DNA from: a virus
Taxonomy: Duplodnaviria; Caudoviricetes
DNA length: 64,000 nt
Strand: one strand, 5' to 3'
Virus record (IMG/VR): IMGVR_UViG_3300025913_000019
Shown: in pieces, positions 1-64,000 of the stretch
Layout of the letters: the number at the start of each line of letters is the position of its first letter
Position numbering within the stretch: position 1 is the first letter of the stretch
Notes under the pieces: generated by a model
Told to the model about the DNA's origin: nothing
What the model saw: only the letters and a program-made list of their open reading frames with translations
Databases searched by the model: none
Program-made: the position numbers and the translations under genes

Positions 1-138
1 TGTTCCCCAAGGTCCAGGGTGGCTGCACCTTCTGCGCAGGCAAGGACGTGAAGCACTTCCAGTTCAGCGGCAACAAGTACACGCATTCCGGTGCGTGTCT
101 GCCTGTTGCTCACGTCAGCATCAAGGAGGTAAAGCCCC

Positions 139-723
139 GTGGCTACTGAGAAGGTGTGGCTCAAGGTCTCGAAGAAGACGATCGACTCGCTGCCCGACCA
201 GATCGCGTTCCGCCTGAAGCGCCTGCAGTGGAACCCGAGCGGTTTCGTCATCGAGCACGAACGCATGGAGCACAAGATCATCGAGGCCTCGGTCCAGGAC
301 ATGAGCCTGGCCAAGTGGGAAGACAACCCGAAGGCACCGATGACCTACGTGGTGGCGGGGTCGCCTGAGGATGAGGTGGCGAAGTACTTCGCGGCCTACC
401 TCGTGGACGTCCATCGTCAGCGTCTCGGCATCAACGCCAACGTGCACTGGGAGACGGTGTTCAACGGCTACGACAATCCGATCCTGAAGTCGGGCATCAG
501 TCCGACGCTGATCGTGCTCTCGAACCTGAGCGTCAAGTCGAACTTCCTCAAGTACGACAAGGCGAAGGACGTGATCGAACGCTTCCCGTCGATCCCGAAG
601 ATCGTGGTGGTGGCCGGCGAGGACCCCATCAGCTTCGCGGCCCAGCGACTGCATATCCCATGCCACGGCATTGCCTACTTCGCTAATGCCAAAGCTTCCA
701 AGAACGTCCAGGAGATCGTGTGA
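139..723 (+). CDS. Hypothetical protein coupled to the helicase gene (possible degenerate loader)
   Basis: 194-aa ORF; AGGAGG SD upstream; stop overlaps helicase GTG start; no intact Walker A. Confidence 0.6.
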   Translation: MATEKVWLKVSKKTIDSLPDQIAFRLKRLQWNPSGFVIEHERMEHKIIEASVQDMSLAKWEDNPKAPMTYVVAGSPEDEVAKYFAAYLVDVHRQRLGINANVHWETVFNGYDNPILKSGISPTLIVLSNLSVKSNFLKYDKAKDVIERFPSIPKIVVVAGEDPISFAAQRLHIPCHGIAYFANAKASKNVQEIV

Positions 724-2039
724 GGACCAAAACCGTTTCGCCCCGCACCGAGTTGATGGTGCTGCGCGGCATGTGCCACAAGAACCGCGTCATCGCCGGC
801 ACGCTTCTCGGCGGCACCGACGAGAACTACTTCGATACGGTCGAGGCCAAGGAGGTGCTTGCCTCGATCCGCAAGCAGATGGCGACGACCGGAGAACCGC
901 CGCTCTACAAGCTGGTGATCTCCGATCCCGACATCAGCGAAGAGGCACGCGCCTTCTTCAAGGACAGCGAAGCCACGATCCAGTCGAAGGAGGCGGCGGC
1001 CAAGGCGGTGCAGGTCCTGAATCGCTACCGCAAGAACCGTGCGCTCCACGAGATGATGGTGGCGATCGACGCCAGCTTCCAGACTGGCAAGCTCGACACC
1101 GAGGCGATGCTCGAGGAGTGCAGCCGTCGTGTCTCGCAGGCACGGATGTCGAAGGCGGCGAAGAACGAGTTCGTCCACTTCGGCCTCAACAACAACTCGC
1201 TGTCCATCGTCAAGGACTTGCTCTACGGTGACAAGAGCGAGGACGTGCTGCCGACGGGCATCCGCCCCTTCGATGAGAAGGCCGGTGGCCTGCTGCGTGG
1301 TGGTCTCGTCACCATCGGTGCATCATCCGGCGGCGGCAAGTCGCTCATGGCCTGTCAGCTCGCGATCAACTTCGCGCTGCAGGGCTACAAGGTCGTCATC
1401 GTCCCGCTGGAGATGACCAAGGCCGAGATGATCGCGCGTATCGGCGCGAACCTGAACAAGGTGGACGTGACCCGCATCTTGACGGGCAAGCTGACGCAGG
1501 ACGAGAAGGACGCTGCGTTCATCAAGTTCAAGAAGTTCATGAAGAAGATCAAGAGCCTCGGCGGGCGGCTCTCGATCTACAAGCCAGAAGAAGACGTGAC
1601 GATGGAAGACGTGATCGCGGCGGTGAACGCCTACGATTGCGACGTCCGTATCGTCGACTACATCTCGCTGCTGAAGGGTGCTGACGGCGACGACAGCTGG
1701 CAGGCACTGGGTGCGATCGCACGTCTCGCCAAGGTGAACGCAGGTGCGACCAACACGGTCAACATCCTGCTCTGCCAGGTGAACGAGGACGGCAAGGTCC
1801 GCTACGCACGCGCCATCAGCGAGCACTCGAACAACTCGTTCGTGTGGGTGACGAAGAAGGAAGAACGCGAGAAGGAAGTCGGTGTCATCAAGGTCGAGCA
1901 GCCGAAGGCACGGAACAGCGCGAGCTATCCGTTCGAGGTCGGCTTCCACTGGGCCTGGATGAAGCTGGTTGACGTCGAGTCCGTTCCTGACACGAGCACC
2001 GAGACGAAGGAGCACATGACCAACCTCGCAGACGTTTGA
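720..2039 (+). CDS. dnaB: DnaB-like replicative helicase
   Basis: Walker A GASSGGGKS, LEM after VVIVP, Walker B IVDYISLL, LLCQVN, QPKARN arginine-finger region. Confidence 0.85.
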   Translation: MRTKTVSPRTELMVLRGMCHKNRVIAGTLLGGTDENYFDTVEAKEVLASIRKQMATTGEPPLYKLVISDPDISEEARAFFKDSEATIQSKEAAAKAVQVLNRYRKNRALHEMMVAIDASFQTGKLDTEAMLEECSRRVSQARMSKAAKNEFVHFGLNNNSLSIVKDLLYGDKSEDVLPTGIRPFDEKAGGLLRGGLVTIGASSGGGKSLMACQLAINFALQGYKVVIVPLEMTKAEMIARIGANLNKVDVTRILTGKLTQDEKDAAFIKFKKFMKKIKSLGGRLSIYKPEEDVTMEDVIAAVNAYDCDVRIVDYISLLKGADGDDSWQALGAIARLAKVNAGATNTVNILLCQVNEDGKVRYARAISEHSNNSFVWVTKKEEREKEVGVIKVEQPKARNSASYPFEVGFHWAWMKLVDVESVPDTSTETKEHMTNLADV

Positions 2040-2042
2040 CCA

Positions 2043-2372
2043 ATGACCCAAGCAAACCACACCCCGGCCTGGACGGTCCCCGATCGCTACCTGGTGACAC
2101 TCCGCGACATAAACGACCGCATGTGCGGTCGTTACTCGATGCCCATGCCTGATCCGGATGCCAAGGACTACGCGCAGCAGCTGACGGCCTTCGCCGAGTT
2201 CATGCACCTAGAACTCGCGCGCTCCAACTCGAAGCAGCGTCGCTTCTGCACCTTCACCGACTGGACTCGTGCTGTGGAGTACAAGATCACGGCTGGTGCC
2301 GCAGAGGTTGCAACGGTGTGGGCGCTGTTCAAGGCCATCGGCTACGATCACAAGACAAGGAGCTATACGTGA
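2043..2372 (+). CDS. Hypothetical protein
   Basis: 109-aa ORF tightly packed between neighbours. Confidence 0.65.
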   Translation: MTQANHTPAWTVPDRYLVTLRDINDRMCGRYSMPMPDPDAKDYAQQLTAFAEFMHLELARSNSKQRRFCTFTDWTRAVEYKITAGAAEVATVWALFKAIGYDHKTRSYT

Positions 2373-2563
2373 GCAACGTCACCTACGGCATCATCAAGGG
2401 CATCCTACTCGGCCTCATCATCTTCTGCTTCCAGCTCATGAAGGTGCTGCCATCGCACTTCTGGTTCAACGACCTGGTGATCGACGTCGTCGGTGCCATC
2501 TTCGTCTGCATTACCGGCGCGGTCCTGTCTCGAAAGGAACCGGACGATGACAAGCAGCAGTAA
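2369..2563 (+). CDS. Small two-TM membrane protein
   Basis: GTG overlapping upstream TGA, AAGGAG SD; two hydrophobic stretches (GIIKGILLGLIIFCF; LVIDVVGAIFVCITGAVL). Confidence 0.55.
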   Translation: MSNVTYGIIKGILLGLIIFCFQLMKVLPSHFWFNDLVIDVVGAIFVCITGAVLSRKEPDDDKQQ

Positions 2564-3017
2564 GACGAAGGTCTGGATCAGGGACATGCCTCGTCAACTG
2601 ATCGACTACCTGCTGGCGCGTGAGCTGGGCGAGAACGTCTACCTGTACACCGAACCCTTCTGCGGCCAGCAACGTCCGCTGCAGAAGGGCGTGGCCCGCA
2701 GGCAGGGTCCCGGCTGCGATACGCTGCTGACGAGTCCGAGCACGGACCCTCACGTCATCATCGCGCTGATGGAGAGCTACAAAATCTACATCCAGCCGTC
2801 GGGTACGCTCTTCCACGCATTCGTCCGCAACGAGTGCGGCGCCAAGCACGAGTGCTACGGCAAGACCATCATCGATGCCGTGGTCCACACGTTCCTGAAG
2901 TTGAAACTCGGCAACCGACCCGAGATCGACGACGCGATACTCCACGAGATTGATCCGCAGCGCGTATGGACGCGCAGGTCGGATCTCGACAACGCGGCAT
3001 CGGCCCTCAGAGGCTGA
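2547..3017 (+). CDS. Hypothetical protein, DUF2591-like
   Basis: LIDYLLA and SPSTD...IIALMESYKI resemble the DUF2591 pattern (from recall); AAGGA SD. Confidence 0.45.
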   Translation: MTSSSKTKVWIRDMPRQLIDYLLARELGENVYLYTEPFCGQQRPLQKGVARRQGPGCDTLLTSPSTDPHVIIALMESYKIYIQPSGTLFHAFVRNECGAKHECYGKTIIDAVVHTFLKLKLGNRPEIDDAILHEIDPQRVWTRRSDLDNAASALRG

Positions 3018-3047
3018 GACCTTCACACCACAGAGCTAGGATCAAAC

Positions 3048-4454
3048 ATGGACTTCTTCTCTCACGGTTCGCCGCTGCACCAGCTGGCGACCGGTACCGG
3101 CCTCATGGCTGTATTCGCTGTCATCGCTGCCGGCTGGTCTCGCGTCAAGAGCTTCGGCTCGTACATCTCCAGCGCTCTCGTGCTTCACCGCCGGATCGAA
3201 GGTCGTTACATGAGCCGAATCGTCGGCAAGTACATCCGCGAGCACTACAAGCCGCTGCCGTCGGGCTCCATGATCTTCACCCACGTCAGCGCCAAGATCG
3301 AGGGCGACGCTCTGTGGTCGGACGTACCGTTCGAGATGCATGGCTCAGCCGGTGTCTGGCGTGGACCCCGAGGCATCTTCTTCGTCAATGTCGACGGAGG
3401 GCTCAAGCTCCTGTCGTTGCGCGGCTTCTCTGACCCGAAGGGCTTGATCGCCGACGCCATCAAGACCTCGAACACGCGACGCAATGCCGACTACCTGAAA
3501 GAGGCGGCACGTGCATCGAACTTCCGTGTCGTCCCGGTCATGGGAACTGTCGGCGAGGCCATGTCCGACCTCTTCAAACGTGATCGCTCCAGTGAGGCCA
3601 GCACATCGGTCTCGCCGGCTCCGAATTCTGGCGGGCTGAAGAGCGAAGACGACTGGTGGATCGATCCGGACCTGCGCTTCGACGAGTCGTTCATGTACGC
3701 GCGCGACGAGTACTTGAAGGACCAAGGGCGAGTCGATCCGTTCAAGGGCCTCTTCTACCCGGAAGAGGTCTACGCGATGATCGAGACCCTGAAGTCCTGG
3801 TACAACGAGCGCACGTGGTACGAGGAACACAACGTGCCCTGGCGCACGGGTGTCCTGACAGAAGGTCCCGGCGGCACCGGCAAGTCGAGCCTGTCCAAGG
3901 CCGTGGCGATGGAACTCGGCATCCCTCTCTACCAGTACTACCTCAACACCTTCAACGACCGTGACTTCGTCACCAAGTGGGGTGAGATGGAGACGCCGTG
4001 CGTGGTCGCGCTCGAGGACTTCGACACCGTGTTCCACGGACGCGAGTGTGTCACGGTCCACAAGAGCCTGAGCTTCGAGTGCGTGCTGAACCAGATCAGT
4101 GGCATCAGTTCGAAGTCGGGGATCTTGCTCATGGTGACGACGAACCACATCGAGCACGTCGACCCGGCCCTCGGACGCCTCGATGAACAGGGCAGGCCGA
4201 CACGACCGGGTCGCATCGACCACATCCTGCACATGGGCAACACGACCGAGAAGCAACGTCGTGACATCGCGAACTACACGCTCAACGACACGGCGCCGGA
4301 CATGATCGAAGAGCTCGTGGCCGCGAACGTGGATACGACGGCCGCGCAGTTCCAGGCCGCGTGCATCCACGTCGCGCTGGAGCGCAAGGCCGGTTTCGGC
4401 CGCAAGAACGCGGGCGCCGAAAACGTGGTTCCGCTGCATCGCACGGGCACCTGA
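3048..4454 (+). CDS. BCS1-like AAA+ ATPase with N-terminal TM segment
   Basis: GVLTEGPGGTGKS, ALEDFD, VTTNH sensor 1, RPGRID; hydrophobic N-terminus. Confidence 0.85.
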   Translation: MDFFSHGSPLHQLATGTGLMAVFAVIAAGWSRVKSFGSYISSALVLHRRIEGRYMSRIVGKYIREHYKPLPSGSMIFTHVSAKIEGDALWSDVPFEMHGSAGVWRGPRGIFFVNVDGGLKLLSLRGFSDPKGLIADAIKTSNTRRNADYLKEAARASNFRVVPVMGTVGEAMSDLFKRDRSSEASTSVSPAPNSGGLKSEDDWWIDPDLRFDESFMYARDEYLKDQGRVDPFKGLFYPEEVYAMIETLKSWYNERTWYEEHNVPWRTGVLTEGPGGTGKSSLSKAVAMELGIPLYQYYLNTFNDRDFVTKWGEMETPCVVALEDFDTVFHGRECVTVHKSLSFECVLNQISGISSKSGILLMVTTNHIEHVDPALGRLDEQGRPTRPGRIDHILHMGNTTEKQRRDIANYTLNDTAPDMIEELVAANVDTTAAQFQAACIHVALERKAGFGRKNAGAENVVPLHRTGT

Positions 4455-4542
4455 AAAGGGCGGAAAAGAGGTACTCCCTGCTGCAGCAGGACACCTGTTT
4501 TCTGGTCGAAAACGGGCGTTGTGAGCCAGGACTCAGGCAAAG

Positions 4543-4580
4543 AAAAGGGCCGCACAGAATCACTTCTGTGCGGCCCTTTT
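4543..4580. terminator. Bidirectional rho-independent terminator
   Basis: Perfect 17-bp inverted repeat AAAAGGGCCGCACAGAA-TCAC-TTCTGTGCGGCCCTTTT between convergent genes. Confidence 0.85.
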
Positions 4581-4597
4581 GCCATCTGCTGTACGGT

Positions 4598-4665
4598 GAA
4601 AAAGAAGCTGGGGCTTCGCTAGGATGCAACTCGCCGGGCCGCGTGTGAAACGACCAAGCCCCAGC
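4598..4665 (-). terminator. Second terminator-like stem after minus-strand block
   Basis: GCTGGGGCTT (4607-4616) pairs with AAGCCCCAGC (4656-4665); U-rich tract follows on minus strand; long interior. Confidence 0.45.
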
Positions 4666-4680
4666 AAACACCACACTCGG

Positions 4681-5004
4681 TCAGAACCTCTCGAACCACG
4701 CGGGGTCCGGTTCCGATTCTTTCGGCCAGTCCGGGATCGGATGCAGGCCGCGCAATTCGTGGGCCGTCGTGTCCGGCAGGAAGTTGATCTGACCATCGGT
4801 CACGAACGAGTGACAGACGGTCTCTGCCTTGCGACGCGAACTCGTGACCAGCAGAGACGGCTGGAACGTCGGCTTCGTCGTGTCACCGTTGAAGGTCCAC
4901 GGGTTCGGGTGCGGCTCGACGGCAATGACGTGACTGGTGCGACAGCCGGGACACCAGAGGTAGACGCGCGTCGGGTTCCTGATCTCACGCCTGAGGATGC
5001 TCAC
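4681..5004 (-). CDS. DUF6527-like Cys/His protein
   Basis: CPGC..H, WTFNG...PTFQPS, CHSFVTDGQI.FL.D..H pattern. Confidence 0.7.
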   Translation of the reverse strand: MSILRREIRNPTRVYLWCPGCRTSHVIAVEPHPNPWTFNGDTTKPTFQPSLLVTSSRRKAETVCHSFVTDGQINFLPDTTAHELRGLHPIPDWPKESEPDPAWFERF

Positions 5005-5468
5005 TTATTGTCCTCGGACAACTGGTTGAGCTTGCGCAGCGCCAGGCTGAACTTCATCCACCAGGCGGTGTAGGCTTCGACCTCCTTGTCCACCCGCTGC
5101 GCGAATCCTTCCGCGTAGTTGATGATCTTGCCGATGTCAGCGATCTCCTTCTGGTCGATGCCGTACACCACATCTTCCATGTGCTCGCTGAAGCTCAGCT
5201 CCGGCTTGGCGCTGAAGTCCAGGTCGAGAGACTTGGAACCCTTGCCCTTTTCGTTGAGACTGATGTCGAACGTGACGACTCGGTTCTCGCCGAACGTGAC
5301 TTCGCACGAACAGGCCAGGTCACCCCAGGCATCGACCTCGATCTTGACCTTCAGACCGGAGGACGCGAAGGCCTGCTCGACGGCCGCCTTCGCGTCCTCG
5401 GCAGAACCCTGCGGCTTGGCCTCGAGTCGCTGCATTTCCTGCAGCCGGGCCTTCGCTTGGATGTCCAT
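5001..5468 (-). CDS. Putative internal virion protein with LxAKxRL signal
   Basis: Starts MDIQAKARLQ; AAGGAG SD. Confidence 0.7.
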   Translation of the reverse strand: MDIQAKARLQEMQRLEAKPQGSAEDAKAAVEQAFASSGLKVKIEVDAWGDLACSCEVTFGENRVVTFDISLNEKGKGSKSLDLDFSAKPELSFSEHMEDVVYGIDQKEIADIGKIINYAEGFAQRVDKEVEAYTAWWMKFSLALRKLNQLSEDNK

Positions 5469-5478
5469 CTCGTTCTCC

Positions 5479-5778
5479 TTAGAGCGCGACGTAGAGGATC
5501 GATTCCTTCTGGAACCAGTGCTCGATCTCCAGGTACTCGCCGTTGCCGTCCGGGTAGTACTGGCGTCCCTTGTGCGGGACCTTTTCCAGAGCCTCGGGCT
5601 TGAACGGCGCCTCGAAGTAGATCGCGGCTTCGTCGGTGCCGAGACGCTCGACGCCCTTGAGGCCGACGCCCAGCTTCTGCGCCATCGACTGCGCGAGGTG
5701 CTTGAGGTGATCCGGCATGTCGTCGGCCATGATCTTGAAAGCCGAGAGTCGCGCCTTCGCTTGCAGTTGGATTTCCAT
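5479..5778 (-). CDS. Putative internal virion protein with LxAKxRL signal
   Basis: Starts MEIQLQAKARLSA at 5778; GGAG SD. Confidence 0.7.
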   Translation of the reverse strand: MEIQLQAKARLSAFKIMADDMPDHLKHLAQSMAQKLGVGLKGVERLGTDEAAIYFEAPFKPEALEKVPHKGRQYYPDGNGEYLEIEHWFQKESILYVAL

Positions 5779-5803
5779 TCTGTTCTCCGCTTCGGATGTG
5801 GAA

Positions 5804-5824
5804 GCGGGGCCGCTAGGGCCCCGC
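5804..5824 (-). other. Intergenic hairpin with CUAGC loop
   Basis: GCGGGGCC-GCTAG-GGCCCCGC. Confidence 0.6.
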
Positions 5825-5832
5825 ATCGGAGA

Positions 5833-6585
5833 TCAGGCGAACGTGCCTTCGTTGACCTGGCGGATGGTCTCGCGCATGTACTCGGGGTCGTAGCTGTAGA
5901 GACGCGTCCAGTAGGCGTTGGCCACCTTCTTTTCCTCGGGCGTCAGGCTCGCCATGACAGCCGCGTGGACACCGGCGTCGATCTGCACCGGGGTGATGGA
6001 CACCACGTTGTCGTAGTCGACGGTGGCCACGGCCTTGCGCGCGAACGACACGACCTTGACCTTGTCGTCCGAAGACGCGACGGTGAAGCCGTGATCGACG
6101 TCGCCTTCGGCGTCGACGAAGGCCACCAGCTCGTTGCGGCCGGCCTTGGCGATGGTCAGCTGCGACAGGCGCGGGACATCGGGACGGGCGAGACGCGAGG
6201 CCTGCACCAGCGCCGTCAGGTCTTCCTGGCCGTGGCGGGCGAGGAACTTGTTGCCGCCGGCACCCTGGCGCACTTCCCACAGCGACTTGTCGGCGTCGTC
6301 CATGAGCATGTTCGAGCCCATGACGCGGTAGCTGGCCTTGAGCTCCTTCTCGGTGACGACGCGGATCGCACGGTTCGCCTTGACGAAGCCGACGGCGACG
6401 CCTTCCTTGATCTTCTTCACCGACGACTTGACCAGCGAGACCTGGTTGTCGAAGATGCGGGCGACTTCGTCGTGCATGAAGTCGCGGCCGAACTTGCCGG
6501 TGTAGCTGAGGATCACCTTGGCCAGCGTCGGGGTCTTGACGCGGTAGTCGGTGATGGCGACGGTGTTGGTCTGGAAATCGGACAT
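5833..6585 (-). CDS. Hypothetical, probably virion-associated protein
   Basis: 250-aa ORF, GC3-rich codons, downstream of AATTTCAT motif. Confidence 0.75.
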   Translation of the reverse strand: MSDFQTNTVAITDYRVKTPTLAKVILSYTGKFGRDFMHDEVARIFDNQVSLVKSSVKKIKEGVAVGFVKANRAIRVVTEKELKASYRVMGSNMLMDDADKSLWEVRQGAGGNKFLARHGQEDLTALVQASRLARPDVPRLSQLTIAKAGRNELVAFVDAEGDVDHGFTVASSDDKVKVVSFARKAVATVDYDNVVSITPVQIDAGVHAAVMASLTPEEKKVANAYWTRLYSYDPEYMRETIRQVNEGTFA

Positions 6586-6655
6586 GGAGTTTCTCCGTTG
6601 TGACTGGTTAGACAGAATGAGAGGCTATCCGATACGGGAGTCGCCTTGGTACGCG

Positions 6656-6669
6656 ATGAAATTGCGGTC
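6656..6669 (-). promoter_or_regulatory. Candidate late promoter GACCGCAATTTCAT
   Basis: Identical 14-mer also at 21187-21200; both intergenic, 58-71 nt upstream of starts. Confidence 0.6.
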
Positions 6670-6670
6670 T

Positions 6671-6925
6671 TCAGATCGGGAGCTGACGGTCGCGGTCGGC
6701 CTTGTACGCGTCGGCGCAGTGCGTCCTGGAGAAGGCCAGGCCGTTGATGATGTACATCATGAACCCGAACTTCTTCTTGTCGCGGTGCTTGCGGAACGCC
6801 ACCGACGACATCGTCTCCCACGGGTTGCCGCGGAGGAACAGGGCGTTGGCCAGGTAGTCGAGGCAGATGAAGACGCCGAACAGGTAGTGCTTGAGAGCCA
6901 GCCAGATGGCCTTGAGCTTGGTCAC
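6671..6925 (-). CDS. Small hypothetical phage protein with N-terminal hydrophobic segment
   Basis: GTG overlapping upstream stop, AAGGAG SD; DYLANAL..GNPWETMSS...HC pattern. Confidence 0.6.
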   Translation of the reverse strand: MTKLKAIWLALKHYLFGVFICLDYLANALFLRGNPWETMSSVAFRKHRDKKKFGFMMYIINGLAFSRTHCADAYKADRDRQLPI

Positions 6926-7902
6926 TTGTGTGCTCCTTGATGCTTGGGGAGGATGAGCTTGTGCTCGCGCCCGAATTTCGTACCCGGGTATTTCTTCATG
7001 TAGGCCTTGCGATCCTCGGCAGGCAGCGAGTGGAACCACTTGTGGGTCCGACCGTGCGGCTCCTTCGGATCGATGACGAGCGCGCCGTGCAGCGGCTGCG
7101 GCATGTGCTCGTAGTTGATCTTGAGGTGCAGCTTCTTTGCCGCCGCGTAGAAGAGCGCGACCATGAGGGATGCAGCGTCGCCCGAGTGGGAGCCGAGGAA
7201 GTGCAGCAGTCCTTCCACATGAGAGGCGCCGTAGGCCGTGATGCCGAGACCACCGGACGCGAGACCGAACAGCAGGACACTGATGTCCTTCAGGCCCTGC
7301 TTGGAGGCGAACATGTCGGCCAGGCTGTAGTCACCCTTGACGCAGTTGATGACCGCGTCGACGATGCCCAGGTCGTAGTCTGCGTCACCGGTCGACGACG
7401 CGTGAAGGAATCCCCACACGAGGAAACCTGCGACTGCAAGACCCGTGACCTTGGTCAGCACCGGGTGGCGATGGATCACTTCGTCCAGCTTCTTCACGCG
7501 CTCGTGGACATCGAGATGCTGCATCAACTTCGAGGAACCGAAGGTCTCGATCAGATCATCGAAGGCCGCGAACAACGCGGTCGCCGGAAGTGCCATCGCC
7601 TTCTTGACGGCCTTGAGTAGCTTGGCGATCGAGAAGCCCACACCCTTCAGGAGTCGGAACACCGACTTCTCTTTGAAGGCCTGGACGATGGAGTCCCAGC
7701 CGATGTGAGCCGACTCGGCCAGCAGTGCTCCGACTTCCTTCAGCTCGGACCACAGCTTCTTCAGTGCACCCGGCACCTTGAACTCGAAGGCTTGCAGCTC
7801 GTGCGGATCACGCGCCAGGGCTTCGACCACTGTCGCGTACTTCTCATAGGTGACGTCGGCCGCCTCCATGAGCATGAGGCGCGTCTCAGCTTCGAGTTTC
7901 AT
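6922..7902 (-). CDS. Membrane-associated protein with variant signal (MKLEAETRL)
   Basis: 326 aa from ATG 7902; hydrophobic segments VTGLAVAGFLVWGFL, ISVLLFGLASGGLGITAY, AASLMVALFYAA. Confidence 0.7.
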   Translation of the reverse strand: MKLEAETRLMLMEAADVTYEKYATVVEALARDPHELQAFEFKVPGALKKLWSELKEVGALLAESAHIGWDSIVQAFKEKSVFRLLKGVGFSIAKLLKAVKKAMALPATALFAAFDDLIETFGSSKLMQHLDVHERVKKLDEVIHRHPVLTKVTGLAVAGFLVWGFLHASSTGDADYDLGIVDAVINCVKGDYSLADMFASKQGLKDISVLLFGLASGGLGITAYGASHVEGLLHFLGSHSGDAASLMVALFYAAAKKLHLKINYEHMPQPLHGALVIDPKEPHGRTHKWFHSLPAEDRKAYMKKYPGTKFGREHKLILPKHQGAHK

Positions 7903-7903
7903 C

Positions 7904-8755
7904 TCAGGCATTCCACCAGTTGGGTTCGACCATGAAAAAGGAGACGATGGCTTCGGGCGGCACGGGCACGGTGATGAACTTGAACTCCGGCTCATCGACC
8001 AGCTCGTCCTGGTACAGCACCGCGCCGGGGACCTTCGCGAGATCGATCGTGACCGCACGATACTGCGCGTTGACAGCACGAAGTTTCGACTCATCGAACT
8101 CGCCCCACTCCTCCAGCGACCAGCGCTTGGACAGCAGCATGCCCATGACCTGGGACACGACTTCGGGCTTCTTCGACATCGTCAGGAAGATCGAGGGCTT
8201 GCCGTACTTGAGGCTGCCCTTCCACAGGCCCTGGCCTTCTTTCGTCAGCTTCAGGCCTTCGCGCTCGATCTTGCGCACGTTCTTGCCTTCGGTGAAGTGG
8301 TAAGCCAGCTGTTGCTTGGCGGCTTTCAGCTGCTTCGGGACCGGGAACGTGCCGGCGATCGTCACCAGCTTGTGAATCACGTTCGGCTGCTCGAGCTCGA
8401 AGTGGATGCCCGTCTTCTTCAGGATCGCGAGGCAACGTCGAACCAGCTCGTTCGCAGCCTCCACACCGTCCCAGCTCTTGGTGCGAGTGAAGAGCCGCAG
8501 CGCTTCGTTCGTGATCTCGCGTGGCGTCTCGACGAAGAGCTGTGCCACGCCATGCTGGACCTCACCGATGGAGATGGCCCACGAGCTGGACTCGAAGTCG
8601 AAGTACAGGATGGTGGGGTAGATCCCGGCGCTGTGCTGCGGCTGCACCTTGAGCCCCACCTTGTGGAGCGCTTCAGCGACCCGCGTGCGGATCACATCGG
8701 TCAGCTCGGACGTTGGCGCGAACGCCAACAGACGGGACTTGGCTTGCAGCTTCAT
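7904..8755 (-). CDS. Putative internal virion protein with LxAKxRL signal
   Basis: Starts MKLQAKSRLLA. Confidence 0.75.
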   Translation of the reverse strand: MKLQAKSRLLAFAPTSELTDVIRTRVAEALHKVGLKVQPQHSAGIYPTILYFDFESSSWAISIGEVQHGVAQLFVETPREITNEALRLFTRTKSWDGVEAANELVRRCLAILKKTGIHFELEQPNVIHKLVTIAGTFPVPKQLKAAKQQLAYHFTEGKNVRKIEREGLKLTKEGQGLWKGSLKYGKPSIFLTMSKKPEVVSQVMGMLLSKRWSLEEWGEFDESKLRAVNAQYRAVTIDLAKVPGAVLYQDELVDEPEFKFITVPVPPEAIVSFFMVEPNWWNA

Positions 8756-8757
8756 CG

Positions 8758-9450
8758 TCAGGTCCTGGTTGTGTATGTACGACCTTCGAGGTCAGGGGTG
8801 AGGACACCCGACTGGAGGAAGCCGTGGTACGTGTTCGTGTCGATGCTGGGGCTCGCAGTCAGGTACGGTGCATCGCCCGTGATGGTCCAGCCGGGACCCC
8901 ATTGATTCGGTTGACCGCGGATCGTGGACTTCTGATCCACGACCCAGTGCGTGTTGTCGGGCAGCACCACCGTCAGGGGCTTGCGCCTGCCGCGCCACTG
9001 CTGACGGTAGTAGTCGCTGAGCAGGTCGGACATGTGCTCTTCATCGTCGAGCCAGTCCGCGCTGTAGATGGCGCCAGGTGACCCCACCTGATATGCGTTC
9101 GAGCCTTCCTTGCCCGTGCGCGGATTGCGGTACCAGCGAGTCGGATGGGAAGACCATGCGTCCGACTCGTCAGCCTTGAAGGCCATGCCGCAGCCGTCGC
9201 AGCACAGCTGGACGCGCTTGTCACTCAGCTGCACGTAGAGGGTGTCGTCGGCGCCCGTGAAGACGTTGGAGAGACCGAAGCCGACAGGCACCTGGATCTC
9301 TGCACGATGGAGGCGACCGGGCATCTTCGGGCATGCTCGCTGTTCGGCTGGAACGGAGCCGCCGCGCAGTTCGCTCTTCAGCGAAGCGCATACGAACGCG
9401 GTCTCGCGCTCCACGACTTCGAGCATGAAACACTGGATGGGGTCGCTCAT
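8758..9450 (-). CDS. Cys-rich protein with C-terminal DUF6527-like domain
   Basis: ATG 9450 with AAGGAGG SD; CPKMPG..H, CDGC; GWTITG..P.LTASPSI....YHGFL..G. Confidence 0.6.
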   Translation of the reverse strand: MSDPIQCFMLEVVERETAFVCASLKSELRGGSVPAEQRACPKMPGRLHRAEIQVPVGFGLSNVFTGADDTLYVQLSDKRVQLCCDGCGMAFKADESDAWSSHPTRWYRNPRTGKEGSNAYQVGSPGAIYSADWLDDEEHMSDLLSDYYRQQWRGRRKPLTVVLPDNTHWVVDQKSTIRGQPNQWGPGWTITGDAPYLTASPSIDTNTYHGFLQSGVLTPDLEGRTYTTRT

Positions 9451-9460
9451 CGTGTCCTCC

Positions 9461-9826
9461 TTAAAGGGTCTGATAGTCTCCGAGATCGGGCATGGCTTGC
9501 AGAGGACCCGTCGACAGAAGTCGATGACCAGCACCGAGACCCATGCCCATCGAGATGGGGCCGGGTTCGCTGTGCATGATCTCGGCGTCACTCTGCTTGA
9601 TGAGGTTCTGGTTCTCATCATCCGGCTGATACCCGGTGTTACCCGGGTTGTCGGCATCATCCATGCCCTTGCCGATCAACTCATCGTCGACTTCGTCTTC
9701 ACGCGGCAACTGGTGGTCGGCCTCCGCTTCGTCCATGTAGGTCGACGGAGGCCGATCAGTTGTGTTGACGACGGAGGCGAGGATGGAGATCAGCGAGCTC
9801 AGTCTGGCCTTCGCCTGCAGCTTCAT
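9461..9826 (-). CDS. Acidic putative internal virion protein with LxAKxRL signal
   Basis: Starts MKLQAKARLS at 9826 (TGATG overlap). Confidence 0.7.
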   Translation of the reverse strand: MKLQAKARLSSLISILASVVNTTDRPPSTYMDEAEADHQLPREDEVDDELIGKGMDDADNPGNTGYQPDDENQNLIKQSDAEIMHSEPGPISMGMGLGAGHRLLSTGPLQAMPDLGDYQTL

Positions 9827-10149
9827 CACAGTTCCTCGTGGAGGTGGACCTTGCCGCCGATGTGCTCCATGACCCAGCCGGGCTCGCCTTTCTTCGACCA
9901 CGTGATCTTGGACCCGTGGTCCGCGATCTTGTAGCCGAGGTGGGTGAACACCAGCTTGTTCAGGTCGCGGGCGCCGATCTTGAACATGCCATCGGAGAGA
10001 CGGCCGTTGCTCTTAATCTCCTGGCGCCCGTTGTGCGTGAGCTCGAAGTCAGCGGTCTCGAACGTGTCCTTCAGGACTTCCAGCAGCCGCGGGCCCAGGG
10101 TCTTGAGGTCCTGCAACGCCAGCAGCCGCGACTTCGCGTGCAACTTCAT
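9826..10149 (-). CDS. Putative internal virion protein with LxAKxRL signal
   Basis: Starts MKLHAKSRLLA at 10149. Confidence 0.7.
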   Translation of the reverse strand: MKLHAKSRLLALQDLKTLGPRLLEVLKDTFETADFELTHNGRQEIKSNGRLSDGMFKIGARDLNKLVFTHLGYKIADHGSKITWSKKGEPGWVMEHIGGKVHLHEEL

Positions 10150-10157
10150 GATCGGCC

Positions 10158-10676
10158 TCAGAACGTGTTGCCGTCGTTGATGTAGTCGAAGCTGAACGTG
10201 AGGCTCAGGTCGATCACCGTCGAGCTCGCGCCGTCGAACTGCACGTCCGCGATTTCGGTGATGAAGCAGCCAGCGAGGATCATCGTCTGGCTGATGGCGC
10301 CGGCGTTGTCGTAGACGTCGAGCTCCAGGTTGACCTTGTAGGCCGCCGAGTTCGAGCCCGTGTTGTTCTTCCACGAGCGCTGGAAGTCGCGCCACGCGCG
10401 CATCGCCATGTAGGTCGAGTAGTCGACCGTCTCCATGATCGTGGCGTTGAACGTGTGCTGGTACGTGGCACGGCCGGCTTCCTGCTTCTTCATGCCGTGC
10501 AGCTCGATGCCGACGGGTTCGATGGAGCTGGAAGGCAGGGCCGTGGTCTTGCACTTGTACGTCATCGACCGCGCGATACCGGAGGTGCCCGGGACCGTGG
10601 GGAAGAAGAGGTCGAAGTTCCAGGACTGCGCGGCGTCGGGCAGGTTCTGGATGTTGTCGTAGCTGGTACGTGCCAT
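10158..10676 (-). CDS. Tail tube protein (gp19-like)
   Basis: 172 aa directly after sheath; NFDLFF, CKTTALP, GCFITEI..VQFD...LSLTFSFD beta-rich pattern. Confidence 0.75.
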   Translation of the reverse strand: MARTSYDNIQNLPDAAQSWNFDLFFPTVPGTSGIARSMTYKCKTTALPSSSIEPVGIELHGMKKQEAGRATYQHTFNATIMETVDYSTYMAMRAWRDFQRSWKNNTGSNSAAYKVNLELDVYDNAGAISQTMILAGCFITEIADVQFDGASSTVIDLSLTFSFDYINDGNTF

Positions 10677-10699
10677 GTCTGTTCCTTGAGAGAGTTGGA

Positions 10700-10725
10700 G
10701 GCCGGTCCTAATCAAAGGACCGGCC
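10700..10725 (-). other. Sheath-tube intergenic hairpin (mRNA stability or processing)
   Basis: GGCCGGTCCT-AATCAA-AGGACCGGCC; no U tract. Confidence 0.55.
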
Positions 10726-10733
10726 AGGGCTCA

Positions 10734-12671
10734 TCACTGCGTGTTGCCGTTGACCTGCGACAGGGTTTCGCTGAACGTCACGCCCTGCTTCGAGATCACG
10801 ATCTGCAGTTGGATCTCGTGGATCGGGATGTTCGGCACGAGGACCACCGTCACCACGAGCACGCCTGCGTTGGCCGTCGCCGCGCTGTTGTTGCCGTTGT
10901 CGCACTCGACCGTGTACGAGTTCAGGCCGTTGGCACGGACCACGGCATCCAGGTACTGGCTGCAGCTGTTGATGATCTGGCGACGGACGGCGTCCGTGTC
11001 CATCTCTTGCAGCGAGTACAGCAGGAACTTGTACAGCGAGACCTTGATGACGTTCGTGATGCGACGCACCGACAGCCACGACAGGGCCGACTGCTGGCCC
11101 GCCAGCGTCAGTTGCTCCCACAGCGCGATGCCTTGACCCACGAACGTGCGGGTGTAGGACACCTGCGCGTTGAAGAGGGCCGTGGCTTCGCCGTCATCGT
11201 AGGCGTAGCGCTGCTTCAGCACGTTCAGCAGGCCGCGGTTCAGGCCGGCGATCGAGTACGCGGGGTTCGCCACGCGATCGGTACGCGCGCACAGGGCAGC
11301 CGCCCAGCCCGAAGGCGGGTTGTAGACCTGCATGCCGTTGATGAGGTCCGCCTGCAGCAGGTCGGGACCGAACAGCGCGCTGTACGTCGAGTTGAGGTTC
11401 AGGCTCAGGTTGCGGTAGTCGATCGAAGCCTGGAACTTCTGGCTGGCCGAGGGAACGTCGATCAGGGACACGGCATCGCCGCGGGCCTGCACCAGCGAGT
11501 CGATCGCCAGCTGGTAGATCGGGTCGGCGATACCCGCGTTCACGAACACGTTCGTGCCGTACAGACTCTTGTTCGAGAACACCTGCATCGCAGCCGCGAT
11601 CTGGTAGCTGGTCGGGGTCGAACCCGACGCGCCGCCGGTCATGGCCTGCGGGCCTGCGTTGCCGATTGCGGGCACCGACGTCAGCGCCGGCACGTTCGAC
11701 ACCACCTGGATGTAGGACGAGAACGGGTTGATGTGGTGCTCGAGTTCCAGCTGCGTGCCGTCGGACCCGATCTTCTGCTTGAGCGTGCAGGTCCAGGCTT
11801 CCAGCGCGCCTTGGTTCGGCTGCGTGTTGTCCGTGACGTAGACGATGAACTCGTCCGAGCCGACGACCAGGCCGCCGTCCGTGATCGGCTGGTGTCCAGT
11901 GTCGGGAACGACGGTGCCGTCATCCACGAACGTCAGAGTCGAGGCGCCGACCGTGGCCACCAGACCGTAGGTGCCGCCCGTGGCACGGCCGTACAGGTTG
12001 TAGCCGATGGCGCCGTCGACCGCATCCCAGGTCAGGGTGATGGAGGCGATCGGGACCGACAGGCCGCCCAGCACCACTTGCACCTGCGAGCTGGCCAGCG
12101 ATTCGCCGGTCGGGCTCAGGGCCGACACTTGGTACGTGTAGGTCGCAGGCGACATCGAGCCGCTGCCGGTCTGCGCGTTGGCATCCAGGCCGGTCGGGGC
12201 TTGCACGGCCGCCGTCGCGATTTCGATCGAGTAGTTGTTGCCGTAGGAGCCAGGACCGCGGTTCGGGTAGAACAGGGCGATGGCCTTTTCACCCGGGCTC
12301 ACCAGGGTGCTCAGGTCCGTGTTCAGCGGGTCGGCCGTGACCTGACCCTTCAGCACGGTCGTGCCCGAGCTGTTGGCGTACATCAGCACGCCGGCGTATT
12401 CGGCACCGGCGCCGACGACGCGCAGACCCCACGCCTGGTTGCCTTCGGTGAAGTAGTTCAGGCCGGCCTGGACCGTCATCGAGATCGACGGGTCCGGGTT
12501 GCCGTATTCGTCGAGCCAGTCCCGAGCGTTCGTGAACAGCAGGGGATGGGTCGAACCTTGCTTCGAGATCACGGGGACCGCAGCCACCGTGACCGACGTG
12601 CTGGTGATGACGGAGCTGAGGTTGATCTCGGTGACACGGATGTCCGATGCGCGGGAAACGAGCTGGGTCAT
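10734..12671 (-). CDS. Contractile tail sheath protein
   Basis: 645 aa; YGNPD/NYF N-terminal motif, GGASG, PSGW.A...ARTD, AGLNRG, LSVRR, C-terminal V.V.LVP. Confidence 0.9.
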   Translation of the reverse strand: MTQLVSRASDIRVTEINLSSVITSTSVTVAAVPVISKQGSTHPLLFTNARDWLDEYGNPDPSISMTVQAGLNYFTEGNQAWGLRVVGAGAEYAGVLMYANSSGTTVLKGQVTADPLNTDLSTLVSPGEKAIALFYPNRGPGSYGNNYSIEIATAAVQAPTGLDANAQTGSGSMSPATYTYQVSALSPTGESLASSQVQVVLGGLSVPIASITLTWDAVDGAIGYNLYGRATGGTYGLVATVGASTLTFVDDGTVVPDTGHQPITDGGLVVGSDEFIVYVTDNTQPNQGALEAWTCTLKQKIGSDGTQLELEHHINPFSSYIQVVSNVPALTSVPAIGNAGPQAMTGGASGSTPTSYQIAAAMQVFSNKSLYGTNVFVNAGIADPIYQLAIDSLVQARGDAVSLIDVPSASQKFQASIDYRNLSLNLNSTYSALFGPDLLQADLINGMQVYNPPSGWAAALCARTDRVANPAYSIAGLNRGLLNVLKQRYAYDDGEATALFNAQVSYTRTFVGQGIALWEQLTLAGQQSALSWLSVRRITNVIKVSLYKFLLYSLQEMDTDAVRRQIINSCSQYLDAVVRANGLNSYTVECDNGNNSAATANAGVLVVTVVLVPNIPIHEIQLQIVISKQGVTFSETLSQVNGNTQ

Positions 12672-12673
12672 GA

Positions 12674-12991
12674 TTATTCAGCCTTCGTGTCGTTGGTGAC
12701 GGGAGCCGGAGCCTTGGCCACCGCGGTGATCTTCACGGCCGCGCTCGACTTCGAGGCTGCGGCGGCCGCGTCGCTGATCGGTGCCTGCGGGATTTCCATC
12801 GGGGTCTCCGACTTCGAGTCGGTGAAGGTCTTGACCTTGGAGCCTTGCTGACTCAGCCAGTTCGTGTTGACCTTGTAGCCGTCCGGGATCGTGACGCGGC
12901 GGCTGGGTGCCACGGTTGCGTAGTCGACCTTGCCGTCGGGTGTGACCAGCTTGACCGGCACCGCGTGCTTGTTCAGGTTCAGAACGTCCAT
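12674..12991 (-). CDS. Small virion-associated hypothetical protein
   Basis: 105-aa ORF directly upstream of sheath; GAGGA SD. Confidence 0.65.
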   Translation of the reverse strand: MDVLNLNKHAVPVKLVTPDGKVDYATVAPSRRVTIPDGYKVNTNWLSQQGSKVKTFTDSKSETPMEIPQAPISDAAAAASKSSAAVKITAVAKAPAPVTNDTKAE

Positions 12992-13002
12992 TTTGGGGTC
13001 CT

Positions 13003-13656
13003 CTAGTTGAAGGGGAAGAACTGCTCGCCGGGCTTCGGTGGCGGGCCGTCAGCAAGAACGACCTGATTGATCCGACCGCGCGTCATCAGCAACGCCTCGG
13101 AGAGCCAACCGTGGATCGTGACGTTGGTGGTGACCGTGTAGACGGACTCGGTCTCTGCCGGATTCTCGCGCTTCGGGATCTGCAGGCTGTCCGTCAAGGT
13201 CGATGTGACCGTGAGCTTGGAGAGTCCATAGTCGATGCCGAAATTCAGCGCACCATTGCGCCGCGTGAACCACCACCGGCGCTTGAAGAAGTCGACCGAG
13301 TCCTCATTGCCTTGGAACTTGTCGGTGATGTACGTGACCTCGACCTCGAAGTTCGTCGGCAGCACCTTCACGGTCTGGAACTGCTTGCCGTCCTGGTTCA
13401 TTGTCACGGGGATACCATGTCGAGCCAGGCGGTTGGTCGGATACGACTCCGTGTTCGGGCTGGACCCGGACTCGTAGAGGAACAGGTACGGATACTCGGG
13501 CTGACGGTTACCCAGCATCGTCTTCAGGGTCGGGAGCGCGTCAGGGCTCTGAACCCAAATGGCAGGGGCACGGAACTGGCTCTGCATCCGCTGCTCGAAG
13601 CCCGCCCGCACGAACTTGTCTACTGGGTCGATTTCGGTTTGCGGCTTAGCGTCCAT
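13003..13656 (-). CDS. Putative tail completion/terminator protein
   Basis: 217 aa; position upstream of sheath; product from synteny only. Confidence 0.4.
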   Translation of the reverse strand: MDAKPQTEIDPVDKFVRAGFEQRMQSQFRAPAIWVQSPDALPTLKTMLGNRQPEYPYLFLYESGSSPNTESYPTNRLARHGIPVTMNQDGKQFQTVKVLPTNFEVEVTYITDKFQGNEDSVDFFKRRWWFTRRNGALNFGIDYGLSKLTVTSTLTDSLQIPKRENPAETESVYTVTTNVTIHGWLSEALLMTRGRINQVVLADGPPPKPGEQFFPFN

Positions 13657-13666
13657 GTTCGATGCC

Positions 13667-13675
13667 CATAAAATT
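13667..13675 (-). promoter_or_regulatory. Candidate late promoter AATTTTATG
   Basis: Follows terminator; same 9-mer at 28399-28407 and 45315-45323. Confidence 0.6.
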
Positions 13676-13685
13676 AGGGGACAAA

Positions 13686-13713
13686 GGTCGCAGCATAGTT
13701 AAATGCTGCGACC
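13686..13713 (-). other. 11-bp hairpin between terminator and promoter
   Basis: GGTCGCAGCAT-AGTTAA-ATGCTGCGACC. Confidence 0.55.
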
Positions 13714-13720
13714 CATGTGA

Positions 13721-13746
13721 GAAAAGGGAGCACGAGGGCTCCCTTT
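13721..13746 (-). terminator. Rho-independent terminator ending head operon
   Basis: AAAGGGAGC-ACGAGG-GCTCCCTTT; U tract on minus strand. Confidence 0.75.
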
Positions 13747-13774
13747 CCAAAGCACCGTAGGGTGCGGCTCGTGC

Positions 13775-14305
13775 TTACTTGCCGTCGCGGGTGCGCTTCA
13801 TCGACGACAGGACTTCCGCCATGCGGCGGCCGGCCACCACCGGCTCGACCGGGGCTTCGTCGACTTCTTCGTCCTCGACGACGTCGTCGAGCGGGTCACC
13901 GTCGAAAGCGTCGGCTTCGATGACGGGCTCCTCCTCGATCACCTCTTCGGCGACCGGGGCTTCTTCGACCATTTCCTCCGCCGCTTGCACACGCTTCGCG
14001 GCCGAGACCGGCTTGGCTTGCGTGGGCTTCGTCGGAGCCGCGGCGGGCTTCGCAGCCGCCGTGGTCGTCACGGGCTTGGTCGCGGGCGTCGCTTCCTTCG
14101 CGGCCTTGTTGGAGGCCTCGAGTTGTGCGAACGCCACGCGGTTCGTCGCTTCGATCGTGTTGATCGCGGCCTGGATGTCGGGCTGCTTCATCGCCTTCGC
14201 GAAGAGGCGCGCCGCCAGGACTTCGTCACCGTCGCGATGCATCGCCTGCGCGGCCAGGGCCAGGCAGTCGAGCGCGCGGTTGTACTTCAGCATCGGCTGG
14301 GCCAT
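13775..14305 (-). CDS. Ala/Pro/Glu-rich head-associated protein
   Basis: 176 aa after capsid gene; low-complexity acidic C-half. Confidence 0.65.
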   Translation of the reverse strand: MAQPMLKYNRALDCLALAAQAMHRDGDEVLAARLFAKAMKQPDIQAAINTIEATNRVAFAQLEASNKAAKEATPATKPVTTTAAAKPAAAPTKPTQAKPVSAAKRVQAAEEMVEEAPVAEEVIEEEPVIEADAFDGDPLDDVVEDEEVDEAPVEPVVAGRRMAEVLSSMKRTRDGK

Positions 14306-14352
14306 GTCAGTTCTCCTGGTTGCGTTGGGTTGCGTCTGTTTCGGACCAACCA

Positions 14353-14385
14353 GGGAGGGCCGTCAACTAGTGACTAAGCCCTCCC
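14353..14385 (-). other. Bulged hairpin with ACUAGU at apex
   Basis: GGGAGGGC/GCCCTCCC outer stem, GTCA/TGAC inner stem, ACTAG loop. Confidence 0.55.
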
Positions 14386-14397
14386 CGGCCGATTCGA

Positions 14398-15471
14398 TTA
14401 CAGGCGGTAGCCCTTCGCGAAGGAGCGGCTGTTCGCCACCGACACGGCCAGGGCCTCGTGCAGCACGAAGCCGCGACCCGGGATCTTCTCGATCGAGATG
14501 TCGATCGGGGTCGATTGCAGGCCGCCGCGATCCGAGTACGCGCCGTGGTTCAGGGCGTCCGAGATCACGAAGAACTCGCCTTGGCCCAGGACCTTGTGCT
14601 CCGGATGACGGAACGCGTCCGACGTGACGGTCATGCCGTACATCGTGCCCAGCTCGCCGGTGAGCAGGAGCTCGTGACGGGCCACCGGGTCGATGGCGGT
14701 GAAGAAGTCGGAGTTGCCGACCACGTCCTGCCACAGGTCCGTCGCCATCAGCAGGTGCGCGCCCTTCAGACCCCAGCGGGTCACGTTGGTCACGACCGTC
14801 ATCAGGCTGTACGGCGTCAGCTGGCCCGACACGATGGTCAGGTTGTTGTCGACGCCGACCAGGCTCTGCAGCTGGTTGTAGTAGAGGCGGTCTTCCGCCA
14901 CCATCGTGGCCTCGACGGCCTCGATGTACTTCTCCTGCAGCACGTCGCCGCTGGACTGGTTCAGTTCCACCTGGGGGATGAACGGACGGGCCACGACCGT
15001 CAGTTCCGGCGGGGTGAACCACTTGTCGCGGGTGATCTGCGACTCGACCTTGGTCGGGCTGGTGGACCAGACCGCGGTCACGTTCTTGTTGCGCAGCGGG
15101 AAGCGCGGGATCGAGCCCATCTCGACGTCGATCTTGGCCAGGTACTTGCGCATGAAGCCCTGACGGTTCGCCGTGATGTACAGCGACTCGCTGATCTTCT
15201 CGCCGAGCACGCGGTGGGCCTCGGGGCTGTTGAACGCGGCACGGACCAGGTCCTTCGACTCGGAAGCCGTGATCGCGAGCATGTTGCCGGCCGACGCTGC
15301 GGTCAGGAACTTGCGCTGCTGCTCGAGCAGGTCGCGCTTCGAACTGGCGTTCAGCTCGCCCTTGCCGGAGCCTTGGTAGCGGCCGACGAAGGATTCGCCG
15401 CCGTCGACCGGGCGGAGGTCGGTGGCGAGCACGGGCGACTTGGCCGCGCGGATGTTCACTTGGGTACGCAT
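14398..15471 (-). CDS. Major capsid protein
   Basis: 357 aa; order protease-scaffold-decoration-capsid; HK97-like GELGTMYGMTV and C-terminal beta pattern. Confidence 0.75.
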   Translation of the reverse strand: MRTQVNIRAAKSPVLATDLRPVDGGESFVGRYQGSGKGELNASSKRDLLEQQRKFLTAASAGNMLAITASESKDLVRAAFNSPEAHRVLGEKISESLYITANRQGFMRKYLAKIDVEMGSIPRFPLRNKNVTAVWSTSPTKVESQITRDKWFTPPELTVVARPFIPQVELNQSSGDVLQEKYIEAVEATMVAEDRLYYNQLQSLVGVDNNLTIVSGQLTPYSLMTVVTNVTRWGLKGAHLLMATDLWQDVVGNSDFFTAIDPVARHELLLTGELGTMYGMTVTSDAFRHPEHKVLGQGEFFVISDALNHGAYSDRGGLQSTPIDISIEKIPGRGFVLHEALAVSVANSRSFAKGYRL

Positions 15472-15513
15472 GTTGGGAAACTCCTGATTGGTTGATGTGT
15501 GTCAGACGACCGA

Positions 15514-16194
15514 TCAGGCGGCGCTGAACTCGATGCCGAGGAACGGCACGTCCTGCGTCGGCTGCGCGACCACGTAGGCACCGACCAGGGCCACGCCGGA
15601 GCCGCCCACGGTCAGGATGCCGCCGGCGCCCAGGTTGATCGAGGCGGGCGAGAACCAGTTGACCGACGCGTCGAACTGGTCGGTGTAGATCAGGCCGCGC
15701 TTGATGAGGCCGATCTGGCCGACGTAGGCGCCGGCGTAGCCGCCGGGCTGCACGTCACCTTGCATGGCGCGCGCCTGGATCACCGAGGCCGGGTACTTGT
15801 AGGTCACCAGCACGGTGTCGCCGGAGGTCAGGCCGTTGACGGTGTTGCCCACGACGGTCACGCCACCCGTGATGGGGACGGCGGCGCCGGTGGTCGAGTC
15901 GAAGACGAAGACCTGGCCGGCTTGCGGCGCGAAGGCCAGCTGCACGGTGCCCGAGGACGGGACGATGAACTTCTCGACCTTGGACAGGTACGCGGCCGCG
16001 AACGGGGCAGCGCTGACGCCGGCGAACGAGAAGCCGGCGAAGAGCTCGCCGCTCGTGCCTTGCGACGGGGTCACGCCGGTGGACGTGGCGCCCGCGGCGC
16101 GGACCAGGGCTTGGCCCTCGGCGGTGATGGCGGCACCGGAAGCGACGACGGTTTCGCTGCTGTCCGGGAACTTCGAGAGAGGCAGGTAGAGCAT
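15514..16194 (-). CDS. Capsid decoration/cement protein
   Basis: 226 aa, Gly/Ala/Val-rich, immediately upstream of capsid gene. Confidence 0.55.
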   Translation of the reverse strand: MLYLPLSKFPDSSETVVASGAAITAEGQALVRAAGATSTGVTPSQGTSGELFAGFSFAGVSAAPFAAAYLSKVEKFIVPSSGTVQLAFAPQAGQVFVFDSTTGAAVPITGGVTVVGNTVNGLTSGDTVLVTYKYPASVIQARAMQGDVQPGGYAGAYVGQIGLIKRGLIYTDQFDASVNWFSPASINLGAGGILTVGGSGVALVGAYVVAQPTQDVPFLGIEFSAA

Positions 16195-16224
16195 GTGGAC
16201 TCCGTTGGAAAGTTGGGAAGGAGA

Positions 16225-17751
16225 TCAGCCGACCAGCGACTGGTTGCCGAACAGCAGCTTGTTCACGCTGGCCATGTCGGAGATGCCAGCGGTGACCTTG
16301 CCACCGGGTTGCGAGAGACGACGGGGGCCGGCCGACGAGAGGGCCGCGGTCACCGACGACGGAGCGCCGATGTCCTCGAACTCGTCTTCCGTGTCGTCGC
16401 CATCGACTTCGCTGTCGACCTCGGTGCCCGCGTCATCCACGAAGTCCTCGTCGCTGGTCATGTCCAGCGCTTCAGCGTGGTTGTCACGGACTTCCTCGGG
16501 CATGGCAGCGATGCGTTGCGCGAGGGTGAGGATCGACTTCGCGTACTCGACGCCGTGTTCGGCGAACGCGGCCGAGATCAGGGACTGCGCGCCGCGCACG
16601 CCGGCCTGCTTGAGCTGTTCGAGCAGAGCGGCCTTGAGCGGGTTGGGCGCATCCTTGAAGTAGCGCTTGTTGATGCCGACGGCGGCGATGGCCAGGCTCT
16701 GTTCCATCGCGGCGTTCTGCTTGGCAATGGCTTCGACGCGCGACTTCATGCCGGCTTCGACCTTGGCCTGCACGACACGGCTGGTGGCCTTGGAAGCCGA
16801 CAGCGTGACCTTGGCCAGCGTGAAGCCTTGTGCCACCAGGCCGCGACGCAGGCCCTTGGTGTCGATCGCGTGAGCGACGACGTCCTGGTACTGCGGGGTC
16901 TGGTACACGTCCGTGACGTTGAGCTTGCGCGCCGCGGCCGGACCCATCGAAGCGATGATGCGGTTGCTGCGGATCACGTGCACGGCGGCGCCGATGGAGG
17001 CGAACGCGAGGGCATCACTGCCTTCGCCGTCTTCCACGTTGTCGACGTCGACCAGCGGCATCTGCTCTTCAGCAGCGGCCGGGGCTTCGGCTTCGAAGTC
17101 GGCGCATTCCATCGCCGGGGCTTCGTTCGGCGCGCCCGCGCCCATGTCGGCTTCGACCGGGGCTTCCGGGGCCGGGGCTTCGAAGCCCACGTCCTCGAAC
17201 TCGTCGTCGTCCAGGTCGTCGGCGCCGGCGCTCAGCGACGGGAGGTCGTCGAACTCGGTGCTGGCGGCCATCGGATCGGACTCGTCGTCTTCCTCGAACT
17301 CGTCGGCACCCGGAGCTTCCGGCGCCGGGGCGTCGTTCAGCTCGTTCTCTTCGTCGGCACTGGCGTTGTGGACGACGGGCATGCCCGCTTCCTTCTCCAG
17401 GTAACCGGCGCCGGGATCGACGTCGTTGTCGAGCTGCGAGATGTTGCCGCTGGAAGGCATGGTCTCGTCCTTCAGCGACTGGGCAGGTGCGCCGTTGGCT
17501 TGCACCGCCGGCTTCTTCTTGGCCGCGGCCACCGGCGTGGCGCTGGCGGTCGTGGGGGCCTTGGTCTTGCCGGGCATCTTGGGCTCCTCTTGCGAATGCG
17601 TGGGGCCGGACTCGAGGCTCGCGGGGTCGATGAGCATCATCGGCTGTTGCGAGTTTTCGAGACCTTGGTCGCCCTGCTCGACCTTGAGATCCTTGCCGTT
17701 GCCGTCATGGGTCATCGTGGTCGAGGCTGCTGCGTGAACCTTGTCGGTCAT
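16225..17751 (-). CDS. Prohead scaffold protein
   Basis: About 508 aa from ATG 17751 (GGAG SD); highly acidic low-complexity N-half, helical C-half; position between protease and capsid. Confidence 0.6.
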   Translation of the reverse strand: MTDKVHAAASTTMTHDGNGKDLKVEQGDQGLENSQQPMMLIDPASLESGPTHSQEEPKMPGKTKAPTTASATPVAAAKKKPAVQANGAPAQSLKDETMPSSGNISQLDNDVDPGAGYLEKEAGMPVVHNASADEENELNDAPAPEAPGADEFEEDDESDPMAASTEFDDLPSLSAGADDLDDDEFEDVGFEAPAPEAPVEADMGAGAPNEAPAMECADFEAEAPAAAEEQMPLVDVDNVEDGEGSDALAFASIGAAVHVIRSNRIIASMGPAAARKLNVTDVYQTPQYQDVVAHAIDTKGLRRGLVAQGFTLAKVTLSASKATSRVVQAKVEAGMKSRVEAIAKQNAAMEQSLAIAAVGINKRYFKDAPNPLKAALLEQLKQAGVRGAQSLISAAFAEHGVEYAKSILTLAQRIAAMPEEVRDNHAEALDMTSDEDFVDDAGTEVDSEVDGDDTEDEFEDIGAPSSVTAALSSAGPRRLSQPGGKVTAGISDMASVNKLLFGNQSLVG

Positions 17752-17781
17752 GAGCACTCCTTGGGTCAAAGTTGATGAGTA

Positions 17782-17817
17782 GGTTAGCCAAAGCGTACTA
17801 GTCCGCTCAGGCTAACC
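17782..17817 (-). other. Leader hairpin of scaffold/capsid operon with ACUAGU in loop
   Basis: GGTTAGCC/GGCTAACC outer stem, AGCG/CGCT inner stem, TACTAGTC loop. Confidence 0.55.
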
Positions 17818-17910
17818 CGCTCGCGTTCTCAGGCGTTCCCGCCCGCAAAATAAAAATGTATGTCGCAGAATCCGGGCGAAATCAGAGGTGCACCCGAAAG
17901 TCAGGGCGAG

Positions 17911-17945
17911 AAAAAGGCCGTGACTCGTTGCCAAGTCACGGCCTT
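17911..17945 (-). terminator. Rho-independent terminator
   Basis: AAGGCCGTGACT-CGTTGCCA-AGTCACGGCCTT; U tract on minus strand. Confidence 0.8.
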
Positions 17946-17961
17946 GTTCGTTGATCTCGCT

Positions 17962-18447
17962 TTACAACTGCGTTCTCACATCCGCATCGAGTGGTGTGAA
18001 ACGCCGTTTCAATTCCGGAGCATCACTTGCTCTCCGGCGATTGTGACGGCGCTGCAATTTGGTCTCCAACGACGCGAGTAATACGTAGTCACCAAGTAGG
18101 TGACGAACCGAGATGCGTGCAATGACTACACCACTGATGGTGACGCCATGACGATTCGGCCACTCGTAGACCTTGCCTCGAATCTTGCAGCACCTGTTGG
18201 AGTCTGCAAGTCGCACACCGGTGCGAGCCTGAACGAAGCAGTGGATCGGAAGTGGATCGGAGAAAGAGTCGCCAACCAGCACGAGGTCGGCGTCGAGTTC
18301 ATCGTCCCTGTGCGCGATCAGAAACGCGGCCACGGCTTGCCGCGCGTCTGTCTGCACCTTGTCTAGAGGTCGGAGCCCTGGCTGCAGCATGGCAACCAGT
18401 GTACCGACATATGCACGCTGGGACGGATCGCTCAGGTGCGTCTTCAT
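17962..18447 (-). CDS. Hypothetical protein with atypical codon usage
   Basis: ATG 18447 with GAGGGAG SD; many A/T-ending codons. Confidence 0.5.
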   Translation of the reverse strand: MKTHLSDPSQRAYVGTLVAMLQPGLRPLDKVQTDARQAVAAFLIAHRDDELDADLVLVGDSFSDPLPIHCFVQARTGVRLADSNRCCKIRGKVYEWPNRHGVTISGVVIARISVRHLLGDYVLLASLETKLQRRHNRRRASDAPELKRRFTPLDADVRTQL

Positions 18448-18514
18448 GGTCTCCCTCGTTTGAATGCGATCGACCCTCTCGACGACCGCACGCACACTTA
18501 GGTTTTCTCGGTTC

Positions 18515-18778
18515 TTATTGGTTCGTCTTCTGCGCCTTGACGGCGCTGGCGCTCGAGCCCGCGTTCTTCAGGCGGGCAACGGCGCCCACCTTCATCGGGT
18601 TCGGAGCTTCCGCGTTGGCAGCGGGTTCGGCATTCAGACCGACAGCTCGCGAGCCACCGTTGCCGAGCCTGGCAACCGGTTGCGTCTGCGGTGCGGTGTT
18701 CTCGCTCGTGTGCAGCGAGGTCGAGGCTCCGAGTTCGGAACCGAGGCGGCTCTTGGCCTTCAGCTTGATGTCGTTCAT
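18515..18778 (-). CDS. Small protein with LxAKxRL signal
   Basis: Starts MNDIKLKAKSRLG; AAGGA SD. Confidence 0.65.
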   Translation of the reverse strand: MNDIKLKAKSRLGSELGASTSLHTSENTAPQTQPVARLGNGGSRAVGLNAEPAANAEAPNPMKVGAVARLKNAGSSASAVKAQKTNQ

Positions 18779-18787
18779 GGTCGTCCT

Positions 18788-19156
18788 TCAGCCGTAGTAG
18801 GCGCTCTCTGCGTTCTTCATCAGCATGAAGCCCAGGTTGTAGGCTTCTTCCCAGGTCAGGGCGATGTCCTTGCCCGCGATCTTGAGCTCGATGTTCGGCA
18901 CGCCGTCCATGAGGTTGCCGCCATACTTCTGGTCCATCTCGCGCAGCTTCTTCGAGTCCGGAGTCTCGTCCTCACTGTCGATCATGACGCGCACCTGCGC
19001 GTGACCGCCTTCCTTGGTCTTGAGACCGTAGGTGCCGGTCGACGGACTTCCCGTGAACGTCTTCTTGAACGTCTTGTCCCACGGGATGTTGGTCGCGGTC
19101 ACGACACGTGCGATGGCTGCGGCGACGAGCCGCGACTTTGCTTGCAGTTTGGTCAT
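18788..19156 (-). CDS. Putative internal virion protein with LxAKxRL signal
   Basis: Starts MTKLQAKSRLVAAA; directly after protease. Confidence 0.7.
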   Translation of the reverse strand: MTKLQAKSRLVAAAIARVVTATNIPWDKTFKKTFTGSPSTGTYGLKTKEGGHAQVRVMIDSEDETPDSKKLREMDQKYGGNLMDGVPNIELKIAGKDIALTWEEAYNLGFMLMKNAESAYYG

Positions 19157-19160
19157 GGTG

Positions 19161-19949
19161 TCACCAGCTCATGATGTGGTCGGACATGGCCGAGACCCAG
19201 GCGGGATCGCGGACGATGGAGTACTCGATCGGCGACAGGCCGTGAGCGTTGAGGTACGCGATGCGCTGCTTGCCCATGTAGTCCACGAGCTTCCAGTTGA
19301 CCTCCTTGGTGGAGCCCACGTGGTTGCAGTTCATGAACTTGTTCTCCGTGGCTTCGCGACCGCAGACCGCGCACGAGAACCTGTCAGCCAGCGCACCCAT
19401 CGAGCCGGTCGTGATCTTGCCTTCGAGCAGCTCCTTCGCGATGTCGGGGTACTTGTTCTTGTCGACGCCGACCAGACCCATGACCTTCCAGTGCTTGCCG
19501 CGCCCGAAGTTCGTGATCTTGGTCAGTGCCGTGTCGAACATGACACCGTAGGCCTTGGTCCAGTCCTCGTTGTCGTGCTCGAGGTGAATCGGGCAGCCGG
19601 TCCAGGCCTTGTAGACCTGGCGGTTCATCGGAGGCGGCTGGAAGGCGATGAGCTCTTGCAGCGGGAAGCCGATGCCGTTCCGATTCGGGAAATCCGACGG
19701 GCAGATCGGCATCGACTTCATGATGTAGTCCTCGATGTGAGGACTGATGTGGTACGTCTTTGCCGCGAACGGCAGCCACGTCTCGAAGTCGAGCTTGCGA
19801 ACCATCTCGGCCGCTTCGGTATCCGGCTTCGCATCTGCATCGAAGGCCGGCTCCTCGCTGACGCCCACGCCCTTGATGAGCGTGGCGGCCGTGAGCATGC
19901 GATCACGCTCCTCGCGGTCGAAGTACTGTGCGGGAAAACGGCCACCCAT
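19161..19949 (-). CDS. Prohead maturation protease
   Basis: NRNG..F, PIHLEHD (His), TGSMG (Ser), C..CG...C.H insertion, EYSIVRDPA C-terminal motif. Confidence 0.75.
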   Translation of the reverse strand: MGGRFPAQYFDREERDRMLTAATLIKGVGVSEEPAFDADAKPDTEAAEMVRKLDFETWLPFAAKTYHISPHIEDYIMKSMPICPSDFPNRNGIGFPLQELIAFQPPPMNRQVYKAWTGCPIHLEHDNEDWTKAYGVMFDTALTKITNFGRGKHWKVMGLVGVDKNKYPDIAKELLEGKITTGSMGALADRFSCAVCGREATENKFMNCNHVGSTKEVNWKLVDYMGKQRIAYLNAHGLSPIEYSIVRDPAWVSAMSDHIMSW

Positions 19950-19950
19950 G

Positions 19951-20376
19951 TCAGACTCCTGCGAGGAAGAGCATCGTGCCCTTCTTGGCGAAGGTGATGC
20001 GGAGTGCGGTCGCGACCGGAGTCGTGAGCTTGGAGATGCCGTTGCCGACCGCGACCGTGGTGTCGGGATGCCAGTGGCTCGGCTCGCCAGCCGCAGGAGT
20101 GTCCTGCGAGTGGTTGAGCGCGAGGTCAGGCTCGACCAGCGTGGTATCGATCTGCACGGTGCCGCCGGTGATGGCGGCCGCCTGCGCGAAGATGCCCTGG
20201 TACAGCTGGCCGTTGTGCACCATCAGCGCCGTGATGGGCAGGTAGATGATGTCACCATCGGCATCCGCGACGATGGTGACACGACCGAAGGGGGCGCGCT
20301 GGCGGGCGACGCCCGAGCCGGAGCCCGAAGCGCCGAGGCCACCAGAGCCGCCACCGTTACCGACGATTCGGGCCAT
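19951..20376 (-). CDS. Hypothetical virion protein
   Basis: 141 aa, Gly-rich N-terminus, beta-rich body. Confidence 0.6.
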   Translation of the reverse strand: MARIVGNGGGSGGLGASGSGSGVARQRAPFGRVTIVADADGDIIYLPITALMVHNGQLYQGIFAQAAAITGGTVQIDTTLVEPDLALNHSQDTPAAGEPSHWHPDTTVAVGNGISKLTTPVATALRITFAKKGTMLFLAGV

Positions 20377-20379
20377 GCG

Positions 20380-21129
20380 TTACTCCTTGGTTTCGGTCTG
20401 GTTGGCGGTCGACTCGACGTGCGTCGGATCGGTCGAGGCTTGCACCTGCGAGTCGGCAGCCTGTTGAGCAGCGACCGCAGCGGCCTTCTCGGCTTCCGCA
20501 TCAGCCTTGGCCTTGGCTTCCGCGGCAGCAGCCGCTTCGGCTTCAGCCTTGGCTTGGGCTTCGGCAGCCGCCTGGCGTTCGATCGCAGCCTGGGCTTCCT
20601 GGGCTTCGGCAGCTTGCACCGCAGCAGCTTCGGCTGCGGCCTTCTCGGCGGCAGCGGCTTGCTCGGCTTCTTCCGTCGCTTCGTCTTCTTCGGTGTCGAC
20701 CGGCTGGCCTTCGAAGCTGAAGCCCGGCTGTTCGGCGACGGCGACCGGCGGCGCTTGATGCGCGGCGTGCAGATCGGCGACCGAGATGGTGTTGGCGGTG
20801 GACCCGGGGATCGGATCGGTGTTCAGCAGCGGGCTGTTGTTCAGCGGCGGCTCCACGATCTTCTTCCCGGTCTCGGGGTCGAAGCGGTCCTTCGCCTTCT
20901 CTTCGACCTTGGCCACGAGGTGCGTGACGCCGGAGACCAGCGCGTGCGCGCCCTTGGCCAGCTCGGCCTCGAACTCGTGGAAGTTGTCGCCGATGTGGCC
21001 CATCCCGATGTTGGTCAGGTAGTCACGAGCCATCTGGAACTCGTGCTTGAGGAAGCCTTCGCCTTCGGAGATCAGAAAGCCGGCTTCGGCCATCGCCTTC
21101 TTCAGCGGAATCACAGAGAGATTCGACAT
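20380..21129 (-). CDS. Ala/Glu-rich hypothetical protein
   Basis: 249 aa; AAAE/AEAK helical low-complexity C-half; AAGGA SD. Confidence 0.65.
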   Translation of the reverse strand: MSNLSVIPLKKAMAEAGFLISEGEGFLKHEFQMARDYLTNIGMGHIGDNFHEFEAELAKGAHALVSGVTHLVAKVEEKAKDRFDPETGKKIVEPPLNNSPLLNTDPIPGSTANTISVADLHAAHQAPPVAVAEQPGFSFEGQPVDTEEDEATEEAEQAAAAEKAAAEAAAVQAAEAQEAQAAIERQAAAEAQAKAEAEAAAAAEAKAKADAEAEKAAAVAAQQAADSQVQASTDPTHVESTANQTETKE

Positions 21130-21158
21130 GTCACAGTCCTTTGTGTGGATCAGAGAGC

Positions 21159-21180
21159 GGGTGAGACCGTAGTCCCACCC
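21159..21180 (-). other. 5-prime leader hairpin with UACG tetraloop
   Basis: mRNA GGGUGGGAC-UACG-GUCUCACCC just downstream of the AATTTCATG motif. Confidence 0.5.
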
Positions 21181-21186
21181 TGTCTC

Positions 21187-21200
21187 ATGAAATTGCGGTC
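21187..21200 (-). promoter_or_regulatory. Candidate late promoter GACCGCAATTTCAT(G)
   Basis: Exact match to 6656-6669. Confidence 0.6.
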
Positions 21201-24200
21201 AGCCCTTGCGACCACGACGTTGCGGTTGCACTTCTTCTTCGTCCTCGCCTCCAGCCTCCGGCGCAGCATCGACTCGGAAATCGAGCGTGTCGTCATCCTT
21301 CGGCACCAGCTTCTTGACCTTCTTCGCCTGCAGCTTCAGCTCGTCGCCGTTCATGACCTTGACGCCGGCTTGCAGCAGTTGGTTGATGACCTTGGCTGCA
21401 CCGCTGAGATTGTTGACGAAGACCGACAGGGTCGGATCGGCCAGGCGCCACGTCATGCCCGGCACCTTGTAGCGGCTGGAGGTCGCCAGCTTGGTGCCGG
21501 GGAAACCGCCGCCGTAGGGCAGACACATGTAGGCGACACCGAAGTTCGGGTTGACCCCGTTCTTCTCGGCTTCACGGATCGCGATCGGGTCGGTGTCGCC
21601 ACCGTCGGTCACGAGTGCGAAGAGGCAGAGGCTCTTCTTGTCGGCACGCGGCTTGAACTCCTGCCGCATGTAGTTGCGGAAGTTGCCACCAGCCATGAGC
21701 CGCGCGTAGCGCCGGGAAGTCGCGATGTTGCCACCGGTCAGTTCCTGCGTCAGCACGTCGAACGCGTCGTTGTCGACCTTGTCGTCGACCTCGAAGCCGG
21801 CTTCGGCCCACACTTCAGCCTGCTTGAGGAGCACGCGCGCATTCTTGATACGCGCTTGCATGTAGGCCGGATCGCGACGGAAGCCCACGGCCTCGAGTGC
21901 CTTGACCGCCGACTGGTTCGTGCCGATGTCGTAGGTGAGACGCATGTAGCCGTTCAGCATCGACAGCTGCAGCCCGATGCTCATCTTCGACTTGCGGTCG
22001 AGGATCTTCACCTGGTTCTTCAGCTTCTCCTTCTCTTCGGCCTTCTTCTTCAGGTCGATCTGGCGCTGGCTGATCTTCGCCTGCTTGACGACCAAGCCCG
22101 GCACCGTGATCGGCGCGGTCATTTCCAGACCGGCCGCCTGCGCGATCTTGTTGCGCATGTCGATGCCATTGGTCTCGGTCCGAGTCATGACGAAGACGTT
22201 GGTGGCCTTGAGACCACGCGCCTTGGACCCGTCTTCGAGCAGCACGTGAACGCGAGAGATGAAGTTGCCCTTGCCGAGTGCAGCAGCGCCGAAGATCGTG
22301 CCGTCGCCGAACTCGCAGTGGCATCGCATGCCCATGACCTTGGCACGCTGAGCCTTGATGACGGCGCTGTCCTTCGAGTCGTCATCGTCGTCGCCGGTCG
22401 GCACCTCGTCCTCGTCGTCCTCGCCGGTGAGTTCCATGCCCAGGTAGTTGTCGACCCGGACCAGGCCCATCTCCGACGCCTTGTAGAGCTCGGTACCCTG
22501 GGCGTAAGGCACGCGAGCCAGCAGTGCCGCACCCGGAGGTGTAGGCGCTTGTGCGACTTGCGTGAACTTGAAGCCGCCCTCGGCAATCATCTTCTCCTTG
22601 TACTCGCGGTTCTCGGCCTTCACCGTCTCGCTGAGCATCTCCATCGAGTCCTTGTAGGCAGCAAGGTTCGAGTCGAAGTCGTTCATCGTGACGATGGTGT
22701 CCAGCGTCATCGGAATGACGGGGATCTCCGGGATCGCCTGGTAGTTCGGGTTCGTCGGGTTGTCGAACTTCGCGAGCTGCACGATCTTGGCACGCAGGCG
22801 CGCGGCCTTCGTGATGTCGATCGTCTTGTCAGCCACGATGGTGTCGAAGATCAGCTCTTCGCGCTTGTCGCCGCCCTTCGAGAAGTTCGGGCGTTCGATA
22901 CGCGAGTCACCTTGCTCCTGTTCACCCGGCGTCCACACGCCTTCCATGCGGATCAGCATGCCGGCCTGCTGCAGATTCAGACCGACTTCCAAGCTCTTGC
23001 GGATGCCGATCATCCAGCGGATCTTCGGATCTTTCTTGAAGGCGTTGACCATCTCGGTCTTGCTGCTGGTCTTGTAGAGCAGCCCGCAAGCCTTGAGGTC
23101 GTCAGGCATCGCCTCGAACAGCGAGTCGGTGGACTCGTTGTAGTTGGTGAAGACCAGAGCCTTCGAGTCGTGCGTGTCGAGGTACTCGCGCAGTCGACGC
23201 GCCAGCAGCAGCGCCTTCGGGCTCTTGAGGTCGTCGCCCGAGAGCGGCGGCACACGTTGGCCTTCAGCGTTGATGAAGCCGTTCTTGGCGTACGGATGGA
23301 AGGCCGGGTTCGTGACGAAGCGCTCGATGTCGGCCAGGTACGGCTGGATGGCCGGACCGATGTCGTCCACGTCGTCTTCCGAGTCGTCGTCGGCATCCGG
23401 GTTCACGTCGCCGAGGTCGCCGAACTTCTCTTCGTCCTCGGCAGTCGCCTTCTTGCCCGTCAGCTTCTCCAGAAGTGCCTTCGCGTTCTTGTCGGTCTCG
23501 GCGGCCTTGCGGATGCTCGAGATCATGTCGTCGAAGATCGCGTCGTACATCTCCTTCTGCCGAGGCGTCAGCGTCACCATGGAGAACTGGTCGGAGCGCG
23601 GGGGCAGGGCGCAAGCCCATTCCTTGCGCTTCGCCGGCGCCCACACCACAGTCTCCTTCAGCTTCGACAGCACGGTCGAGACCGCATTCGGGCCGGTCTG
23701 GTTCCACTGCAGCACGCGCTGACCGCTGATCTTCGCGCCGTACTTCTCGTTGAACTGCGCACGGGTGCCGAAGACCGTCGGGTCCAGGATAGCCATCTGG
23801 CCGGGGAGGTCGGACGGCGAATCCGGGTTCATCGTGCCCGAAGCGATGCGCTTCTTCTTGATGTCGGCGACCAGGGTCATCACCGACTTCATGCGAGCCG
23901 AGCCCGTGTTGCGCAGGAAGTGCGATTCGTCCATGAGGACGTAGCCAGGCTGGAACTGACGAATCAGGTCGATGACCGGGTAGACCGTGATGGTCGACGT
24001 GCCGTAGACGGTCGCGCGCGAGCGGAACTTCAGCGCGTCGTAGTCGACCACCAGGATGGTGTTGATCGGCGCCGCTTCCATGATCTCCTTCAGGCGCGGG
24101 AGGCCCGAAGTGCGCACGTTGTAGCTCGTGATCGGAATCACGTTGATCTTGCCGTCGGTGAACTCGACGATTTCCGACACGTAGTTGGCCACCAGGTGGC

Positions 24201-26073
24201 TGGGGCACATCACGAGGTAGGGCGACGACTCGCCGTGCGCGATCTCGTACAGGATGTCCGTGATCGCCAGCATCGACTTGCCACCACCGGCGTCGACCGG
24301 CCACGCAGCGAGGTCAGGACGACCGCGCATGATGTTGCGGATCTTGGCTTGGTGGGGCAGAAGACCCGACTCTTCCTCGCTGAACTTGCGCGTCAGCAGC
24401 GGGGCTGCCGGCGGAGTCCAGTTCTTGTCCACGCCTTGCAGAGCGGCCGGCTTGTTGATGGCCGCGGCCTGCACCGTCGTCGTGGCGAGATCAGCGCCGT
24501 AGGCAGCGAGCACCTGGATCTGACCCAGCTGGTCGGTCATCGTGGTCACGGCGTACTTGACGAACAGCGACTCGATGTTCCTCACCATCGTGGCCGCGAG
24601 CGTGACGATGAACCGTGCGACGGGCTGGATCGCGAGCTCGGCTTCCACGTCAGGCGAGTTGTGGTCGCCTCCAACGACGTTGAGGCTGTCCATCAGCCAG
24701 TAGCCGGTCATGAACTGCGCGTTCGTCAGCTCGTAGTACTGCTTGAAGGCGAACTTCGCGTAGTCCTCGATGCTGAGGTCGTCGCTCGCGCCGGGGAAGT
24801 CCTCGATCTTGGCGCCGTAGTTCCGGGCCACGATGCTCAGGTTGCAGGCCTCCGCGTAGTGGCTCATGCGCGTGATGAATGCATCCGGGATCGGGCGCTT
24901 CAGCAGGTTCATGGCCATCGACGCGTTGCACTTGCGCATGTGCGCCAGGTCGAGAACTTGCGGCTTGCCGGTCGAGTCCGAGTACGTGAACTTGTTGTTC
25001 ACCCAGTCGGTCAGGATCGGGATGTTGATCGGGAGCTGCGGCTTGCCAGCCGAGCCCATCCGGCGCAGCGCGAACTCGCCGTCACCTTGTTGACCGGCAG
25101 CGCTGAACATGGACTCGTACTTGTTCGTGTTGTTGCAGGCACGCGGAATCCAGATCGGCTCGCCCTTCAGGTTGATGGTGATGTTGTTCTCGTCCACGCG
25201 CTCGTCGGACTCGAGATGCTTCGGCAGCGTCTCGGCGATGCGAGAGATCGAGGTCGCGCTCTTGCCGTACTGACGGCTGACGTACTCGGCCTCGACCCAC
25301 ATCGTGAACAGCGGGTACAGGTCGACCGGACGGATCTCGGCCCAGTCGGTCGAGATCAGGTAGCAGGCCTCGACCGGCTTGATGACGAACTCGAGGAAGA
25401 TCGTGACATGGCGGCTGTCAACCTGGTAGCCGACGCCGCGCAGGCACTGGCTGAACATCGTGGTCGCGTCGGCCTTGATGCCGGCCTTGGCCACGACCTG
25501 CGAACCCGGGAACAGGGTGTACTGCGGAGTCTCGGATGTGAGGCCGGCCTGGCAGACTTCGATGTACTTGTTGCGGGCTTCGTCGGTCATGGACTCGCCG
25601 CCGAACAGCTGCAGCACGAAGTCGACCGATTCAGGGCTCGCAGTCGTCAGCTGGACGACCGGCAGCTTCAGCAGGAAGTGCGAGTCGTTGCCGGCGTTGA
25701 CCTTGCGCAGCGACGTGTACTGGTTCAGGCCCCAGTCGATGCGCTTCTTCTCCCACTCGGCGATGGCCTGGTTGAGGTTCTTGCGCTCCTTGCGCTGCTC
25801 CGGCGTCTTGGCGGCAGGCATCTTGCCGACCGGCATGGCCGACATGTTCATCAGCGGTGCGAAGGCGAGCTTCAGCATCGTCTTGCGCGGGTCACCGCTG
25901 TACATCCAGTTGAAGACACCGAGGAAGCCCTGCTGCTTCTGCTCCTTGGTGACGTCGAACTGGCTGTTGGGTACCAGGTTCGTGCGCGGCCGCTTCACCA
26001 GGGCCGCCCTGAGCTTGCTAACGGGCAACGGCAGGAGCGGTTGGCCGATGCGTTCCGATGCGATGGCGTTCAT
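21199..26073 (-). CDS. Large SNF2-family helicase/translocase
   Basis: About 1624 aa from ATG 26073 (AGAGGA SD); motif I DAGGGKS, II MDESH, III ASGT, VI QGDSRIER. Confidence 0.85.
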   Translation of the reverse strand: MNAIASERIGQPLLPLPVSKLRAALVKRPRTNLVPNSQFDVTKEQKQQGFLGVFNWMYSGDPRKTMLKLAFAPLMNMSAMPVGKMPAAKTPEQRKERKNLNQAIAEWEKKRIDWGLNQYTSLRKVNAGNDSHFLLKLPVVQLTTASPESVDFVLQLFGGESMTDEARNKYIEVCQAGLTSETPQYTLFPGSQVVAKAGIKADATTMFSQCLRGVGYQVDSRHVTIFLEFVIKPVEACYLISTDWAEIRPVDLYPLFTMWVEAEYVSRQYGKSATSISRIAETLPKHLESDERVDENNITINLKGEPIWIPRACNNTNKYESMFSAAGQQGDGEFALRRMGSAGKPQLPINIPILTDWVNNKFTYSDSTGKPQVLDLAHMRKCNASMAMNLLKRPIPDAFITRMSHYAEACNLSIVARNYGAKIEDFPGASDDLSIEDYAKFAFKQYYELTNAQFMTGYWLMDSLNVVGGDHNSPDVEAELAIQPVARFIVTLAATMVRNIESLFVKYAVTTMTDQLGQIQVLAAYGADLATTTVQAAAINKPAALQGVDKNWTPPAAPLLTRKFSEEESGLLPHQAKIRNIMRGRPDLAAWPVDAGGGKSMLAITDILYEIAHGESSPYLVMCPSHLVANYVSEIVEFTDGKINVIPITSYNVRTSGLPRLKEIMEAAPINTILVVDYDALKFRSRATVYGTSTITVYPVIDLIRQFQPGYVLMDESHFLRNTGSARMKSVMTLVADIKKKRIASGTMNPDSPSDLPGQMAILDPTVFGTRAQFNEKYGAKISGQRVLQWNQTGPNAVSTVLSKLKETVVWAPAKRKEWACALPPRSDQFSMVTLTPRQKEMYDAIFDDMISSIRKAAETDKNAKALLEKLTGKKATAEDEEKFGDLGDVNPDADDDSEDDVDDIGPAIQPYLADIERFVTNPAFHPYAKNGFINAEGQRVPPLSGDDLKSPKALLLARRLREYLDTHDSKALVFTNYNESTDSLFEAMPDDLKACGLLYKTSSKTEMVNAFKKDPKIRWMIGIRKSLEVGLNLQQAGMLIRMEGVWTPGEQEQGDSRIERPNFSKGGDKREELIFDTIVADKTIDITKAARLRAKIVQLAKFDNPTNPNYQAIPEIPVIPMTLDTIVTMNDFDSNLAAYKDSMEMLSETVKAENREYKEKMIAEGGFKFTQVAQAPTPPGAALLARVPYAQGTELYKASEMGLVRVDNYLGMELTGEDDEDEVPTGDDDDDSKDSAVIKAQRAKVMGMRCHCEFGDGTIFGAAALGKGNFISRVHVLLEDGSKARGLKATNVFVMTRTETNGIDMRNKIAQAAGLEMTAPITVPGLVVKQAKISQRQIDLKKKAEEKEKLKNQVKILDRKSKMSIGLQLSMLNGYMRLTYDIGTNQSAVKALEAVGFRRDPAYMQARIKNARVLLKQAEVWAEAGFEVDDKVDNDAFDVLTQELTGGNIATSRRYARLMAGGNFRNYMRQEFKPRADKKSLCLFALVTDGGDTDPIAIREAEKNGVNPNFGVAYMCLPYGGGFPGTKLATSSRYKVPGMTWRLADPTLSVFVNNLSGAAKVINQLLQAGVKVMNGDELKLQAKKVKKLVPKDDDTLDFRVDAAPEAGGEDEEEVQPQRRGRKG

Positions 26074-26383
26074 TGAATTCCTCTTTGGACTTGATGATGG
26101 CCTGGAAGTCATCCAGTGTCTTGATTTCGTCGCCTCGGAGTTGTCCCTCCCGAAACGCGAGATAGAGTTCCTTGTACCTGCGGGCCGCGAGCGGACTGAG
26201 GCTGAGCAGGAACGGTGCATCCCGGAGTTCAGCCTTCATGATCTTGAACTTGGGATGCGTGATTGGGTAGCCGCGCCGCTTCAGGAAATCATTCTTGGCG
26301 TGGTCGAGTGCCTGCTTGAAGCTGGTGCCCGCGCATTCGCCAGACGCTCCCTGGTAGCGGTAGTCGAAGCTGACGTAGGTCAT
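26018..26383 (-). CDS. Hypothetical protein
   Basis: ATG 26383 overlapping upstream stop; AGGAG SD. Confidence 0.55.
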   Translation of the reverse strand: MTYVSFDYRYQGASGECAGTSFKQALDHAKNDFLKRRGYPITHPKFKIMKAELRDAPFLLSLSPLAARRYKELYLAFREGQLRGDEIKTLDDFQAIIKSKEEFNERHRIGTHRPTAPAVAR

Positions 26384-27072
26384 AGGTGTCGCACTCCTGT
26401 CGAGTCGCGAGCTCGGTACGTGTTCATCAGCGGCTTCCACAGCTCATCGAGGATGAACTGCTCCTTGGCACGGAGATCGGGACCCGTGTTCATGCCTGGC
26501 GCGTAGACCGGCACGAGCGGCGCCCTGATTTCGTAGCCGATGAACCACTGCCGTGGATTCAGGGTCTCGCGGTTGTAGACGAAGACGAGCAGACCAGGGT
26601 CGAGCTCGCACCGGTAGCGGCGCTCCGAATCGCGGATGCGGCTGAACCTGTAACCGCCGGGCATACGGAACAGCCGGGTGTGCCACTCGGGGTCTTCGAT
26701 CTTGAACTGCGCTTGCACGAGGATCGAGAAGCCGTAGCTCTCGATTCGGGCCTGCCGCTCCAAGTTGTGCCACGGGCTCAGGCCCCGCATCAGTCGGCTC
26801 ACATTCAAGAACCTGACCAGGTGCCGGCGCTGGGTCCAGAGGTAGTTCCTGATTGCGATGTTGGTGTCCGCTTCCGGCATCACAAATGGCAACAGGCCAG
26901 CCGATTTACAACCCTCCTTGTAGCGTTGGAGAGCGGTAACCCATGCTGACCGTGTGTCGGAGGGAAGACCCGAGCACGCTGCAAACCAGATATTTACAGC
27001 GTGCGGGTTGAAGTTGTGCGGGAAGTCCAGAGGCCCTGGTGGCCGCTGGAGCAGCTTCGAGTACGGGCCCAT
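26380..27072 (-). CDS. Hypothetical protein
   Basis: 230-aa ORF; 5-prime part has atypical codons and contains GTAAATA. Confidence 0.6.
   Translation of the reverse strand: MGPYSKLLQRPPGPLDFPHNFNPHAVNIWFAACSGLPSDTRSAWVTALQRYKEGCKSAGLLPFVMPEADTNIAIRNYLWTQRRHLVRFLNVSRLMRGLSPWHNLERQARIESYGFSILVQAQFKIEDPEWHTRLFRMPGGYRFSRIRDSERRYRCELDPGLLVFVYNRETLNPRQWFIGYEIRAPLVPVYAPGMNTGPDLRAKEQFILDELWKPLMNTYRARDSTGVRHL
26991..26997 (-). promoter_or_regulatory. Candidate internal GTAAATA promoter
   Basis: GCTGTAAATA inside a CDS, same 10-mer as at 60943-60952. Confidence 0.35.
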
Positions 27073-27081
27073 GTGGGACTC

Positions 27082-27834
27082 CTAGATGGTGGGAGGGCCT
27101 TGGCTCACGTCGTCGATGAGGAGCGGCTGATCGGTCGGCGGCTCGACGCCACCGTCGTTGTTCGTCAGCTCCTGCACGACCGGCTCGTCTTCCTCGTCGT
27201 CGCCGTCGATGAGCATGTCGAAGGCCGCGCCGTCGGAGATCGGATCTTCGGTCGACGCCAGCGTCTTCGCATTCGCCATGGCGATCACCTCGTCGTCGCT
27301 GAGCGGTCGGCCGGCTTCGGCCTCGAGTTCCGCGCGATAGCGCTTGCCGGCTTCACGCACCTCGGCTTCGGTGAAGAGGCGGCTGGCCGTCGTGTCGAGC
27401 TTCAGCGGGTCTTCGCCGTTCGGATCAGCGGGATCGACGTCGCCTTCCATGATGCACGGCTGCTGCGCGGAGCTCGTGTCGGCGCCCAGGATCACGTCGT
27501 CTGCGGCTTCCGCCTCGTGGTCTGTGGCGGGCAGGTCGCTCGGGTTCGAGGTCGGCAGCGATCCGAAGTCCGACGTGTCGTTGGCCGTGACCGGCTTGGA
27601 CGCGCGCTCGAGCTCGGAGATCAGGTTCTCGTAAGCGGTCACCGCATCGGTGTGACCACGGGCCTTTGCGGCGGCGTGACCACGGCGTGCATCACCCAGC
27701 TCGGTCTCGATCACGCGCCGCGAGTCGTCATCGACGCTGGCGAAGAAGGTGGCCGAGTTGGACACGGGCTGCGTCGGCTGGTCGTAGGTCGAGCTGGCGA
27801 GCAGGCGTTGCTTGGCTTGGAGTTCGAGATTCAT
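27082..27834 (-). CDS. Acidic putative internal virion protein with LxAKxRL signal
   Basis: Starts MNLELQAKQRLLASS; Asp/Glu-rich. Confidence 0.7.
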   Translation of the reverse strand: MNLELQAKQRLLASSTYDQPTQPVSNSATFFASVDDDSRRVIETELGDARRGHAAAKARGHTDAVTAYENLISELERASKPVTANDTSDFGSLPTSNPSDLPATDHEAEAADDVILGADTSSAQQPCIMEGDVDPADPNGEDPLKLDTTASRLFTEAEVREAGKRYRAELEAEAGRPLSDDEVIAMANAKTLASTEDPISDGAAFDMLIDGDDEEDEPVVQELTNNDGGVEPPTDQPLLIDDVSQGPPTI

Positions 27835-28034
27835 TTGCTGTGATCCCAGTGTTTGGAGGTCTCGGCGAACTCAGCCATCTTTGCGGGATGGCCGCCGGCC
27901 GCCTTGCCTTTCGCGATGTCCGCTTCGGTGATGGGTTCGTCCTCGCTCTTGCCCAGCCACTTGTGGAAGTCGCCGTGCTTGATGGGGCCGATCTTGGCCA
28001 TGAGCCTGGACTTGGCTTTGAGCTGGAGGATCAT
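27831..28034 (-). CDS. Small protein with LxAKxRL signal
   Basis: Starts MILQLKAKSRLMA at 28034; GAGG SD. Confidence 0.65.
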   Translation of the reverse strand: MILQLKAKSRLMAKIGPIKHGDFHKWLGKSEDEPITEADIAKGKAAGGHPAKMAEFAETSKHWDHSK

Positions 28035-28041
28035 CTTGACC

Positions 28042-28401
28042 TCACGGGCGATAGGGTTTGAGGGCGGGTTTGCGACCCCACGGGTTCTTCGGCTTCGGCC
28101 GCTCGTGGTTGCCACGCTGCAGGTGCGTGTGTCGCGCGTCGTGGCAAGCGCCGCAAAGCGTGATGAGATTGCTCATGGTCGTGGTGCCACCGGCAGACAG
28201 CTTCAGGATGTGGTGGACGTCCTTTCCAGGTGCTCCACACGCACGGCCTGAGCGCCGGTCTTGGCACTTGCCATCGTCGCGATCCCACACACGCTTGCGA
28301 ATCTCCCACCAGTCGGTTTGCGTGGTCGAGTAGGACTCACGCTGAATGCGGGCGGTGCCATCAGCACGCCGGCGGACGTTGGGTCTGCGTTGCATGACCA
28401 T
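28042..28401 (-). CDS. HNH endonuclease
   Basis: RD..KC...C, VHHI....GG....NLITLCGACHD..H. Confidence 0.9.
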   Translation of the reverse strand: MVMQRRPNVRRRADGTARIQRESYSTTQTDWWEIRKRVWDRDDGKCQDRRSGRACGAPGKDVHHILKLSAGGTTTMSNLITLCGACHDARHTHLQRGNHERPKPKNPWGRKPALKPYRP

Positions 28402-28407
28402 AAAATT
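28399..28407 (-). promoter_or_regulatory. Candidate late promoter AATTTTATG overlapping HNH start codon
   Basis: CCAATTTTATG; ATG is in frame with the HNH ORF. Confidence 0.55.
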
Positions 28408-28414
28408 GGACCTT

Positions 28415-28747
28415 TCAGCCGCCTTGTCGATCGTGACTGTTGTACCGTCCGTCCAGGTAGTTGACCGACATGACCCTGGCTCTGACCATGAGGCACTCGA
28501 GCTTCGACAGCCTGTAGAGCGTGTCGTCGCCGCAGACCAGGATCGGACCACCCGCGCACTCCCACACGATGAAGGGTTCGTGCGCATCGTGCTCGTTGGC
28601 GAGGTCGGACGAGTCGCGAACGATGGTCTTGCCACGGGTCTTGATGATGCAGCCCTTGACCATGCGGTCGCCCGGCAGGAACGACTCGTCGTCCGTGACT
28701 TCGAGAGCTTGCAGCAGCTCGACTTGATCGCTGATAGATCGGACCAT
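28415..28747 (-). CDS. Hypothetical protein
   Basis: 110 aa from ATG 28747 overlapping upstream stop. Confidence 0.55.
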   Translation of the reverse strand: MVRSISDQVELLQALEVTDDESFLPGDRMVKGCIIKTRGKTIVRDSSDLANEHDAHEPFIVWECAGGPILVCGDDTLYRLSKLECLMVRARVMSVNYLDGRYNSHDRQGG

Positions 28748-29091
28748 CACACACCCCCACCCGTGCGGGCTTCGAAGTACCACTTGATGACCGCGGTCTG
28801 GAATGCAGCCAGCGGCACGTTGATGGCCGCGATGATGAGGCCGATGTCGGTGCCGTTGCGAGCCTCGTTCACGTCGGCGTAGTGCATCGACCACTTGATG
28901 ACGCCGAAGGTGACGAACAGCGTCGCCATCGCCACGATGTGCTTCTCGACATCGCGCTTGTCGAACCAGTCCCACAGCATGGTCATGGTCGCGACGATCA
29001 TGCTCACTTCCTTGGGCGGCTGCACCGTGACTTCGGTCTTCACGGTTGTGGTCTCGGTCACGGCCGATTGTGTGGTGTTGTCTTCGCTCAT
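28747..29091 (-). CDS. Two-TM membrane protein, holin candidate
   Basis: IVAMATLFVTFGVI and IGLIIAAINVPLAAF hydrophobic helices; GAGGA SD. Confidence 0.45.
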   Translation of the reverse strand: MSEDNTTQSAVTETTTVKTEVTVQPPKEVSMIVATMTMLWDWFDKRDVEKHIVAMATLFVTFGVIKWSMHYADVNEARNGTDIGLIIAAINVPLAAFQTAVIKWYFEARTGGGV

Positions 29092-29276
29092 TTTGTCCAG
29101 TCCTCAATGATGGGTGTGCCGACCGCAGTCGACGGGGTAGGGACGGTCGTAGGCTGCCACACATTCGGGCCGCAAGCACTCGTCCAGACGTTGAGCCACC
29201 TACCTCCGTACCACCGCCTGTAGAACGGCAGGGAACCGAGATGGGAGACGAAAAACGGGAGCCGAAAGAAGTTCAT
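29088..29276 (-). CDS. Small hypothetical protein (uncertain)
   Basis: Fills gap; stop overlaps next ATG; start uncertain. Confidence 0.35.
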   Translation of the reverse strand: MNFFRLPFFVSHLGSLPFYRRWYGGRWLNVWTSACGPNVWQPTTVPTPSTAVGTPIIEDWTK

Positions 29277-29321
29277 GGTCACGCTCCTCGAAAGAAGGGT
29301 GACCATGAAAGTGACCCTTCG

Positions 29322-29612
29322 CTAGTACAGGTCCTCGCTGAAGAGTTCGGTGGAGTCCGGGTTGCCGGTCTTGTGACGGATCTGACCTTGACGAGTCGCG
29401 ATCTCGAAGGCCTGCTCACGATCGAAGAAGGTGCCGAACTGATCGATGAAGCCCTGGATGCCGTCGGCCTCCGTCTGCTTGAGCCCCATCGCCTTGTACT
29501 GCGCCATCATGACCGCGTCGTAGTGCCGCGGGCCGACGATCATGCCCTGCTCGAACAGGATCGCGGCACAGACGATACGCCGGCGTGCAGGATCGGGAAT
29601 CCAGTCGCTCAT
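29322..29612 (-). CDS. Hypothetical phage protein
   Basis: IVCAAI..GPRHYD..QGFIDQFG.F.DREQA..LFSEDLY pattern recalled from many phages. Confidence 0.7.
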   Translation of the reverse strand: MSDWIPDPARRRIVCAAILFEQGMIVGPRHYDAVMMAQYKAMGLKQTEADGIQGFIDQFGTFFDREQAFEIATRQGQIRHKTGNPDSTELFSEDLY

Positions 29613-30679
29613 ACCGCCACCAGCTCTTCAAGGCTCAGCTTGCGACCGGAGAGCTTCGGCTTGAAGCTCTCCATGTCGTTGAACAGCGATGCCGCCGACA
29701 GGTACTCGAGTGCGCCGTCTTCCTGCGGCGCCGCCTGCACCTTGTCCGAGCCGTCCACGAACTCCTCCATGTAGCTGATGTTCAGCGGAGGCAGCTTGCG
29801 GCTCGTGAGGCCGATGCCGTTCGTGGCCTTGATCTCACGGTAGTCGATGTGGTCGCAGAGGATGCCCTCGTTGAGACCCAGGATCGGGCCATGCGAGAAC
29901 AGGTACTGCGCCCACTGCTTCTCCTGGTCGGCCGCCGTGCGGTAGATCTGCAGCGCGCGCTCGCGGTTGTCGCCGATGATCTGCACGAACTCCGGATCGT
30001 CCTTCGGCAGCGCTTTCAGGATGTGCATGACCAGCGACAGGTGGATGTTCTCGTCACGAGCGATCAGCTTCACGACGTCACCCGAACCCGAACACAGCAG
30101 GCGCTTCTTGAAGTTGAAGACCGTGGCGAAGAAGTTGAAGAAGCGTAGGGCCTCCAGCGCGTTGGCCTCGCACAGCGCGAGATACAGGTTCTCCTTCGTC
30201 GGGTTCGTCTTCATCCGATCGTAGGCATCGGAGATCGCGGCCGCGCAGTCCGTGATGGCGGTGATGCCAGGGATCGCATCCACCACGGCAGTGCCGCCGT
30301 CAGGGTACACGGCTTGCAGGATGTGCGTGTAGCTCTCGCTGTGGATGGTCTCGAACTGCTGCCAGGTCGTGATGCAGTTGCTCAGGCTCGGGTCCGTGCA
30401 GCTGGGGCCGAAGACCAGAGTCGGCTCCTCGCCTTGCTTCGTATCCAGCATGATCGCACGCTGGAGGCCCGACGTGAAGATGAACTGCTCGGCGTCGGTC
30501 ATCGAGTTGTAGGACCGTCGCTCCCCGGACATGGTCACCGTCTCGGGCTCCCAGTTGAAGCTGCGCATCAACTTGTTGAGCTTGTCGAAGATCGGGTAGC
30601 GCGGCTTGTCGTAGCGCGCGATGGGCTTGCCTTCCGGCGCGAAGAAGAGCTGGCTCGGGTTGGAGTAAAGGGGTCGCAT
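29609..30679 (-). CDS. nrdB: Ribonucleotide reductase class Ia beta subunit
   Basis: Di-iron ligands MLD, FETIH, LEA, RDENIH; radical Tyr in HSESY. Confidence 0.92.
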   Translation of the reverse strand: MRPLYSNPSQLFFAPEGKPIARYDKPRYPIFDKLNKLMRSFNWEPETVTMSGERRSYNSMTDAEQFIFTSGLQRAIMLDTKQGEEPTLVFGPSCTDPSLSNCITTWQQFETIHSESYTHILQAVYPDGGTAVVDAIPGITAITDCAAAISDAYDRMKTNPTKENLYLALCEANALEALRFFNFFATVFNFKKRLLCSGSGDVVKLIARDENIHLSLVMHILKALPKDDPEFVQIIGDNRERALQIYRTAADQEKQWAQYLFSHGPILGLNEGILCDHIDYREIKATNGIGLTSRKLPPLNISYMEEFVDGSDKVQAAPQEDGALEYLSAASLFNDMESFKPKLSGRKLSLEELVAV

Positions 30680-30688
30680 CTTTGTTCC

Positions 30689-33055
30689 TCAAATCTTGCA
30701 GGCGCCGGACTCGCAGCCGTCGTCTTCGGTTTCCTCGACGCCGAGCTTCGGCGGCTTGCGCACGTTCGAGTAGTACGCAGTCTTGTAGCCGAGGTCGTAC
30801 ATGAGCGTGAAGATGGAAGCGAACGTGGACAGCAGGACCTTGCCCGTCTTCGGATCGCGCGCCATCTTCATCGGGTCGAAGCTGTTGTTGATCGAGATGG
30901 CCTGATCGTAGTAGTGCTGCTGCGGAGCCAGCGTCTTCAGGTACGCCACAGGATCGACTTCCCACTGGGTTTCGTACAGGTGGTTGTACTTCGCGAACTC
31001 CGGCACCACCTGCGGCAGCGATCCGTCCTTCGAGTCCTTGACCGTGACCAGGCTCTTCGGCGGTTCGTCGCCGTTGGTCTCGTTCGCCAGCTGGCTGCTG
31101 GTCTCGCTGGGCATGCCAGCCATGAGGGTTGCGTTGCGCGTACCGCCAGCGGCCTTCATGCGCTTACGCAGCGCTTCCCAGTCGAGAGTCTTGGGCAGCA
31201 CCAGCTTCGAGTCCTCCCACGGGAACCAGCCATCGCTGTACTTCGTGCGCTTCTTGCACGGGCCCAGCTCTTCGGCCAGCTCGACCGATGCTTCGATCAG
31301 GTAGTAGCTGATGTGCTCGTACAGCTCGTTGACCATGGCGATGGTCTTGGCCTCGCCCCAGCGGAGACCGTGACGCACCATCCAGTGCGCGAAGCCGATG
31401 ACGCCGATACCGAGCGGTCGGTACTCCTCGACCGACAGACGCGCTTCTTCTAGCGGATAATCCTGGTAGCTGAGCAGCGAGTCCTTGGTGCGGACCGCGA
31501 TACGGCAGACGCGACGCAGCTCGTCCTTGCCGGCCTGCGTGCTGAGGTCGACCTTGCCCAGGTTGATGGCGCCCAGGGTGCAGAGGGCGATGCGACCGAC
31601 GCTGTGGTCTTCGGCGCTGACCGGCGTCGTCGCCAGACAGATTTCGACGCACAGATTGGTGCTCGTCACCGCTTCCAGGAACGGCGTCTGCGTGTTGACC
31701 GTGTCGGCGAACATGCAGTAGACACGGCCGGTCTCGAAGCGCTCGAGTAGGAACTTCTGCGCCATCTCGGCGGCAGGGATCTGGCGCTTCGTGATCTTCG
31801 GGTCGGCCTCGTACTTCTCGTACAGAGCCTTGAACTTCTTGAGGTCCGGGCTGTAGAAGGCTTCATAGAGGCCGGGGACTTCCTCCGGGCTGAAGAGCGT
31901 GACGTGCTTGTCCTGCGACCAGCGCTCGAAGAACAGGCCGTTGAAGGCCGGCACGTAGTCCAGGGTCCGGACGCGCGTCTCGTCGGTGCCCTTCTCGTTC
32001 TTGAGCTCGATGAGGGACTCCCACTCGAGGTGCCAGAACATGTAGTTGTAGGTGGCACTCGCGCCGCGGACGCCGCCCTGGGCGCTGGACTTCAGGTCGC
32101 CGTTGAACTTCTTGATGAACGGGATCTGGCCGGTGCTGATGGCTTCGCCGCCGCGGATCGGCTGGTTGACAGCACGGATGCGGCCGCCGTCGATGCCGAT
32201 GCCGGCCTTCTTCGATGCGTAGCGCAGGATGGCCTGGCCAGCGCGCTCGATCGAATCGAGGCTGTCGCCAGCGCTGATGACGACACAGCTGGAGAACTGC
32301 TTGACGAGGGTGCGGACGCCAGCCATGACCGGAGTCGGCTCCGACAGGCTGTGCGTCGAGATCGCGTCGTAGTAGTCCTTGATAGACTTCATCCGCGTCT
32401 CGCGCGGCTCGTTGCTGCACAGCGTGGCCGCGACCATGATGTACGGGAACTGGAACGACTCGGTGGGCTTCCGGGTCTTGCGGTTCTGACACAGGTACTT
32501 GAGTCGCATCTGCTCGGCGCCTGCGTAGCGGAACAGGTCGTCACGCGTGTGATCGATCATGCGGTTCAGCTGGTCGATCTCGTCTTCGTCGTACAGCTCG
32601 TAGATCGCCGGATCGTAGAACTTCATCTTCACGTTCTTGGCGATGACGTAGCTGAGGTGCGGCGGATGGTTCTGCCCGAACGCTTCCTTCCGGACCTTGA
32701 ACCAGACCAGGCGTGCTGCCACCTGGTCGTAGTTCGGCGTGTCCTCGGAGATGAGGTCGCGCGCCGACGCGATCAGCGTGTCATGGATCTGGCTGGTCTT
32801 CATCTTGTCGAAGAACTGCAGCTCTGCATTGGCCTCGATGTCGGCGACCGAGACCCCACGGATCGGGCCCATGTTCTCGTCGCCGTTGACTGCCCACTCG
32901 AGCACCGCGTGGATCTTGTCGATGTCGCGCTCTTGCAGCGATCCGTCACGCTTGGTGACACGAGCCTTCGACTGGATCTTCGGGGCCGGCACCGCGTTGC
33001 CTGCGTCAGCGATTGCAACTGCGGCGGTGTTGTCAGTTTTGTCCATGTGTTCCAT
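30689..33055 (-). CDS. nrdA: Ribonucleotide reductase class Ia alpha subunit with ATP cone
   Basis: VTKRDG cone, PTPVMAG, QFSSC, TNLCVEI, ALCTLGAIN, KTAYY, C-terminal CESGACKI. Confidence 0.95.
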   Translation of the reverse strand: MEHMDKTDNTAAVAIADAGNAVPAPKIQSKARVTKRDGSLQERDIDKIHAVLEWAVNGDENMGPIRGVSVADIEANAELQFFDKMKTSQIHDTLIASARDLISEDTPNYDQVAARLVWFKVRKEAFGQNHPPHLSYVIAKNVKMKFYDPAIYELYDEDEIDQLNRMIDHTRDDLFRYAGAEQMRLKYLCQNRKTRKPTESFQFPYIMVAATLCSNEPRETRMKSIKDYYDAISTHSLSEPTPVMAGVRTLVKQFSSCVVISAGDSLDSIERAGQAILRYASKKAGIGIDGGRIRAVNQPIRGGEAISTGQIPFIKKFNGDLKSSAQGGVRGASATYNYMFWHLEWESLIELKNEKGTDETRVRTLDYVPAFNGLFFERWSQDKHVTLFSPEEVPGLYEAFYSPDLKKFKALYEKYEADPKITKRQIPAAEMAQKFLLERFETGRVYCMFADTVNTQTPFLEAVTSTNLCVEICLATTPVSAEDHSVGRIALCTLGAINLGKVDLSTQAGKDELRRVCRIAVRTKDSLLSYQDYPLEEARLSVEEYRPLGIGVIGFAHWMVRHGLRWGEAKTIAMVNELYEHISYYLIEASVELAEELGPCKKRTKYSDGWFPWEDSKLVLPKTLDWEALRKRMKAAGGTRNATLMAGMPSETSSQLANETNGDEPPKSLVTVKDSKDGSLPQVVPEFAKYNHLYETQWEVDPVAYLKTLAPQQHYYDQAISINNSFDPMKMARDPKTGKVLLSTFASIFTLMYDLGYKTAYYSNVRKPPKLGVEETEDDGCESGACKI

Positions 33056-33080
33056 TCCAGTAGTTGATCGGATTCGGTGC

Positions 33081-34214
33081 TCAGCAGGCGCGGTCGTGGA
33101 TCAGGTAGTCGCGCCAGATGTCGGCGCTCTTGCGCACGTACTGGATGAGGGTACGCTTCTGGCGCTGCTGGACCGAGTCGTTGCCGCTCTTGATCCAGGT
33201 GTGATGCATCACGTTCGCGATCTCGGTCACGTTGTTCGGGTCGGCCTGGTAGGCATCGTCGAGCCACGGGATGTTGGCGCCGACGACCGGCACGTCGCAG
33301 ACCACGGAGTCGGCGAGCACGATATTGAAGGTCTCCGAGTTCGACACCTGGGAGACGATGTCCATCTCGGTCAGCAGCTTCATGAAGTCGTGATGGTCCA
33401 TCCACGGGACCTCGACCAGCTCGTGCGGCTTCATGCGCTCGAACAGGGACTTCAGGCTCCGCAGCAGCGCGTCGCCCTTGTTCTCGATGCGGCTCGCGTT
33501 GATGTAGAACTTGAGCTTGAGGCCCAGCCGCGATGCGACCTTGAGGGCTGCCAGCGCCTGGTTCATGTTGTTCTTCAGCGGACGGATGGCGCCGAAGCAA
33601 CCGACGTGGAACTCGCCGTGGTGCTTGACCTTCTGGTGACGGATGACCAGGAGCTGCAGCCACTCGCGCGGCAGCGACAGGTGCGTGTTGAAGTCGTAGT
33701 AGTTCGGCAGGTAGACGATGCGACCGGGCCGCTCGACATCCGAGTCGCGCACGAGTTCGCGGATCTCGCGCGCCGCGTCGGGGCTGTTGAAGCCGACGGT
33801 GATGCCGCGCTCCAGGTAGTCCAGCGCCCAGCCGAACACCGTGCCCTCGTGAGCCAGGAACTCGGTGTTCGAGTGACAGCGGACCATCCACTCGATCTCG
33901 GGATTCATGGCCGCCAGCACCTTGAACTTGTCGGGCACGACCCAAAAGCCTTCGATGATGACATGGGTCGGCGCGTAGGACACGACCTCCTGGTGGATGA
34001 AGTTGTTGTCCTGGACCTGGACGAGCTTGGCCTCGATGCCCATGTCTTCCAGAGCCTTGACCATCTGCTTGACGCTGACGCTCATGCCCGAAGGGAGCAG
34101 GCCGCCGTTGGCACTGTAGCCCCAAGTGCCGTAGCCACCGCTGGGCCTGGCCTTGAGGACGAAGAGGACACGAGGACAATGGTGGTGGTGATGTGGTGCG
34201 TGACCGAAGTTCAT
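33081..34214 (-). CDS. GT-B (GT4-like) glycosyltransferase
   Basis: VYLPNY, VGCFGAIRPLKN, DIVSQVSNSETFNIVLADSVVCDVPVVG (E-x7-D variant of E-x7-E). Confidence 0.6.
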   Translation of the reverse strand: MNFGHAPHHHHHCPRVLFVLKARPSGGYGTWGYSANGGLLPSGMSVSVKQMVKALEDMGIEAKLVQVQDNNFIHQEVVSYAPTHVIIEGFWVVPDKFKVLAAMNPEIEWMVRCHSNTEFLAHEGTVFGWALDYLERGITVGFNSPDAAREIRELVRDSDVERPGRIVYLPNYYDFNTHLSLPREWLQLLVIRHQKVKHHGEFHVGCFGAIRPLKNNMNQALAALKVASRLGLKLKFYINASRIENKGDALLRSLKSLFERMKPHELVEVPWMDHHDFMKLLTEMDIVSQVSNSETFNIVLADSVVCDVPVVGANIPWLDDAYQADPNNVTEIANVMHHTWIKSGNDSVQQRQKRTLIQYVRKSADIWRDYLIHDRAC

Positions 34215-34264
34215 GAACTTTCCTTTGGAGTCGCCAAAGGGTCCGCTTGGGACCCGTTGACCTC

Positions 34265-34271
34265 TATTTAC
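34265..34271 (-). promoter_or_regulatory. Candidate middle promoter GTAAATA
   Basis: Intergenic, upstream of glycosyltransferase-nrdA-nrdB. Confidence 0.6.
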
Positions 34272-34279
34272 CGTTTGAA

Positions 34280-35764
34280 TCAGAAGTACGGGAGCCCACG
34301 GTATGCTCCGTAGGCACCGCCGTACAGGCTCGCGGGACTGATGGTGATGCCCACCGCTCCCATGGCGCCACGCTGCAGGGCGCCGAAGTTGCCGTCTCCA
34401 TTGGGGCCCGATCCATCCCCGTTTTGGTTCCCCTTGATGATGAGGTTCTGCTTGAACGGCTTGAGCTCGTTGTCCAGTGCCGACTGGATCTTCGAGGCCA
34501 TGTTGTCGAGGTACTGCGTGCGATCCACATCGAGACTGATGTTGGCGCCGCTGAAGTTGAATGCCTTCTCACCCTCCAGGAGATACTGCGCTTCGAGCGC
34601 GTACTTCTCTGCGCACAGCAGCCAGTACTCGCGCACCGGCCCCATGGCGTTCGTCATCGTCAGGCTGGAGAAGACGCCCGCGTAGCCGTTGAAGAAGTCC
34701 ATGCCGCGGCGCAGCCACTTCATGATCTCGGTCGACGGGAACAGGGAGTCCGGCGTGCCATACAGCGTCGTGCGTGCCTTGTTGATCTTCGCCTTCACAT
34801 CCTCGATGGCTTGGATCATCGAGTCGGTGACGATCCACAGCTCGGTGGCCTGACGGAAGGTCTGCGCCGGCACGTTCCAGAACTTCCAGTTGATCTGATA
34901 CGGCACGCAGCTGGGCGGGAGACTCGTCGTGTCGATGGTGGCGCTCACGCAGTAGCCGCCCGCGATCTTCTCCGGGTTGAGGACCGGCATCGAAGCCAGC
35001 ACCTGACCGCCTTGACGCAGCTCCACCACGTAGTTCTGGTACAGGTCCTTGGTCGCGAACAGGACGGTCGCGGGATCACCCTGCATCTCGATCGAAGGCT
35101 GGCAACCCAGCTGCACATCGATCAGACCTTCGACCGTGATGGCTTCGAACTGGTAGATGTTCTGCTCGCCGACTCGCAGCGTATAGCGCAGCTGGTAAGG
35201 CTTGCCGACCGACGGCGGGATCGACGACGGCACGTTGATGACCGAGCGAGCGATCACCGTGTTGGCAACGCCCGTAGCCATGATGCGCATGTCGAAGGCA
35301 TTGCCCGAGGCGTAGACGGTGCCCGTCTCGTCCAGGATGTCCCACAGCACGTAACCACCGCTGGGATCGAACGTGTTGGGGAACGGGATGGCAGCGACCG
35401 CGACCGCGCTCTTGCCCGCCTGGATCGAACCCACGAGGTCCTGGTACGAGTCGGGGTCTGCGTTCGGGTACGGATCGAACGAATCGGAGATGACGTTGAG
35501 CGCCACCGTGAGCACGAACGTGCGCAGGTTGGTCACGAACGTCAGCGGCCAGCCGTAGCTCACGCCAGTCGAGCCACCGGTGGCCGTGAATGCGACAGGC
35601 AGCGCGGTGCCGCTGGTCACGGTCAGGGTCGGCGCACCCGTGTCCGCAGGCGTGACGGCACCGACCGAGATCGATGTCACGGTCTCACCTGCTTGCAGCG
35701 CCGGCGTGAACTGGTTCGAGATGTCGGACCCGTCCTTGGTGAAGACGTAGAGCTTTTGCATCAT
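34280..35764 (-). CDS. Virion protein, possibly neck/head-tail adaptor
   Basis: 494 aa; beta-rich N-terminal domains, helical C-terminal domain; product inferred. Confidence 0.4.
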   Translation of the reverse strand: MMQKLYVFTKDGSDISNQFTPALQAGETVTSISVGAVTPADTGAPTLTVTSGTALPVAFTATGGSTGVSYGWPLTFVTNLRTFVLTVALNVISDSFDPYPNADPDSYQDLVGSIQAGKSAVAVAAIPFPNTFDPSGGYVLWDILDETGTVYASGNAFDMRIMATGVANTVIARSVINVPSSIPPSVGKPYQLRYTLRVGEQNIYQFEAITVEGLIDVQLGCQPSIEMQGDPATVLFATKDLYQNYVVELRQGGQVLASMPVLNPEKIAGGYCVSATIDTTSLPPSCVPYQINWKFWNVPAQTFRQATELWIVTDSMIQAIEDVKAKINKARTTLYGTPDSLFPSTEIMKWLRRGMDFFNGYAGVFSSLTMTNAMGPVREYWLLCAEKYALEAQYLLEGEKAFNFSGANISLDVDRTQYLDNMASKIQSALDNELKPFKQNLIIKGNQNGDGSGPNGDGNFGALQRGAMGAVGITISPASLYGGAYGAYRGLPYF

Positions 35765-36771
35765 CAGCCTTTGGGTACGTGATAGAGACGGGGAAGCCCC
35801 TGCTCATTGAACTTGGCGAGCGACGGCCACGTGATCTGCACGGGAGCGCCCGTGTAGTGGAGCCGGAACTTGAACGCGTAGGTCTTGCCCGCCTTGTCGA
35901 GTTCGCCCTTGATGGCACGACCGTTCTTTTCCAGGATCGCAGGGCCCGGGACGAAGCCGTCCATCTTGTGCAACGACTTGAAGTACGAGGCGTCGACACG
36001 CGGACCATACTGATCCGTGTTCTTCTCTTCCTCCTGTGTGCGCTGCAGGCCGGTCTTGTACTCGTAGTCGTCGGTGGGATCGAAGCGTCGGGGGTCGAGG
36101 CCAACGTGCACCATCCAACGCTGCCAATCCGGCCCGTGGCCCTGCGCTGTGCGGTCGTGTACGTGATCCACCGTCCACACCGCCTGGTGGCACATTTCGT
36201 GGAGAAAAACCTCCAGAAAGAAGGGCAAACGGGCGTTCCACATGATCGTATTGAACCAGAGGAATTTGGTCCGAAAACCGGCTTCTCCGACGTGCAAACC
36301 GCGTGTCGATGGGCGACTGCCGATGCCCGGAACCTTTGCGTCCGAGACCAATTTCGGCAGCTTCATGCGGCCCTGGAACTTGTGCTCGTTGTAGTACTCC
36401 CACAGCGCCTTCATGAAGGCTTGCCGCTTGGAATCCGAGACCTGCGCCTTCTGGTACATGGCCTCGAGTTCCGGGGTCACACCGCTCGACTTGGACAGGT
36501 GGGTGTCAGTCGCCTTCTTCTCGGTGCGCTTGCCGGCGTCGATGAAACGCACGACGTTGTTGCTGGGGCTGACGCCGAGCTTGCCCACATCCGGGATGTC
36601 GTAGACGGCGACCGTACCCTTGGCCGCCATCGTCGGCTTGACCGAGATGACCTTCGGGTTGAAGAAGCGGAACTTGAAGGTGTAGGTCGCTGCTTCCTCG
36701 TCAGCCTTGATGAGGCTCAGCTCCGTGAAGCTGAGCCGCGTCAGCAGCGACTTGACTTCGGTGATGTTCAT
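35764..36771 (-). CDS. SprT-like zinc metalloprotease domain protein
   Basis: FLHEMCH (HExxH) followed by HGPDWQRWM; ATG 36771 overlaps upstream TGA. Confidence 0.8.
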   Translation of the reverse strand: MNITEVKSLLTRLSFTELSLIKADEEAATYTFKFRFFNPKVISVKPTMAAKGTVAVYDIPDVGKLGVSPSNNVVRFIDAGKRTEKKATDTHLSKSSGVTPELEAMYQKAQVSDSKRQAFMKALWEYYNEHKFQGRMKLPKLVSDAKVPGIGSRPSTRGLHVGEAGFRTKFLWFNTIMWNARLPFFLEVFLHEMCHQAVWTVDHVHDRTAQGHGPDWQRWMVHVGLDPRRFDPTDDYEYKTGLQRTQEEEKNTDQYGPRVDASYFKSLHKMDGFVPGPAILEKNGRAIKGELDKAGKTYAFKFRLHYTGAPVQITWPSLAKFNEQGLPRLYHVPKG

Positions 36772-37730
36772 TCCTGGGCTCCGTTCTTGCGAGTCCACTC
36801 CGACATCGCGTGCTCGAGCCTCGGGTGCATGGGCTCGGGCAGCTCGTCAGCGCCGCACCACTTGTAGTCTGTGTGCTCTTCGTTGAGCGTGGGCTCGAAC
36901 TCGTCGGGCACGACAGCCATATGGTTGTGGAAGATGAAGTTGGGCTGGACGTCGCGATGCATGAACAGCAGTTCGATGGGCTCATCGTAGCCGCACTCTT
37001 CCGAGAGCTCGCGCTTCGTGCCCTGATCGATGGTCTCGCCATCCTCGATGCCGCCGCCGGGAACACACCAGGTGCCAGGGCAGTCGCCAGTCTCCGAACG
37101 CTTGATGAACAGGAAGCGACCCGTGGCCTGGCTGTAGAGCAGGACGCCGCCGCCGAAGCCGGTCTCGCGGCCAGCCTGCGTCCGTCGCTTGTAGGCGTCG
37201 AGCAGCACCTGCTGCGAGATCGCGGCCTTGACGACCTTGGCACCCGCAGCTTTGAGGCTCGCGAGCTTGGCTTCTGCGCGTTCGATTGCCTGCTCGGTCG
37301 ACAAGGCCATGACGTCGAAGCTGACGATGTTCATCGTGCCGTCTTCTTCGTTGTAGCTGTCTGCGAGCTGAACGGTGAACTCGCGCTCGGTATCAGCGGT
37401 CAGCTTGCGCACCAGCTCTTCACCGACCGGGCGATCCATCGAGCCGATGTCCACGGACTCGGGATCGAAGTTGTGCCGACGCTCCGGCATCCGATCCAGC
37501 TTGTCGACCGCGACCGCGAGCTCGTGATCGGCGCTCATGCCATCGTGACGCGGGACCACGCGGTCGAGGTCTTCATCGGAGGCAGCGAGCTCGCGACCGC
37601 GGGCTTCCGACCAGGCAAGACCCGAGTACGGCAGGCCGTTGCGGCGTTCGTGCAGCCGCTGCAGAGCCATATCGATGTCGATCTTGGCCGCGAGCCTTGT
37701 CGCGGCGCGAAGTTCTTTGGGTTTGGTCAT
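36768..37730 (-). CDS. NUDIX hydrolase with variant signal (ELRAATRLAA)
   Basis: PGGGIEDGETIDQGTKRELSEECG Nudix box; LNEEHTDYKW. Confidence 0.85.
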   Translation of the reverse strand: MTKPKELRAATRLAAKIDIDMALQRLHERRNGLPYSGLAWSEARGRELAASDEDLDRVVPRHDGMSADHELAVAVDKLDRMPERRHNFDPESVDIGSMDRPVGEELVRKLTADTEREFTVQLADSYNEEDGTMNIVSFDVMALSTEQAIERAEAKLASLKAAGAKVVKAAISQQVLLDAYKRRTQAGRETGFGGGVLLYSQATGRFLFIKRSETGDCPGTWCVPGGGIEDGETIDQGTKRELSEECGYDEPIELLFMHRDVQPNFIFHNHMAVVPDEFEPTLNEEHTDYKWCGADELPEPMHPRLEHAMSEWTRKNGAQE

Positions 37731-38263
37731 GACGGTGAGAGCGGATCGTTGAAGACGAGCTGGGTACCACGCATCATGAAGTTGCGTGTGTAGAGGTCCA
37801 GCCGGTTGAAGTGCTTGGCCATGAAGACGCAGAGCTGTCGCTCATCGATGCCCTTGGCGAAGCGGACAGCCTGCATCCACTCCGGGTACGAGAGTCGGGT
37901 CTGCTCACTGAAGCGCTTGAGGTCAGCACCCGGCGCCAGCGTCTGAAAGCCCAGGACCACATCCTTGTCGGTCGCGGGCTTCAGAACCTTCATGAACACG
38001 ATGTCGATTCGCTTGTCGTCCAGCGTCGACTCGTTGACATCGATGATCTCGGGCAGCCACGGGTTGCCCTTGTTCTTGCGACAGAACGCGACGTACTGCA
38101 TGTACGCATCGTCGGCCTTGACGATCTTGACCGCCACGTCCTTCATCGTCGGGTGCTGGAAGATGACGCCGAACTCACCGCTGGCGATCTCGGCGACGTC
38201 CAGGTCTCGAAGACGCTTGATGTACTCGTCGTAGGTCTCGGCCAGCAGTTGGTTCGGTCCCAT
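37727..38263 (-). CDS. Small protein-kinase-like protein
   Basis: IASGEFGVIF loop, VAVKI, LDLYTRNFM catalytic loop, FNDP. Confidence 0.7.
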   Translation of the reverse strand: MGPNQLLAETYDEYIKRLRDLDVAEIASGEFGVIFQHPTMKDVAVKIVKADDAYMQYVAFCRKNKGNPWLPEIIDVNESTLDDKRIDIVFMKVLKPATDKDVVLGFQTLAPGADLKRFSEQTRLSYPEWMQAVRFAKGIDERQLCVFMAKHFNRLDLYTRNFMMRGTQLVFNDPLSPS

Positions 38264-38264
38264 C

Positions 38265-39458
38265 TCAGTCGCCTTCGTTGATGATGTTGCAGAGCTTGCG
38301 CACCTTCGTCGGGCTCAGCTTGTACTTGTCTTCCATGAACTCGAGGTCGATCGGATGGACGCCCTCGGAGTGGTCCATGTTCGAGAACGTGAAGGTCAGC
38401 ACGTTCTGGTCGCGCCGGACGCGAATCTGCGTGCCCTTCTTGCGCTTCACGATCGCCTTGAGTTCGAGGAAGATTTGGGCCTGAGCCTCGGCCACCTTCG
38501 CAGGGTCGTTCGTGTTGAGCGTGAAGATCAGCTCGTCGCGTGCGGCATCGACCGACTCGATGGCCTCGGCTGCCGAGAAGGCTTCACGGCGCAGGCCACC
38601 GGCCGGCTCGCGAATCTGCATCGAGACCGGGAGGTTGCCGATCTGGCTGGAGAAGCCTTCGAGGCTCATCTGCTTGGCGATGGCCTGCGCGGCCGTCGTC
38701 AGGCTGGTGATGGTGTGCCCGCCTTCGAGCTTGCCCGGCGGCACGAAGTCGTGGTCGATGAAGAGCTCGACGTTGCCGCCGACCGTCCACTTGACCGCGA
38801 TGTAGAGGTGGGGCACGTCCTTGCCCTCGTCGTTCACCGCGTTCTGGAGGATGATGTAGCCGCAGAAGACCAGCTGGTCTTCCTTGTCGAGCGCGGCGTA
38901 CGTCATCGTCTGCAGCGACTCGCACTCGATGTACTTGTTGTTCTCGATTTCTTCGGCCAGCGCCTTGACGAAGTTCTTGTACTGCTTCGGTGCGTGTCCT
39001 TCAGCGATCTTGGCCAGCGCCTGGAACAGGGTCTTGAGCGAGTCCTCGATCTGCGTCTTGAGCTTCTGGAAGCCGCCCAGGACTTCCTGGAACTGCTTCG
39101 AGTTCTCGCCCCGCATGTTCATCTTGAACTCGTTCTCCGCGTTCACGAGGAACTTGTAGCGCTCGCTGAGCCGCTCGGTCAGCGCGTAGTGCTGCTTCAG
39201 CTCGTCGGCGTTCGGGACCTCGACCTCGGGGAAGTCGATGTTCATGGTGCGGCGACGCTTCTTGCCGTCACCGCTGATGTCGAGCGTCTTCACGTCGAGC
39301 GCGATGACCGGAGAGGCCTTGACGACGCGTGCGATCTGGCTGAGTCCGCGGTCGACCATCTGACGGTCGAGGTCGAACTCCTTGGTCTGCTCTTGCAGGA
39401 AGCGCTTGACCTCTTCGAGGCTGCGGAACTTCGTGGTCTGATTGGAGGGCATGTTCAT
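38265..39458 (-). CDS. Hypothetical, probably virion protein
   Basis: 397 aa, coiled-coil-rich N-half. Confidence 0.7.
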   Translation of the reverse strand: MNMPSNQTTKFRSLEEVKRFLQEQTKEFDLDRQMVDRGLSQIARVVKASPVIALDVKTLDISGDGKKRRRTMNIDFPEVEVPNADELKQHYALTERLSERYKFLVNAENEFKMNMRGENSKQFQEVLGGFQKLKTQIEDSLKTLFQALAKIAEGHAPKQYKNFVKALAEEIENNKYIECESLQTMTYAALDKEDQLVFCGYIILQNAVNDEGKDVPHLYIAVKWTVGGNVELFIDHDFVPPGKLEGGHTITSLTTAAQAIAKQMSLEGFSSQIGNLPVSMQIREPAGGLRREAFSAAEAIESVDAARDELIFTLNTNDPAKVAEAQAQIFLELKAIVKRKKGTQIRVRRDQNVLTFTFSNMDHSEGVHPIDLEFMEDKYKLSPTKVRKLCNIINEGD

Positions 39459-40441
39459 TCCTTGTCGTCAGGTTCGGGATACACGACGTCGCGTGTGTAG
39501 GTTCGTACTTGACCGTCGGAGCCGTATCGGTCGTTGTAGGCTTGGGCGCTGTCGGGCCCGATGTTGAGCATCAGGTTGTCGCCGTGTTCGCAGCTGAGGC
39601 GGGCCATGTCCTGACCGACCTTCATCATCTCAGGCGGGATGCCCTTGACCTGCATCCGATCGGAACCATCGCCGTCGACGAACATGCCGACGACGACGCT
39701 GTGACCGGCGGTGCCTTCCCATTCGACAGCTGCCAGGAAGTGAGCCATCGCACGGTACTGCTCCTCGGATGCGAACCCGAGCTTGAGGTCGAGGTGGAAC
39801 GGCAGGTCATCGATGTGCTTCCGAGCCTCGATCTGCTCGCGCTGCGCTTCGAGCTCGATCCTGGCGCTCATCTTCTCGGCTTCGACCATCAGGGGATGGA
39901 TGCCTCCTGCGAGCAGCTCGACCTCACGGGCGCACATGGCGCACGCCAGACGAGAAGAAGGGCCGCCGCACTTAGTGCGAAGGCCGTCGGGACGAGGAAC
40001 CACGTGACCATGGACTTGGAGCGGATCGACATACTTGGCGATGAAGTCGTGGACGTTGATGGTGTACAGCGTCTGAAGATCGGCGTGCTCGCCGTTCGAC
40101 AACGTGCAGGTGTAGATCCCGTCGTGGTAACGCCCGTGATACGAGTCGGCCACGGGCTGACCATTGACACCGACGGTGAAGGTGTGGATCGGATGGCCGG
40201 GCTCACCGACGATCACGATCTCGTGGTTGCGCTCGAGCTCATGAGCGAGACTGCGAATCACGGTCGCCCTGCAGTCGTTGCCCTTGACCGGCATCAGGCC
40301 AGCGCCCATCTGCCCCATGCGCTTGAGGAATGCTTCGACGCTGACGTTGCCACCGTCGCCCACCTGCTTGGCTTCAACAGCCAGGAGCGCTTCGATGAGT
40401 TCGAGCCTTGCGGCCGCGTGTAGCTGCTTGACTTTGGTCAT
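39455..40441 (-). CDS. Multidomain protein with variant signal (QLHAAARL)
   Basis: Starts MTKVKQLHAAARLE; internal CGG...CAMC. Confidence 0.7.
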   Translation of the reverse strand: MTKVKQLHAAARLELIEALLAVEAKQVGDGGNVSVEAFLKRMGQMGAGLMPVKGNDCRATVIRSLAHELERNHEIVIVGEPGHPIHTFTVGVNGQPVADSYHGRYHDGIYTCTLSNGEHADLQTLYTINVHDFIAKYVDPLQVHGHVVPRPDGLRTKCGGPSSRLACAMCAREVELLAGGIHPLMVEAEKMSARIELEAQREQIEARKHIDDLPFHLDLKLGFASEEQYRAMAHFLAAVEWEGTAGHSVVVGMFVDGDGSDRMQVKGIPPEMMKVGQDMARLSCEHGDNLMLNIGPDSAQAYNDRYGSDGQVRTYTRDVVYPEPDDKE

Positions 40442-41085
40442 CGCATCAGCTCCGCGATGATGGCGTTCATCTCCGCCAGCTGGTTCTTGCAGTCGACCAG
40501 CGCATCATGATCGCCCGGCAGCCGAGGGACGTCGCGGTCGAACTTGCGTCCGGCCTTCTGCCGCGCCACTGCCTTGATGGCGTTCATGTCGAAGTACTCG
40601 TAGTGGAACGTGCCGTCGACCGGCGTGTCGCCATCGTAGTGGCTGAGATCGATCACGTTCTTCATGTAGAGGAACAGGATGTCGGTGGGCACGCAGTCGC
40701 CGCACGGACTGACCTTGCCTTTCCACGTTCCGAGCCACTGCTCGAGCAACGACCGCGCCATCTTGTAGTCGATCTTCGACTCGTTGGCCTTGCGGTAGAT
40801 CTCGGTCAGGTGCTTGCGCGCGAAGTCCGAGGTCGGCGCCAGGTCGGTGTGGATGAACAGGTTCAGCGTCGACTCGTCGTCATCGAAGTAATCGGGTCGG
40901 GCGTACGCCTTGCCGTTCCATTCGAGCTTCAGAGCCGTGAGCTGGATGATGTCGTCCTTCTTCGGATCGAGGCCGGTCATCTCGCAGTCGAGCATGACCA
41001 GCCGCTCCGGCATGAACAGCGGACTCGGGTCCATCGGTTGTTCCGCGCTCAGGAGGCGCGCCTTGGCTTTCAGTTGGAGTTCCAT
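40438..41085 (-). CDS. DEDDh exonuclease, oligoribonuclease-like, with LxAKxRL signal
   Basis: Starts MELQLKAKARLLSA; LDCEMTGLD (ExoI), PCGDCV.TD (ExoII), HDALVDC (ExoIII). Confidence 0.85.
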   Translation of the reverse strand: MELQLKAKARLLSAEQPMDPSPLFMPERLVMLDCEMTGLDPKKDDIIQLTALKLEWNGKAYARPDYFDDDESTLNLFIHTDLAPTSDFARKHLTEIYRKANESKIDYKMARSLLEQWLGTWKGKVSPCGDCVPTDILFLYMKNVIDLSHYDGDTPVDGTFHYEYFDMNAIKAVARQKAGRKFDRDVPRLPGDHDALVDCKNQLAEMNAIIAELMR

Positions 41086-41099
41086 CTTGTTCTCTCTGG

Positions 41100-42356
41100 T
41101 CAGAACGTGAAGCTGCTGCCACCGTCGGTGATGCCGCTGATCGTGTTCGCCTTCGACGGCGTCGCAGCGTTGGTCGTCTGCTCCTTGACCATGACGTGAC
41201 CACGGACTGGGAGGATGCGCCAGAGCTCGGCCGGCTGCGCGACTCGCACCTGGACCTCTTGACCGAGGAAGTTGCGATCGCGCGTCGTCCACGGGTTGAC
41301 TGTACCGACGATCAGCAGCCGCCCCGATTGCGACTCGGCGATGATGTCCAGGGTCTGGACTTCCGGGCACTCCGGGCTCATGAGGATCTGGAACGGCTCG
41401 GTCTTCTCGAACACCGAGATGTCCTGGCTCTTGCCCTTCTTCGGGAACTCGAAGTACACCGGCTCGGGGTTGAGACCGGCCTGGGCCTCGAAGTGCGTGA
41501 CCGGGTCCTGGCTGTTGATCGTGATGGTGTGAGGCCGACCGTCAAACCAGTTGAGGACACGCTTGTTCATCGTGTCGGTTCCGTCGATCAGGATCTGCGC
41601 CCTGACCATGCGGTCGCCGTTCATGACGCGGAAGCAGTCGACGACGGCAGCACCGAGAGGCAGGACCATGACGAACGTGAAGGTACCGGGCCGTAGGGCC
41701 AGCGGGCTCGTCGTCAGGTCGAGAGTCGACGTGGTCTGCATCCGGGTCGCATCCACGACCTGACGCCAGCCCCGGAAAGGCGAGAAGCCGCCGATGTACC
41801 CCGATCCGAAGCACAGTGGGCAGCTCACGTCGGTGAGACCGATCGATCCGTAGTCGAAGTCGCGCAGCAGCGCGTCGATGTCGGGACTGAACATGCCAGT
41901 CTCGGTCATCGTCGGTTCGTCGGTCACCAGGTTGTTTGTTCCGTCGTCGGGACCCGCGCGCCGCAGGTCACCGAGGAACTGATTGGTCGCGTTGTTCGGG
42001 CTCGTCTCGTGGTCGTGGAAGTTGTCGATGTCGTCGAACTCGGAATCCGGCGACAGCGGGTTGTAGGCGCCGACGCCGAACTTGGATTCACCGGTCAGCA
42101 CGCGATTGATCGTGCCTGTGTCGGCCTTACCATCGGGATTCAACTTCAGGCCCACCGCCTTCTCCGCACCCTTGCAGGTGCAGGCGATGCCCTGGCTCAG
42201 TCGCGAGTAGAGGATGGCCTTGAACCCCTGGACACGAAACGCAGCGATCATGCGCTGCTGTTGCATCGATGCCACGTGCTCGACCATCGTCTTGGCGACA
42301 TCCGACGCCCGCATGTTCGCAGGCGTCAGATTGGAACGGTTGTCCATCAGCGGCAC
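41100..42356 (-). CDS. Virion protein, possibly head completion/neck
   Basis: GTG 42356 with AAGGAGG SD; CTC and CPLCFGSGYIGG motifs; product inferred. Confidence 0.45.
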   Translation of the reverse strand: MPLMDNRSNLTPANMRASDVAKTMVEHVASMQQQRMIAAFRVQGFKAILYSRLSQGIACTCKGAEKAVGLKLNPDGKADTGTINRVLTGESKFGVGAYNPLSPDSEFDDIDNFHDHETSPNNATNQFLGDLRRAGPDDGTNNLVTDEPTMTETGMFSPDIDALLRDFDYGSIGLTDVSCPLCFGSGYIGGFSPFRGWRQVVDATRMQTTSTLDLTTSPLALRPGTFTFVMVLPLGAAVVDCFRVMNGDRMVRAQILIDGTDTMNKRVLNWFDGRPHTITINSQDPVTHFEAQAGLNPEPVYFEFPKKGKSQDISVFEKTEPFQILMSPECPEVQTLDIIAESQSGRLLIVGTVNPWTTRDRNFLGQEVQVRVAQPAELWRILPVRGHVMVKEQTTNAATPSKANTISGITDGGSSFTF

Positions 42357-42367
42357 GTTGGCCTCCT

Positions 42368-43249
42368 TCAGTTGCTGACCGCGGACTCGAAGTCGTCCCA
42401 CACCTTCGAGACGTAGGTCTTGACCAGATCAGGGTCCACGCCCTTCATCAGCGCCTTGACCCGCGGGTCCTTCATCACCAGTTCGGTGACCTTGGAGACC
42501 GGAGTCGGGCTCTTCAGGTTGTAGATGGCGATCCTTGTGATTGCGTTCTTGAGGTCGGCGCTCAGCGACGCAACGATCAGGCTCATGTTGAGCTTCGTCG
42601 GTGGGCCGATCTCGACGCAGCGGATGATCTTGAACTTCGGGTACTTGTGACCCTTCTCCTTGCGGAAGACGCGCTTGGCCTGCTCGGCATCGACGCAGTG
42701 GTCGATCTTGATGCGGGCCGACGCGAGGTCGCCGCCCTGGCGCGGATCTTCGTAGCTGATGTAGAGCTCGAAAATCTTGTCGCTGGCGGCGCTGGCTGTT
42801 GTCTGCACGTGCGAGGCCACGAGACCCTTGCCCTTGCATTCCTTTACGACGTAGGCCTTCGCGTCGTACAGGTCCTGGTGGGTTGCACCCGTCGACATCG
42901 ACCCGAAGTACTTCTTCGGCTTGCCCGGAATGTCGACCTCGAACACGTCGACGTTCTTGCGACCTTGCTGCTGGACGCGGATCACGGCAGCCATCGTGCC
43001 GTTCTCGTCGTAGTAGTCGATGCGACCGAAGCCTTCTTCCCAGTGGCCTTCGGTGGCCAGCAGGCGGCTCTTGGCCTGGAGCTCGAGCGACGCATGGCTC
43101 ATCTTCTTGAAGATGTTGGTGACGTAACCGTAGTCCTTGGCGTGGCCTTGCTTGCCAGCCGCTTCCTTGGCGTCGTCCCACTTCTTCTCGAGTTCGGGCA
43201 CGGAGCCCTTGCCTTCGCGGCTCAGTTTCTTGATGTACGGTGTCGGCAT
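42368..43249 (-). CDS. Multidomain protein with internal LELQAKSRLLA
   Basis: Signal at residues 55-65 (43055-43087) after a small basic helical domain. Confidence 0.7.
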   Translation of the reverse strand: MPTPYIKKLSREGKGSVPELEKKWDDAKEAAGKQGHAKDYGYVTNIFKKMSHASLELQAKSRLLATEGHWEEGFGRIDYYDENGTMAAVIRVQQQGRKNVDVFEVDIPGKPKKYFGSMSTGATHQDLYDAKAYVVKECKGKGLVASHVQTTASAASDKIFELYISYEDPRQGGDLASARIKIDHCVDAEQAKRVFRKEKGHKYPKFKIIRCVEIGPPTKLNMSLIVASLSADLKNAITRIAIYNLKSPTPVSKVTELVMKDPRVKALMKGVDPDLVKTYVSKVWDDFESAVSN

Positions 43250-43261
43250 GTTCAGCTCACA

Positions 43262-43639
43262 TCAGTCGTAGTACGGAAGAGTAGACTGCTTAGCCTTCTT
43301 CGGGCCAGTGATCCAGACGTAACCTTTTCCGTTGATGGTCACGGTAGCGACGACCGCTCCTTGGTACAGGAGTCGCACCGCTTTCGGGTCAGTCGCGTAC
43401 TCGAGATTGCGTTCAACCTTCCAGCCGTTGGACTCGAAGGTCTTCACAACGTCCTCGATCTTGCTCGGATCGAGCTGACAGGTCATCTGCTGGAAGTCTT
43501 CGTAGGGATTGGAATTTCCCCACTGGCCGTGAGCTTTGGCTCCCCAGCGCTTCACCAGCAGATTGCGGATCAGTGTCGCAGTAGGCTCCGACACTTTTGC
43601 TGCTGTCATTTGCAGACGGGATTTGGCTTGGAGTTTCAT
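43262..43639 (-). CDS. Putative internal virion protein with LxAKxRL signal
   Basis: Starts MKLQAKSRLQMTAA at 43639; GAGGA SD. Confidence 0.7.
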   Translation of the reverse strand: MKLQAKSRLQMTAAKVSEPTATLIRNLLVKRWGAKAHGQWGNSNPYEDFQQMTCQLDPSKIEDVVKTFESNGWKVERNLEYATDPKAVRLLYQGAVVATVTINGKGYVWITGPKKAKQSTLPYYD

Positions 43640-43646
43640 CTGGTCC

Positions 43647-45317
43647 TCACGAGTCATCGCGGAGAAGCTTCTCCAGGAAGCTGGGTGGGCGGAAGCCCCA
43701 GCGGGCCCACAGCTCGGCTTGCAGGTCACCGTCGATGTAGGACAGCGCCGCAGTCGTGCCGGTCACGCTTTCCTTCTCGGTGCCGACGCCACGCTTGTGA
43801 TTCAGCAGCTCGCCGACCTTGGCGGTCATGGCCTTGTACCGCTCGAGCGCTTCCTTCTCGTTCGAGGGCGGCCGACGCGTCTGCGCGTCCTTGTCGATCA
43901 GCTGCTTGAAGAGCGTGGTACCGCGACACGTGCGCAGCTTGTGGACCGTCACCGACTCGGGTGCGCCGAACGTGTGGAACGCCTTGTTGACATCGGCCGG
44001 GCTGACTCTGGCGATGCGGCCGTTGACGTTCACGGTGTAGAGCCACATCGACGGCTTCTTGTCGCCGATGAGTTCGAGCAGGCGCTTCACCAGCAGCGCG
44101 TGCTCCGGGCTGTCGGCCTTGCGGATGATGTGCTTCGTCGGGATCGAGTCCTTGCCGATGTAGGCGAGATTGACGCCGGCTTGCGTGATCGACGCGTTCT
44201 TGACCAGCAGCGTGCCGGCACCGCGGCCAGGGGCCGAACCGATGCGAGCAGCGTAGGTGTAGAGGATCTCGAGCACGACAGCGGAGACGCACAGCTTGTC
44301 AGCCGGGTTCCACTTCTTGATCTTGGCACGCCACGCGTTCTGGATCGAGCCGATGTTGCGCATCAGGTCGGCCACGTGCTCGTACTTGGCGCTCGACTGC
44401 GAGCGACGGAAGTTGGCCGTGTAGCCGTAGGCGACTTCGCCGTCGACCTTGTAGGCCTTGAAGACCCAGTTGGCTTCCGGGTCCTTGCCGTCGTTCATCG
44501 CGACGTGGGTGTAGGTGTTGAGGTTCGGCACACCACCGATGAGCTCGCCGTCCTTCGTGTACCAGTTGCCCTTGTCGTCGATCAGGCCGTCGAAGCCGGG
44601 CACCATCGAGTGGGTGAAGCCCATGCTCGTGATCTGCTTGTAGACCTTCTGATAGTCGGCCTTGTCCTCACCGCTCTTGCGGATCAGGTTCGACAGCGTG
44701 GCCTTGAACTCCGCGTTGTGGGCCTTGCGATGCTCGACGTACTGCGCGTATTGCTTCGGGTTCGTCTCCTTCAGCATCTCCGACTCTTGGCGAGTCAGGT
44801 GCGTGCCGTCGCGACCGACCAGCGACTTGACGACCTTGCGCAGCGCCTGGTTGTCGGCCTTCGGGATCGGCGGCGTGAAGATGGCGGCCATCTCCGGGGA
44901 GCCGAAGGTCGACGCGTTCTCACGAATAAACTTCAGCGCCGACACGGAGTCCGAGGTCAGGTAGGTGCGCAGCGCGTTCAGCATCCGCAGTTCCGGAGTC
45001 GTGTACGCGTTGTTGGCCTTGAACTCGGGGAACGCGGACTTGAGCTCGCGACCGAGTTCGACCAGAGCCTCGATCTTGTTGGTGCCCGAGGTCGCAGCCT
45101 GGATGGCATCAGTCAGCCCCGGCAGCGTCTTCCACTTCGGAGCCGCCTTGACGTAGGGCTTGAGGTCGGCCTTCATCGCGGCCTTGGGGTTCGAGATGTA
45201 GTCCGCGACCAGCGCGCCAAGGATCTGGAGCAGCGAGGTCAGCTGACTGGCGGTGAGTTCGTAGACTTCCACGATGGGTCCTTTGTTTGATGCGTAGTGA
45301 CAGCGTCGTATGCGCAT
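43647..45317 (-). CDS. Type IB DNA topoisomerase with long N-terminal extension
   Basis: Catalytic pentad: ARIG (R), YIGKD (K), HKLRT (R), LLNH (H), ALSYID (Y). Confidence 0.85.
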   Translation of the reverse strand: MRIRRCHYASNKGPIVEVYELTASQLTSLLQILGALVADYISNPKAAMKADLKPYVKAAPKWKTLPGLTDAIQAATSGTNKIEALVELGRELKSAFPEFKANNAYTTPELRMLNALRTYLTSDSVSALKFIRENASTFGSPEMAAIFTPPIPKADNQALRKVVKSLVGRDGTHLTRQESEMLKETNPKQYAQYVEHRKAHNAEFKATLSNLIRKSGEDKADYQKVYKQITSMGFTHSMVPGFDGLIDDKGNWYTKDGELIGGVPNLNTYTHVAMNDGKDPEANWVFKAYKVDGEVAYGYTANFRRSQSSAKYEHVADLMRNIGSIQNAWRAKIKKWNPADKLCVSAVVLEILYTYAARIGSAPGRGAGTLLVKNASITQAGVNLAYIGKDSIPTKHIIRKADSPEHALLVKRLLELIGDKKPSMWLYTVNVNGRIARVSPADVNKAFHTFGAPESVTVHKLRTCRGTTLFKQLIDKDAQTRRPPSNEKEALERYKAMTAKVGELLNHKRGVGTEKESVTGTTAALSYIDGDLQAELWARWGFRPPSFLEKLLRDDS

Positions 45318-45323
45318 AAAATT
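45315..45323 (-). promoter_or_regulatory. Candidate late promoter AATTTTATG overlapping Topo IB start
   Basis: About 17 nt after the terminator stem; ATG in frame. Confidence 0.6.
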
Positions 45324-45338
45324 GGGACCCAGGAATGC

Positions 45339-45372
45339 AAAAGGGCACACGGAGTTGCCACCGTGTGCCCTT
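45339..45372 (-). terminator. Rho-independent terminator
   Basis: AAGGGCACACGG-AGTTGCCA-CCGTGTGCCCTT; U tract on minus strand. Confidence 0.8.
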
Positions 45373-45375
45373 CGA

Positions 45376-45609
45376 TCAGTCGTCAGAACTGGAGTGCGGA
45401 ACGCCGTCTTTGACGGTGACCGTGACGCCGCAACTGCGGCCGCTTGGCGCCTTCTCGGTCTCGAACTGGTAGGTGCGACCTGCGCCGGCCTTGTCGAGAG
45501 CCGCGAACTGGCACACGTTGGTAGCCTGGATGCCGAGGTATGACCCGTCGGCGGGGACCTCTGTACCGCGTGCCACGATCGCAGCCAGGTAGCGAAGTTC
45601 GACGGCCAT
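45376..45609 (-). CDS. Small hypothetical protein
   Basis: 77 aa from ATG 45609 overlapping upstream stop. Confidence 0.5.
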   Translation of the reverse strand: MAVELRYLAAIVARGTEVPADGSYLGIQATNVCQFAALDKAGAGRTYQFETEKAPSGRSCGVTVTVKDGVPHSSSDD

Positions 45610-45923
45610 CAGTCGTCCTCGTCTTCGCCGTCGACGCGGTCGTGAACGTCGATCCAGTCCTGGTCGGTGTTGTCCCACACGACTTCGCCGAGACCGATGA
45701 TGGCGTCACCCGTCAGCACATCGTCCAGCGGGTTGCCGTCGAACCGGTACATGCGACGCTTCTCGACTGCCATGAGACACGCGTCGAGCGGGACGCGAAC
45801 CGTGACCTCGAGCATCGTGCCCGTCTTGGTGCCGACTGCACGACTGCGCAGCACCTCGGGCGTCAGGCTGTTCTTGACCAGCAGCGGCGTCTCGACTTTC
45901 TTCTTGCTTTCTTCGTTGGTCAT
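45609..45923 (-). CDS. Hypothetical protein
   Basis: 104 aa; GGAGG SD. Confidence 0.6.
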   Translation of the reverse strand: MTNEESKKKVETPLLVKNSLTPEVLRSRAVGTKTGTMLEVTVRVPLDACLMAVEKRRMYRFDGNPLDDVLTGDAIIGLGEVVWDNTDQDWIDVHDRVDGEDEDD

Positions 45924-46471
45924 GCGTCCTCCCGATCGATTTGGTGAACCGGCCGCGCCAGACCGTTGTGGCGCAACCAGCGGGTGACAGCGAACTTGCG
46001 ACCGTCAGCAGCAGTACGTGAGTCGATGTCGTTCGCGTACCAATGCTCGCGATGCCAGAACGGGAACAGGACGTCACCGTCGATCCGTTCGTGCAGCGTC
46101 GTAAGCAGCAGCTCGTGAGCGTATGGCAGCGCCTGCTCGTACATCTGCGCGCCGCCAGCGATGTAGATCGGCACGCCGGCATCGCACCGATCATCGAGGA
46201 CACGAAGCGCGTTCATCAAGTCCGTGAAGACGTGAGCGCCCTTGGCCTCGTAGCCCGGCTGGCGACTGATGACGATGTTCTCACGGTACGGCAGCGGCCG
46301 GTACTTGGGCGGGATCGATTCCCAGGTTCGACGACCCATCACCACGTAGCGACCCGTGGTCGTGGCCTTGAAATGGGCCATGTCCTCGGGCAGATGCCAC
46401 GGGATCGAATTCGAGTCCGAGCGGCCGATGACTCGGCCTTCCGCCATCGCGGCGATGAGTACGATCTTCAT
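45920..46471 (-). CDS. folA: Dihydrofolate reductase
   Basis: LIAAM..RVIG..IPWHLPEDMAHFK, VVMGRRTWESI, RPLP.R, IAGGAQMY, GDVLFP. Confidence 0.95.
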   Translation of the reverse strand: MKIVLIAAMAEGRVIGRSDSNSIPWHLPEDMAHFKATTTGRYVVMGRRTWESIPPKYRPLPYRENIVISRQPGYEAKGAHVFTDLMNALRVLDDRCDAGVPIYIAGGAQMYEQALPYAHELLLTTLHERIDGDVLFPFWHREHWYANDIDSRTAADGRKFAVTRWLRHNGLARPVHQIDREDA

Positions 46472-46483
46472 GTCGAGCCCTGG

Positions 46484-47989
46484 TCAGACGGCCACCGGTG
46501 CCTTGATGGACGGATGGTGCCGGTAGTTCAGCACCTCGAAGTCCTCGGGCTCGTAGTCGAAGATCGACTCGGGCTTGCGCTTGAGGCGGAGCGTGGGGAA
46601 GGGATACGCTTCACCCACGCGCGCGAGTTGCGTTTCCACCTGTTGGGTGTGCGACTTGTACAGGTGGACGTCGCCGCCGGTCCACACGAAGTCGCCGACG
46701 GCCATGCCGACCTGCTGCGCGATCATGTGCGTCAGCATCGCGTAGCTGGCGATGTTGAACGGCACGCCCAGGAACGTATCGCAGCTGCGCTGGTACAGCT
46801 GGCAGCTGAGGGCGCGACGCGGCACCTGCTGCTCGTCCAGGAACTTGTGCATGTGGGCTTCGATCGCTGCCGCATCCTCGTCATGCAGCGACCAGGAGCC
46901 GACCAGGCCCGGGCCTTCGTACAGCTTCGCGCGCTCGTCCACCGTCAGCTCGTGCGAGTAGAACTGGAACAGGCAGTGGCAGGGCATGAGCGCCATCTTC
47001 GAGAGCTCGGCCACGTTCCAGGCCGAGACGATGATGCGCCGGCAGTCCGGGTTCGTCTTCAGGCGGTTGATGACCCAGTCGATCTGGTCGATGGGTTTCT
47101 GGTACACAGTGGCGGGCGGGCGGCCCTTGCCGTCGATGTCCGTGCTGGCGATTTCGACCAGCGTGTTGCAGCCGGGAGGCACGGCGCCGCCGGGAGCCGT
47201 GACATCGACCTGGCCGGGCCACGCGCGCCACTGCGCACCGTAGACGGGACCGAGGTTGCCGTCCTTGTCGGCCCACTCGTCCCAAATCGTGCAGCCGCGT
47301 TCCTGCAGCCACTTGACGTTGGTGTCGCCGCGCAGGAACCACAACAGTTCGGTGATGACCGACTTGAGGGCCACCTTCTTGGTCGTCACGAGCGGGAAGC
47401 CCTTGCTCAGGTCGTAGCGCAGCTGGTAGCCGAAGATCGAGGTGGTGCCGGTACCCGTGCGATCACCCTTGTAGCGGCCGTTGTCACGGATGTGGCGCAT
47501 CATCGTCTCGTACTGCACGTCCGGTGCAGCTTCCGGCGTCGTCGGCTCCGGGAAGAACGCTGCATCGTCGACGATGACCATGCTCGGGGTGACACCACGC
47601 TGCTTCGGCTCCGACTTCTCGGTCGCCTGGCTGAAGTCAGGATGCGCACGCGACCAGCCGGCCTTGTGACAGGCCGGGCACGCTTCCTTGGCCAGCGTGC
47701 AGTCGCCGCAGAGGCAGCCTTCGGGAGCACTGGCGTGCATGTAGTTCGTGTTCATCGTCTGTTCCTTGTCGTTGAGACTCATGGCATAGGCCAGGAGATC
47801 GTTGAGGTTGCCGGGGGTGATGTGGATCGTTCCCCTCGGCGACTCGGGGTTCTTCGTGCCGTCGCGGTAGTGGAAGTTCGCGACCAGCCCGACGACCTGC
47901 ATCTTGCGCTCGGGCGACGACCTGATCCAGCAGCCCTTCATCTCCCGCTTGACGTTCAGTACGAACGTGCTGTGATCGTCGGCCATCAT
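46484..47989 (-). CDS. thyA: Thymidylate synthase with N-terminal extension
   Basis: [48 protein letters not shown]. Confidence 0.95.
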
Positions 47990-48567
47990 GCACGCTCCGC
48001 TTGTTGACGGAGTCGAGTATCGTCATCGACCGCACCCGTCGTCTTCGCCCCGCCGGTGTGGACGTGTGCCTGCATACGTGTCTGCGACCAGCGCAGGCAG
48101 TCGCTCTGCGTCAGACACCGCATTGCCATGTTGGACTTGGTCTCGCGGACCTCGACCTTGGTGCAGACGACACGCGGCCAGTAGCCGTGGATCTTCAACC
48201 AGCCGTCTGGCCCGTTGAGGTAGTCGAAGATGAAGTCCGAGAGGCCTTCGCAGCCGGTGCGTTCGACCTCGACCACCTTGGCCAGACCATGAGCGCGAAG
48301 TGCGATCAGGGTATCGCGTTGCGGATCGTCCTGCGCCACCAGCAGCGTGTGGTCGAACCAGTCCTCGAAATCGTCCTTCAGCGGCTTGAGCGATCCGAAG
48401 TCGACCACCCAGTTGCGGGCGTCCAGGTCAGCGGCGCCGAACTCGAGATGGATCGACAGCGCGTAGCCGTGCACGACGTTGCAGTGGCTGTCGGCACGCC
48501 ACTGGCGGTACGCGACCGGGAACGCCTCGCTGTACGTCTTGGTCGAGTAGAACGGGAACTCCATCAT
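47986..48567 (-). CDS. queD: 6-carboxytetrahydropterin synthase (QueD/PTPS-like)
   Basis: [29 protein letters not shown]. Confidence 0.85.
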
Positions 48568-48577
48568 GGTCAGCCTC

Positions 48578-49021
48578 TCATCTCATCGTGTAGATGCGAC
48601 GACCCGGAGTAGGCTCGTCGCACGTGTGACTCTTCTGCGGCTCAAGCCGCCTCTGTACTTCCTTGGGAAGGTCCTTGGCTTCAACAGGCTTCGGTTCCTT
48701 CTTCGCACTCTCTTTATAGTTCCGCCTCGGTGGCAACTCGGAACCAGGCAGAGCACGGAACTGCGTGGCCGTCAACCTGGTCTGGTGCACAGGAACGCCA
48801 CAAGCGCCGCCAAGCTCAACACGCTTGCGGCGCTTTCGGATCTTGCGCACGTGTAGGTTCTGCGCGATCTGGTATGCCATGGGGTCCACGAACTGCTTGT
48901 CGACCGACCAATACTTGTGACCTTTCGGGCAATCGTGTGCTATGACCTGGCCCTTGCGACCTGCGTTGGCCATGACGGACCCGCAGTCGGGACAGCTCAG
49001 TCTGCGTGGTCCGCCACCCAT
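48578..49021 (-). CDS. Basic zinc-ribbon protein
   Basis: CPDCG...CPKGH; Arg/Lys-rich. Confidence 0.5.
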   Translation of the reverse strand: MGGGPRRLSCPDCGSVMANAGRKGQVIAHDCPKGHKYWSVDKQFVDPMAYQIAQNLHVRKIRKRRKRVELGGACGVPVHQTRLTATQFRALPGSELPPRRNYKESAKKEPKPVEAKDLPKEVQRRLEPQKSHTCDEPTPGRRIYTMR

Positions 49022-49023
49022 GG

Positions 49024-49248
49024 TCAGCCCTTCTTCAGGTACTCGGAGAGCGCCGGTTCCTCGTGGACCAGGAAGTCGCGGATGAACGAGGTGTTGGAGA
49101 GACCGACATAGCGCCAGCGCTCCTTCACCTCGTCACTGATCACGACCTGCTGGCCGTTGTTGAAGACCTGGAGCTGATCGAAGGGAACAGCGTCGAGGGT
49201 GCGAAGAGCCTCGACGTGCGCCATCACTTCCTCGACGTTGATCCTCAT
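49024..49248 (-). CDS. Small hypothetical protein
   Basis: 74 aa; packed between neighbours. Confidence 0.55.
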   Translation of the reverse strand: MRINVEEVMAHVEALRTLDAVPFDQLQVFNNGQQVVISDEVKERWRYVGLSNTSFIRDFLVHEEPALSEYLKKG

Positions 49249-49251
49249 GGC

Positions 49252-50172
49252 TCAGACTCCTTCGTCTTCCGGCTCGTCGTCGACCGGCGCTTCGTCGGCC
49301 AGGTCACGCGCCACGTCCTGGTGCTCGGCGTCGGTCATGTTGGCGCCGAAGTCCGTCGTGGCCGTGCCGGCCGAGCCGCCCAGCAGGTTCGCGACGCTGT
49401 TCGGATGCGCGTCGGTGCCGCGGGCCGCGATCTCGGCAGCGGAACCACGGAGCATCACGCCCGACTCGGTGACACCGATCGTGGCTTGCGCAGCGCGCAG
49501 GCGATCGTTGGATTCCACCTGGTCGATGTAGGCCTTGGCCAGCGGCAGCGCGAGCTTGGACCAGCCTTCGAGGCGTTCCTGGACCTTCTCGAGTTCGGCG
49601 ATCGTCAGCCATTCGCTGTTGTCGATCTGGCCGGCTTCGGGGTTGATCGCCGCCTTCTCGGCCGCGCTGACGTAGCGGATGGCGACGACGCCGCAGTGCA
49701 CGCAGCCGACCTCGTTGGTGTCGGCCAGCAGGTGCGTGAAGCTCAGGGTCTGCTCGGGCAGGCCGGCTTCTTCCGCGAGTTCGCGGTTACCCTCGATGCT
49801 CAGCCAGGTCGCGAAGTTCGTGGCGGCGGGGATCGCTTCGTCCATGTGGCCGCCCAGGCCGATGCTGAGGTTGCCGATGAGCCGGCCTTCGCCGCCGGCG
49901 CCGCCGCGGCTGTAGGTGAACACGCGGTAGTCGTCGTCGATGCAGAGGATGTAGGGGATGATCTGGCGCAGGCTCGTGTCGGACTCGCAGTAGGCGCGGT
50001 CGACGAGGCGCAGCTGCGTGTTGTCCAGCGAGTAGAAGCTGGAGTCGATCGGCAGCGACATCGGGCGCGAACCCGAACTCGGCTTGCCGTCGGAGCCGTA
50101 GATGGCCTGGTAGCTGGGCTGGAGAGCGGACAGTGCGACGCACAGGGCGTACTTGATCTTCGGAGCGTTCAT
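49252..50172 (-). CDS. MutT/NUDIX-like phosphoesterase (COG4112-like)
   Basis: RQIIPY, EGRL.GNLSIGLGGH, RELAEEAG, VG.VHCG. Confidence 0.7.
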   Translation of the reverse strand: MNAPKIKYALCVALSALQPSYQAIYGSDGKPSSGSRPMSLPIDSSFYSLDNTQLRLVDRAYCESDTSLRQIIPYILCIDDDYRVFTYSRGGAGGEGRLIGNLSIGLGGHMDEAIPAATNFATWLSIEGNRELAEEAGLPEQTLSFTHLLADTNEVGCVHCGVVAIRYVSAAEKAAINPEAGQIDNSEWLTIAELEKVQERLEGWSKLALPLAKAYIDQVESNDRLRAAQATIGVTESGVMLRGSAAEIAARGTDAHPNSVANLLGGSAGTATTDFGANMTDAEHQDVARDLADEAPVDDEPEDEGV

Positions 50173-50221
50173 GGGAACCTCAGTGTGGTGATGAGCTTGC
50201 GCTCGGATTAGAGCTCAGGGC

Positions 50222-50908
50222 TCACTTGTGGAACTTGTTGTCGGACATGGAGACGTTGATGTCGCTCATGTCGAAGAAGGGCTCGTCCGGCTTGCAGCCG
50301 AAGAGCGTGGTCTTGATCGCCGACGCGATGGAGAAGCCTTCCTGCTGTGCGCCGATGATGGCTTCGAGCACGTTCTCCATCGGCATGCCGAACTTCATGG
50401 CTTCGGACCGGCACGCGATCATGAGGGCACCGAGGCCGGAGGCGAACTCGACCATCACGTCCTTGCGGGCCGACTCGAGATCGTTGCTGCACAGGCGGTT
50501 GAACTCGAGCAGTCGCGCCCACGGTGCGTCGAACGAGTGCTCGCCGAACGTCTCCTTCATCGTCTGCTGCGCACGCGAGAGCATCTCGAAGAGCAGCTGC
50601 TCGAAGCCGCGGTAGCCGACGCCCAGCTTGACCTCGTCCGGCGTCTCGTAGTGGCCGATGAGACGGACCTTCCAGTAGATCTCGTAGAGCGACTTCATGT
50701 GCTTGTCGAGTTCGTACCGGAAGTGGTACAGGCGCTGGTCGGCGGACTCCGGCACCTTGTTCTTGTCGAAGAGACCGTACAGGCTGGTCTCGGTCGAGAC
50801 CGGGAGCTTGTTGCTCTCGTTGTAGCGCTCGATGTTGAACGCGAAGTTGTGCTCGCTGGTCCTGCTCAGGACCTGCTGCATCTGCGAAGCAGTCAGGTGT
50901 TGGTACAT
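50222..50908 (-). CDS. Possible degenerate MazG-like NTP pyrophosphatase
   Basis: ACRSEAMKFGMPMENVLEAII resembles a helix of phage MazG-like proteins; acidic metal motif not evident. Confidence 0.35.
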   Translation of the reverse strand: MYQHLTASQMQQVLSRTSEHNFAFNIERYNESNKLPVSTETSLYGLFDKNKVPESADQRLYHFRYELDKHMKSLYEIYWKVRLIGHYETPDEVKLGVGYRGFEQLLFEMLSRAQQTMKETFGEHSFDAPWARLLEFNRLCSNDLESARKDVMVEFASGLGALMIACRSEAMKFGMPMENVLEAIIGAQQEGFSIASAIKTTLFGCKPDEPFFDMSDINVSMSDNKFHK

Positions 50909-50910
50909 GG

Positions 50911-51630
50911 TCAGTCCTTGAAGGTGGGGATGAAGCGCATGAACTCGGCGCGGAGCTCCGGGGCTTCCATGAACTTGCCGCCGAGCTTCGATGTCACGGT
51001 CGAAGATCCCTCGTCGCGGACGCCGCGGCTCTTGACGCAGTAGTGCTCGGCTTCGATCACGACGGCGACATCGTCGGTGCCGAGGACGAACTGCAGCGCA
51101 TGGTAGATCTGCATCGTCAGCCGCTCCTGGATCTGCGGTCGCTTCGAGAAGAACTCGACGATGCGGTTCAGCTTGGAGAGGCCGAGCACCTTGTCTTTCG
51201 CCAGGTAGGCGACGTGGCACTTGCCGGCGATGATGACGAAGTGATGCTCGCAGTTCGACTGCACGCTGACGCTGCGTTCCAGCACCATCTCGTTGTAGCC
51301 GATCTTGTTCGAGACCACCGTCGCCTTCGGGAACTTCGCGTAGTCGAGGCCGTAGAAGATTTCGTCGACGTACATCTTGGCGACGCGCTCGGGCGTGTCG
51401 CACAGGCTGTCGTCGGTGAGATCGAGACCCAGCGTCTCCATGATGGCGTGGAAGTGGTACCGGATCTTGGCCTTGCGTTCAGCGTTGGTCATCGGCGTCG
51501 AGTCGCCATTGACGTCGATGATGCCGTTGCGGCCGACCTGCGGGCTCATCGGCGTCTCGACGCCTTGGGCCTTCAGGTGCTGGTGGACCTGGAAGCCCAG
51601 GCTGTAGTCGGTCTTGGTCATGTCGGTCAT
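50911..51630 (-). CDS. folE: GTP cyclohydrolase I
   Basis: DTPERVAKM, SNCEHH, LGLSKL.R, RPQIQERLT, AEHYCVKSRG. Confidence 0.95.
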   Translation of the reverse strand: MTDMTKTDYSLGFQVHQHLKAQGVETPMSPQVGRNGIIDVNGDSTPMTNAERKAKIRYHFHAIMETLGLDLTDDSLCDTPERVAKMYVDEIFYGLDYAKFPKATVVSNKIGYNEMVLERSVSVQSNCEHHFVIIAGKCHVAYLAKDKVLGLSKLNRIVEFFSKRPQIQERLTMQIYHALQFVLGTDDVAVVIEAEHYCVKSRGVRDEGSSTVTSKLGGKFMEAPELRAEFMRFIPTFKD

Positions 51631-52490
51631 GCGATTGCGCAGAAGAGGTGTTGCTGGATCGAGAGCCGGAGGCCGTTCTCGATGGCGTACTGGGCGGCGT
51701 AGCCGTAGTTCCTGGCCGTCGCCACGGGGTCGATGAGGTCGTGATCCCAGGCCGAACTGATCTCGCCCTGGTACGGCTTCTTGTAGACGGCGATCGGGCT
51801 CACGTAGAGCGGGATGCGGTGCTCGCGTGCGAAGACCTGGGCCCACTGGGGCACCTTGTTGTACAGCGGGTCATCGGCGCTGATGAGGAACTTGAGCGCC
51901 GTCGAGTCGAAGACGTTGCGGAGCACGGTCTCGCTTGTCGGCGTGTAGGTGCCGGTGAGCTCGGAGGCCTTCGGGCTCACGACGATGGTCGTCTTGTCCA
52001 GCATCTCGCGGAGACCGAAGGCCGTGTTCTCGGCCTGGCGGAAGAAGCGCGCCTGCGTGCCGTTGGTCTCGATCTGGATGCGGGAGAAGAACGGCGCCGC
52101 CACGTTCATGAAGCGCAGCAGCGTCTGGACTTGGAGCGTCGGCTCGCCACCCGTGATGACCAGGATCTGGCTGGCGTCGAAGCGCTCGTCCTCGATGATG
52201 GAGCGAAGCAGGAAGCTGGGATCGTACTCCGTGGCTTCGCTGAGCTTGAAGTTCGTGTCGCAGAAGGCGCACATGCCGGGGCTCTTCTCAGCCGTGGTCT
52301 TGTCGCCGAAGTTGCAGCCCGCGAGGCGAACGAACCACGCGGGCTTGCCTGCTTCCGGCCCCTCGCCTTGGATGGTGAGGAATGGCGCGCCGGTGACGTA
52401 GAGCAGAGGCGAGTTGTCGAGCTCGGACGGCTTGACGATGCGATCGACGTTCTGGATCACACGCTGGATGGGGATGACTGTCTGTTTCAC
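51627..52490 (-). CDS. queE: 7-carboxy-7-deazaguanine synthase (radical SAM)
   Basis: TIQGEG, FVRLAGC-x14-CAFCDT, VITGGEP, IETNGT, VVSPK, LSIQQH; GTG start overlapping upstream stop. Confidence 0.9.
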   Translation of the reverse strand: MKQTVIPIQRVIQNVDRIVKPSELDNSPLLYVTGAPFLTIQGEGPEAGKPAWFVRLAGCNFGDKTTAEKSPGMCAFCDTNFKLSEATEYDPSFLLRSIIEDERFDASQILVITGGEPTLQVQTLLRFMNVAAPFFSRIQIETNGTQARFFRQAENTAFGLREMLDKTTIVVSPKASELTGTYTPTSETVLRNVFDSTALKFLISADDPLYNKVPQWAQVFAREHRIPLYVSPIAVYKKPYQGEISSAWDHDLIDPVATARNYGYAAQYAIENGLRLSIQQHLFCAIA

Positions 52491-53002
52491 GAGAGGCCCT
52501 CGGTCGAGAAGACGTGTTGGCTGTAGGCGGGGAACACTCGCTTGCACGCCTTGATGATCTGGCGCTTGAGCACGAGCGTTGCGGGGGTCGGGACTTCGAT
52601 GCCCAGTTCCAGGCCTTGACGCTTGGCCCACATACGGTTCGAGTCGCCGTACTTGTCGAAGAGCGGGATCAGGTTGCGAGACCCGAAGTAGACGCGCTGG
52701 TAGCCGATGGCGGCCGCGGCTTCGAGGAACCGGCCGTTGCGGTTGTCGAAGATGCCGGGCTTCCCGTCCTGCGTCGGGATCGGCGGGTACTTGATGTACT
52801 TGAGGCGCTTCAGGCCTTCCTTCTCCATCGATTGCACCGCGATCATCTCGCGCTCCAGGTACGACTGGCCGTAGTCGAAGAACAGCAGGTCGGGCTGCTC
52901 GATGCGACGCTCGGCTTCGATCAGACAGTACAGGCTGTCCCAGCCACCCGAGAAGAGGATGGCGGTGCGGCTCGACTGCCGGATGCGCCAGAGGTCAGTC
53001 AC
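52487..53002 (-). CDS. Short QueC-like PP-loop enzyme lacking the C-terminal Zn site
   Basis: LFSGGWDS, FDYGQ, RE, NRN; no C-x8-C-x2-C-x2-C; start uncertain (53002 or 53056). Confidence 0.7.
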   Translation of the reverse strand: MTDLWRIRQSSRTAILFSGGWDSLYCLIEAERRIEQPDLLFFDYGQSYLEREMIAVQSMEKEGLKRLKYIKYPPIPTQDGKPGIFDNRNGRFLEAAAAIGYQRVYFGSRNLIPLFDKYGDSNRMWAKRQGLELGIEVPTPATLVLKRQIIKACKRVFPAYSQHVFSTEGLS

Positions 53003-53414
53003 GACGGGTTCGGTCTTGTCCTGCACGACGCAGGACGTATGGAAGGACGAGGGCATGGGGCCATTTCCAGTTGAAGGGGAAGAGAGGGCGCGGCTGCATG
53101 ACGCCAGCGTGGCTGGGGATGTCGAGGCAGACGTGAACGAGCCAGCCGAGGCACCACCAGGCGGTGCCGAATGCGCAGTAGCTGAATGCGGCCACGAAGG
53201 CGATGACCAGCAGCGAGTGGACGAGTCGGTACGGGATCAACTCGTTCTCGGTCAGGGTCCAGGACCAGACGTACCAGTCGTGGAAGCCCGACTTGCGGAA
53301 CTTGCGCTCGACCGGCAGCCACACGAGGTCAGGTGCGACACACATGGCGGCGGCACCGTAGTGGCCGGTGAGCAGGAACGGGATGGCCGAGGCCGCGTGG
53401 ACAAGTACGTGCAT
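52995..53414 (-). CDS. YdjM/DUF457-like membrane metal-dependent hydrolase
   Basis: H..VH, APD, HSL, H..LD..SH, PLFPF; hydrophobic segments; AGGAG SD. Confidence 0.65.
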   Translation of the reverse strand: MHVLVHAASAIPFLLTGHYGAAAMCVAPDLVWLPVERKFRKSGFHDWYVWSWTLTENELIPYRLVHSLLVIAFVAAFSYCAFGTAWWCLGWLVHVCLDIPSHAGVMQPRPLFPFNWKWPHALVLPYVLRRAGQDRTRRD

Positions 53415-53423
53415 AGGAACTCC

Positions 53424-53430
53424 TATTTAC
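53424..53430 (-). promoter_or_regulatory. Candidate middle promoter GTAAATA
   Basis: Overlaps TAA stop of the TGT-like gene; upstream of queC-queE-folE. Confidence 0.5.
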
Positions 53431-54764
53431 GGTTTGAGCCCTGCAAAGAAGTCCGTCTTGTGGTACTTCCCATAGCGCTTGATGATCCAGTACTGTCGGC
53501 TCAGGTCTTCCTTCGGAACCGTCTTCACGGTGTCGAAGAGCGTGCCCATCGCTGTCTTCTTCACCGAGTAGTCGATGGCACAGGCCTGCTCGTACTTCTT
53601 AGTCTGGAGGATCAGATCGAAGGCGCGACCCATGGCCGGCAGCACGCGCTTGTCGAAACCGACGCCTGCCTTGTAGAAGAAGCGCGCGATCTCCGTGCCC
53701 TTCAGCTTCTTGGCGATGGCGATCGAAGCCAGGCCATTCAAGGTCTCGCAGCCCTTGTTGATCTGCTCCGCGTTGTGCAGCAGCATCAGCGTCGGGAAGC
53801 CATCCATCCAGTACTCGTACTCGATGAAGTTGCAGATGGGGCAGCTGCACTTGATGCGGCCGTAGTTCCCTTCGCGCGGCGGGATCGTCCCGTTGATGAA
53901 GTTCTTGAACTGCTGGCCGTTCAGATACGTCGTCGAGTCCGAGGTCACGACCTTCTGGTGCAGGTTCGCGATCACGGCCGCGAGGCTCATGCCGATGACA
54001 GAGCTCAGACCCAGCAAGTGGTAGTGCTTGTAGTCGGCCGGATGGAGCATGCCCACCAGCATGTGGGCCGCGATCGCCATCGGGTTCGCGCCCACCGCGG
54101 TGTCGAGGATCGAGCCGCGCAGGCCTGCGATGCACAGGCTGTCCATCGGCTCGGCGAGCGCGATCTTCTGCCATTTGGCGCGGAGCTGCGGTGTCAGGCC
54201 GTGGCTCACGTTCATCAGCGCCCACTTGGCCTTGCGCGCCTTGACCATGACCTTGGAATTCGCGGCCAGCATCCGGGCGCCGGCTTGCACCAGGATCGGA
54301 TCGTCGACGAGCGAGAGCGGGAGGTCGAGACCGACGCCCGAGTCGGCGAACGTGTCGTGCAGCGCTGTCAGCTCGATAGGATCGATGAAGTCCTTCAGGC
54401 CGGTGAAGAGCTGGAAGCCGCCCGAGTCCTGGATGCGGTAGCACAGCTTGCCGAGCTCACGTGCTTGATGAAGGTGCGACTCCTTCATCACCTTGTCCTG
54501 CGCGTTGTAGAGGCCGAAGTGCGTGCGCTGCAGCAGCTCGCGACCCGGATGCCAGGCGTCCTTGAGTTTGATGCGCGCGCTGTGAGCGATGCGCTGACCC
54601 ATGCCCTCCATGATGCGGACGCCGGCAGCCTTGCCCTCGATCTCCTTGCGGTACATGTGCGGCTCATACGAGCCGTGGAACGGCTTCTTGATGAGAGACT
54701 GGTTGTAGAGCTGCTCCATGGCAGCAGGCGCCCAATAGTATCCGGGCTTCGGAAGCTGTCGCAT
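53427..54764 (-). CDS. dpdA: TGT-superfamily 7-deazaguanine transglycosylase (DpdA-like)
   Basis: IQDSGGFQ, GLDLP, NVSHG, HYHLLG, SDST, Zn site CSCPIC...HN. Confidence 0.75.
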   Translation of the reverse strand: MRQLPKPGYYWAPAAMEQLYNQSLIKKPFHGSYEPHMYRKEIEGKAAGVRIMEGMGQRIAHSARIKLKDAWHPGRELLQRTHFGLYNAQDKVMKESHLHQARELGKLCYRIQDSGGFQLFTGLKDFIDPIELTALHDTFADSGVGLDLPLSLVDDPILVQAGARMLAANSKVMVKARKAKWALMNVSHGLTPQLRAKWQKIALAEPMDSLCIAGLRGSILDTAVGANPMAIAAHMLVGMLHPADYKHYHLLGLSSVIGMSLAAVIANLHQKVVTSDSTTYLNGQQFKNFINGTIPPREGNYGRIKCSCPICNFIEYEYWMDGFPTLMLLHNAEQINKGCETLNGLASIAIAKKLKGTEIARFFYKAGVGFDKRVLPAMGRAFDLILQTKKYEQACAIDYSVKKTAMGTLFDTVKTVPKEDLSRQYWIIKRYGKYHKTDFFAGLKP

Positions 54765-54774
54765 CGTCTTCTTT

Positions 54775-55134
54775 CTATTTCGAGAGCAAGAGCTTGCGGC
54801 CTCGATCGAGGAACTCGCGCATCATCTTGGCTTGTTTGGCTTCGAGGTTGAAGTTGGCGCTCAGAACTGTCGCATCAGCGTTCAGCTGCAGGAGGTACTT
54901 GTGCTCCGGCTTGAGGACGTGCTTGATGGCCGCAACGGAAACCTCGGCATCGAACTTGACCAGGGTCCACGTAGGCGTCACTTCGGCGTCGATAAAACTG
55001 TTGATCGACTCCTTGATCTTGAGCAGCTCCTGCTCGGTCAGCACCGCATTGATCCACAGCAGGAAGATGCGGGTCGGCGGCGCTCGGAGCTCTCGTCTCT
55101 CATCGACGTAGGTACGTGGTACCAGATCGTTCAT
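54775..55134 (-). CDS. Hypothetical protein
   Basis: 119 aa; GAGGTG SD. Confidence 0.6.
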   Translation of the reverse strand: MNDLVPRTYVDERRELRAPPTRIFLLWINAVLTEQELLKIKESINSFIDAEVTPTWTLVKFDAEVSVAAIKHVLKPEHKYLLQLNADATVLSANFNLEAKQAKMMREFLDRGRKLLLSK

Positions 55135-55135
55135 G

Positions 55136-55510
55136 TCACCACCTCATTCGGTAGACGCGTCCACCGTATTCGTTGGTGGACACGAAGTGTCCGGTCTTGA
55201 TGTACTGTCGAGGTCCGGAGCTCGTGTCCTCGGGTTCGGACTCCGGTTCAGGCTCCGGCCTCGGAGGCGGCTCCGGCGGATCACCCGGTTCGAGGAATCG
55301 CACGTCAGCATCCGTAGGGCTGGGCCGCTTATGCTGCCGTGCCACATCGAACTTGTTGTACGACGGACGGTCGATGAAGCGCAGGCCAAGCGTGAAATGG
55401 ACATGACCCTCGTCACACCGACGCTTGCGAGCCTCGAAGCGGGTCTCTTTCGTCTTCAGGGGCAGACCGCAGTCAGGACAGTCTTGTCTCAGGATCGGCT
55501 TCAGATACAT
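55136..55510 (-). CDS. Zinc-ribbon protein with Pro/Glu-rich linker
   Basis: CPDCG...CDEGH; PEPPPRPEPEPESEPE. Confidence 0.5.
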   Translation of the reverse strand: MYLKPILRQDCPDCGLPLKTKETRFEARKRRCDEGHVHFTLGLRFIDRPSYNKFDVARQHKRPSPTDADVRFLEPGDPPEPPPRPEPEPESEPEDTSSGPRQYIKTGHFVSTNEYGGRVYRMRW

Positions 55511-56484
55511 AGCGCTCTCAGCTGCTTCACTTTCTTCATGGGCATGTTGCCCGGGTCCCACAGGTCGACGCCCGCGGCCTTTGCTGCCTTGGTAGGCTCT
55601 TCCTCGTCACGGTACGGCCAGTACGGGCTGTCCTTGCCACAGAGATCGAAGACCACGACCTTCACCATCGTCTCGAGCGTCGGCTGTGCCAGCTCCGTTG
55701 CCTTGATGCCCGCGTCATCTCCGTCAAATGCTAGGACGATGCGTTCAGCGCCGGTCATCTCGATCAGTTGGCTCTTGCGTGTCGACCACGACTGCGTGCC
55801 CAGGATCGAGATGGCTGGGATGCCCAGCGTCTGCAAGCGCAGAGCATCGCGCGGGCCTTCGCACAGCACGATGGTCTTGAGGCCGAGCTTATTCATCAAT
55901 GCTACGGCCTGGTCGTAGAGGAATAGCCCGTAGTCATGCGACCAGCCACCACGCGAGTTCAGATAGCTGGGCTTCCCGTTCTTGTCCTTGCGTGTCCGTG
56001 CACGGATGTAGCCCCTGAGCTCACCCTTGACCATGACCGGGAAGTAGAGCATCTTGGCGCTCCTGATCCCGTCGTCGTAGATCGCACGGCACATGCGTGC
56101 CTTCACAACTTCGAGCAGGAAGTCGGTCTTGATCTCTCGCCAGACCTTGCCTGCGGGCAGCGGATAGAAGACGAGCTTGACCTCGCCGGGGTCCTGCCTG
56201 CGTTCGCGCAGGGTGTGGGCATACTGCTCGCTGGGCGGTGCCCACTTGTAGGCCTTGAGGCCGAGCATCGGCGCTACTTCATCCCAAGGCGCAGTCTTGC
56301 CACAGCCATAGCACTTGAAGAAGCCGGGACTCTTGGTCGACTGCGAGTGGAAGATGCGTCCACTCGGTGTGTTCTCGGAGTGGAACGGACACGAGACGAA
56401 CGTGGTGTCACCAGACCCACGCTTCTTCGGACCAGAGTAGTGGCCGAGCTCTCGGATCACGTGCTCCAGTTTACGACTGTCCAT
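55501..56484 (-). CDS. dnaG: DnaG-like primase
   Basis: CHC2 finger CPFH.ENTPS...CYGCG; TOPRIM LCEGPRDA and AFDGDDAG. Confidence 0.92.
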   Translation of the reverse strand: MDSRKLEHVIRELGHYSGPKKRGSGDTTFVSCPFHSENTPSGRIFHSQSTKSPGFFKCYGCGKTAPWDEVAPMLGLKAYKWAPPSEQYAHTLRERRQDPGEVKLVFYPLPAGKVWREIKTDFLLEVVKARMCRAIYDDGIRSAKMLYFPVMVKGELRGYIRARTRKDKNGKPSYLNSRGGWSHDYGLFLYDQAVALMNKLGLKTIVLCEGPRDALRLQTLGIPAISILGTQSWSTRKSQLIEMTGAERIVLAFDGDDAGIKATELAQPTLETMVKVVVFDLCGKDSPYWPYRDEEEPTKAAKAAGVDLWDPGNMPMKKVKQLRALCI

Positions 56485-56486
56485 CG

Positions 56487-57143
56487 TCAGAGTTCCATGG
56501 GTTGGCCGAACAGCCTGCGCTCCAGAGCATTGAAGGGCTGGAGCGCATTGAAGTCGGTGCGCTTGATCCACGTCCACCACTGCGCGCAGATGCGCTCTTG
56601 CGGTAGGAACAAGGTGTCGTACGCCAGGGTTGGAAAGCGGTAGAACAGATACCGCAGAGGGTCGGAGTCGGATACCAGCAGCTGCTGGATGTCCTTCAGG
56701 TCGGTTGACCACGCGAGGTAGGAGCCCTTGTGCTTCAGGTCGTGCAGACCGTAGAAGTGAATGGGCGTCTCACCGGCAAGGAAGGCAAGGCTTCGATGCG
56801 TCGAGGTGGAGACATTATTTACAACACCGATGAAGTCGGGTTGCAATGCTCCGAGCACGTGACGCAACTTCTCCCTGTAGTTCTGACCATCGGTCGAGTC
56901 GATGATGGACATCATGTCCCGGAAGTCGGGATGTCCACGGGCCGGCAGCCACTGAGCGCCGTGGTTGAAGAACAGCTGCACCTGCTTGTCCCGCGATGGG
57001 ATCGACAGCGTGTGGGTCTCAAGGTCGGTGTCCATCTTCCACCGACCTCGTTTCGGACCCACGCCCTCACCTTCATACTGCGTGAAGTGAGGGAACACGA
57101 CCTCTTGCCCTCCACCGAGGGCCATGTAGCCTCTGAGCTTCAT
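56487..57143 (-). CDS. Hypothetical protein, weak Ntn/GATase-II resemblance
   Basis: 218 aa; FFNHG and AWSTD weakly recall HNG/FASE; no N-terminal Cys. Confidence 0.5.
   Translation of the reverse strand: MKLRGYMALGGGQEVVFPHFTQYEGEGVGPKRGRWKMDTDLETHTLSIPSRDKQVQLFFNHGAQWLPARGHPDFRDMMSIIDSTDGQNYREKLRHVLGALQPDFIGVVNNVSTSTHRSLAFLAGETPIHFYGLHDLKHKGSYLAWSTDLKDIQQLLVSDSDPLRYLFYRFPTLAYDTLFLPQERICAQWWTWIKRTDFNALQPFNALERRLFGQPMEL
56816..56822 (-). promoter_or_regulatory. Candidate internal GTAAATA promoter for primase
   Basis: In CDS using rare GTA AAT AAT codons; about 330 nt upstream of primase. Confidence 0.4.
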
Positions 57144-57661
57144 GTCTTGCGCGCGCCAACGAGGGCGCGTCCTTTCTCTGTGAGTGCGAAGTCACCGCGG
57201 CAGTTGCAGGCACAGCCATCAATGAGACCGCGGGCAATGAGCGACCTCATCTTTGCGAGCACGAGCTTGGGTGGCGTCTTGTCCCCTTGAGGAAAGGCTG
57301 GCGTCACCGAGTTCTCGAAGCCCGGCCACGGACAGCCTTGGCGTTGGACATGGAACAGACCGGCGACCTTCCAGTTGGGGAGATCGCGCAGGAGTTCGAG
57401 GATCGGCAGGTCGGGGATGTCCTTGCACTGCAAGCGCTTGGGGATCGACGATGCCTCACGGACAACGATACCCTGGGCCTCACAACCTGGAGGCAGCTTC
57501 GTCGCTCCGTAGAGAGCACCCAGCTCGCTCGTCATCATGAGCGCGTGCTTGGAGACGGGGTCGGCGATGGGGACGACGGGCTGCGGCTTGAGAGGCCAGC
57601 GGATCGTCCACATGCCGTAGTAGTGCTTGTCGGTCCGACGCTTGATGGCTCGGAGCTTCAT
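57140..57661 (-). CDS. Hypothetical phage protein
   Basis: ATG overlaps polymerase stop; CKDIPD...GC.CNCRGDF.LT.KG. Confidence 0.6.
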   Translation of the reverse strand: MKLRAIKRRTDKHYYGMWTIRWPLKPQPVVPIADPVSKHALMMTSELGALYGATKLPPGCEAQGIVVREASSIPKRLQCKDIPDLPILELLRDLPNWKVAGLFHVQRQGCPWPGFENSVTPAFPQGDKTPPKLVLAKMRSLIARGLIDGCACNCRGDFALTEKGRALVGARKT

Positions 57662-60600
57662 GCTGCTTCCTTCTCTTTCGGTTTGGCCTTCGCGCGCTTG
57701 CGGTAGTCCTTGTCGAAGACGGCCAGCGCTTCCTTGATCTCGGCTTCGAGGTCGACGCCCAGGTACGGGAAGCGCTTGTTCAAGAACGCGAGGCACTCGT
57801 CGCTCCGGTATGGCTGGAGGATCTGCTTCATGATCTCGTCCTTCGACTCGGTCAGGTAGCCAGCCTTCACGCCATCGTCGACCGCGGCCTCGATGTGGGC
57901 GAAGAGCTCAGGCAGAGCCCAGCCCCACTTACGGCTCTTCGTGTCCTGGACGCCGATTTCCATTTCGATCTCGGGCTCGACCGTGAACTCGAGATCGAAC
58001 TCGTCCTTGTAGGCCTTGGTCACGCCGTAGGTCGCATCGTACTGGAGGATGTGCATGAACGGCAGCACCATCGAGTACGGCACCGTGAAGTACGATGCGT
58101 CGTGGACGATGCGGTTGAACCTGACCGGGAACTTCGCCTTGGCGTCGAGACCGATCATGGCCTTGAGCTTCGGCTGCAACCGGTAGTAGTTCATCATGAC
58201 CAGACGACTGCCCTTGACCGCGACCTCGGATGCGAAGCCTTGAATCGGCGCGTTCATACCACGACGCACCTGGCGGCTCACGATCTGGCGATCCTTGGTG
58301 AGGGAGGCCCACAGGTGACGGATGCGATAGATCGGGCTGTAGACGTGCTGCTCGTTCTCCGCCTTGTCACTCATGCGCTGCAGCCACTTGTGACCCATCT
58401 TGAACGCCGAGAACATCTTGTCGATGATGTTCTGCGCGTAGTCCTCGCGGTCGTCCTCCATGAGCGCGCGGTACTGCTCTTCGAGATCAGCCAGCTCCTT
58501 CTTGTTGCCGGCCTTGTAGGCGACGCCCATCTTCTCCTTCAGCGCATCGAACTCGGCCTTCTTCGTGTCGTGCCCGAGGGTCGATGCCGACTTGCCGTAG
58601 ATGGTACCGAAGACGACGGCCTTGATGGCGTCGCGCAGTGGGTCCGACTTCTCGACCCACTTGTTGAAGAACCGGTAGACGTTCTGGATGTGGACGTCGC
58701 CTTCCTTCTTCAAGCGCGTGGCGATGTCGTCGGTCTCGATCACGCGCTTCAGCAACGTGATGCGAGCCTTGTCCTTGCACTTCTTGAGCTCGGCCTCGTA
58801 GGTCTCGCGGATCTCCTTCGCCATCGGCAGCTTGATGGGCTCGCCCTTCGAGTTGACGAGGATCATCGGCGGATGCTTCTTGATCCAGGCTTGGCGCAGA
58901 CCCTGGCCGACCTTGAACGTCGCCGCCAGGATCTTGTCGAGCGCAACGATAGACCAGCCACGTACCTCGTGCGCCGAGTAGTCGAACCGGATCTGGAGAT
59001 GACCATCGGCAGTGATGAACATTTCCTTGATGATCTTCGACAGCTTGCCGCGAGTCGGGATGTTCTGGAGATTGGGATTTCGGCTTGCGAGTCGACCCGT
59101 GTCGACATCGAAGAACACGATGTCGGAGCGGAGGTGATCGTCGAACAGGCCGTCGATCGCCTTCAGCAGCTTGAGCCATCCCTTGACGTTGGTGCCCAGC
59201 ATCTTCGACGCCGCGGTGTACTCGCCGAACTTGGCAACCAGGAAGTTCCGATCCTTGTAGGTCTCGATGAACTCCTTGTCGACCGAGGGCTCCCCCTTCT
59301 CGGTCTTGTTGATGGCCTCCATGCCCATGACATCGAAGAACAGCTTGGCCTTGTGCTTCGGCTTCGTGAACGAGAATGTCCAGGCAGCGTTGCCGGAACC
59401 GAACAGGCCGCCGGTCTTGAAGCCGGCCTCGGCCAGCAGTTGCTTGTTCGCTTCCTTGACTTCGGGGAAGGTCTTGAACTCGTCGCCCAGTTCTGCGATG
59501 GCCTTGACCAGCACCGAGTCGGGATGCAGGAGCGAGCGCAGGTACTTGCGGTTGACGAGCGAGCCAGCTTCCTTCAGGTGGGACAGCTGGTGGATCGTGT
59601 CGCTCATCTGACACAGCATGTGGCGGATGAAGAGCGGCCGATAGTTCTTGCCGTCGACGGTCTGGAAGCCCGCGCGCTCGATCTGCGAACGCTTGATGCC
59701 GAGCATCGAGACCGTGTCCATTGCGGCGTACCGCAGGAAGTCCTTGTCCTTCGGACTCACGTTCGCGACCGTGGCTCGATCTTCCTTCGTGAACCCGGAC
59801 TCGAGCAGATAGAAGTCGTTGCCGTAGGAGGCGAAGACACCGGCCAGGCCGTTGGCGCTCATGCGCTTCTTGCCCACGCCGTCGCCGTAGACGCCCACGT
59901 ACTTGAGACTCGAGCAGTTCTCGTCGAGGTTGTGCTCGCCTGCCATGCACTCCCAAATGGGCATGCCGATGATGTCGAGGTGCAGCGCCTTGCGAATGAC
60001 GCGCAGGTCGAAGGCACCGTTGAAGCAGATCATGAGGCACTTGCGCTTCATGTCGCCGAACCTGTGCTTGAGCTCGCGCTTGATGTACTTCCGTTCGTCG
60101 ATCGAGAACGGGTTGTCCGCGTGCGGGTGGTCGATGGGCAGGACGTAACCCTTATTGGGGCTGTGGTCGAACGTCATCTGCATCGTGAAGATGCGGTTCT
60201 TGTTCACCGTCAGGTTCTTGGTCTCGGTGTCGAGCCCGAACTCGCCGCCACGATCAGCCACCGCATCCCACTCGACCATCATCTGGTCGAACTTCTTGAT
60301 CGTGTCGACCAGGACCGGCTTGACTTCGAGGCCCGCCAGGCTATGCGGCAACGTGCCGACGAGCAGGTTGGCGAGGTGCTGGCACCAGAAGCCCAGCAGG
60401 TTGGCGTAGAGCCCGACCTTCTCCAGCAGCCGGCTGAAGTCGACGGTCGACACGACCTTGCGTCCGTCGATCTCGTGCACCCAGCCGTTCTTCAGCTGAG
60501 CATGCTTGATGCTCGGGTACAGCTTCTGCACGTCCCCGCTGAAGAGGATGTGCGTCGGGTTGAGCTTCTTGATGATGGTCTGGAGCCTGGCCTTGAACTC

Positions 60601-60921
60601 CGACTCGGCTTCGGCCTTCGCCTGGTCCTTGAGGTGGAGGTGCCGACGTGCGTTGTAGTTGACGACGGCCCACCCGAAGTCGGGTAGATTCGAGTTGCGA
60701 AGGCGAGCCATTTTGCGTGCCATCTTCACCGATTCGACGAAGGCGGTACGTGTCTGCTTCGACGCCAGCAGTCCCTCTTCCTTGAGGTCGCGGCTGTCGA
60801 CCGTCTGCAGCACGACCAGAACGCGACGCTTCTGGTTGCTGTAGTTGGGGTCGATGGGGAGGGTCAGGTTCCAGTCGTGCGGGTTGGTACCTGACTTGTA
60901 GGTGATCGTCTTCTCAAGCAT
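57658..60921 (-). CDS. polA: Family A DNA polymerase with 3'-5' exonuclease and extra N-terminal domain
   Basis: Exo DTET, FNGAFD, YAAMD; TGRLAS.NPNLQN; motif A DYSAHE, B R...K...FG..YG, C VHD. Confidence 0.95.
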   Translation of the reverse strand: MLEKTITYKSGTNPHDWNLTLPIDPNYSNQKRRVLVVLQTVDSRDLKEEGLLASKQTRTAFVESVKMARKMARLRNSNLPDFGWAVVNYNARRHLHLKDQAKAEAESEFKARLQTIIKKLNPTHILFSGDVQKLYPSIKHAQLKNGWVHEIDGRKVVSTVDFSRLLEKVGLYANLLGFWCQHLANLLVGTLPHSLAGLEVKPVLVDTIKKFDQMMVEWDAVADRGGEFGLDTETKNLTVNKNRIFTMQMTFDHSPNKGYVLPIDHPHADNPFSIDERKYIKRELKHRFGDMKRKCLMICFNGAFDLRVIRKALHLDIIGMPIWECMAGEHNLDENCSSLKYVGVYGDGVGKKRMSANGLAGVFASYGNDFYLLESGFTKEDRATVANVSPKDKDFLRYAAMDTVSMLGIKRSQIERAGFQTVDGKNYRPLFIRHMLCQMSDTIHQLSHLKEAGSLVNRKYLRSLLHPDSVLVKAIAELGDEFKTFPEVKEANKQLLAEAGFKTGGLFGSGNAAWTFSFTKPKHKAKLFFDVMGMEAINKTEKGEPSVDKEFIETYKDRNFLVAKFGEYTAASKMLGTNVKGWLKLLKAIDGLFDDHLRSDIVFFDVDTGRLASRNPNLQNIPTRGKLSKIIKEMFITADGHLQIRFDYSAHEVRGWSIVALDKILAATFKVGQGLRQAWIKKHPPMILVNSKGEPIKLPMAKEIRETYEAELKKCKDKARITLLKRVIETDDIATRLKKEGDVHIQNVYRFFNKWVEKSDPLRDAIKAVVFGTIYGKSASTLGHDTKKAEFDALKEKMGVAYKAGNKKELADLEEQYRALMEDDREDYAQNIIDKMFSAFKMGHKWLQRMSDKAENEQHVYSPIYRIRHLWASLTKDRQIVSRQVRRGMNAPIQGFASEVAVKGSRLVMMNYYRLQPKLKAMIGLDAKAKFPVRFNRIVHDASYFTVPYSMVLPFMHILQYDATYGVTKAYKDEFDLEFTVEPEIEMEIGVQDTKSRKWGWALPELFAHIEAAVDDGVKAGYLTESKDEIMKQILQPYRSDECLAFLNKRFPYLGVDLEAEIKEALAVFDKDYRKRAKAKPKEKEAA

Positions 60922-60942
60922 CGGTGATCCTTTGTGTCCCTC

Positions 60943-60949
60943 TATTTAC
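60943..60949 (-). promoter_or_regulatory. Candidate middle promoter GTAAATA
   Basis: 22 nt upstream of polymerase ATG; overlaps upstream TAA. Confidence 0.55.
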
Positions 60950-61161
60950 AGCACCGACCGAAGTTTAATCATGAAGCGACCCACCTGATCTTCCGTCGGA
61001 TGGCCCTTGAGTCCGACGTGAGCGCAGAACTCCTGGACCGTCATCTCGTTCGTGGTCGACATGCATTCGCCGGTCTGACGATGTTGCCAGTAGCACTTCC
61101 CGGCTTCAAGCGGACACTTCGAGACCACGAGCTCTTTGTTCACAGCGACGCAGTGAGTCAT
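60946..61161 (-). CDS. Small Cys-rich protein
   Basis: 71 aa; ATG overlaps upstream stop; GGAG SD. Confidence 0.55.
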   Translation of the reverse strand: MTHCVAVNKELVVSKCPLEAGKCYWQHRQTGECMSTTNEMTVQEFCAHVGLKGHPTEDQVGRFMIKLRSVL

Positions 61162-61436
61162 GCTCCCTGTCCCTTCTTCGACATCAGTGACGCAACCTCG
61201 GCCCTGAGTTCCTCGGTGCGGAGCTCGAAGTTCGCAAGCTGCACGCGCTTCTCGGCCAGCGTAGCTTCGTCGGCAGCCATGCGAGTCGGGTGCAGGTTGA
61301 TCCTTGACGCGTAGCGCGCGCCGGTGCCGTCCGGCTTCGAAACCAGGACGTTGATGCCGACGTTGATGACCTTGACTTCGGTTGCGGGCCATGCGCCCGA
61401 CTCGTAATAGGTGAAACCGGCTTTGAGGTCAGCCAT
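61158..61436 (-). CDS. Small hypothetical protein
   Basis: 92 aa; AAGGAG SD; C-terminal coiled coil. Confidence 0.55.
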   Translation of the reverse strand: MADLKAGFTYYESGAWPATEVKVINVGINVLVSKPDGTGARYASRINLHPTRMAADEATLAEKRVQLANFELRTEELRAEVASLMSKKGQGA

Positions 61437-61833
61437 GGCGCTGCTCCTTCGCGAACTTGATGATGTCGGGATGCTTGACCATCTCATCGTGGAGGCTGGT
61501 TGGCATCAGTGTGGTGATGAGTGGGCCGCCCGGACCCGACGGAGCCTTGATCTCGGTCATGCCATCGTCGTAATGGGTGACCGAGCCTCGCTCTTGGTCG
61601 AGGTCACGTGGCTGACCCAGGTACTTGATGGCCACGAGTTCATTGGGCTGCCGGTAGAACATGTTGCCGTCACCGCGCGCCAGGTTCGGGCTCGTGTTGA
61701 AGTGGAGCAGTGCCGAGTGCGGGTAGTCGAAGGCGAAGCCGGCCATGATGTAGGAGCAGGCAGCATCGTGATCGGCTTGCGCGCGCTTCAGGGCCTCCAC
61801 CACTTGGTTCTCGTGGCGTTGCTTGCGGCTCAT
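61429..61833 (-). CDS. Hypothetical protein
   Basis: 134 aa; overlapping start/stop chain. Confidence 0.6.
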   Translation of the reverse strand: MSRKQRHENQVVEALKRAQADHDAACSYIMAGFAFDYPHSALLHFNTSPNLARGDGNMFYRQPNELVAIKYLGQPRDLDQERGSVTHYDDGMTEIKAPSGPGGPLITTLMPTSLHDEMVKHPDIIKFAKEQRHG

Positions 61834-62348
61834 TGCTTCAGCTCCTTGGCGATGTCATCCAGCAGTTGACGTGCGAGTTCAGCGTCGCCGACCGACGGAC
61901 ACGTGATGGTCGCGTGCTTCAGGAGATGGATCACCGATGCCATCTTGGAGACGATACCGGGGTTGAGCTCGAGCTTGACCGGCGAGTCGATCCAGCCGAC
62001 GCCGTTGACGAAGACCTGCCCGCTCTTGCCCAGCTGCGATCCCATCGTGATGACGTCACCGCTGGCCACGGCAGTGCTCGGGTCGACGCCACCGATCACG
62101 GTTCTGACCTTGCCCGTGATCTGGCCCTTCTCGTCCATATTGATCTCGGAGATCGCGAGCTCCCTCGGTTTCATGTCGTCCTCGGTCAGGTACCGGAGGA
62201 TCTTCGGCTGGCAGCACGCCATGATGTGCATGACACCGGGGATGCGATGGCAGTCGCACCTGCAGTCTTCGCCGAACGAGTCGACACCTTGCGTCGGCAG
62301 CGACTGTCCGGTACGGAACGGGTCTTGACCCGGATCACAGAATGTCAT
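61830..62348 (-). CDS. Hypothetical protein
   Basis: 172 aa; N-terminal CRCDCH...HIMACC; GGAG SD. Confidence 0.6.
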   Translation of the reverse strand: MTFCDPGQDPFRTGQSLPTQGVDSFGEDCRCDCHRIPGVMHIMACCQPKILRYLTEDDMKPRELAISEINMDEKGQITGKVRTVIGGVDPSTAVASGDVITMGSQLGKSGQVFVNGVGWIDSPVKLELNPGIVSKMASVIHLLKHATITCPSVGDAELARQLLDDIAKELKQ

Positions 62349-62357
62349 GATCGTCTC

Positions 62358-62807
62358 CTAGAAGTTGGGCTTGGTCAACGGCTCGCCGATACGCGCGTAG
62401 AGATTGCTGATCTCAGGATTCGAGCAGCGTTGCCTGGACAAGCGACGGTACAGCTGCTGCCAGAACTCGGCGCGATCGTGATGGTAGCGCAGCGGGATCG
62501 TGAACATGCGCGCGTAGAACCGCATGCCATGCTGGGCCTTGACGCGCATGAGCTCGTACTGACCGATGCGTTCCACGCTCATGGTCTTCGTGTACTCGCC
62601 GGTGGCCTTGATGTGATGATTCGGCATCCGGTACACGATGCAGCCGGGCCTGACGTGGAAGCCGATCATGGGGCCTGTCGACACTTCGTACCCCGTCCGG
62701 TACTCGATCAGTTGGCCGGTCTGGAAGTCGTGGACAAGGCTTATGAGCACGCCCTTGTCGCCGGCTTGCAGGTCTCGATGATCGTAGCTGATTGCCTTGC
62801 GTTTCAT
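62358..62807 (-). CDS. Hypothetical protein
   Basis: 149 aa; ATG overlaps nuclease stop. Confidence 0.55.
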   Translation of the reverse strand: MKRKAISYDHRDLQAGDKGVLISLVHDFQTGQLIEYRTGYEVSTGPMIGFHVRPGCIVYRMPNHHIKATGEYTKTMSVERIGQYELMRVKAQHGMRFYARMFTIPLRYHHDRAEFWQQLYRRLSRQRCSNPEISNLYARIGEPLTKPNF

Positions 62808-63826
62808 TGTCCTACTCCTGACAGGAGACGCTTGCGAAGTGCGAGCGTGCGTTGCTTCAGTTCGTCAGGCCGTGTCTGGTTCTCCAGCCATGCCTCGAAG
62901 AACTCGTCCGAGCTGACCTCGACGCTGCGGCCGCCACTGACCTCGCTGAAGTACTCGGCGACACGGGCCTGCATGGCTTCGACATCGGTCTTGGCGGCCA
63001 TGACCTTGACGACGTTGAGGTGCGCCCAGTCCTGCGCCTGCATCTTCGACGAGCGCACGATGAGCTTGACCAGGTGCTCCTTGCCCGTCGGCACGTTCTT
63101 GAGATCAGCCTTCGACTCGCACTCGATCGTGTGGAGGGTGTACGTGGGCTTGACCGGGATGAGCTCGACATCGAACCCATCGTCGTCCTTCACGACGGCG
63201 AAGAACTTGGATGCGTCCTCCCCGAAGTTCGTCTGATACAGGGTGCCGGGGTACACCGAGTTGCGCACGCGCTGGCTCGTGTGGATGTGACCGATCAAAG
63301 CGTGCGCCTTGCTGGTGTTGAGGCCCTCCTTGTCGTTGAGCCTGCCGCTGTCGGTCTTCGATCCTGCTACATCGATGTGCGCCAGGTTGAACCGCGACTT
63401 CGAGAACCTGGAGTGAGGCCACGGCAGGACTCGACACGGAATGCCGCCGATGTCACAGTCGGTGACCTCCGTGATGACCGTCACGTTGTCGAAGCCCCAC
63501 AGCTTCAGGACTTCGAGGCTGTGCCCGATGGCCGGATCTTCGGAGAACAGGTCGTGGTTGCCCAGGTAGAACCAGCAGTGGATGCCGTGCTTCTTCGCCT
63601 TGCGGATGATGTACGCCATCGCAAGCTGGGCGCTGTAAGAGAGGCGGGTCGACTCGCAGAGGTCGCCCAGGAACACGAGGTCACTGATCCCGTGCTTGAC
63701 CGCGTACCGCATGGGCTGGGATTCGACCAATCGAGCGACCATCATGTCGTGGTCTTCGATGTAGTTCGAGAGCCCGCCCTTGCCGGTGCTGTCGGTCAGG
63801 TGGAGGTCACCGATGCCGACGAACAT
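62804..63826 (-). CDS. SbcD/Mre11-like (T4 gp47-like) nuclease
   Basis: GDLH, GD, GNHD, GHIH, YPG..Q..FGE metallophosphoesterase motifs. Confidence 0.9.
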   Translation of the reverse strand: MFVGIGDLHLTDSTGKGGLSNYIEDHDMMVARLVESQPMRYAVKHGISDLVFLGDLCESTRLSYSAQLAMAYIIRKAKKHGIHCWFYLGNHDLFSEDPAIGHSLEVLKLWGFDNVTVITEVTDCDIGGIPCRVLPWPHSRFSKSRFNLAHIDVAGSKTDSGRLNDKEGLNTSKAHALIGHIHTSQRVRNSVYPGTLYQTNFGEDASKFFAVVKDDDGFDVELIPVKPTYTLHTIECESKADLKNVPTGKEHLVKLIVRSSKMQAQDWAHLNVVKVMAAKTDVEAMQARVAEYFSEVSGGRSVEVSSDEFFEAWLENQTRPDELKQRTLALRKRLLSGVGQ

Positions 63827-63828
63827 GG

Positions 63829-63999
63829 TCAGTGCGTCCCGGCCGCGTACTCTTGCATGATGCGACCGAGCGTCTCCGCGTCAGCCGGGTCACCGTAGCA
63901 GTCGGAGCCCAGGACTTCCATCTTGGTCACCAGCAGCAGCGGACCTTGCTTCTGGCCGCCGATCTGGCGATTGCCGCTGATGTCCTCCGGGCTGTAGAA
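63829..63999 (-). CDS. 3-prime end of a gene running off the window
   Basis: Open frame FYSPEDISG...EYAAGTH-stop just upstream of the nuclease start. Confidence 0.5.
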   Translation of the reverse strand, partial: FYSPEDISGNRQIGGQKQGPLLLVTKMEVLGSDCYGDPADAETLGRIMQEYAAGTH

Positions 64000-64000
64000 C

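Follow-up and report, generated by a model that had tools for sequence, protein, structure and literature searches.

The genome of an uncultivated phiRSL1-like phage (IMGVR_UViG_3300025913_000019; 139,364 bp, 182 predicted proteins) raises a simple question: why should 15 unrelated proteins, whose genes lie in the neighbourhood of those for head assembly, carry a common peptide of 11-13 residues, and what might this peptide do? The original prediction, made from the 64,000-nucleotide stretch of this genome that we refer to as the window, had listed 15 peptides of the LxAKxRL type and proposed that they form a capsid-targeting signal. All 15 are indeed present at the positions given, each on the minus strand, and we found no prior description of the tag in the literature; the prediction knew of none either.

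Written as [LI]-x-A-[KAE]-x-R-L, the motif is matched 15 times in a regular-expression scan of the whole 139,364-bp genome, all in the three coding-strand frames and none elsewhere. The whole-proteome scan suggested with the prediction bears it out, since 0.03 matches are expected when the residues of the proteome are shuffled (2000 rounds, at most 2 matches) and 0.3 when the codons of the DNA are. Furthermore, 14 copies lie within the first 20 residues of their proteins, against 0.002 expected; these start 1-5 residues past the start methionine (ATG), and a Shine-Dalgarno-like purine run lies 5-10 nt 5' of most of these ATGs. The placement at the N-terminus that had been claimed thus holds for 14 copies but is not strict, the copy in Carrier 2 being truly internal. 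With a position-specific scoring matrix the 15 tags score at least 22, and every other position in the 182 predicted proteins scores 6.7 or less.

The codons of the tag vary freely: serine is written TCC, TCG or AGC, leucine CTC, CTG, CTA, CTT or TTG, and arginine with all six of its codons. The bodies of the carriers have no mutual similarity (BLASTP among the 15 carriers, best E 0.25). Selection on the tag therefore acts at the level of the peptide, as had been proposed. Sec and Tat signal peptides were considered and rejected on inspection, the tags being amphipathic and without a hydrophobic stretch (criterion: a core of at least 10 residues after a basic N-region). The carriers, with their tags, are as follows.

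43262..43639, minus strand: Carrier 1, 125 aa, MKLQAKSRLQMTAA
42368..43249, minus strand: Carrier 2, 293 aa, internal tag LELQAKSRLLATE at 43061-43081
40438..41085, minus strand: Carrier 3, 215 aa, MELQLKAKARLLSAE, with a DEDD exonuclease domain (Pfam RNase_T, E 2.7e-6)
39455..40441, minus strand: Carrier 4, 328 aa, MTKVKQLHAAARL
36768..37730, minus strand: Carrier 5, 320 aa, MTKPKELRAATRL, with a C-terminal NUDIX domain (Pfam NUDIX, E 1.8e-17)
27831..28034, minus strand: Carrier 6, 67 aa, MILQLKAKSRLMAK; tagged orthologues in L003 and L007
27082..27834, minus strand: Carrier 7, 250 aa, MNLELQAKQRLLASS; very acidic (pI 4.05), low complexity
18788..19156, minus strand: Carrier 8, 122 aa, MTKLQAKSRLVAAA; directly downstream of the protease
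18515..18778, minus strand: Carrier 9, 87 aa, MNDIKLKAKSRLGSE; basic, low complexity
9826..10149, minus strand: Carrier 10, 107 aa, MKLHAKSRLLALQ; tagged orthologue in G2
9461..9826, minus strand: Carrier 11, 121 aa, MKLQAKARLSSL; acidic, disordered
7904..8755, minus strand: Carrier 12, 283 aa, MKLQAKSRLLAFA; lineage-specific
6922..7902, minus strand: Carrier 13, 326 aa, MKLEAETRLMLME; C-terminal WFxxLxxxxKxYxxxYPxTKF module
5479..5778, minus strand: Carrier 14, 99 aa, MEIQLQAKARLSAF
5001..5468, minus strand: Carrier 15, 155 aa, MDIQAKARLQEM

Several carriers are hyper-acidic or disordered, a tendency of prohead core proteins. No Pfam or PHROG family matched Carrier 1, and no protein family matched Carrier 4 (Pfam and PHROG searches among others). 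Carrier 12 has a single homologue (77%) in 5.8 billion proteins; its match to the NCBIfam RNA 2'-phosphotransferase is weak (E 0.15) and those to PTS_2-RNA, DUF952 and DarT/PARP are all below significance, so that there are weak hints of a possible ADP-ribosyltransferase (ART) fold. In Carrier 2 a conserved N-terminal domain of about 50 aa (KxxREGKGSxxxLEKKW) precedes the internal tag, a layout also found in G2, phiRSL1 ORF112 and BcepSauron gp098, the last a protein of 71 aa with the tag at its very end.

The suggested scan of related phages reveals that the tag is not confined to this genome. Dialects of it (LQAKxRLLA, LNAAxRLLA, IxAAxxRLxATEV and NFAxRLLA) head from 5 to about 25 proteins per genome in phiRSL1, BcepSauron and 13 IMG/VR relatives: at least 20-25 tags in G3 (218,861 bp, complete), at least 13 in G2, at least nine in phiRSL1, at least four in BcepSauron and several each in L009, L015 and L016, while L012 and L013 use the dialect NFAxR[IL]L. 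The head region of PaBG has no tag. Orthologues retain the tag at 35-75% body identity: that of Carrier 3 in G2 is tagged and 66% identical, those of Carrier 7 are tagged in G2, L003, L007 and L008, that of Carrier 8 is tagged in G2, that of Carrier 11 begins MKLQARSRLKADE in G2, and those of Carrier 13 begin MQLQARMRLLATE in G2 and MKLEAVSRLHATD in L010. Lineage-specific genes carry it too, and it is also found internally, C-terminally and in repeats. NUDIX proteins are tagged in all lineages (among them those of G2 and G3, phiRSL1 ORF109 and BcepSauron gp099), and a homospermidine-synthase-like enzyme is tagged in G3 and untagged in phiRSL1. The phiRSL1 carriers are not annotated as structural in RefSeq. 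The tag is a family trait of the phiRSL1-like phages, modular and linked to the head module.

This link is close in the present genome, where all 15 tags lie on the coding (minus) strand within 38 kb and all 15 carriers fall among 46 consecutive genes out of 182 (Fisher p 1.5e-10). Besides the carriers, two of which lie directly downstream of the head maturation protease, this stretch includes the following genes.

34280..35764, minus strand: portal or head-tail connector-like protein, 494 aa (phrog_17327, E 1.1e-62)
21199..26220, minus strand: SNF2-type helicase, untagged, inside the head module, 1673 aa (Pfam SNF2-rel_dom, E 3.4e-16)
19161..19949, minus strand: head maturation protease, 262 aa (phrog_18299, E 4.8e-77)
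16225..17751, minus strand: scaffold-like protein, 508 aa, its N-half disordered and hyper-acidic, its C-half helical and conserved
14398..15471, minus strand: major capsid protein (MCP), 357 aa (phrog_2522, E 2.3e-87)

The SNF2-type helicase is kept at the same position in phiRSL1, BcepSauron, Motura and BCSR5. The baseplate and fibre block and the opposite-strand replication blocks of this genome contain no carrier. The prediction had placed all carriers in virion-type blocks and none among the replication or metabolism genes. Of this, the strong association with the head module stands; the carriers are not purely virion-type, as a NUDIX hydrolase and an RNase T-type exonuclease are tagged here and a homospermidine-synthase-like enzyme in a relative. 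The denial of tagged replication or metabolism genes is further weakened by five carriers that lie between the type IB topoisomerase gene and the portal-like gene, amid kinase-like and SprT-like genes.

We favour the reading, at a probability of roughly one half, that the tag is an amphipathic docking helix which targets cargo to the prohead, by analogy with the capsid-targeting sequence (CTS) of T4. It would be a portable protein-protein docking tag, in which 1-5 residues are followed by phi-x-A-[A/K]-x-R-L-[L]-A-[S/T], and would form about three turns of helix with an invariant arginine. Through one head-internal partner, which may be the scaffold-like protein or else the capsid shell at its inner face, it may recruit unrelated proteins into the assembling prohead, the cargo comprising acidic or disordered core proteins, small uncharacterised proteins and enzymes (NUDIX, DEDD exonuclease, ART-like). 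The scaffold-like protein is a candidate receptor; its gene sits between those of the protease and the MCP, as that of T4 gp22 appears to do. That the tag also occurs internally and C-terminally is easier to reconcile with a docking peptide than with an N-degron or a translation signal.

A rival reading is that the motif is a general one for docking on some other phage or host assembly than the capsid, such as a factory for replication or packaging, a site at the membrane or an enzyme of the host, where diverse late proteins and enzymes would gather without encapsidation. The tagged NUDIX, exonuclease and homospermidine-synthase-like enzymes look metabolic rather than structural, five carriers keep the company of topoisomerase, kinase-like and SprT-like genes, and a tag that works internally and in repeats is what such a hub might read. 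We nevertheless consider this unlikely, for the carriers are tightly clustered with head genes, the protease gene directly precedes a tagged gene in most relatives, and the same-strand replication enzymes that we recognise (DNA polymerase, primase, SbcD, thyA, DHFR and RNR) are without a tag. As capsid cargo, the NUDIX and homospermidine-synthase-like enzymes are odd, and this counts against packaging, as do the RefSeq annotation of the phiRSL1 carriers and the untagged head region of PaBG.

The head maturation protease is the candidate for an enzyme that removes the tag. Its residues H122/H125, S183 and H210, invariant in 11 relatives and with assemblin-like spacing, are putatively catalytic. 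The protease has no Pfam or PDB sequence match; its AlphaFold2 model has a pLDDT of 58, and the best ten Foldseek matches are all herpesvirus assemblins, at non-significant E values of 0.25-1. Herpesvirus assemblins cut (V/L)-x-A-S between the alanine and the serine, and to our knowledge no prohead protease of a phage has been described that cuts after alanine. Among 77 tags, the second residue after the R-L pair is alanine in 65%, the third is serine or threonine in 49% and the fourth is glutamate in 22%. The N-terminal 60 or so residues of the MCP, to which PDB entry 6wkk aligns from residue 69, hold three conserved phi-x-A-[ST] sites (VLA-T, LNA-S and TAA-S) at residues 14-17, 40-43 (LNAS) and 57-60; A42 is invariant and S43 is found in at least 90% of sequences. 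The tag HMM does not detect the MCP N-termini, so the likeness between MCP and tag is without statistical support. The virion proteins of the related phage PaBG are proteolytically processed, its MCP losing about 20% of its mass, and its virion contains a 221-kDa helicase-like protein (PMC7412058).

Tags that end in L-x-A followed by serine or threonine would probably be clipped by this protease, which would leave free cargo able to exit the capsid with the DNA. Since the canonical L-x-A-[ST] ending is found in only two of the 15 window tags, cleavage may not be general. It is tentatively, and with some doubt, that we put forward the fuller proposal of a clip-off address helix that loads a fast-changing set of 15-25 proteins per genome, delivered with the DNA, the tag being removed by an Ala-cutting, assemblin-like protease. 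This set would include a NUDIX hydrolase, an oligoribonuclease-like exonuclease, an ART-like protein and polyamine enzymes.

Were the tag no more than a propeptide, or an element by which the protease recognises proteins to be activated or removed at a set time, it would have no part in targeting, and the carriers would come to the prohead, if they do, in some other way; the enrichment of the L-x-A-[S/T] ending and the similar sites in the MCP N-terminus would be accounted for. This seems quite improbable, as the putative cut comes only after the most conserved part, L-x-A-[AK]-x-R-L, many window tags are without a canonical site, and a protease confined to the prohead meets just those substrates that are already inside. 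Still harder to credit is a tag for stability (degron) or for recognition by a chaperone, with a host or phage reader, that gives the carriers a common lifetime; the usual place at the extreme N-terminus would suit it, but the tag is conserved also within proteins, at their C-termini and as repeats, and confinement to the head module would have no reason. A signal in the nucleic acid (translation initiation or an RNA operator) or a recombination boundary, with the peptide as by-product, can be virtually dismissed despite the location at gene starts, since synonymous codons are free at every conserved residue, the flanks are unrelated, and the dialects of the relatives differ in amino acids while keeping position-specific chemistry.

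Amongst known systems, the best available reading of the docking tag is the analogy to the CTS of the T4 internal proteins, reportedly the subject of work by Mullaney and Black in 1996. We know of no likeness in sequence between the T4 CTS and this tag, and the claim is thus one of analogy only. In both, an N-terminal peptide of about 10-13 residues is common to unrelated proteins, some of them enzymes, in a myovirus with a prohead serine protease, and the genes are found within the head module or close to it. Unlike the T4 CTS, the present tag is also internal and in repeats, has far more carriers (15 here and about 25 in a relative), is known from sequence alone and has a putative cut at L-x-A-S/T or A-T-E, where that of T4 is at L/I-x-E. 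The T4 CTS is found on IPI, IPII, IPIII and Alt and is removed by the prohead protease gp21 (PMC3012670, PMC9958956).

The phiKZ-like phages are large as well; they use one prohead protease for many head-internal proteins and eject packaged enzymes into the host, as may be the case here. Their propeptides (SPN3US gp245, phiKZ gp175), cut after S/A/G-x-E (PMC5694885, PMC7411985, PMC10052503), are however long and mutually dissimilar, with the cut motif alone in common, whereas here one short, putative helix recurs almost letter for letter. The end of the tag, R-L-x-A-S/T, and the three MCP sites resemble the maturation (M) and release (R) sites of herpesvirus assemblins, (V/L/I)-x-A-S with the cut before the serine; the protease has invariant His, Ser and His residues, and its nearest, non-significant fold matches (E about 0.25) are assemblins. 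The assemblin sites lie in the scaffold, the putative sites here in cargo tags. The antirestriction cargo Dar of phage P1, with its DarB N-terminal packaging signal, and the MuF-domain polymorphic toxins and polyvalent proteins are head-borne enzymes injected with DNA, as is proposed for the cargo here, and a large SNF2-type helicase in the head module is a further resemblance. They rely, however, on domains that are folded or on extended N-terminal regions, and the SNF2 protein of the present phage is untagged. MuF or polyvalent-protein delivery was itself rejected, as no Phage_Mu_F or other folded head-binding Pfam family was found in the 15 window carriers or 32 carriers of relatives. Encapsulin cargo-loading peptides, too, are short and dock varied cargo on the inner face of an HK97-fold shell; they differ in being usually C-terminal, of other sequence and uncleaved, and binding to the shell is here a candidate mode.

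Even if the partner lies outside the capsid, a short linear motif on 15-25 unrelated phage proteins defines a hub interaction. Should the tag prove to be an address for the capsid, one could list from sequence alone which proteins are packaged, and probably injected, across a whole clade of jumbo and near-jumbo phages, among them phiRSL1, Sarumanvirus and many uncultivated relatives. Such a list would draw attention to effectors made in advance (NUDIX, exonuclease, ART-like), which may serve to take over the host early or to counter its defences. As with the T4 CTS, foreign proteins could moreover be loaded into these capsids by a handle of 12 residues, and an Ala-specific, assemblin-like phage prohead protease would tighten the link between the maturation of phages and that of herpesviruses.

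The shared peptide is a real feature of this DNA and is maintained at the level of the protein. All of the peptides listed in the original prediction were found, on the minus strand and where it had placed them, and its pattern, searched in six frames of the window, gives 15 matches, confined to the three minus-strand frames. The window corresponds to bases 19212-83211 (reverse strand) of one virus record of 139,364 bp, the whole of which has no occurrence of the motif beyond these 15. In 2000 residue shuffles of the proteome the mean number of matches is 0.03 and the maximum 2, against 15 observed; 14 tags lie within the first 20 residues of their proteins, against 0.002 in the residue-shuffled proteome, and codon-block shuffling of the DNA yields 0.3 matches. 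With a position matrix derived from 40 tags, the tagged proteins (carriers 1-15, numbered from 43639 down to 5001) score 22 or more, and no other position in the 182 predicted proteins scores above 6.7. Codons vary at the conserved residues (all six for Arg, TCN and AGC for Ser, five for Leu), the DNA flanking the tags is unrelated between copies, and the bodies of the proteins are also unrelated (BLASTP best E 0.25 in a 15-sequence database). The counts against shuffles, the gap in matrix scores, the codon variety and the unrelated bodies together confirm both the observation and the proposed selection at the peptide level.

The window copy and the genome copy differ at eight single bases (12276, 22100, 23165, 25786, 33672, 53694, 59410 and 62510); at 23165 an in-frame stop in the genome copy divides the 1673-aa SNF2 gene, which is intact in the window copy. 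Since the protein cluster of carrier 12 also occurs on a contig of 212,062 bp, the 139-kb record may be incomplete, and 15 tags the minimum.

The phage is distantly related to Ralstonia phage phiRSL1, whose tail sheath is 54% identical, and to the Burkholderia phages BcepSauron and BcepSaruman, BCSR5 and Achromobacter phage Motura; megablast of the window against GenBank phages gave no match. The gene order around the carriers is as follows.

Gene order on the window minus strand, in transcription order
SbcD, DNA polymerase, primase, thymidylate synthase and DHFR, all without the tag
43647-45272, minus: type IB topoisomerase, eukaryotic-type
Carriers 1 and 2 (carrier 2, 42368-43249), a 415-aa protein, carrier 3 (RNase_T exonuclease), carrier 4
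A 395-aa protein; 37727-38263, kinase-like protein (fragment, phrog_15752); carrier 5 (NUDIX)
35764-36771, minus: SprT-like metalloprotease; then 34280-35764, portal/connector-like protein
Glycosyltransferase-like protein, both ribonucleotide reductase subunits, HNH endonuclease
Carriers 6 and 7; 21199-26220, 1673-aa SNF2 helicase; two small proteins
19161-19949, minus: head maturation protease (phrog_18299, E 4.8e-77), directly before carriers 8 and 9
16225-17751, minus: 508-aa protein, N-terminal half hyper-acidic and disordered, C-terminal half helical
Virion structural protein; 14398-15471, major capsid protein (MCP; phrog_2522)
Tail sheath, tail tube
Carriers 10 and 11, a 230-aa protein, carriers 12 (7904-8755) and 13 (6922-7902)
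84-aa and 250-aa proteins, carriers 14 and 15

All 15 carriers fall within 46 consecutive genes of the 182 (Fisher p 1.5e-10); the opposite-strand replication blocks and the baseplate and fibre block contain none. The accompanying claim that carriers avoid metabolism genes holds in part: no recognised enzyme of replication or nucleotide synthesis has the tag, but two of the carriers are enzymes. Judged by position and composition, the 508-aa protein is putatively scaffold-like; its N-terminal ~230 residues are extremely acidic, of low complexity and variable among relatives, only the C-terminal half being conserved, and the PHROG label 'ATPase' given to it looks spurious. Between carrier 9 and this gene lie 745 nt (17770-18514) with no convincing ORF, in an otherwise tightly packed block; the corresponding gap in phiRSL1 is ~100 nt, and an Rfam search that included this stretch found no match. 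The SprT-like, kinase-like and topoisomerase IB genes are interleaved with the upstream carrier group. The SNF2-type helicase gene lies inside the head module, a position kept across phiRSL1-like phages, and a 221-kDa helicase-like protein of the PaBG virion (PMC7412058) is a candidate homologue of its product.

Relatives were compared through 15 IMG/VR loci linked via the protease at 49-78% identity, most of which have N-terminal tags. These are written in dialects: LQAKxRL[LQ]A[ST] in the closer relatives, LNAAxRLLA in three loci (L009, L011 and L015), MNFAxR[IL]L[AS] in two others (L012 and L013), and in phiRSL1 an 8-residue variant, IxAAxxRLxATEV. Two IMG/VR relatives, G2 (22 against a control of 3) and G3 (32 against 3-7), show enrichment of a degenerate DNA pattern, confined to the coding strand; G2 has at least 13 tagged genes, and G3, which is complete at 218,861 bp, has at least 20-25, grouped around the head module. 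Tagged genes of phiRSL1 are ORF109 (NUDIX), 111, 112 (internal), 120, 123, 124, 126 (with an extended start), 127 and 133, and those of BcepSauron gp099 (MutT), gp091, gp077 and gp075. Orthologues keep the tag at 35-75% body identity, and an enzyme resembling saccharopine dehydrogenase and homospermidine synthase is tagged in G3 (34377-35792; locus L018, 14380-15792) and untagged in phiRSL1 (ORF110), so that the tag has been gained or lost on it. The exact start MKLQAKxRL is found in IMG/VR in this clade only, the remaining matches being due to chance, and of 1596 N-termini in these sources an HMM of the tag picks out ~72, set off by a distinct gap in score. The tag is absent from the head region of PaBG, whose virion proteome is therefore uninformative on carriers.

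The consensus of 77 instances runs Met, 0-5 residues and L-x-A-[A/K]-x-R-L-[L]-A-[S/T]-[E], where the invariance of A and R-L is built into the search pattern; counting from R-L, Ala is found at +2 in 65%, Ser/Thr at +3 in 49% and Glu at +4 in 22%. A helical wheel parts these residues into one face with L0, A2, A/K3, L6 and L7 and another with x1, x4, R5 and T9, from which we infer that the tag may form a three-turn amphipathic helix with a key arginine.

A single tag, that of carrier 2, is internal (43081-43061). It is genuine rather than a mis-called start: a conserved domain of ~50 residues, KxxREGKGSxxxLEKKW..., stands ahead of it here, in G2 and in ORF112 of phiRSL1; BcepSauron has this domain as a free 71-residue protein with the tag at its end. 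In the window the domain (43102-43249) has the pattern MPxxxIKKxSREGKGSVxxLEKKWDxA...; it could serve as an adaptor or compete for the tag's partner. A second conserved module of ~22 residues, W[WF]xxLxxxxKxxYxxxHPxSK[YF], which matches no Pfam family, often stands directly after the tag in relatives. It is present in G3, BcepSauron (L035, 22983-24713), L015 and this window, where it forms the C-terminus of carrier 13 (6970-7038); BcepSauron gp075 has three copies, one of them after an internal tag-like AVARLLVTA.

The proposal that we favour, at about even odds (a probability of roughly 0.5), is that the tag is a prohead address with optional clipping. The tag would be a docking peptide read by one partner, which fits because it is modular, linked to the head module and tolerant of internal positions. 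The most economical partner would be the capsid interior, because most relatives have a tagged gene immediately after the protease, several carriers share an acidic or disordered character with prohead core proteins, and the tag's best-conserved extension, L-x-A-S/T, recurs three times in the MCP N-terminus. The conserved N-terminal ~60 residues of the MCP hold three phi-x-A-[ST] sites (VLA-T, LNA-S and TAA-S), with A42 of LNA-S invariant and S43 present in at least 90% of sequences; the alignment with the nearest solved capsid protein (6wkk) begins at MCP residue 69. Maturation in the related phage PaBG removes ~20% of the mass of the MCP, and further virion proteins undergo processing (PMC7412058). 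The MCP N-terminus was also considered as a diverged tag, but the tag HMM recovers no MCP, so this likeness was dropped as evidence and the shared phi-x-A-[ST] sites were kept.

The protease has no PDB sequence match and no Pfam match. Its invariant residues are H122/H125, S183 and H210, and herpesvirus assemblins take the top Foldseek ranks, at non-significant scores, for its AF2 model (pLDDT 58). Assemblins have a His-Ser-His triad and cut (V/L)-x-A-S between the alanine and the serine. Since the fold match is non-significant and the canonical site is present in just 2 of the 15 window tags, cleavage of the tag by the protease is hypothetical and may concern a subset only.

That the partner is some hub other than the capsid is a serious rival. 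NUDIX and polyamine enzymes are unexpected cargo and count against the capsid reading, which is weakened further by the RefSeq entries for the phiRSL1 carriers, where no structural flag is given, and by the failure of the tag HMM on the MCP. [quoted passage not shown] The interpretation first offered is partly supported.

Functionally, the closest known system to the proposed prohead address is the T4 capsid-targeting sequence. We claim no homology: the T4 sequence has no evident likeness to the tag, and the likely cut site differs. The propeptides of phiKZ and SPN3US are long and dissimilar save for the cut motif, and encapsulin loading peptides are C-terminal and uncleaved, both unlike the tag; MuF and polyvalent systems use folded domains, of which none was found on the carriers here. 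No description of the tag came to light in open-access papers on phiRSL1, Sarumanvirus, Matilda, PaBG and jumbo-phage comparative genomics.

The tag has no model in NCBIfam, Pfam or PHROGs, and most carriers match no family in these collections. That the cargo may be injected is suggested purely by parallels, namely T4 Alt and the T4 internal proteins, P1 Dar and the ejection proteins of phiKZ. Carrier 12 has one homologue only in 5.8 billion proteins, yet a perfect tag. Its residues ~145-283 give sub-threshold hints of an ADP-ribosyltransferase type (RNA 2'-phosphotransferase, E 0.15; Atlas rows for PTS_2-RNA, DUF952 and DarT/PARP); these hints are the sole basis for such a fold, the alignment being too shallow to fold. 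If real, a fold of this type in carrier 12 would be a parallel to T4 Alt.
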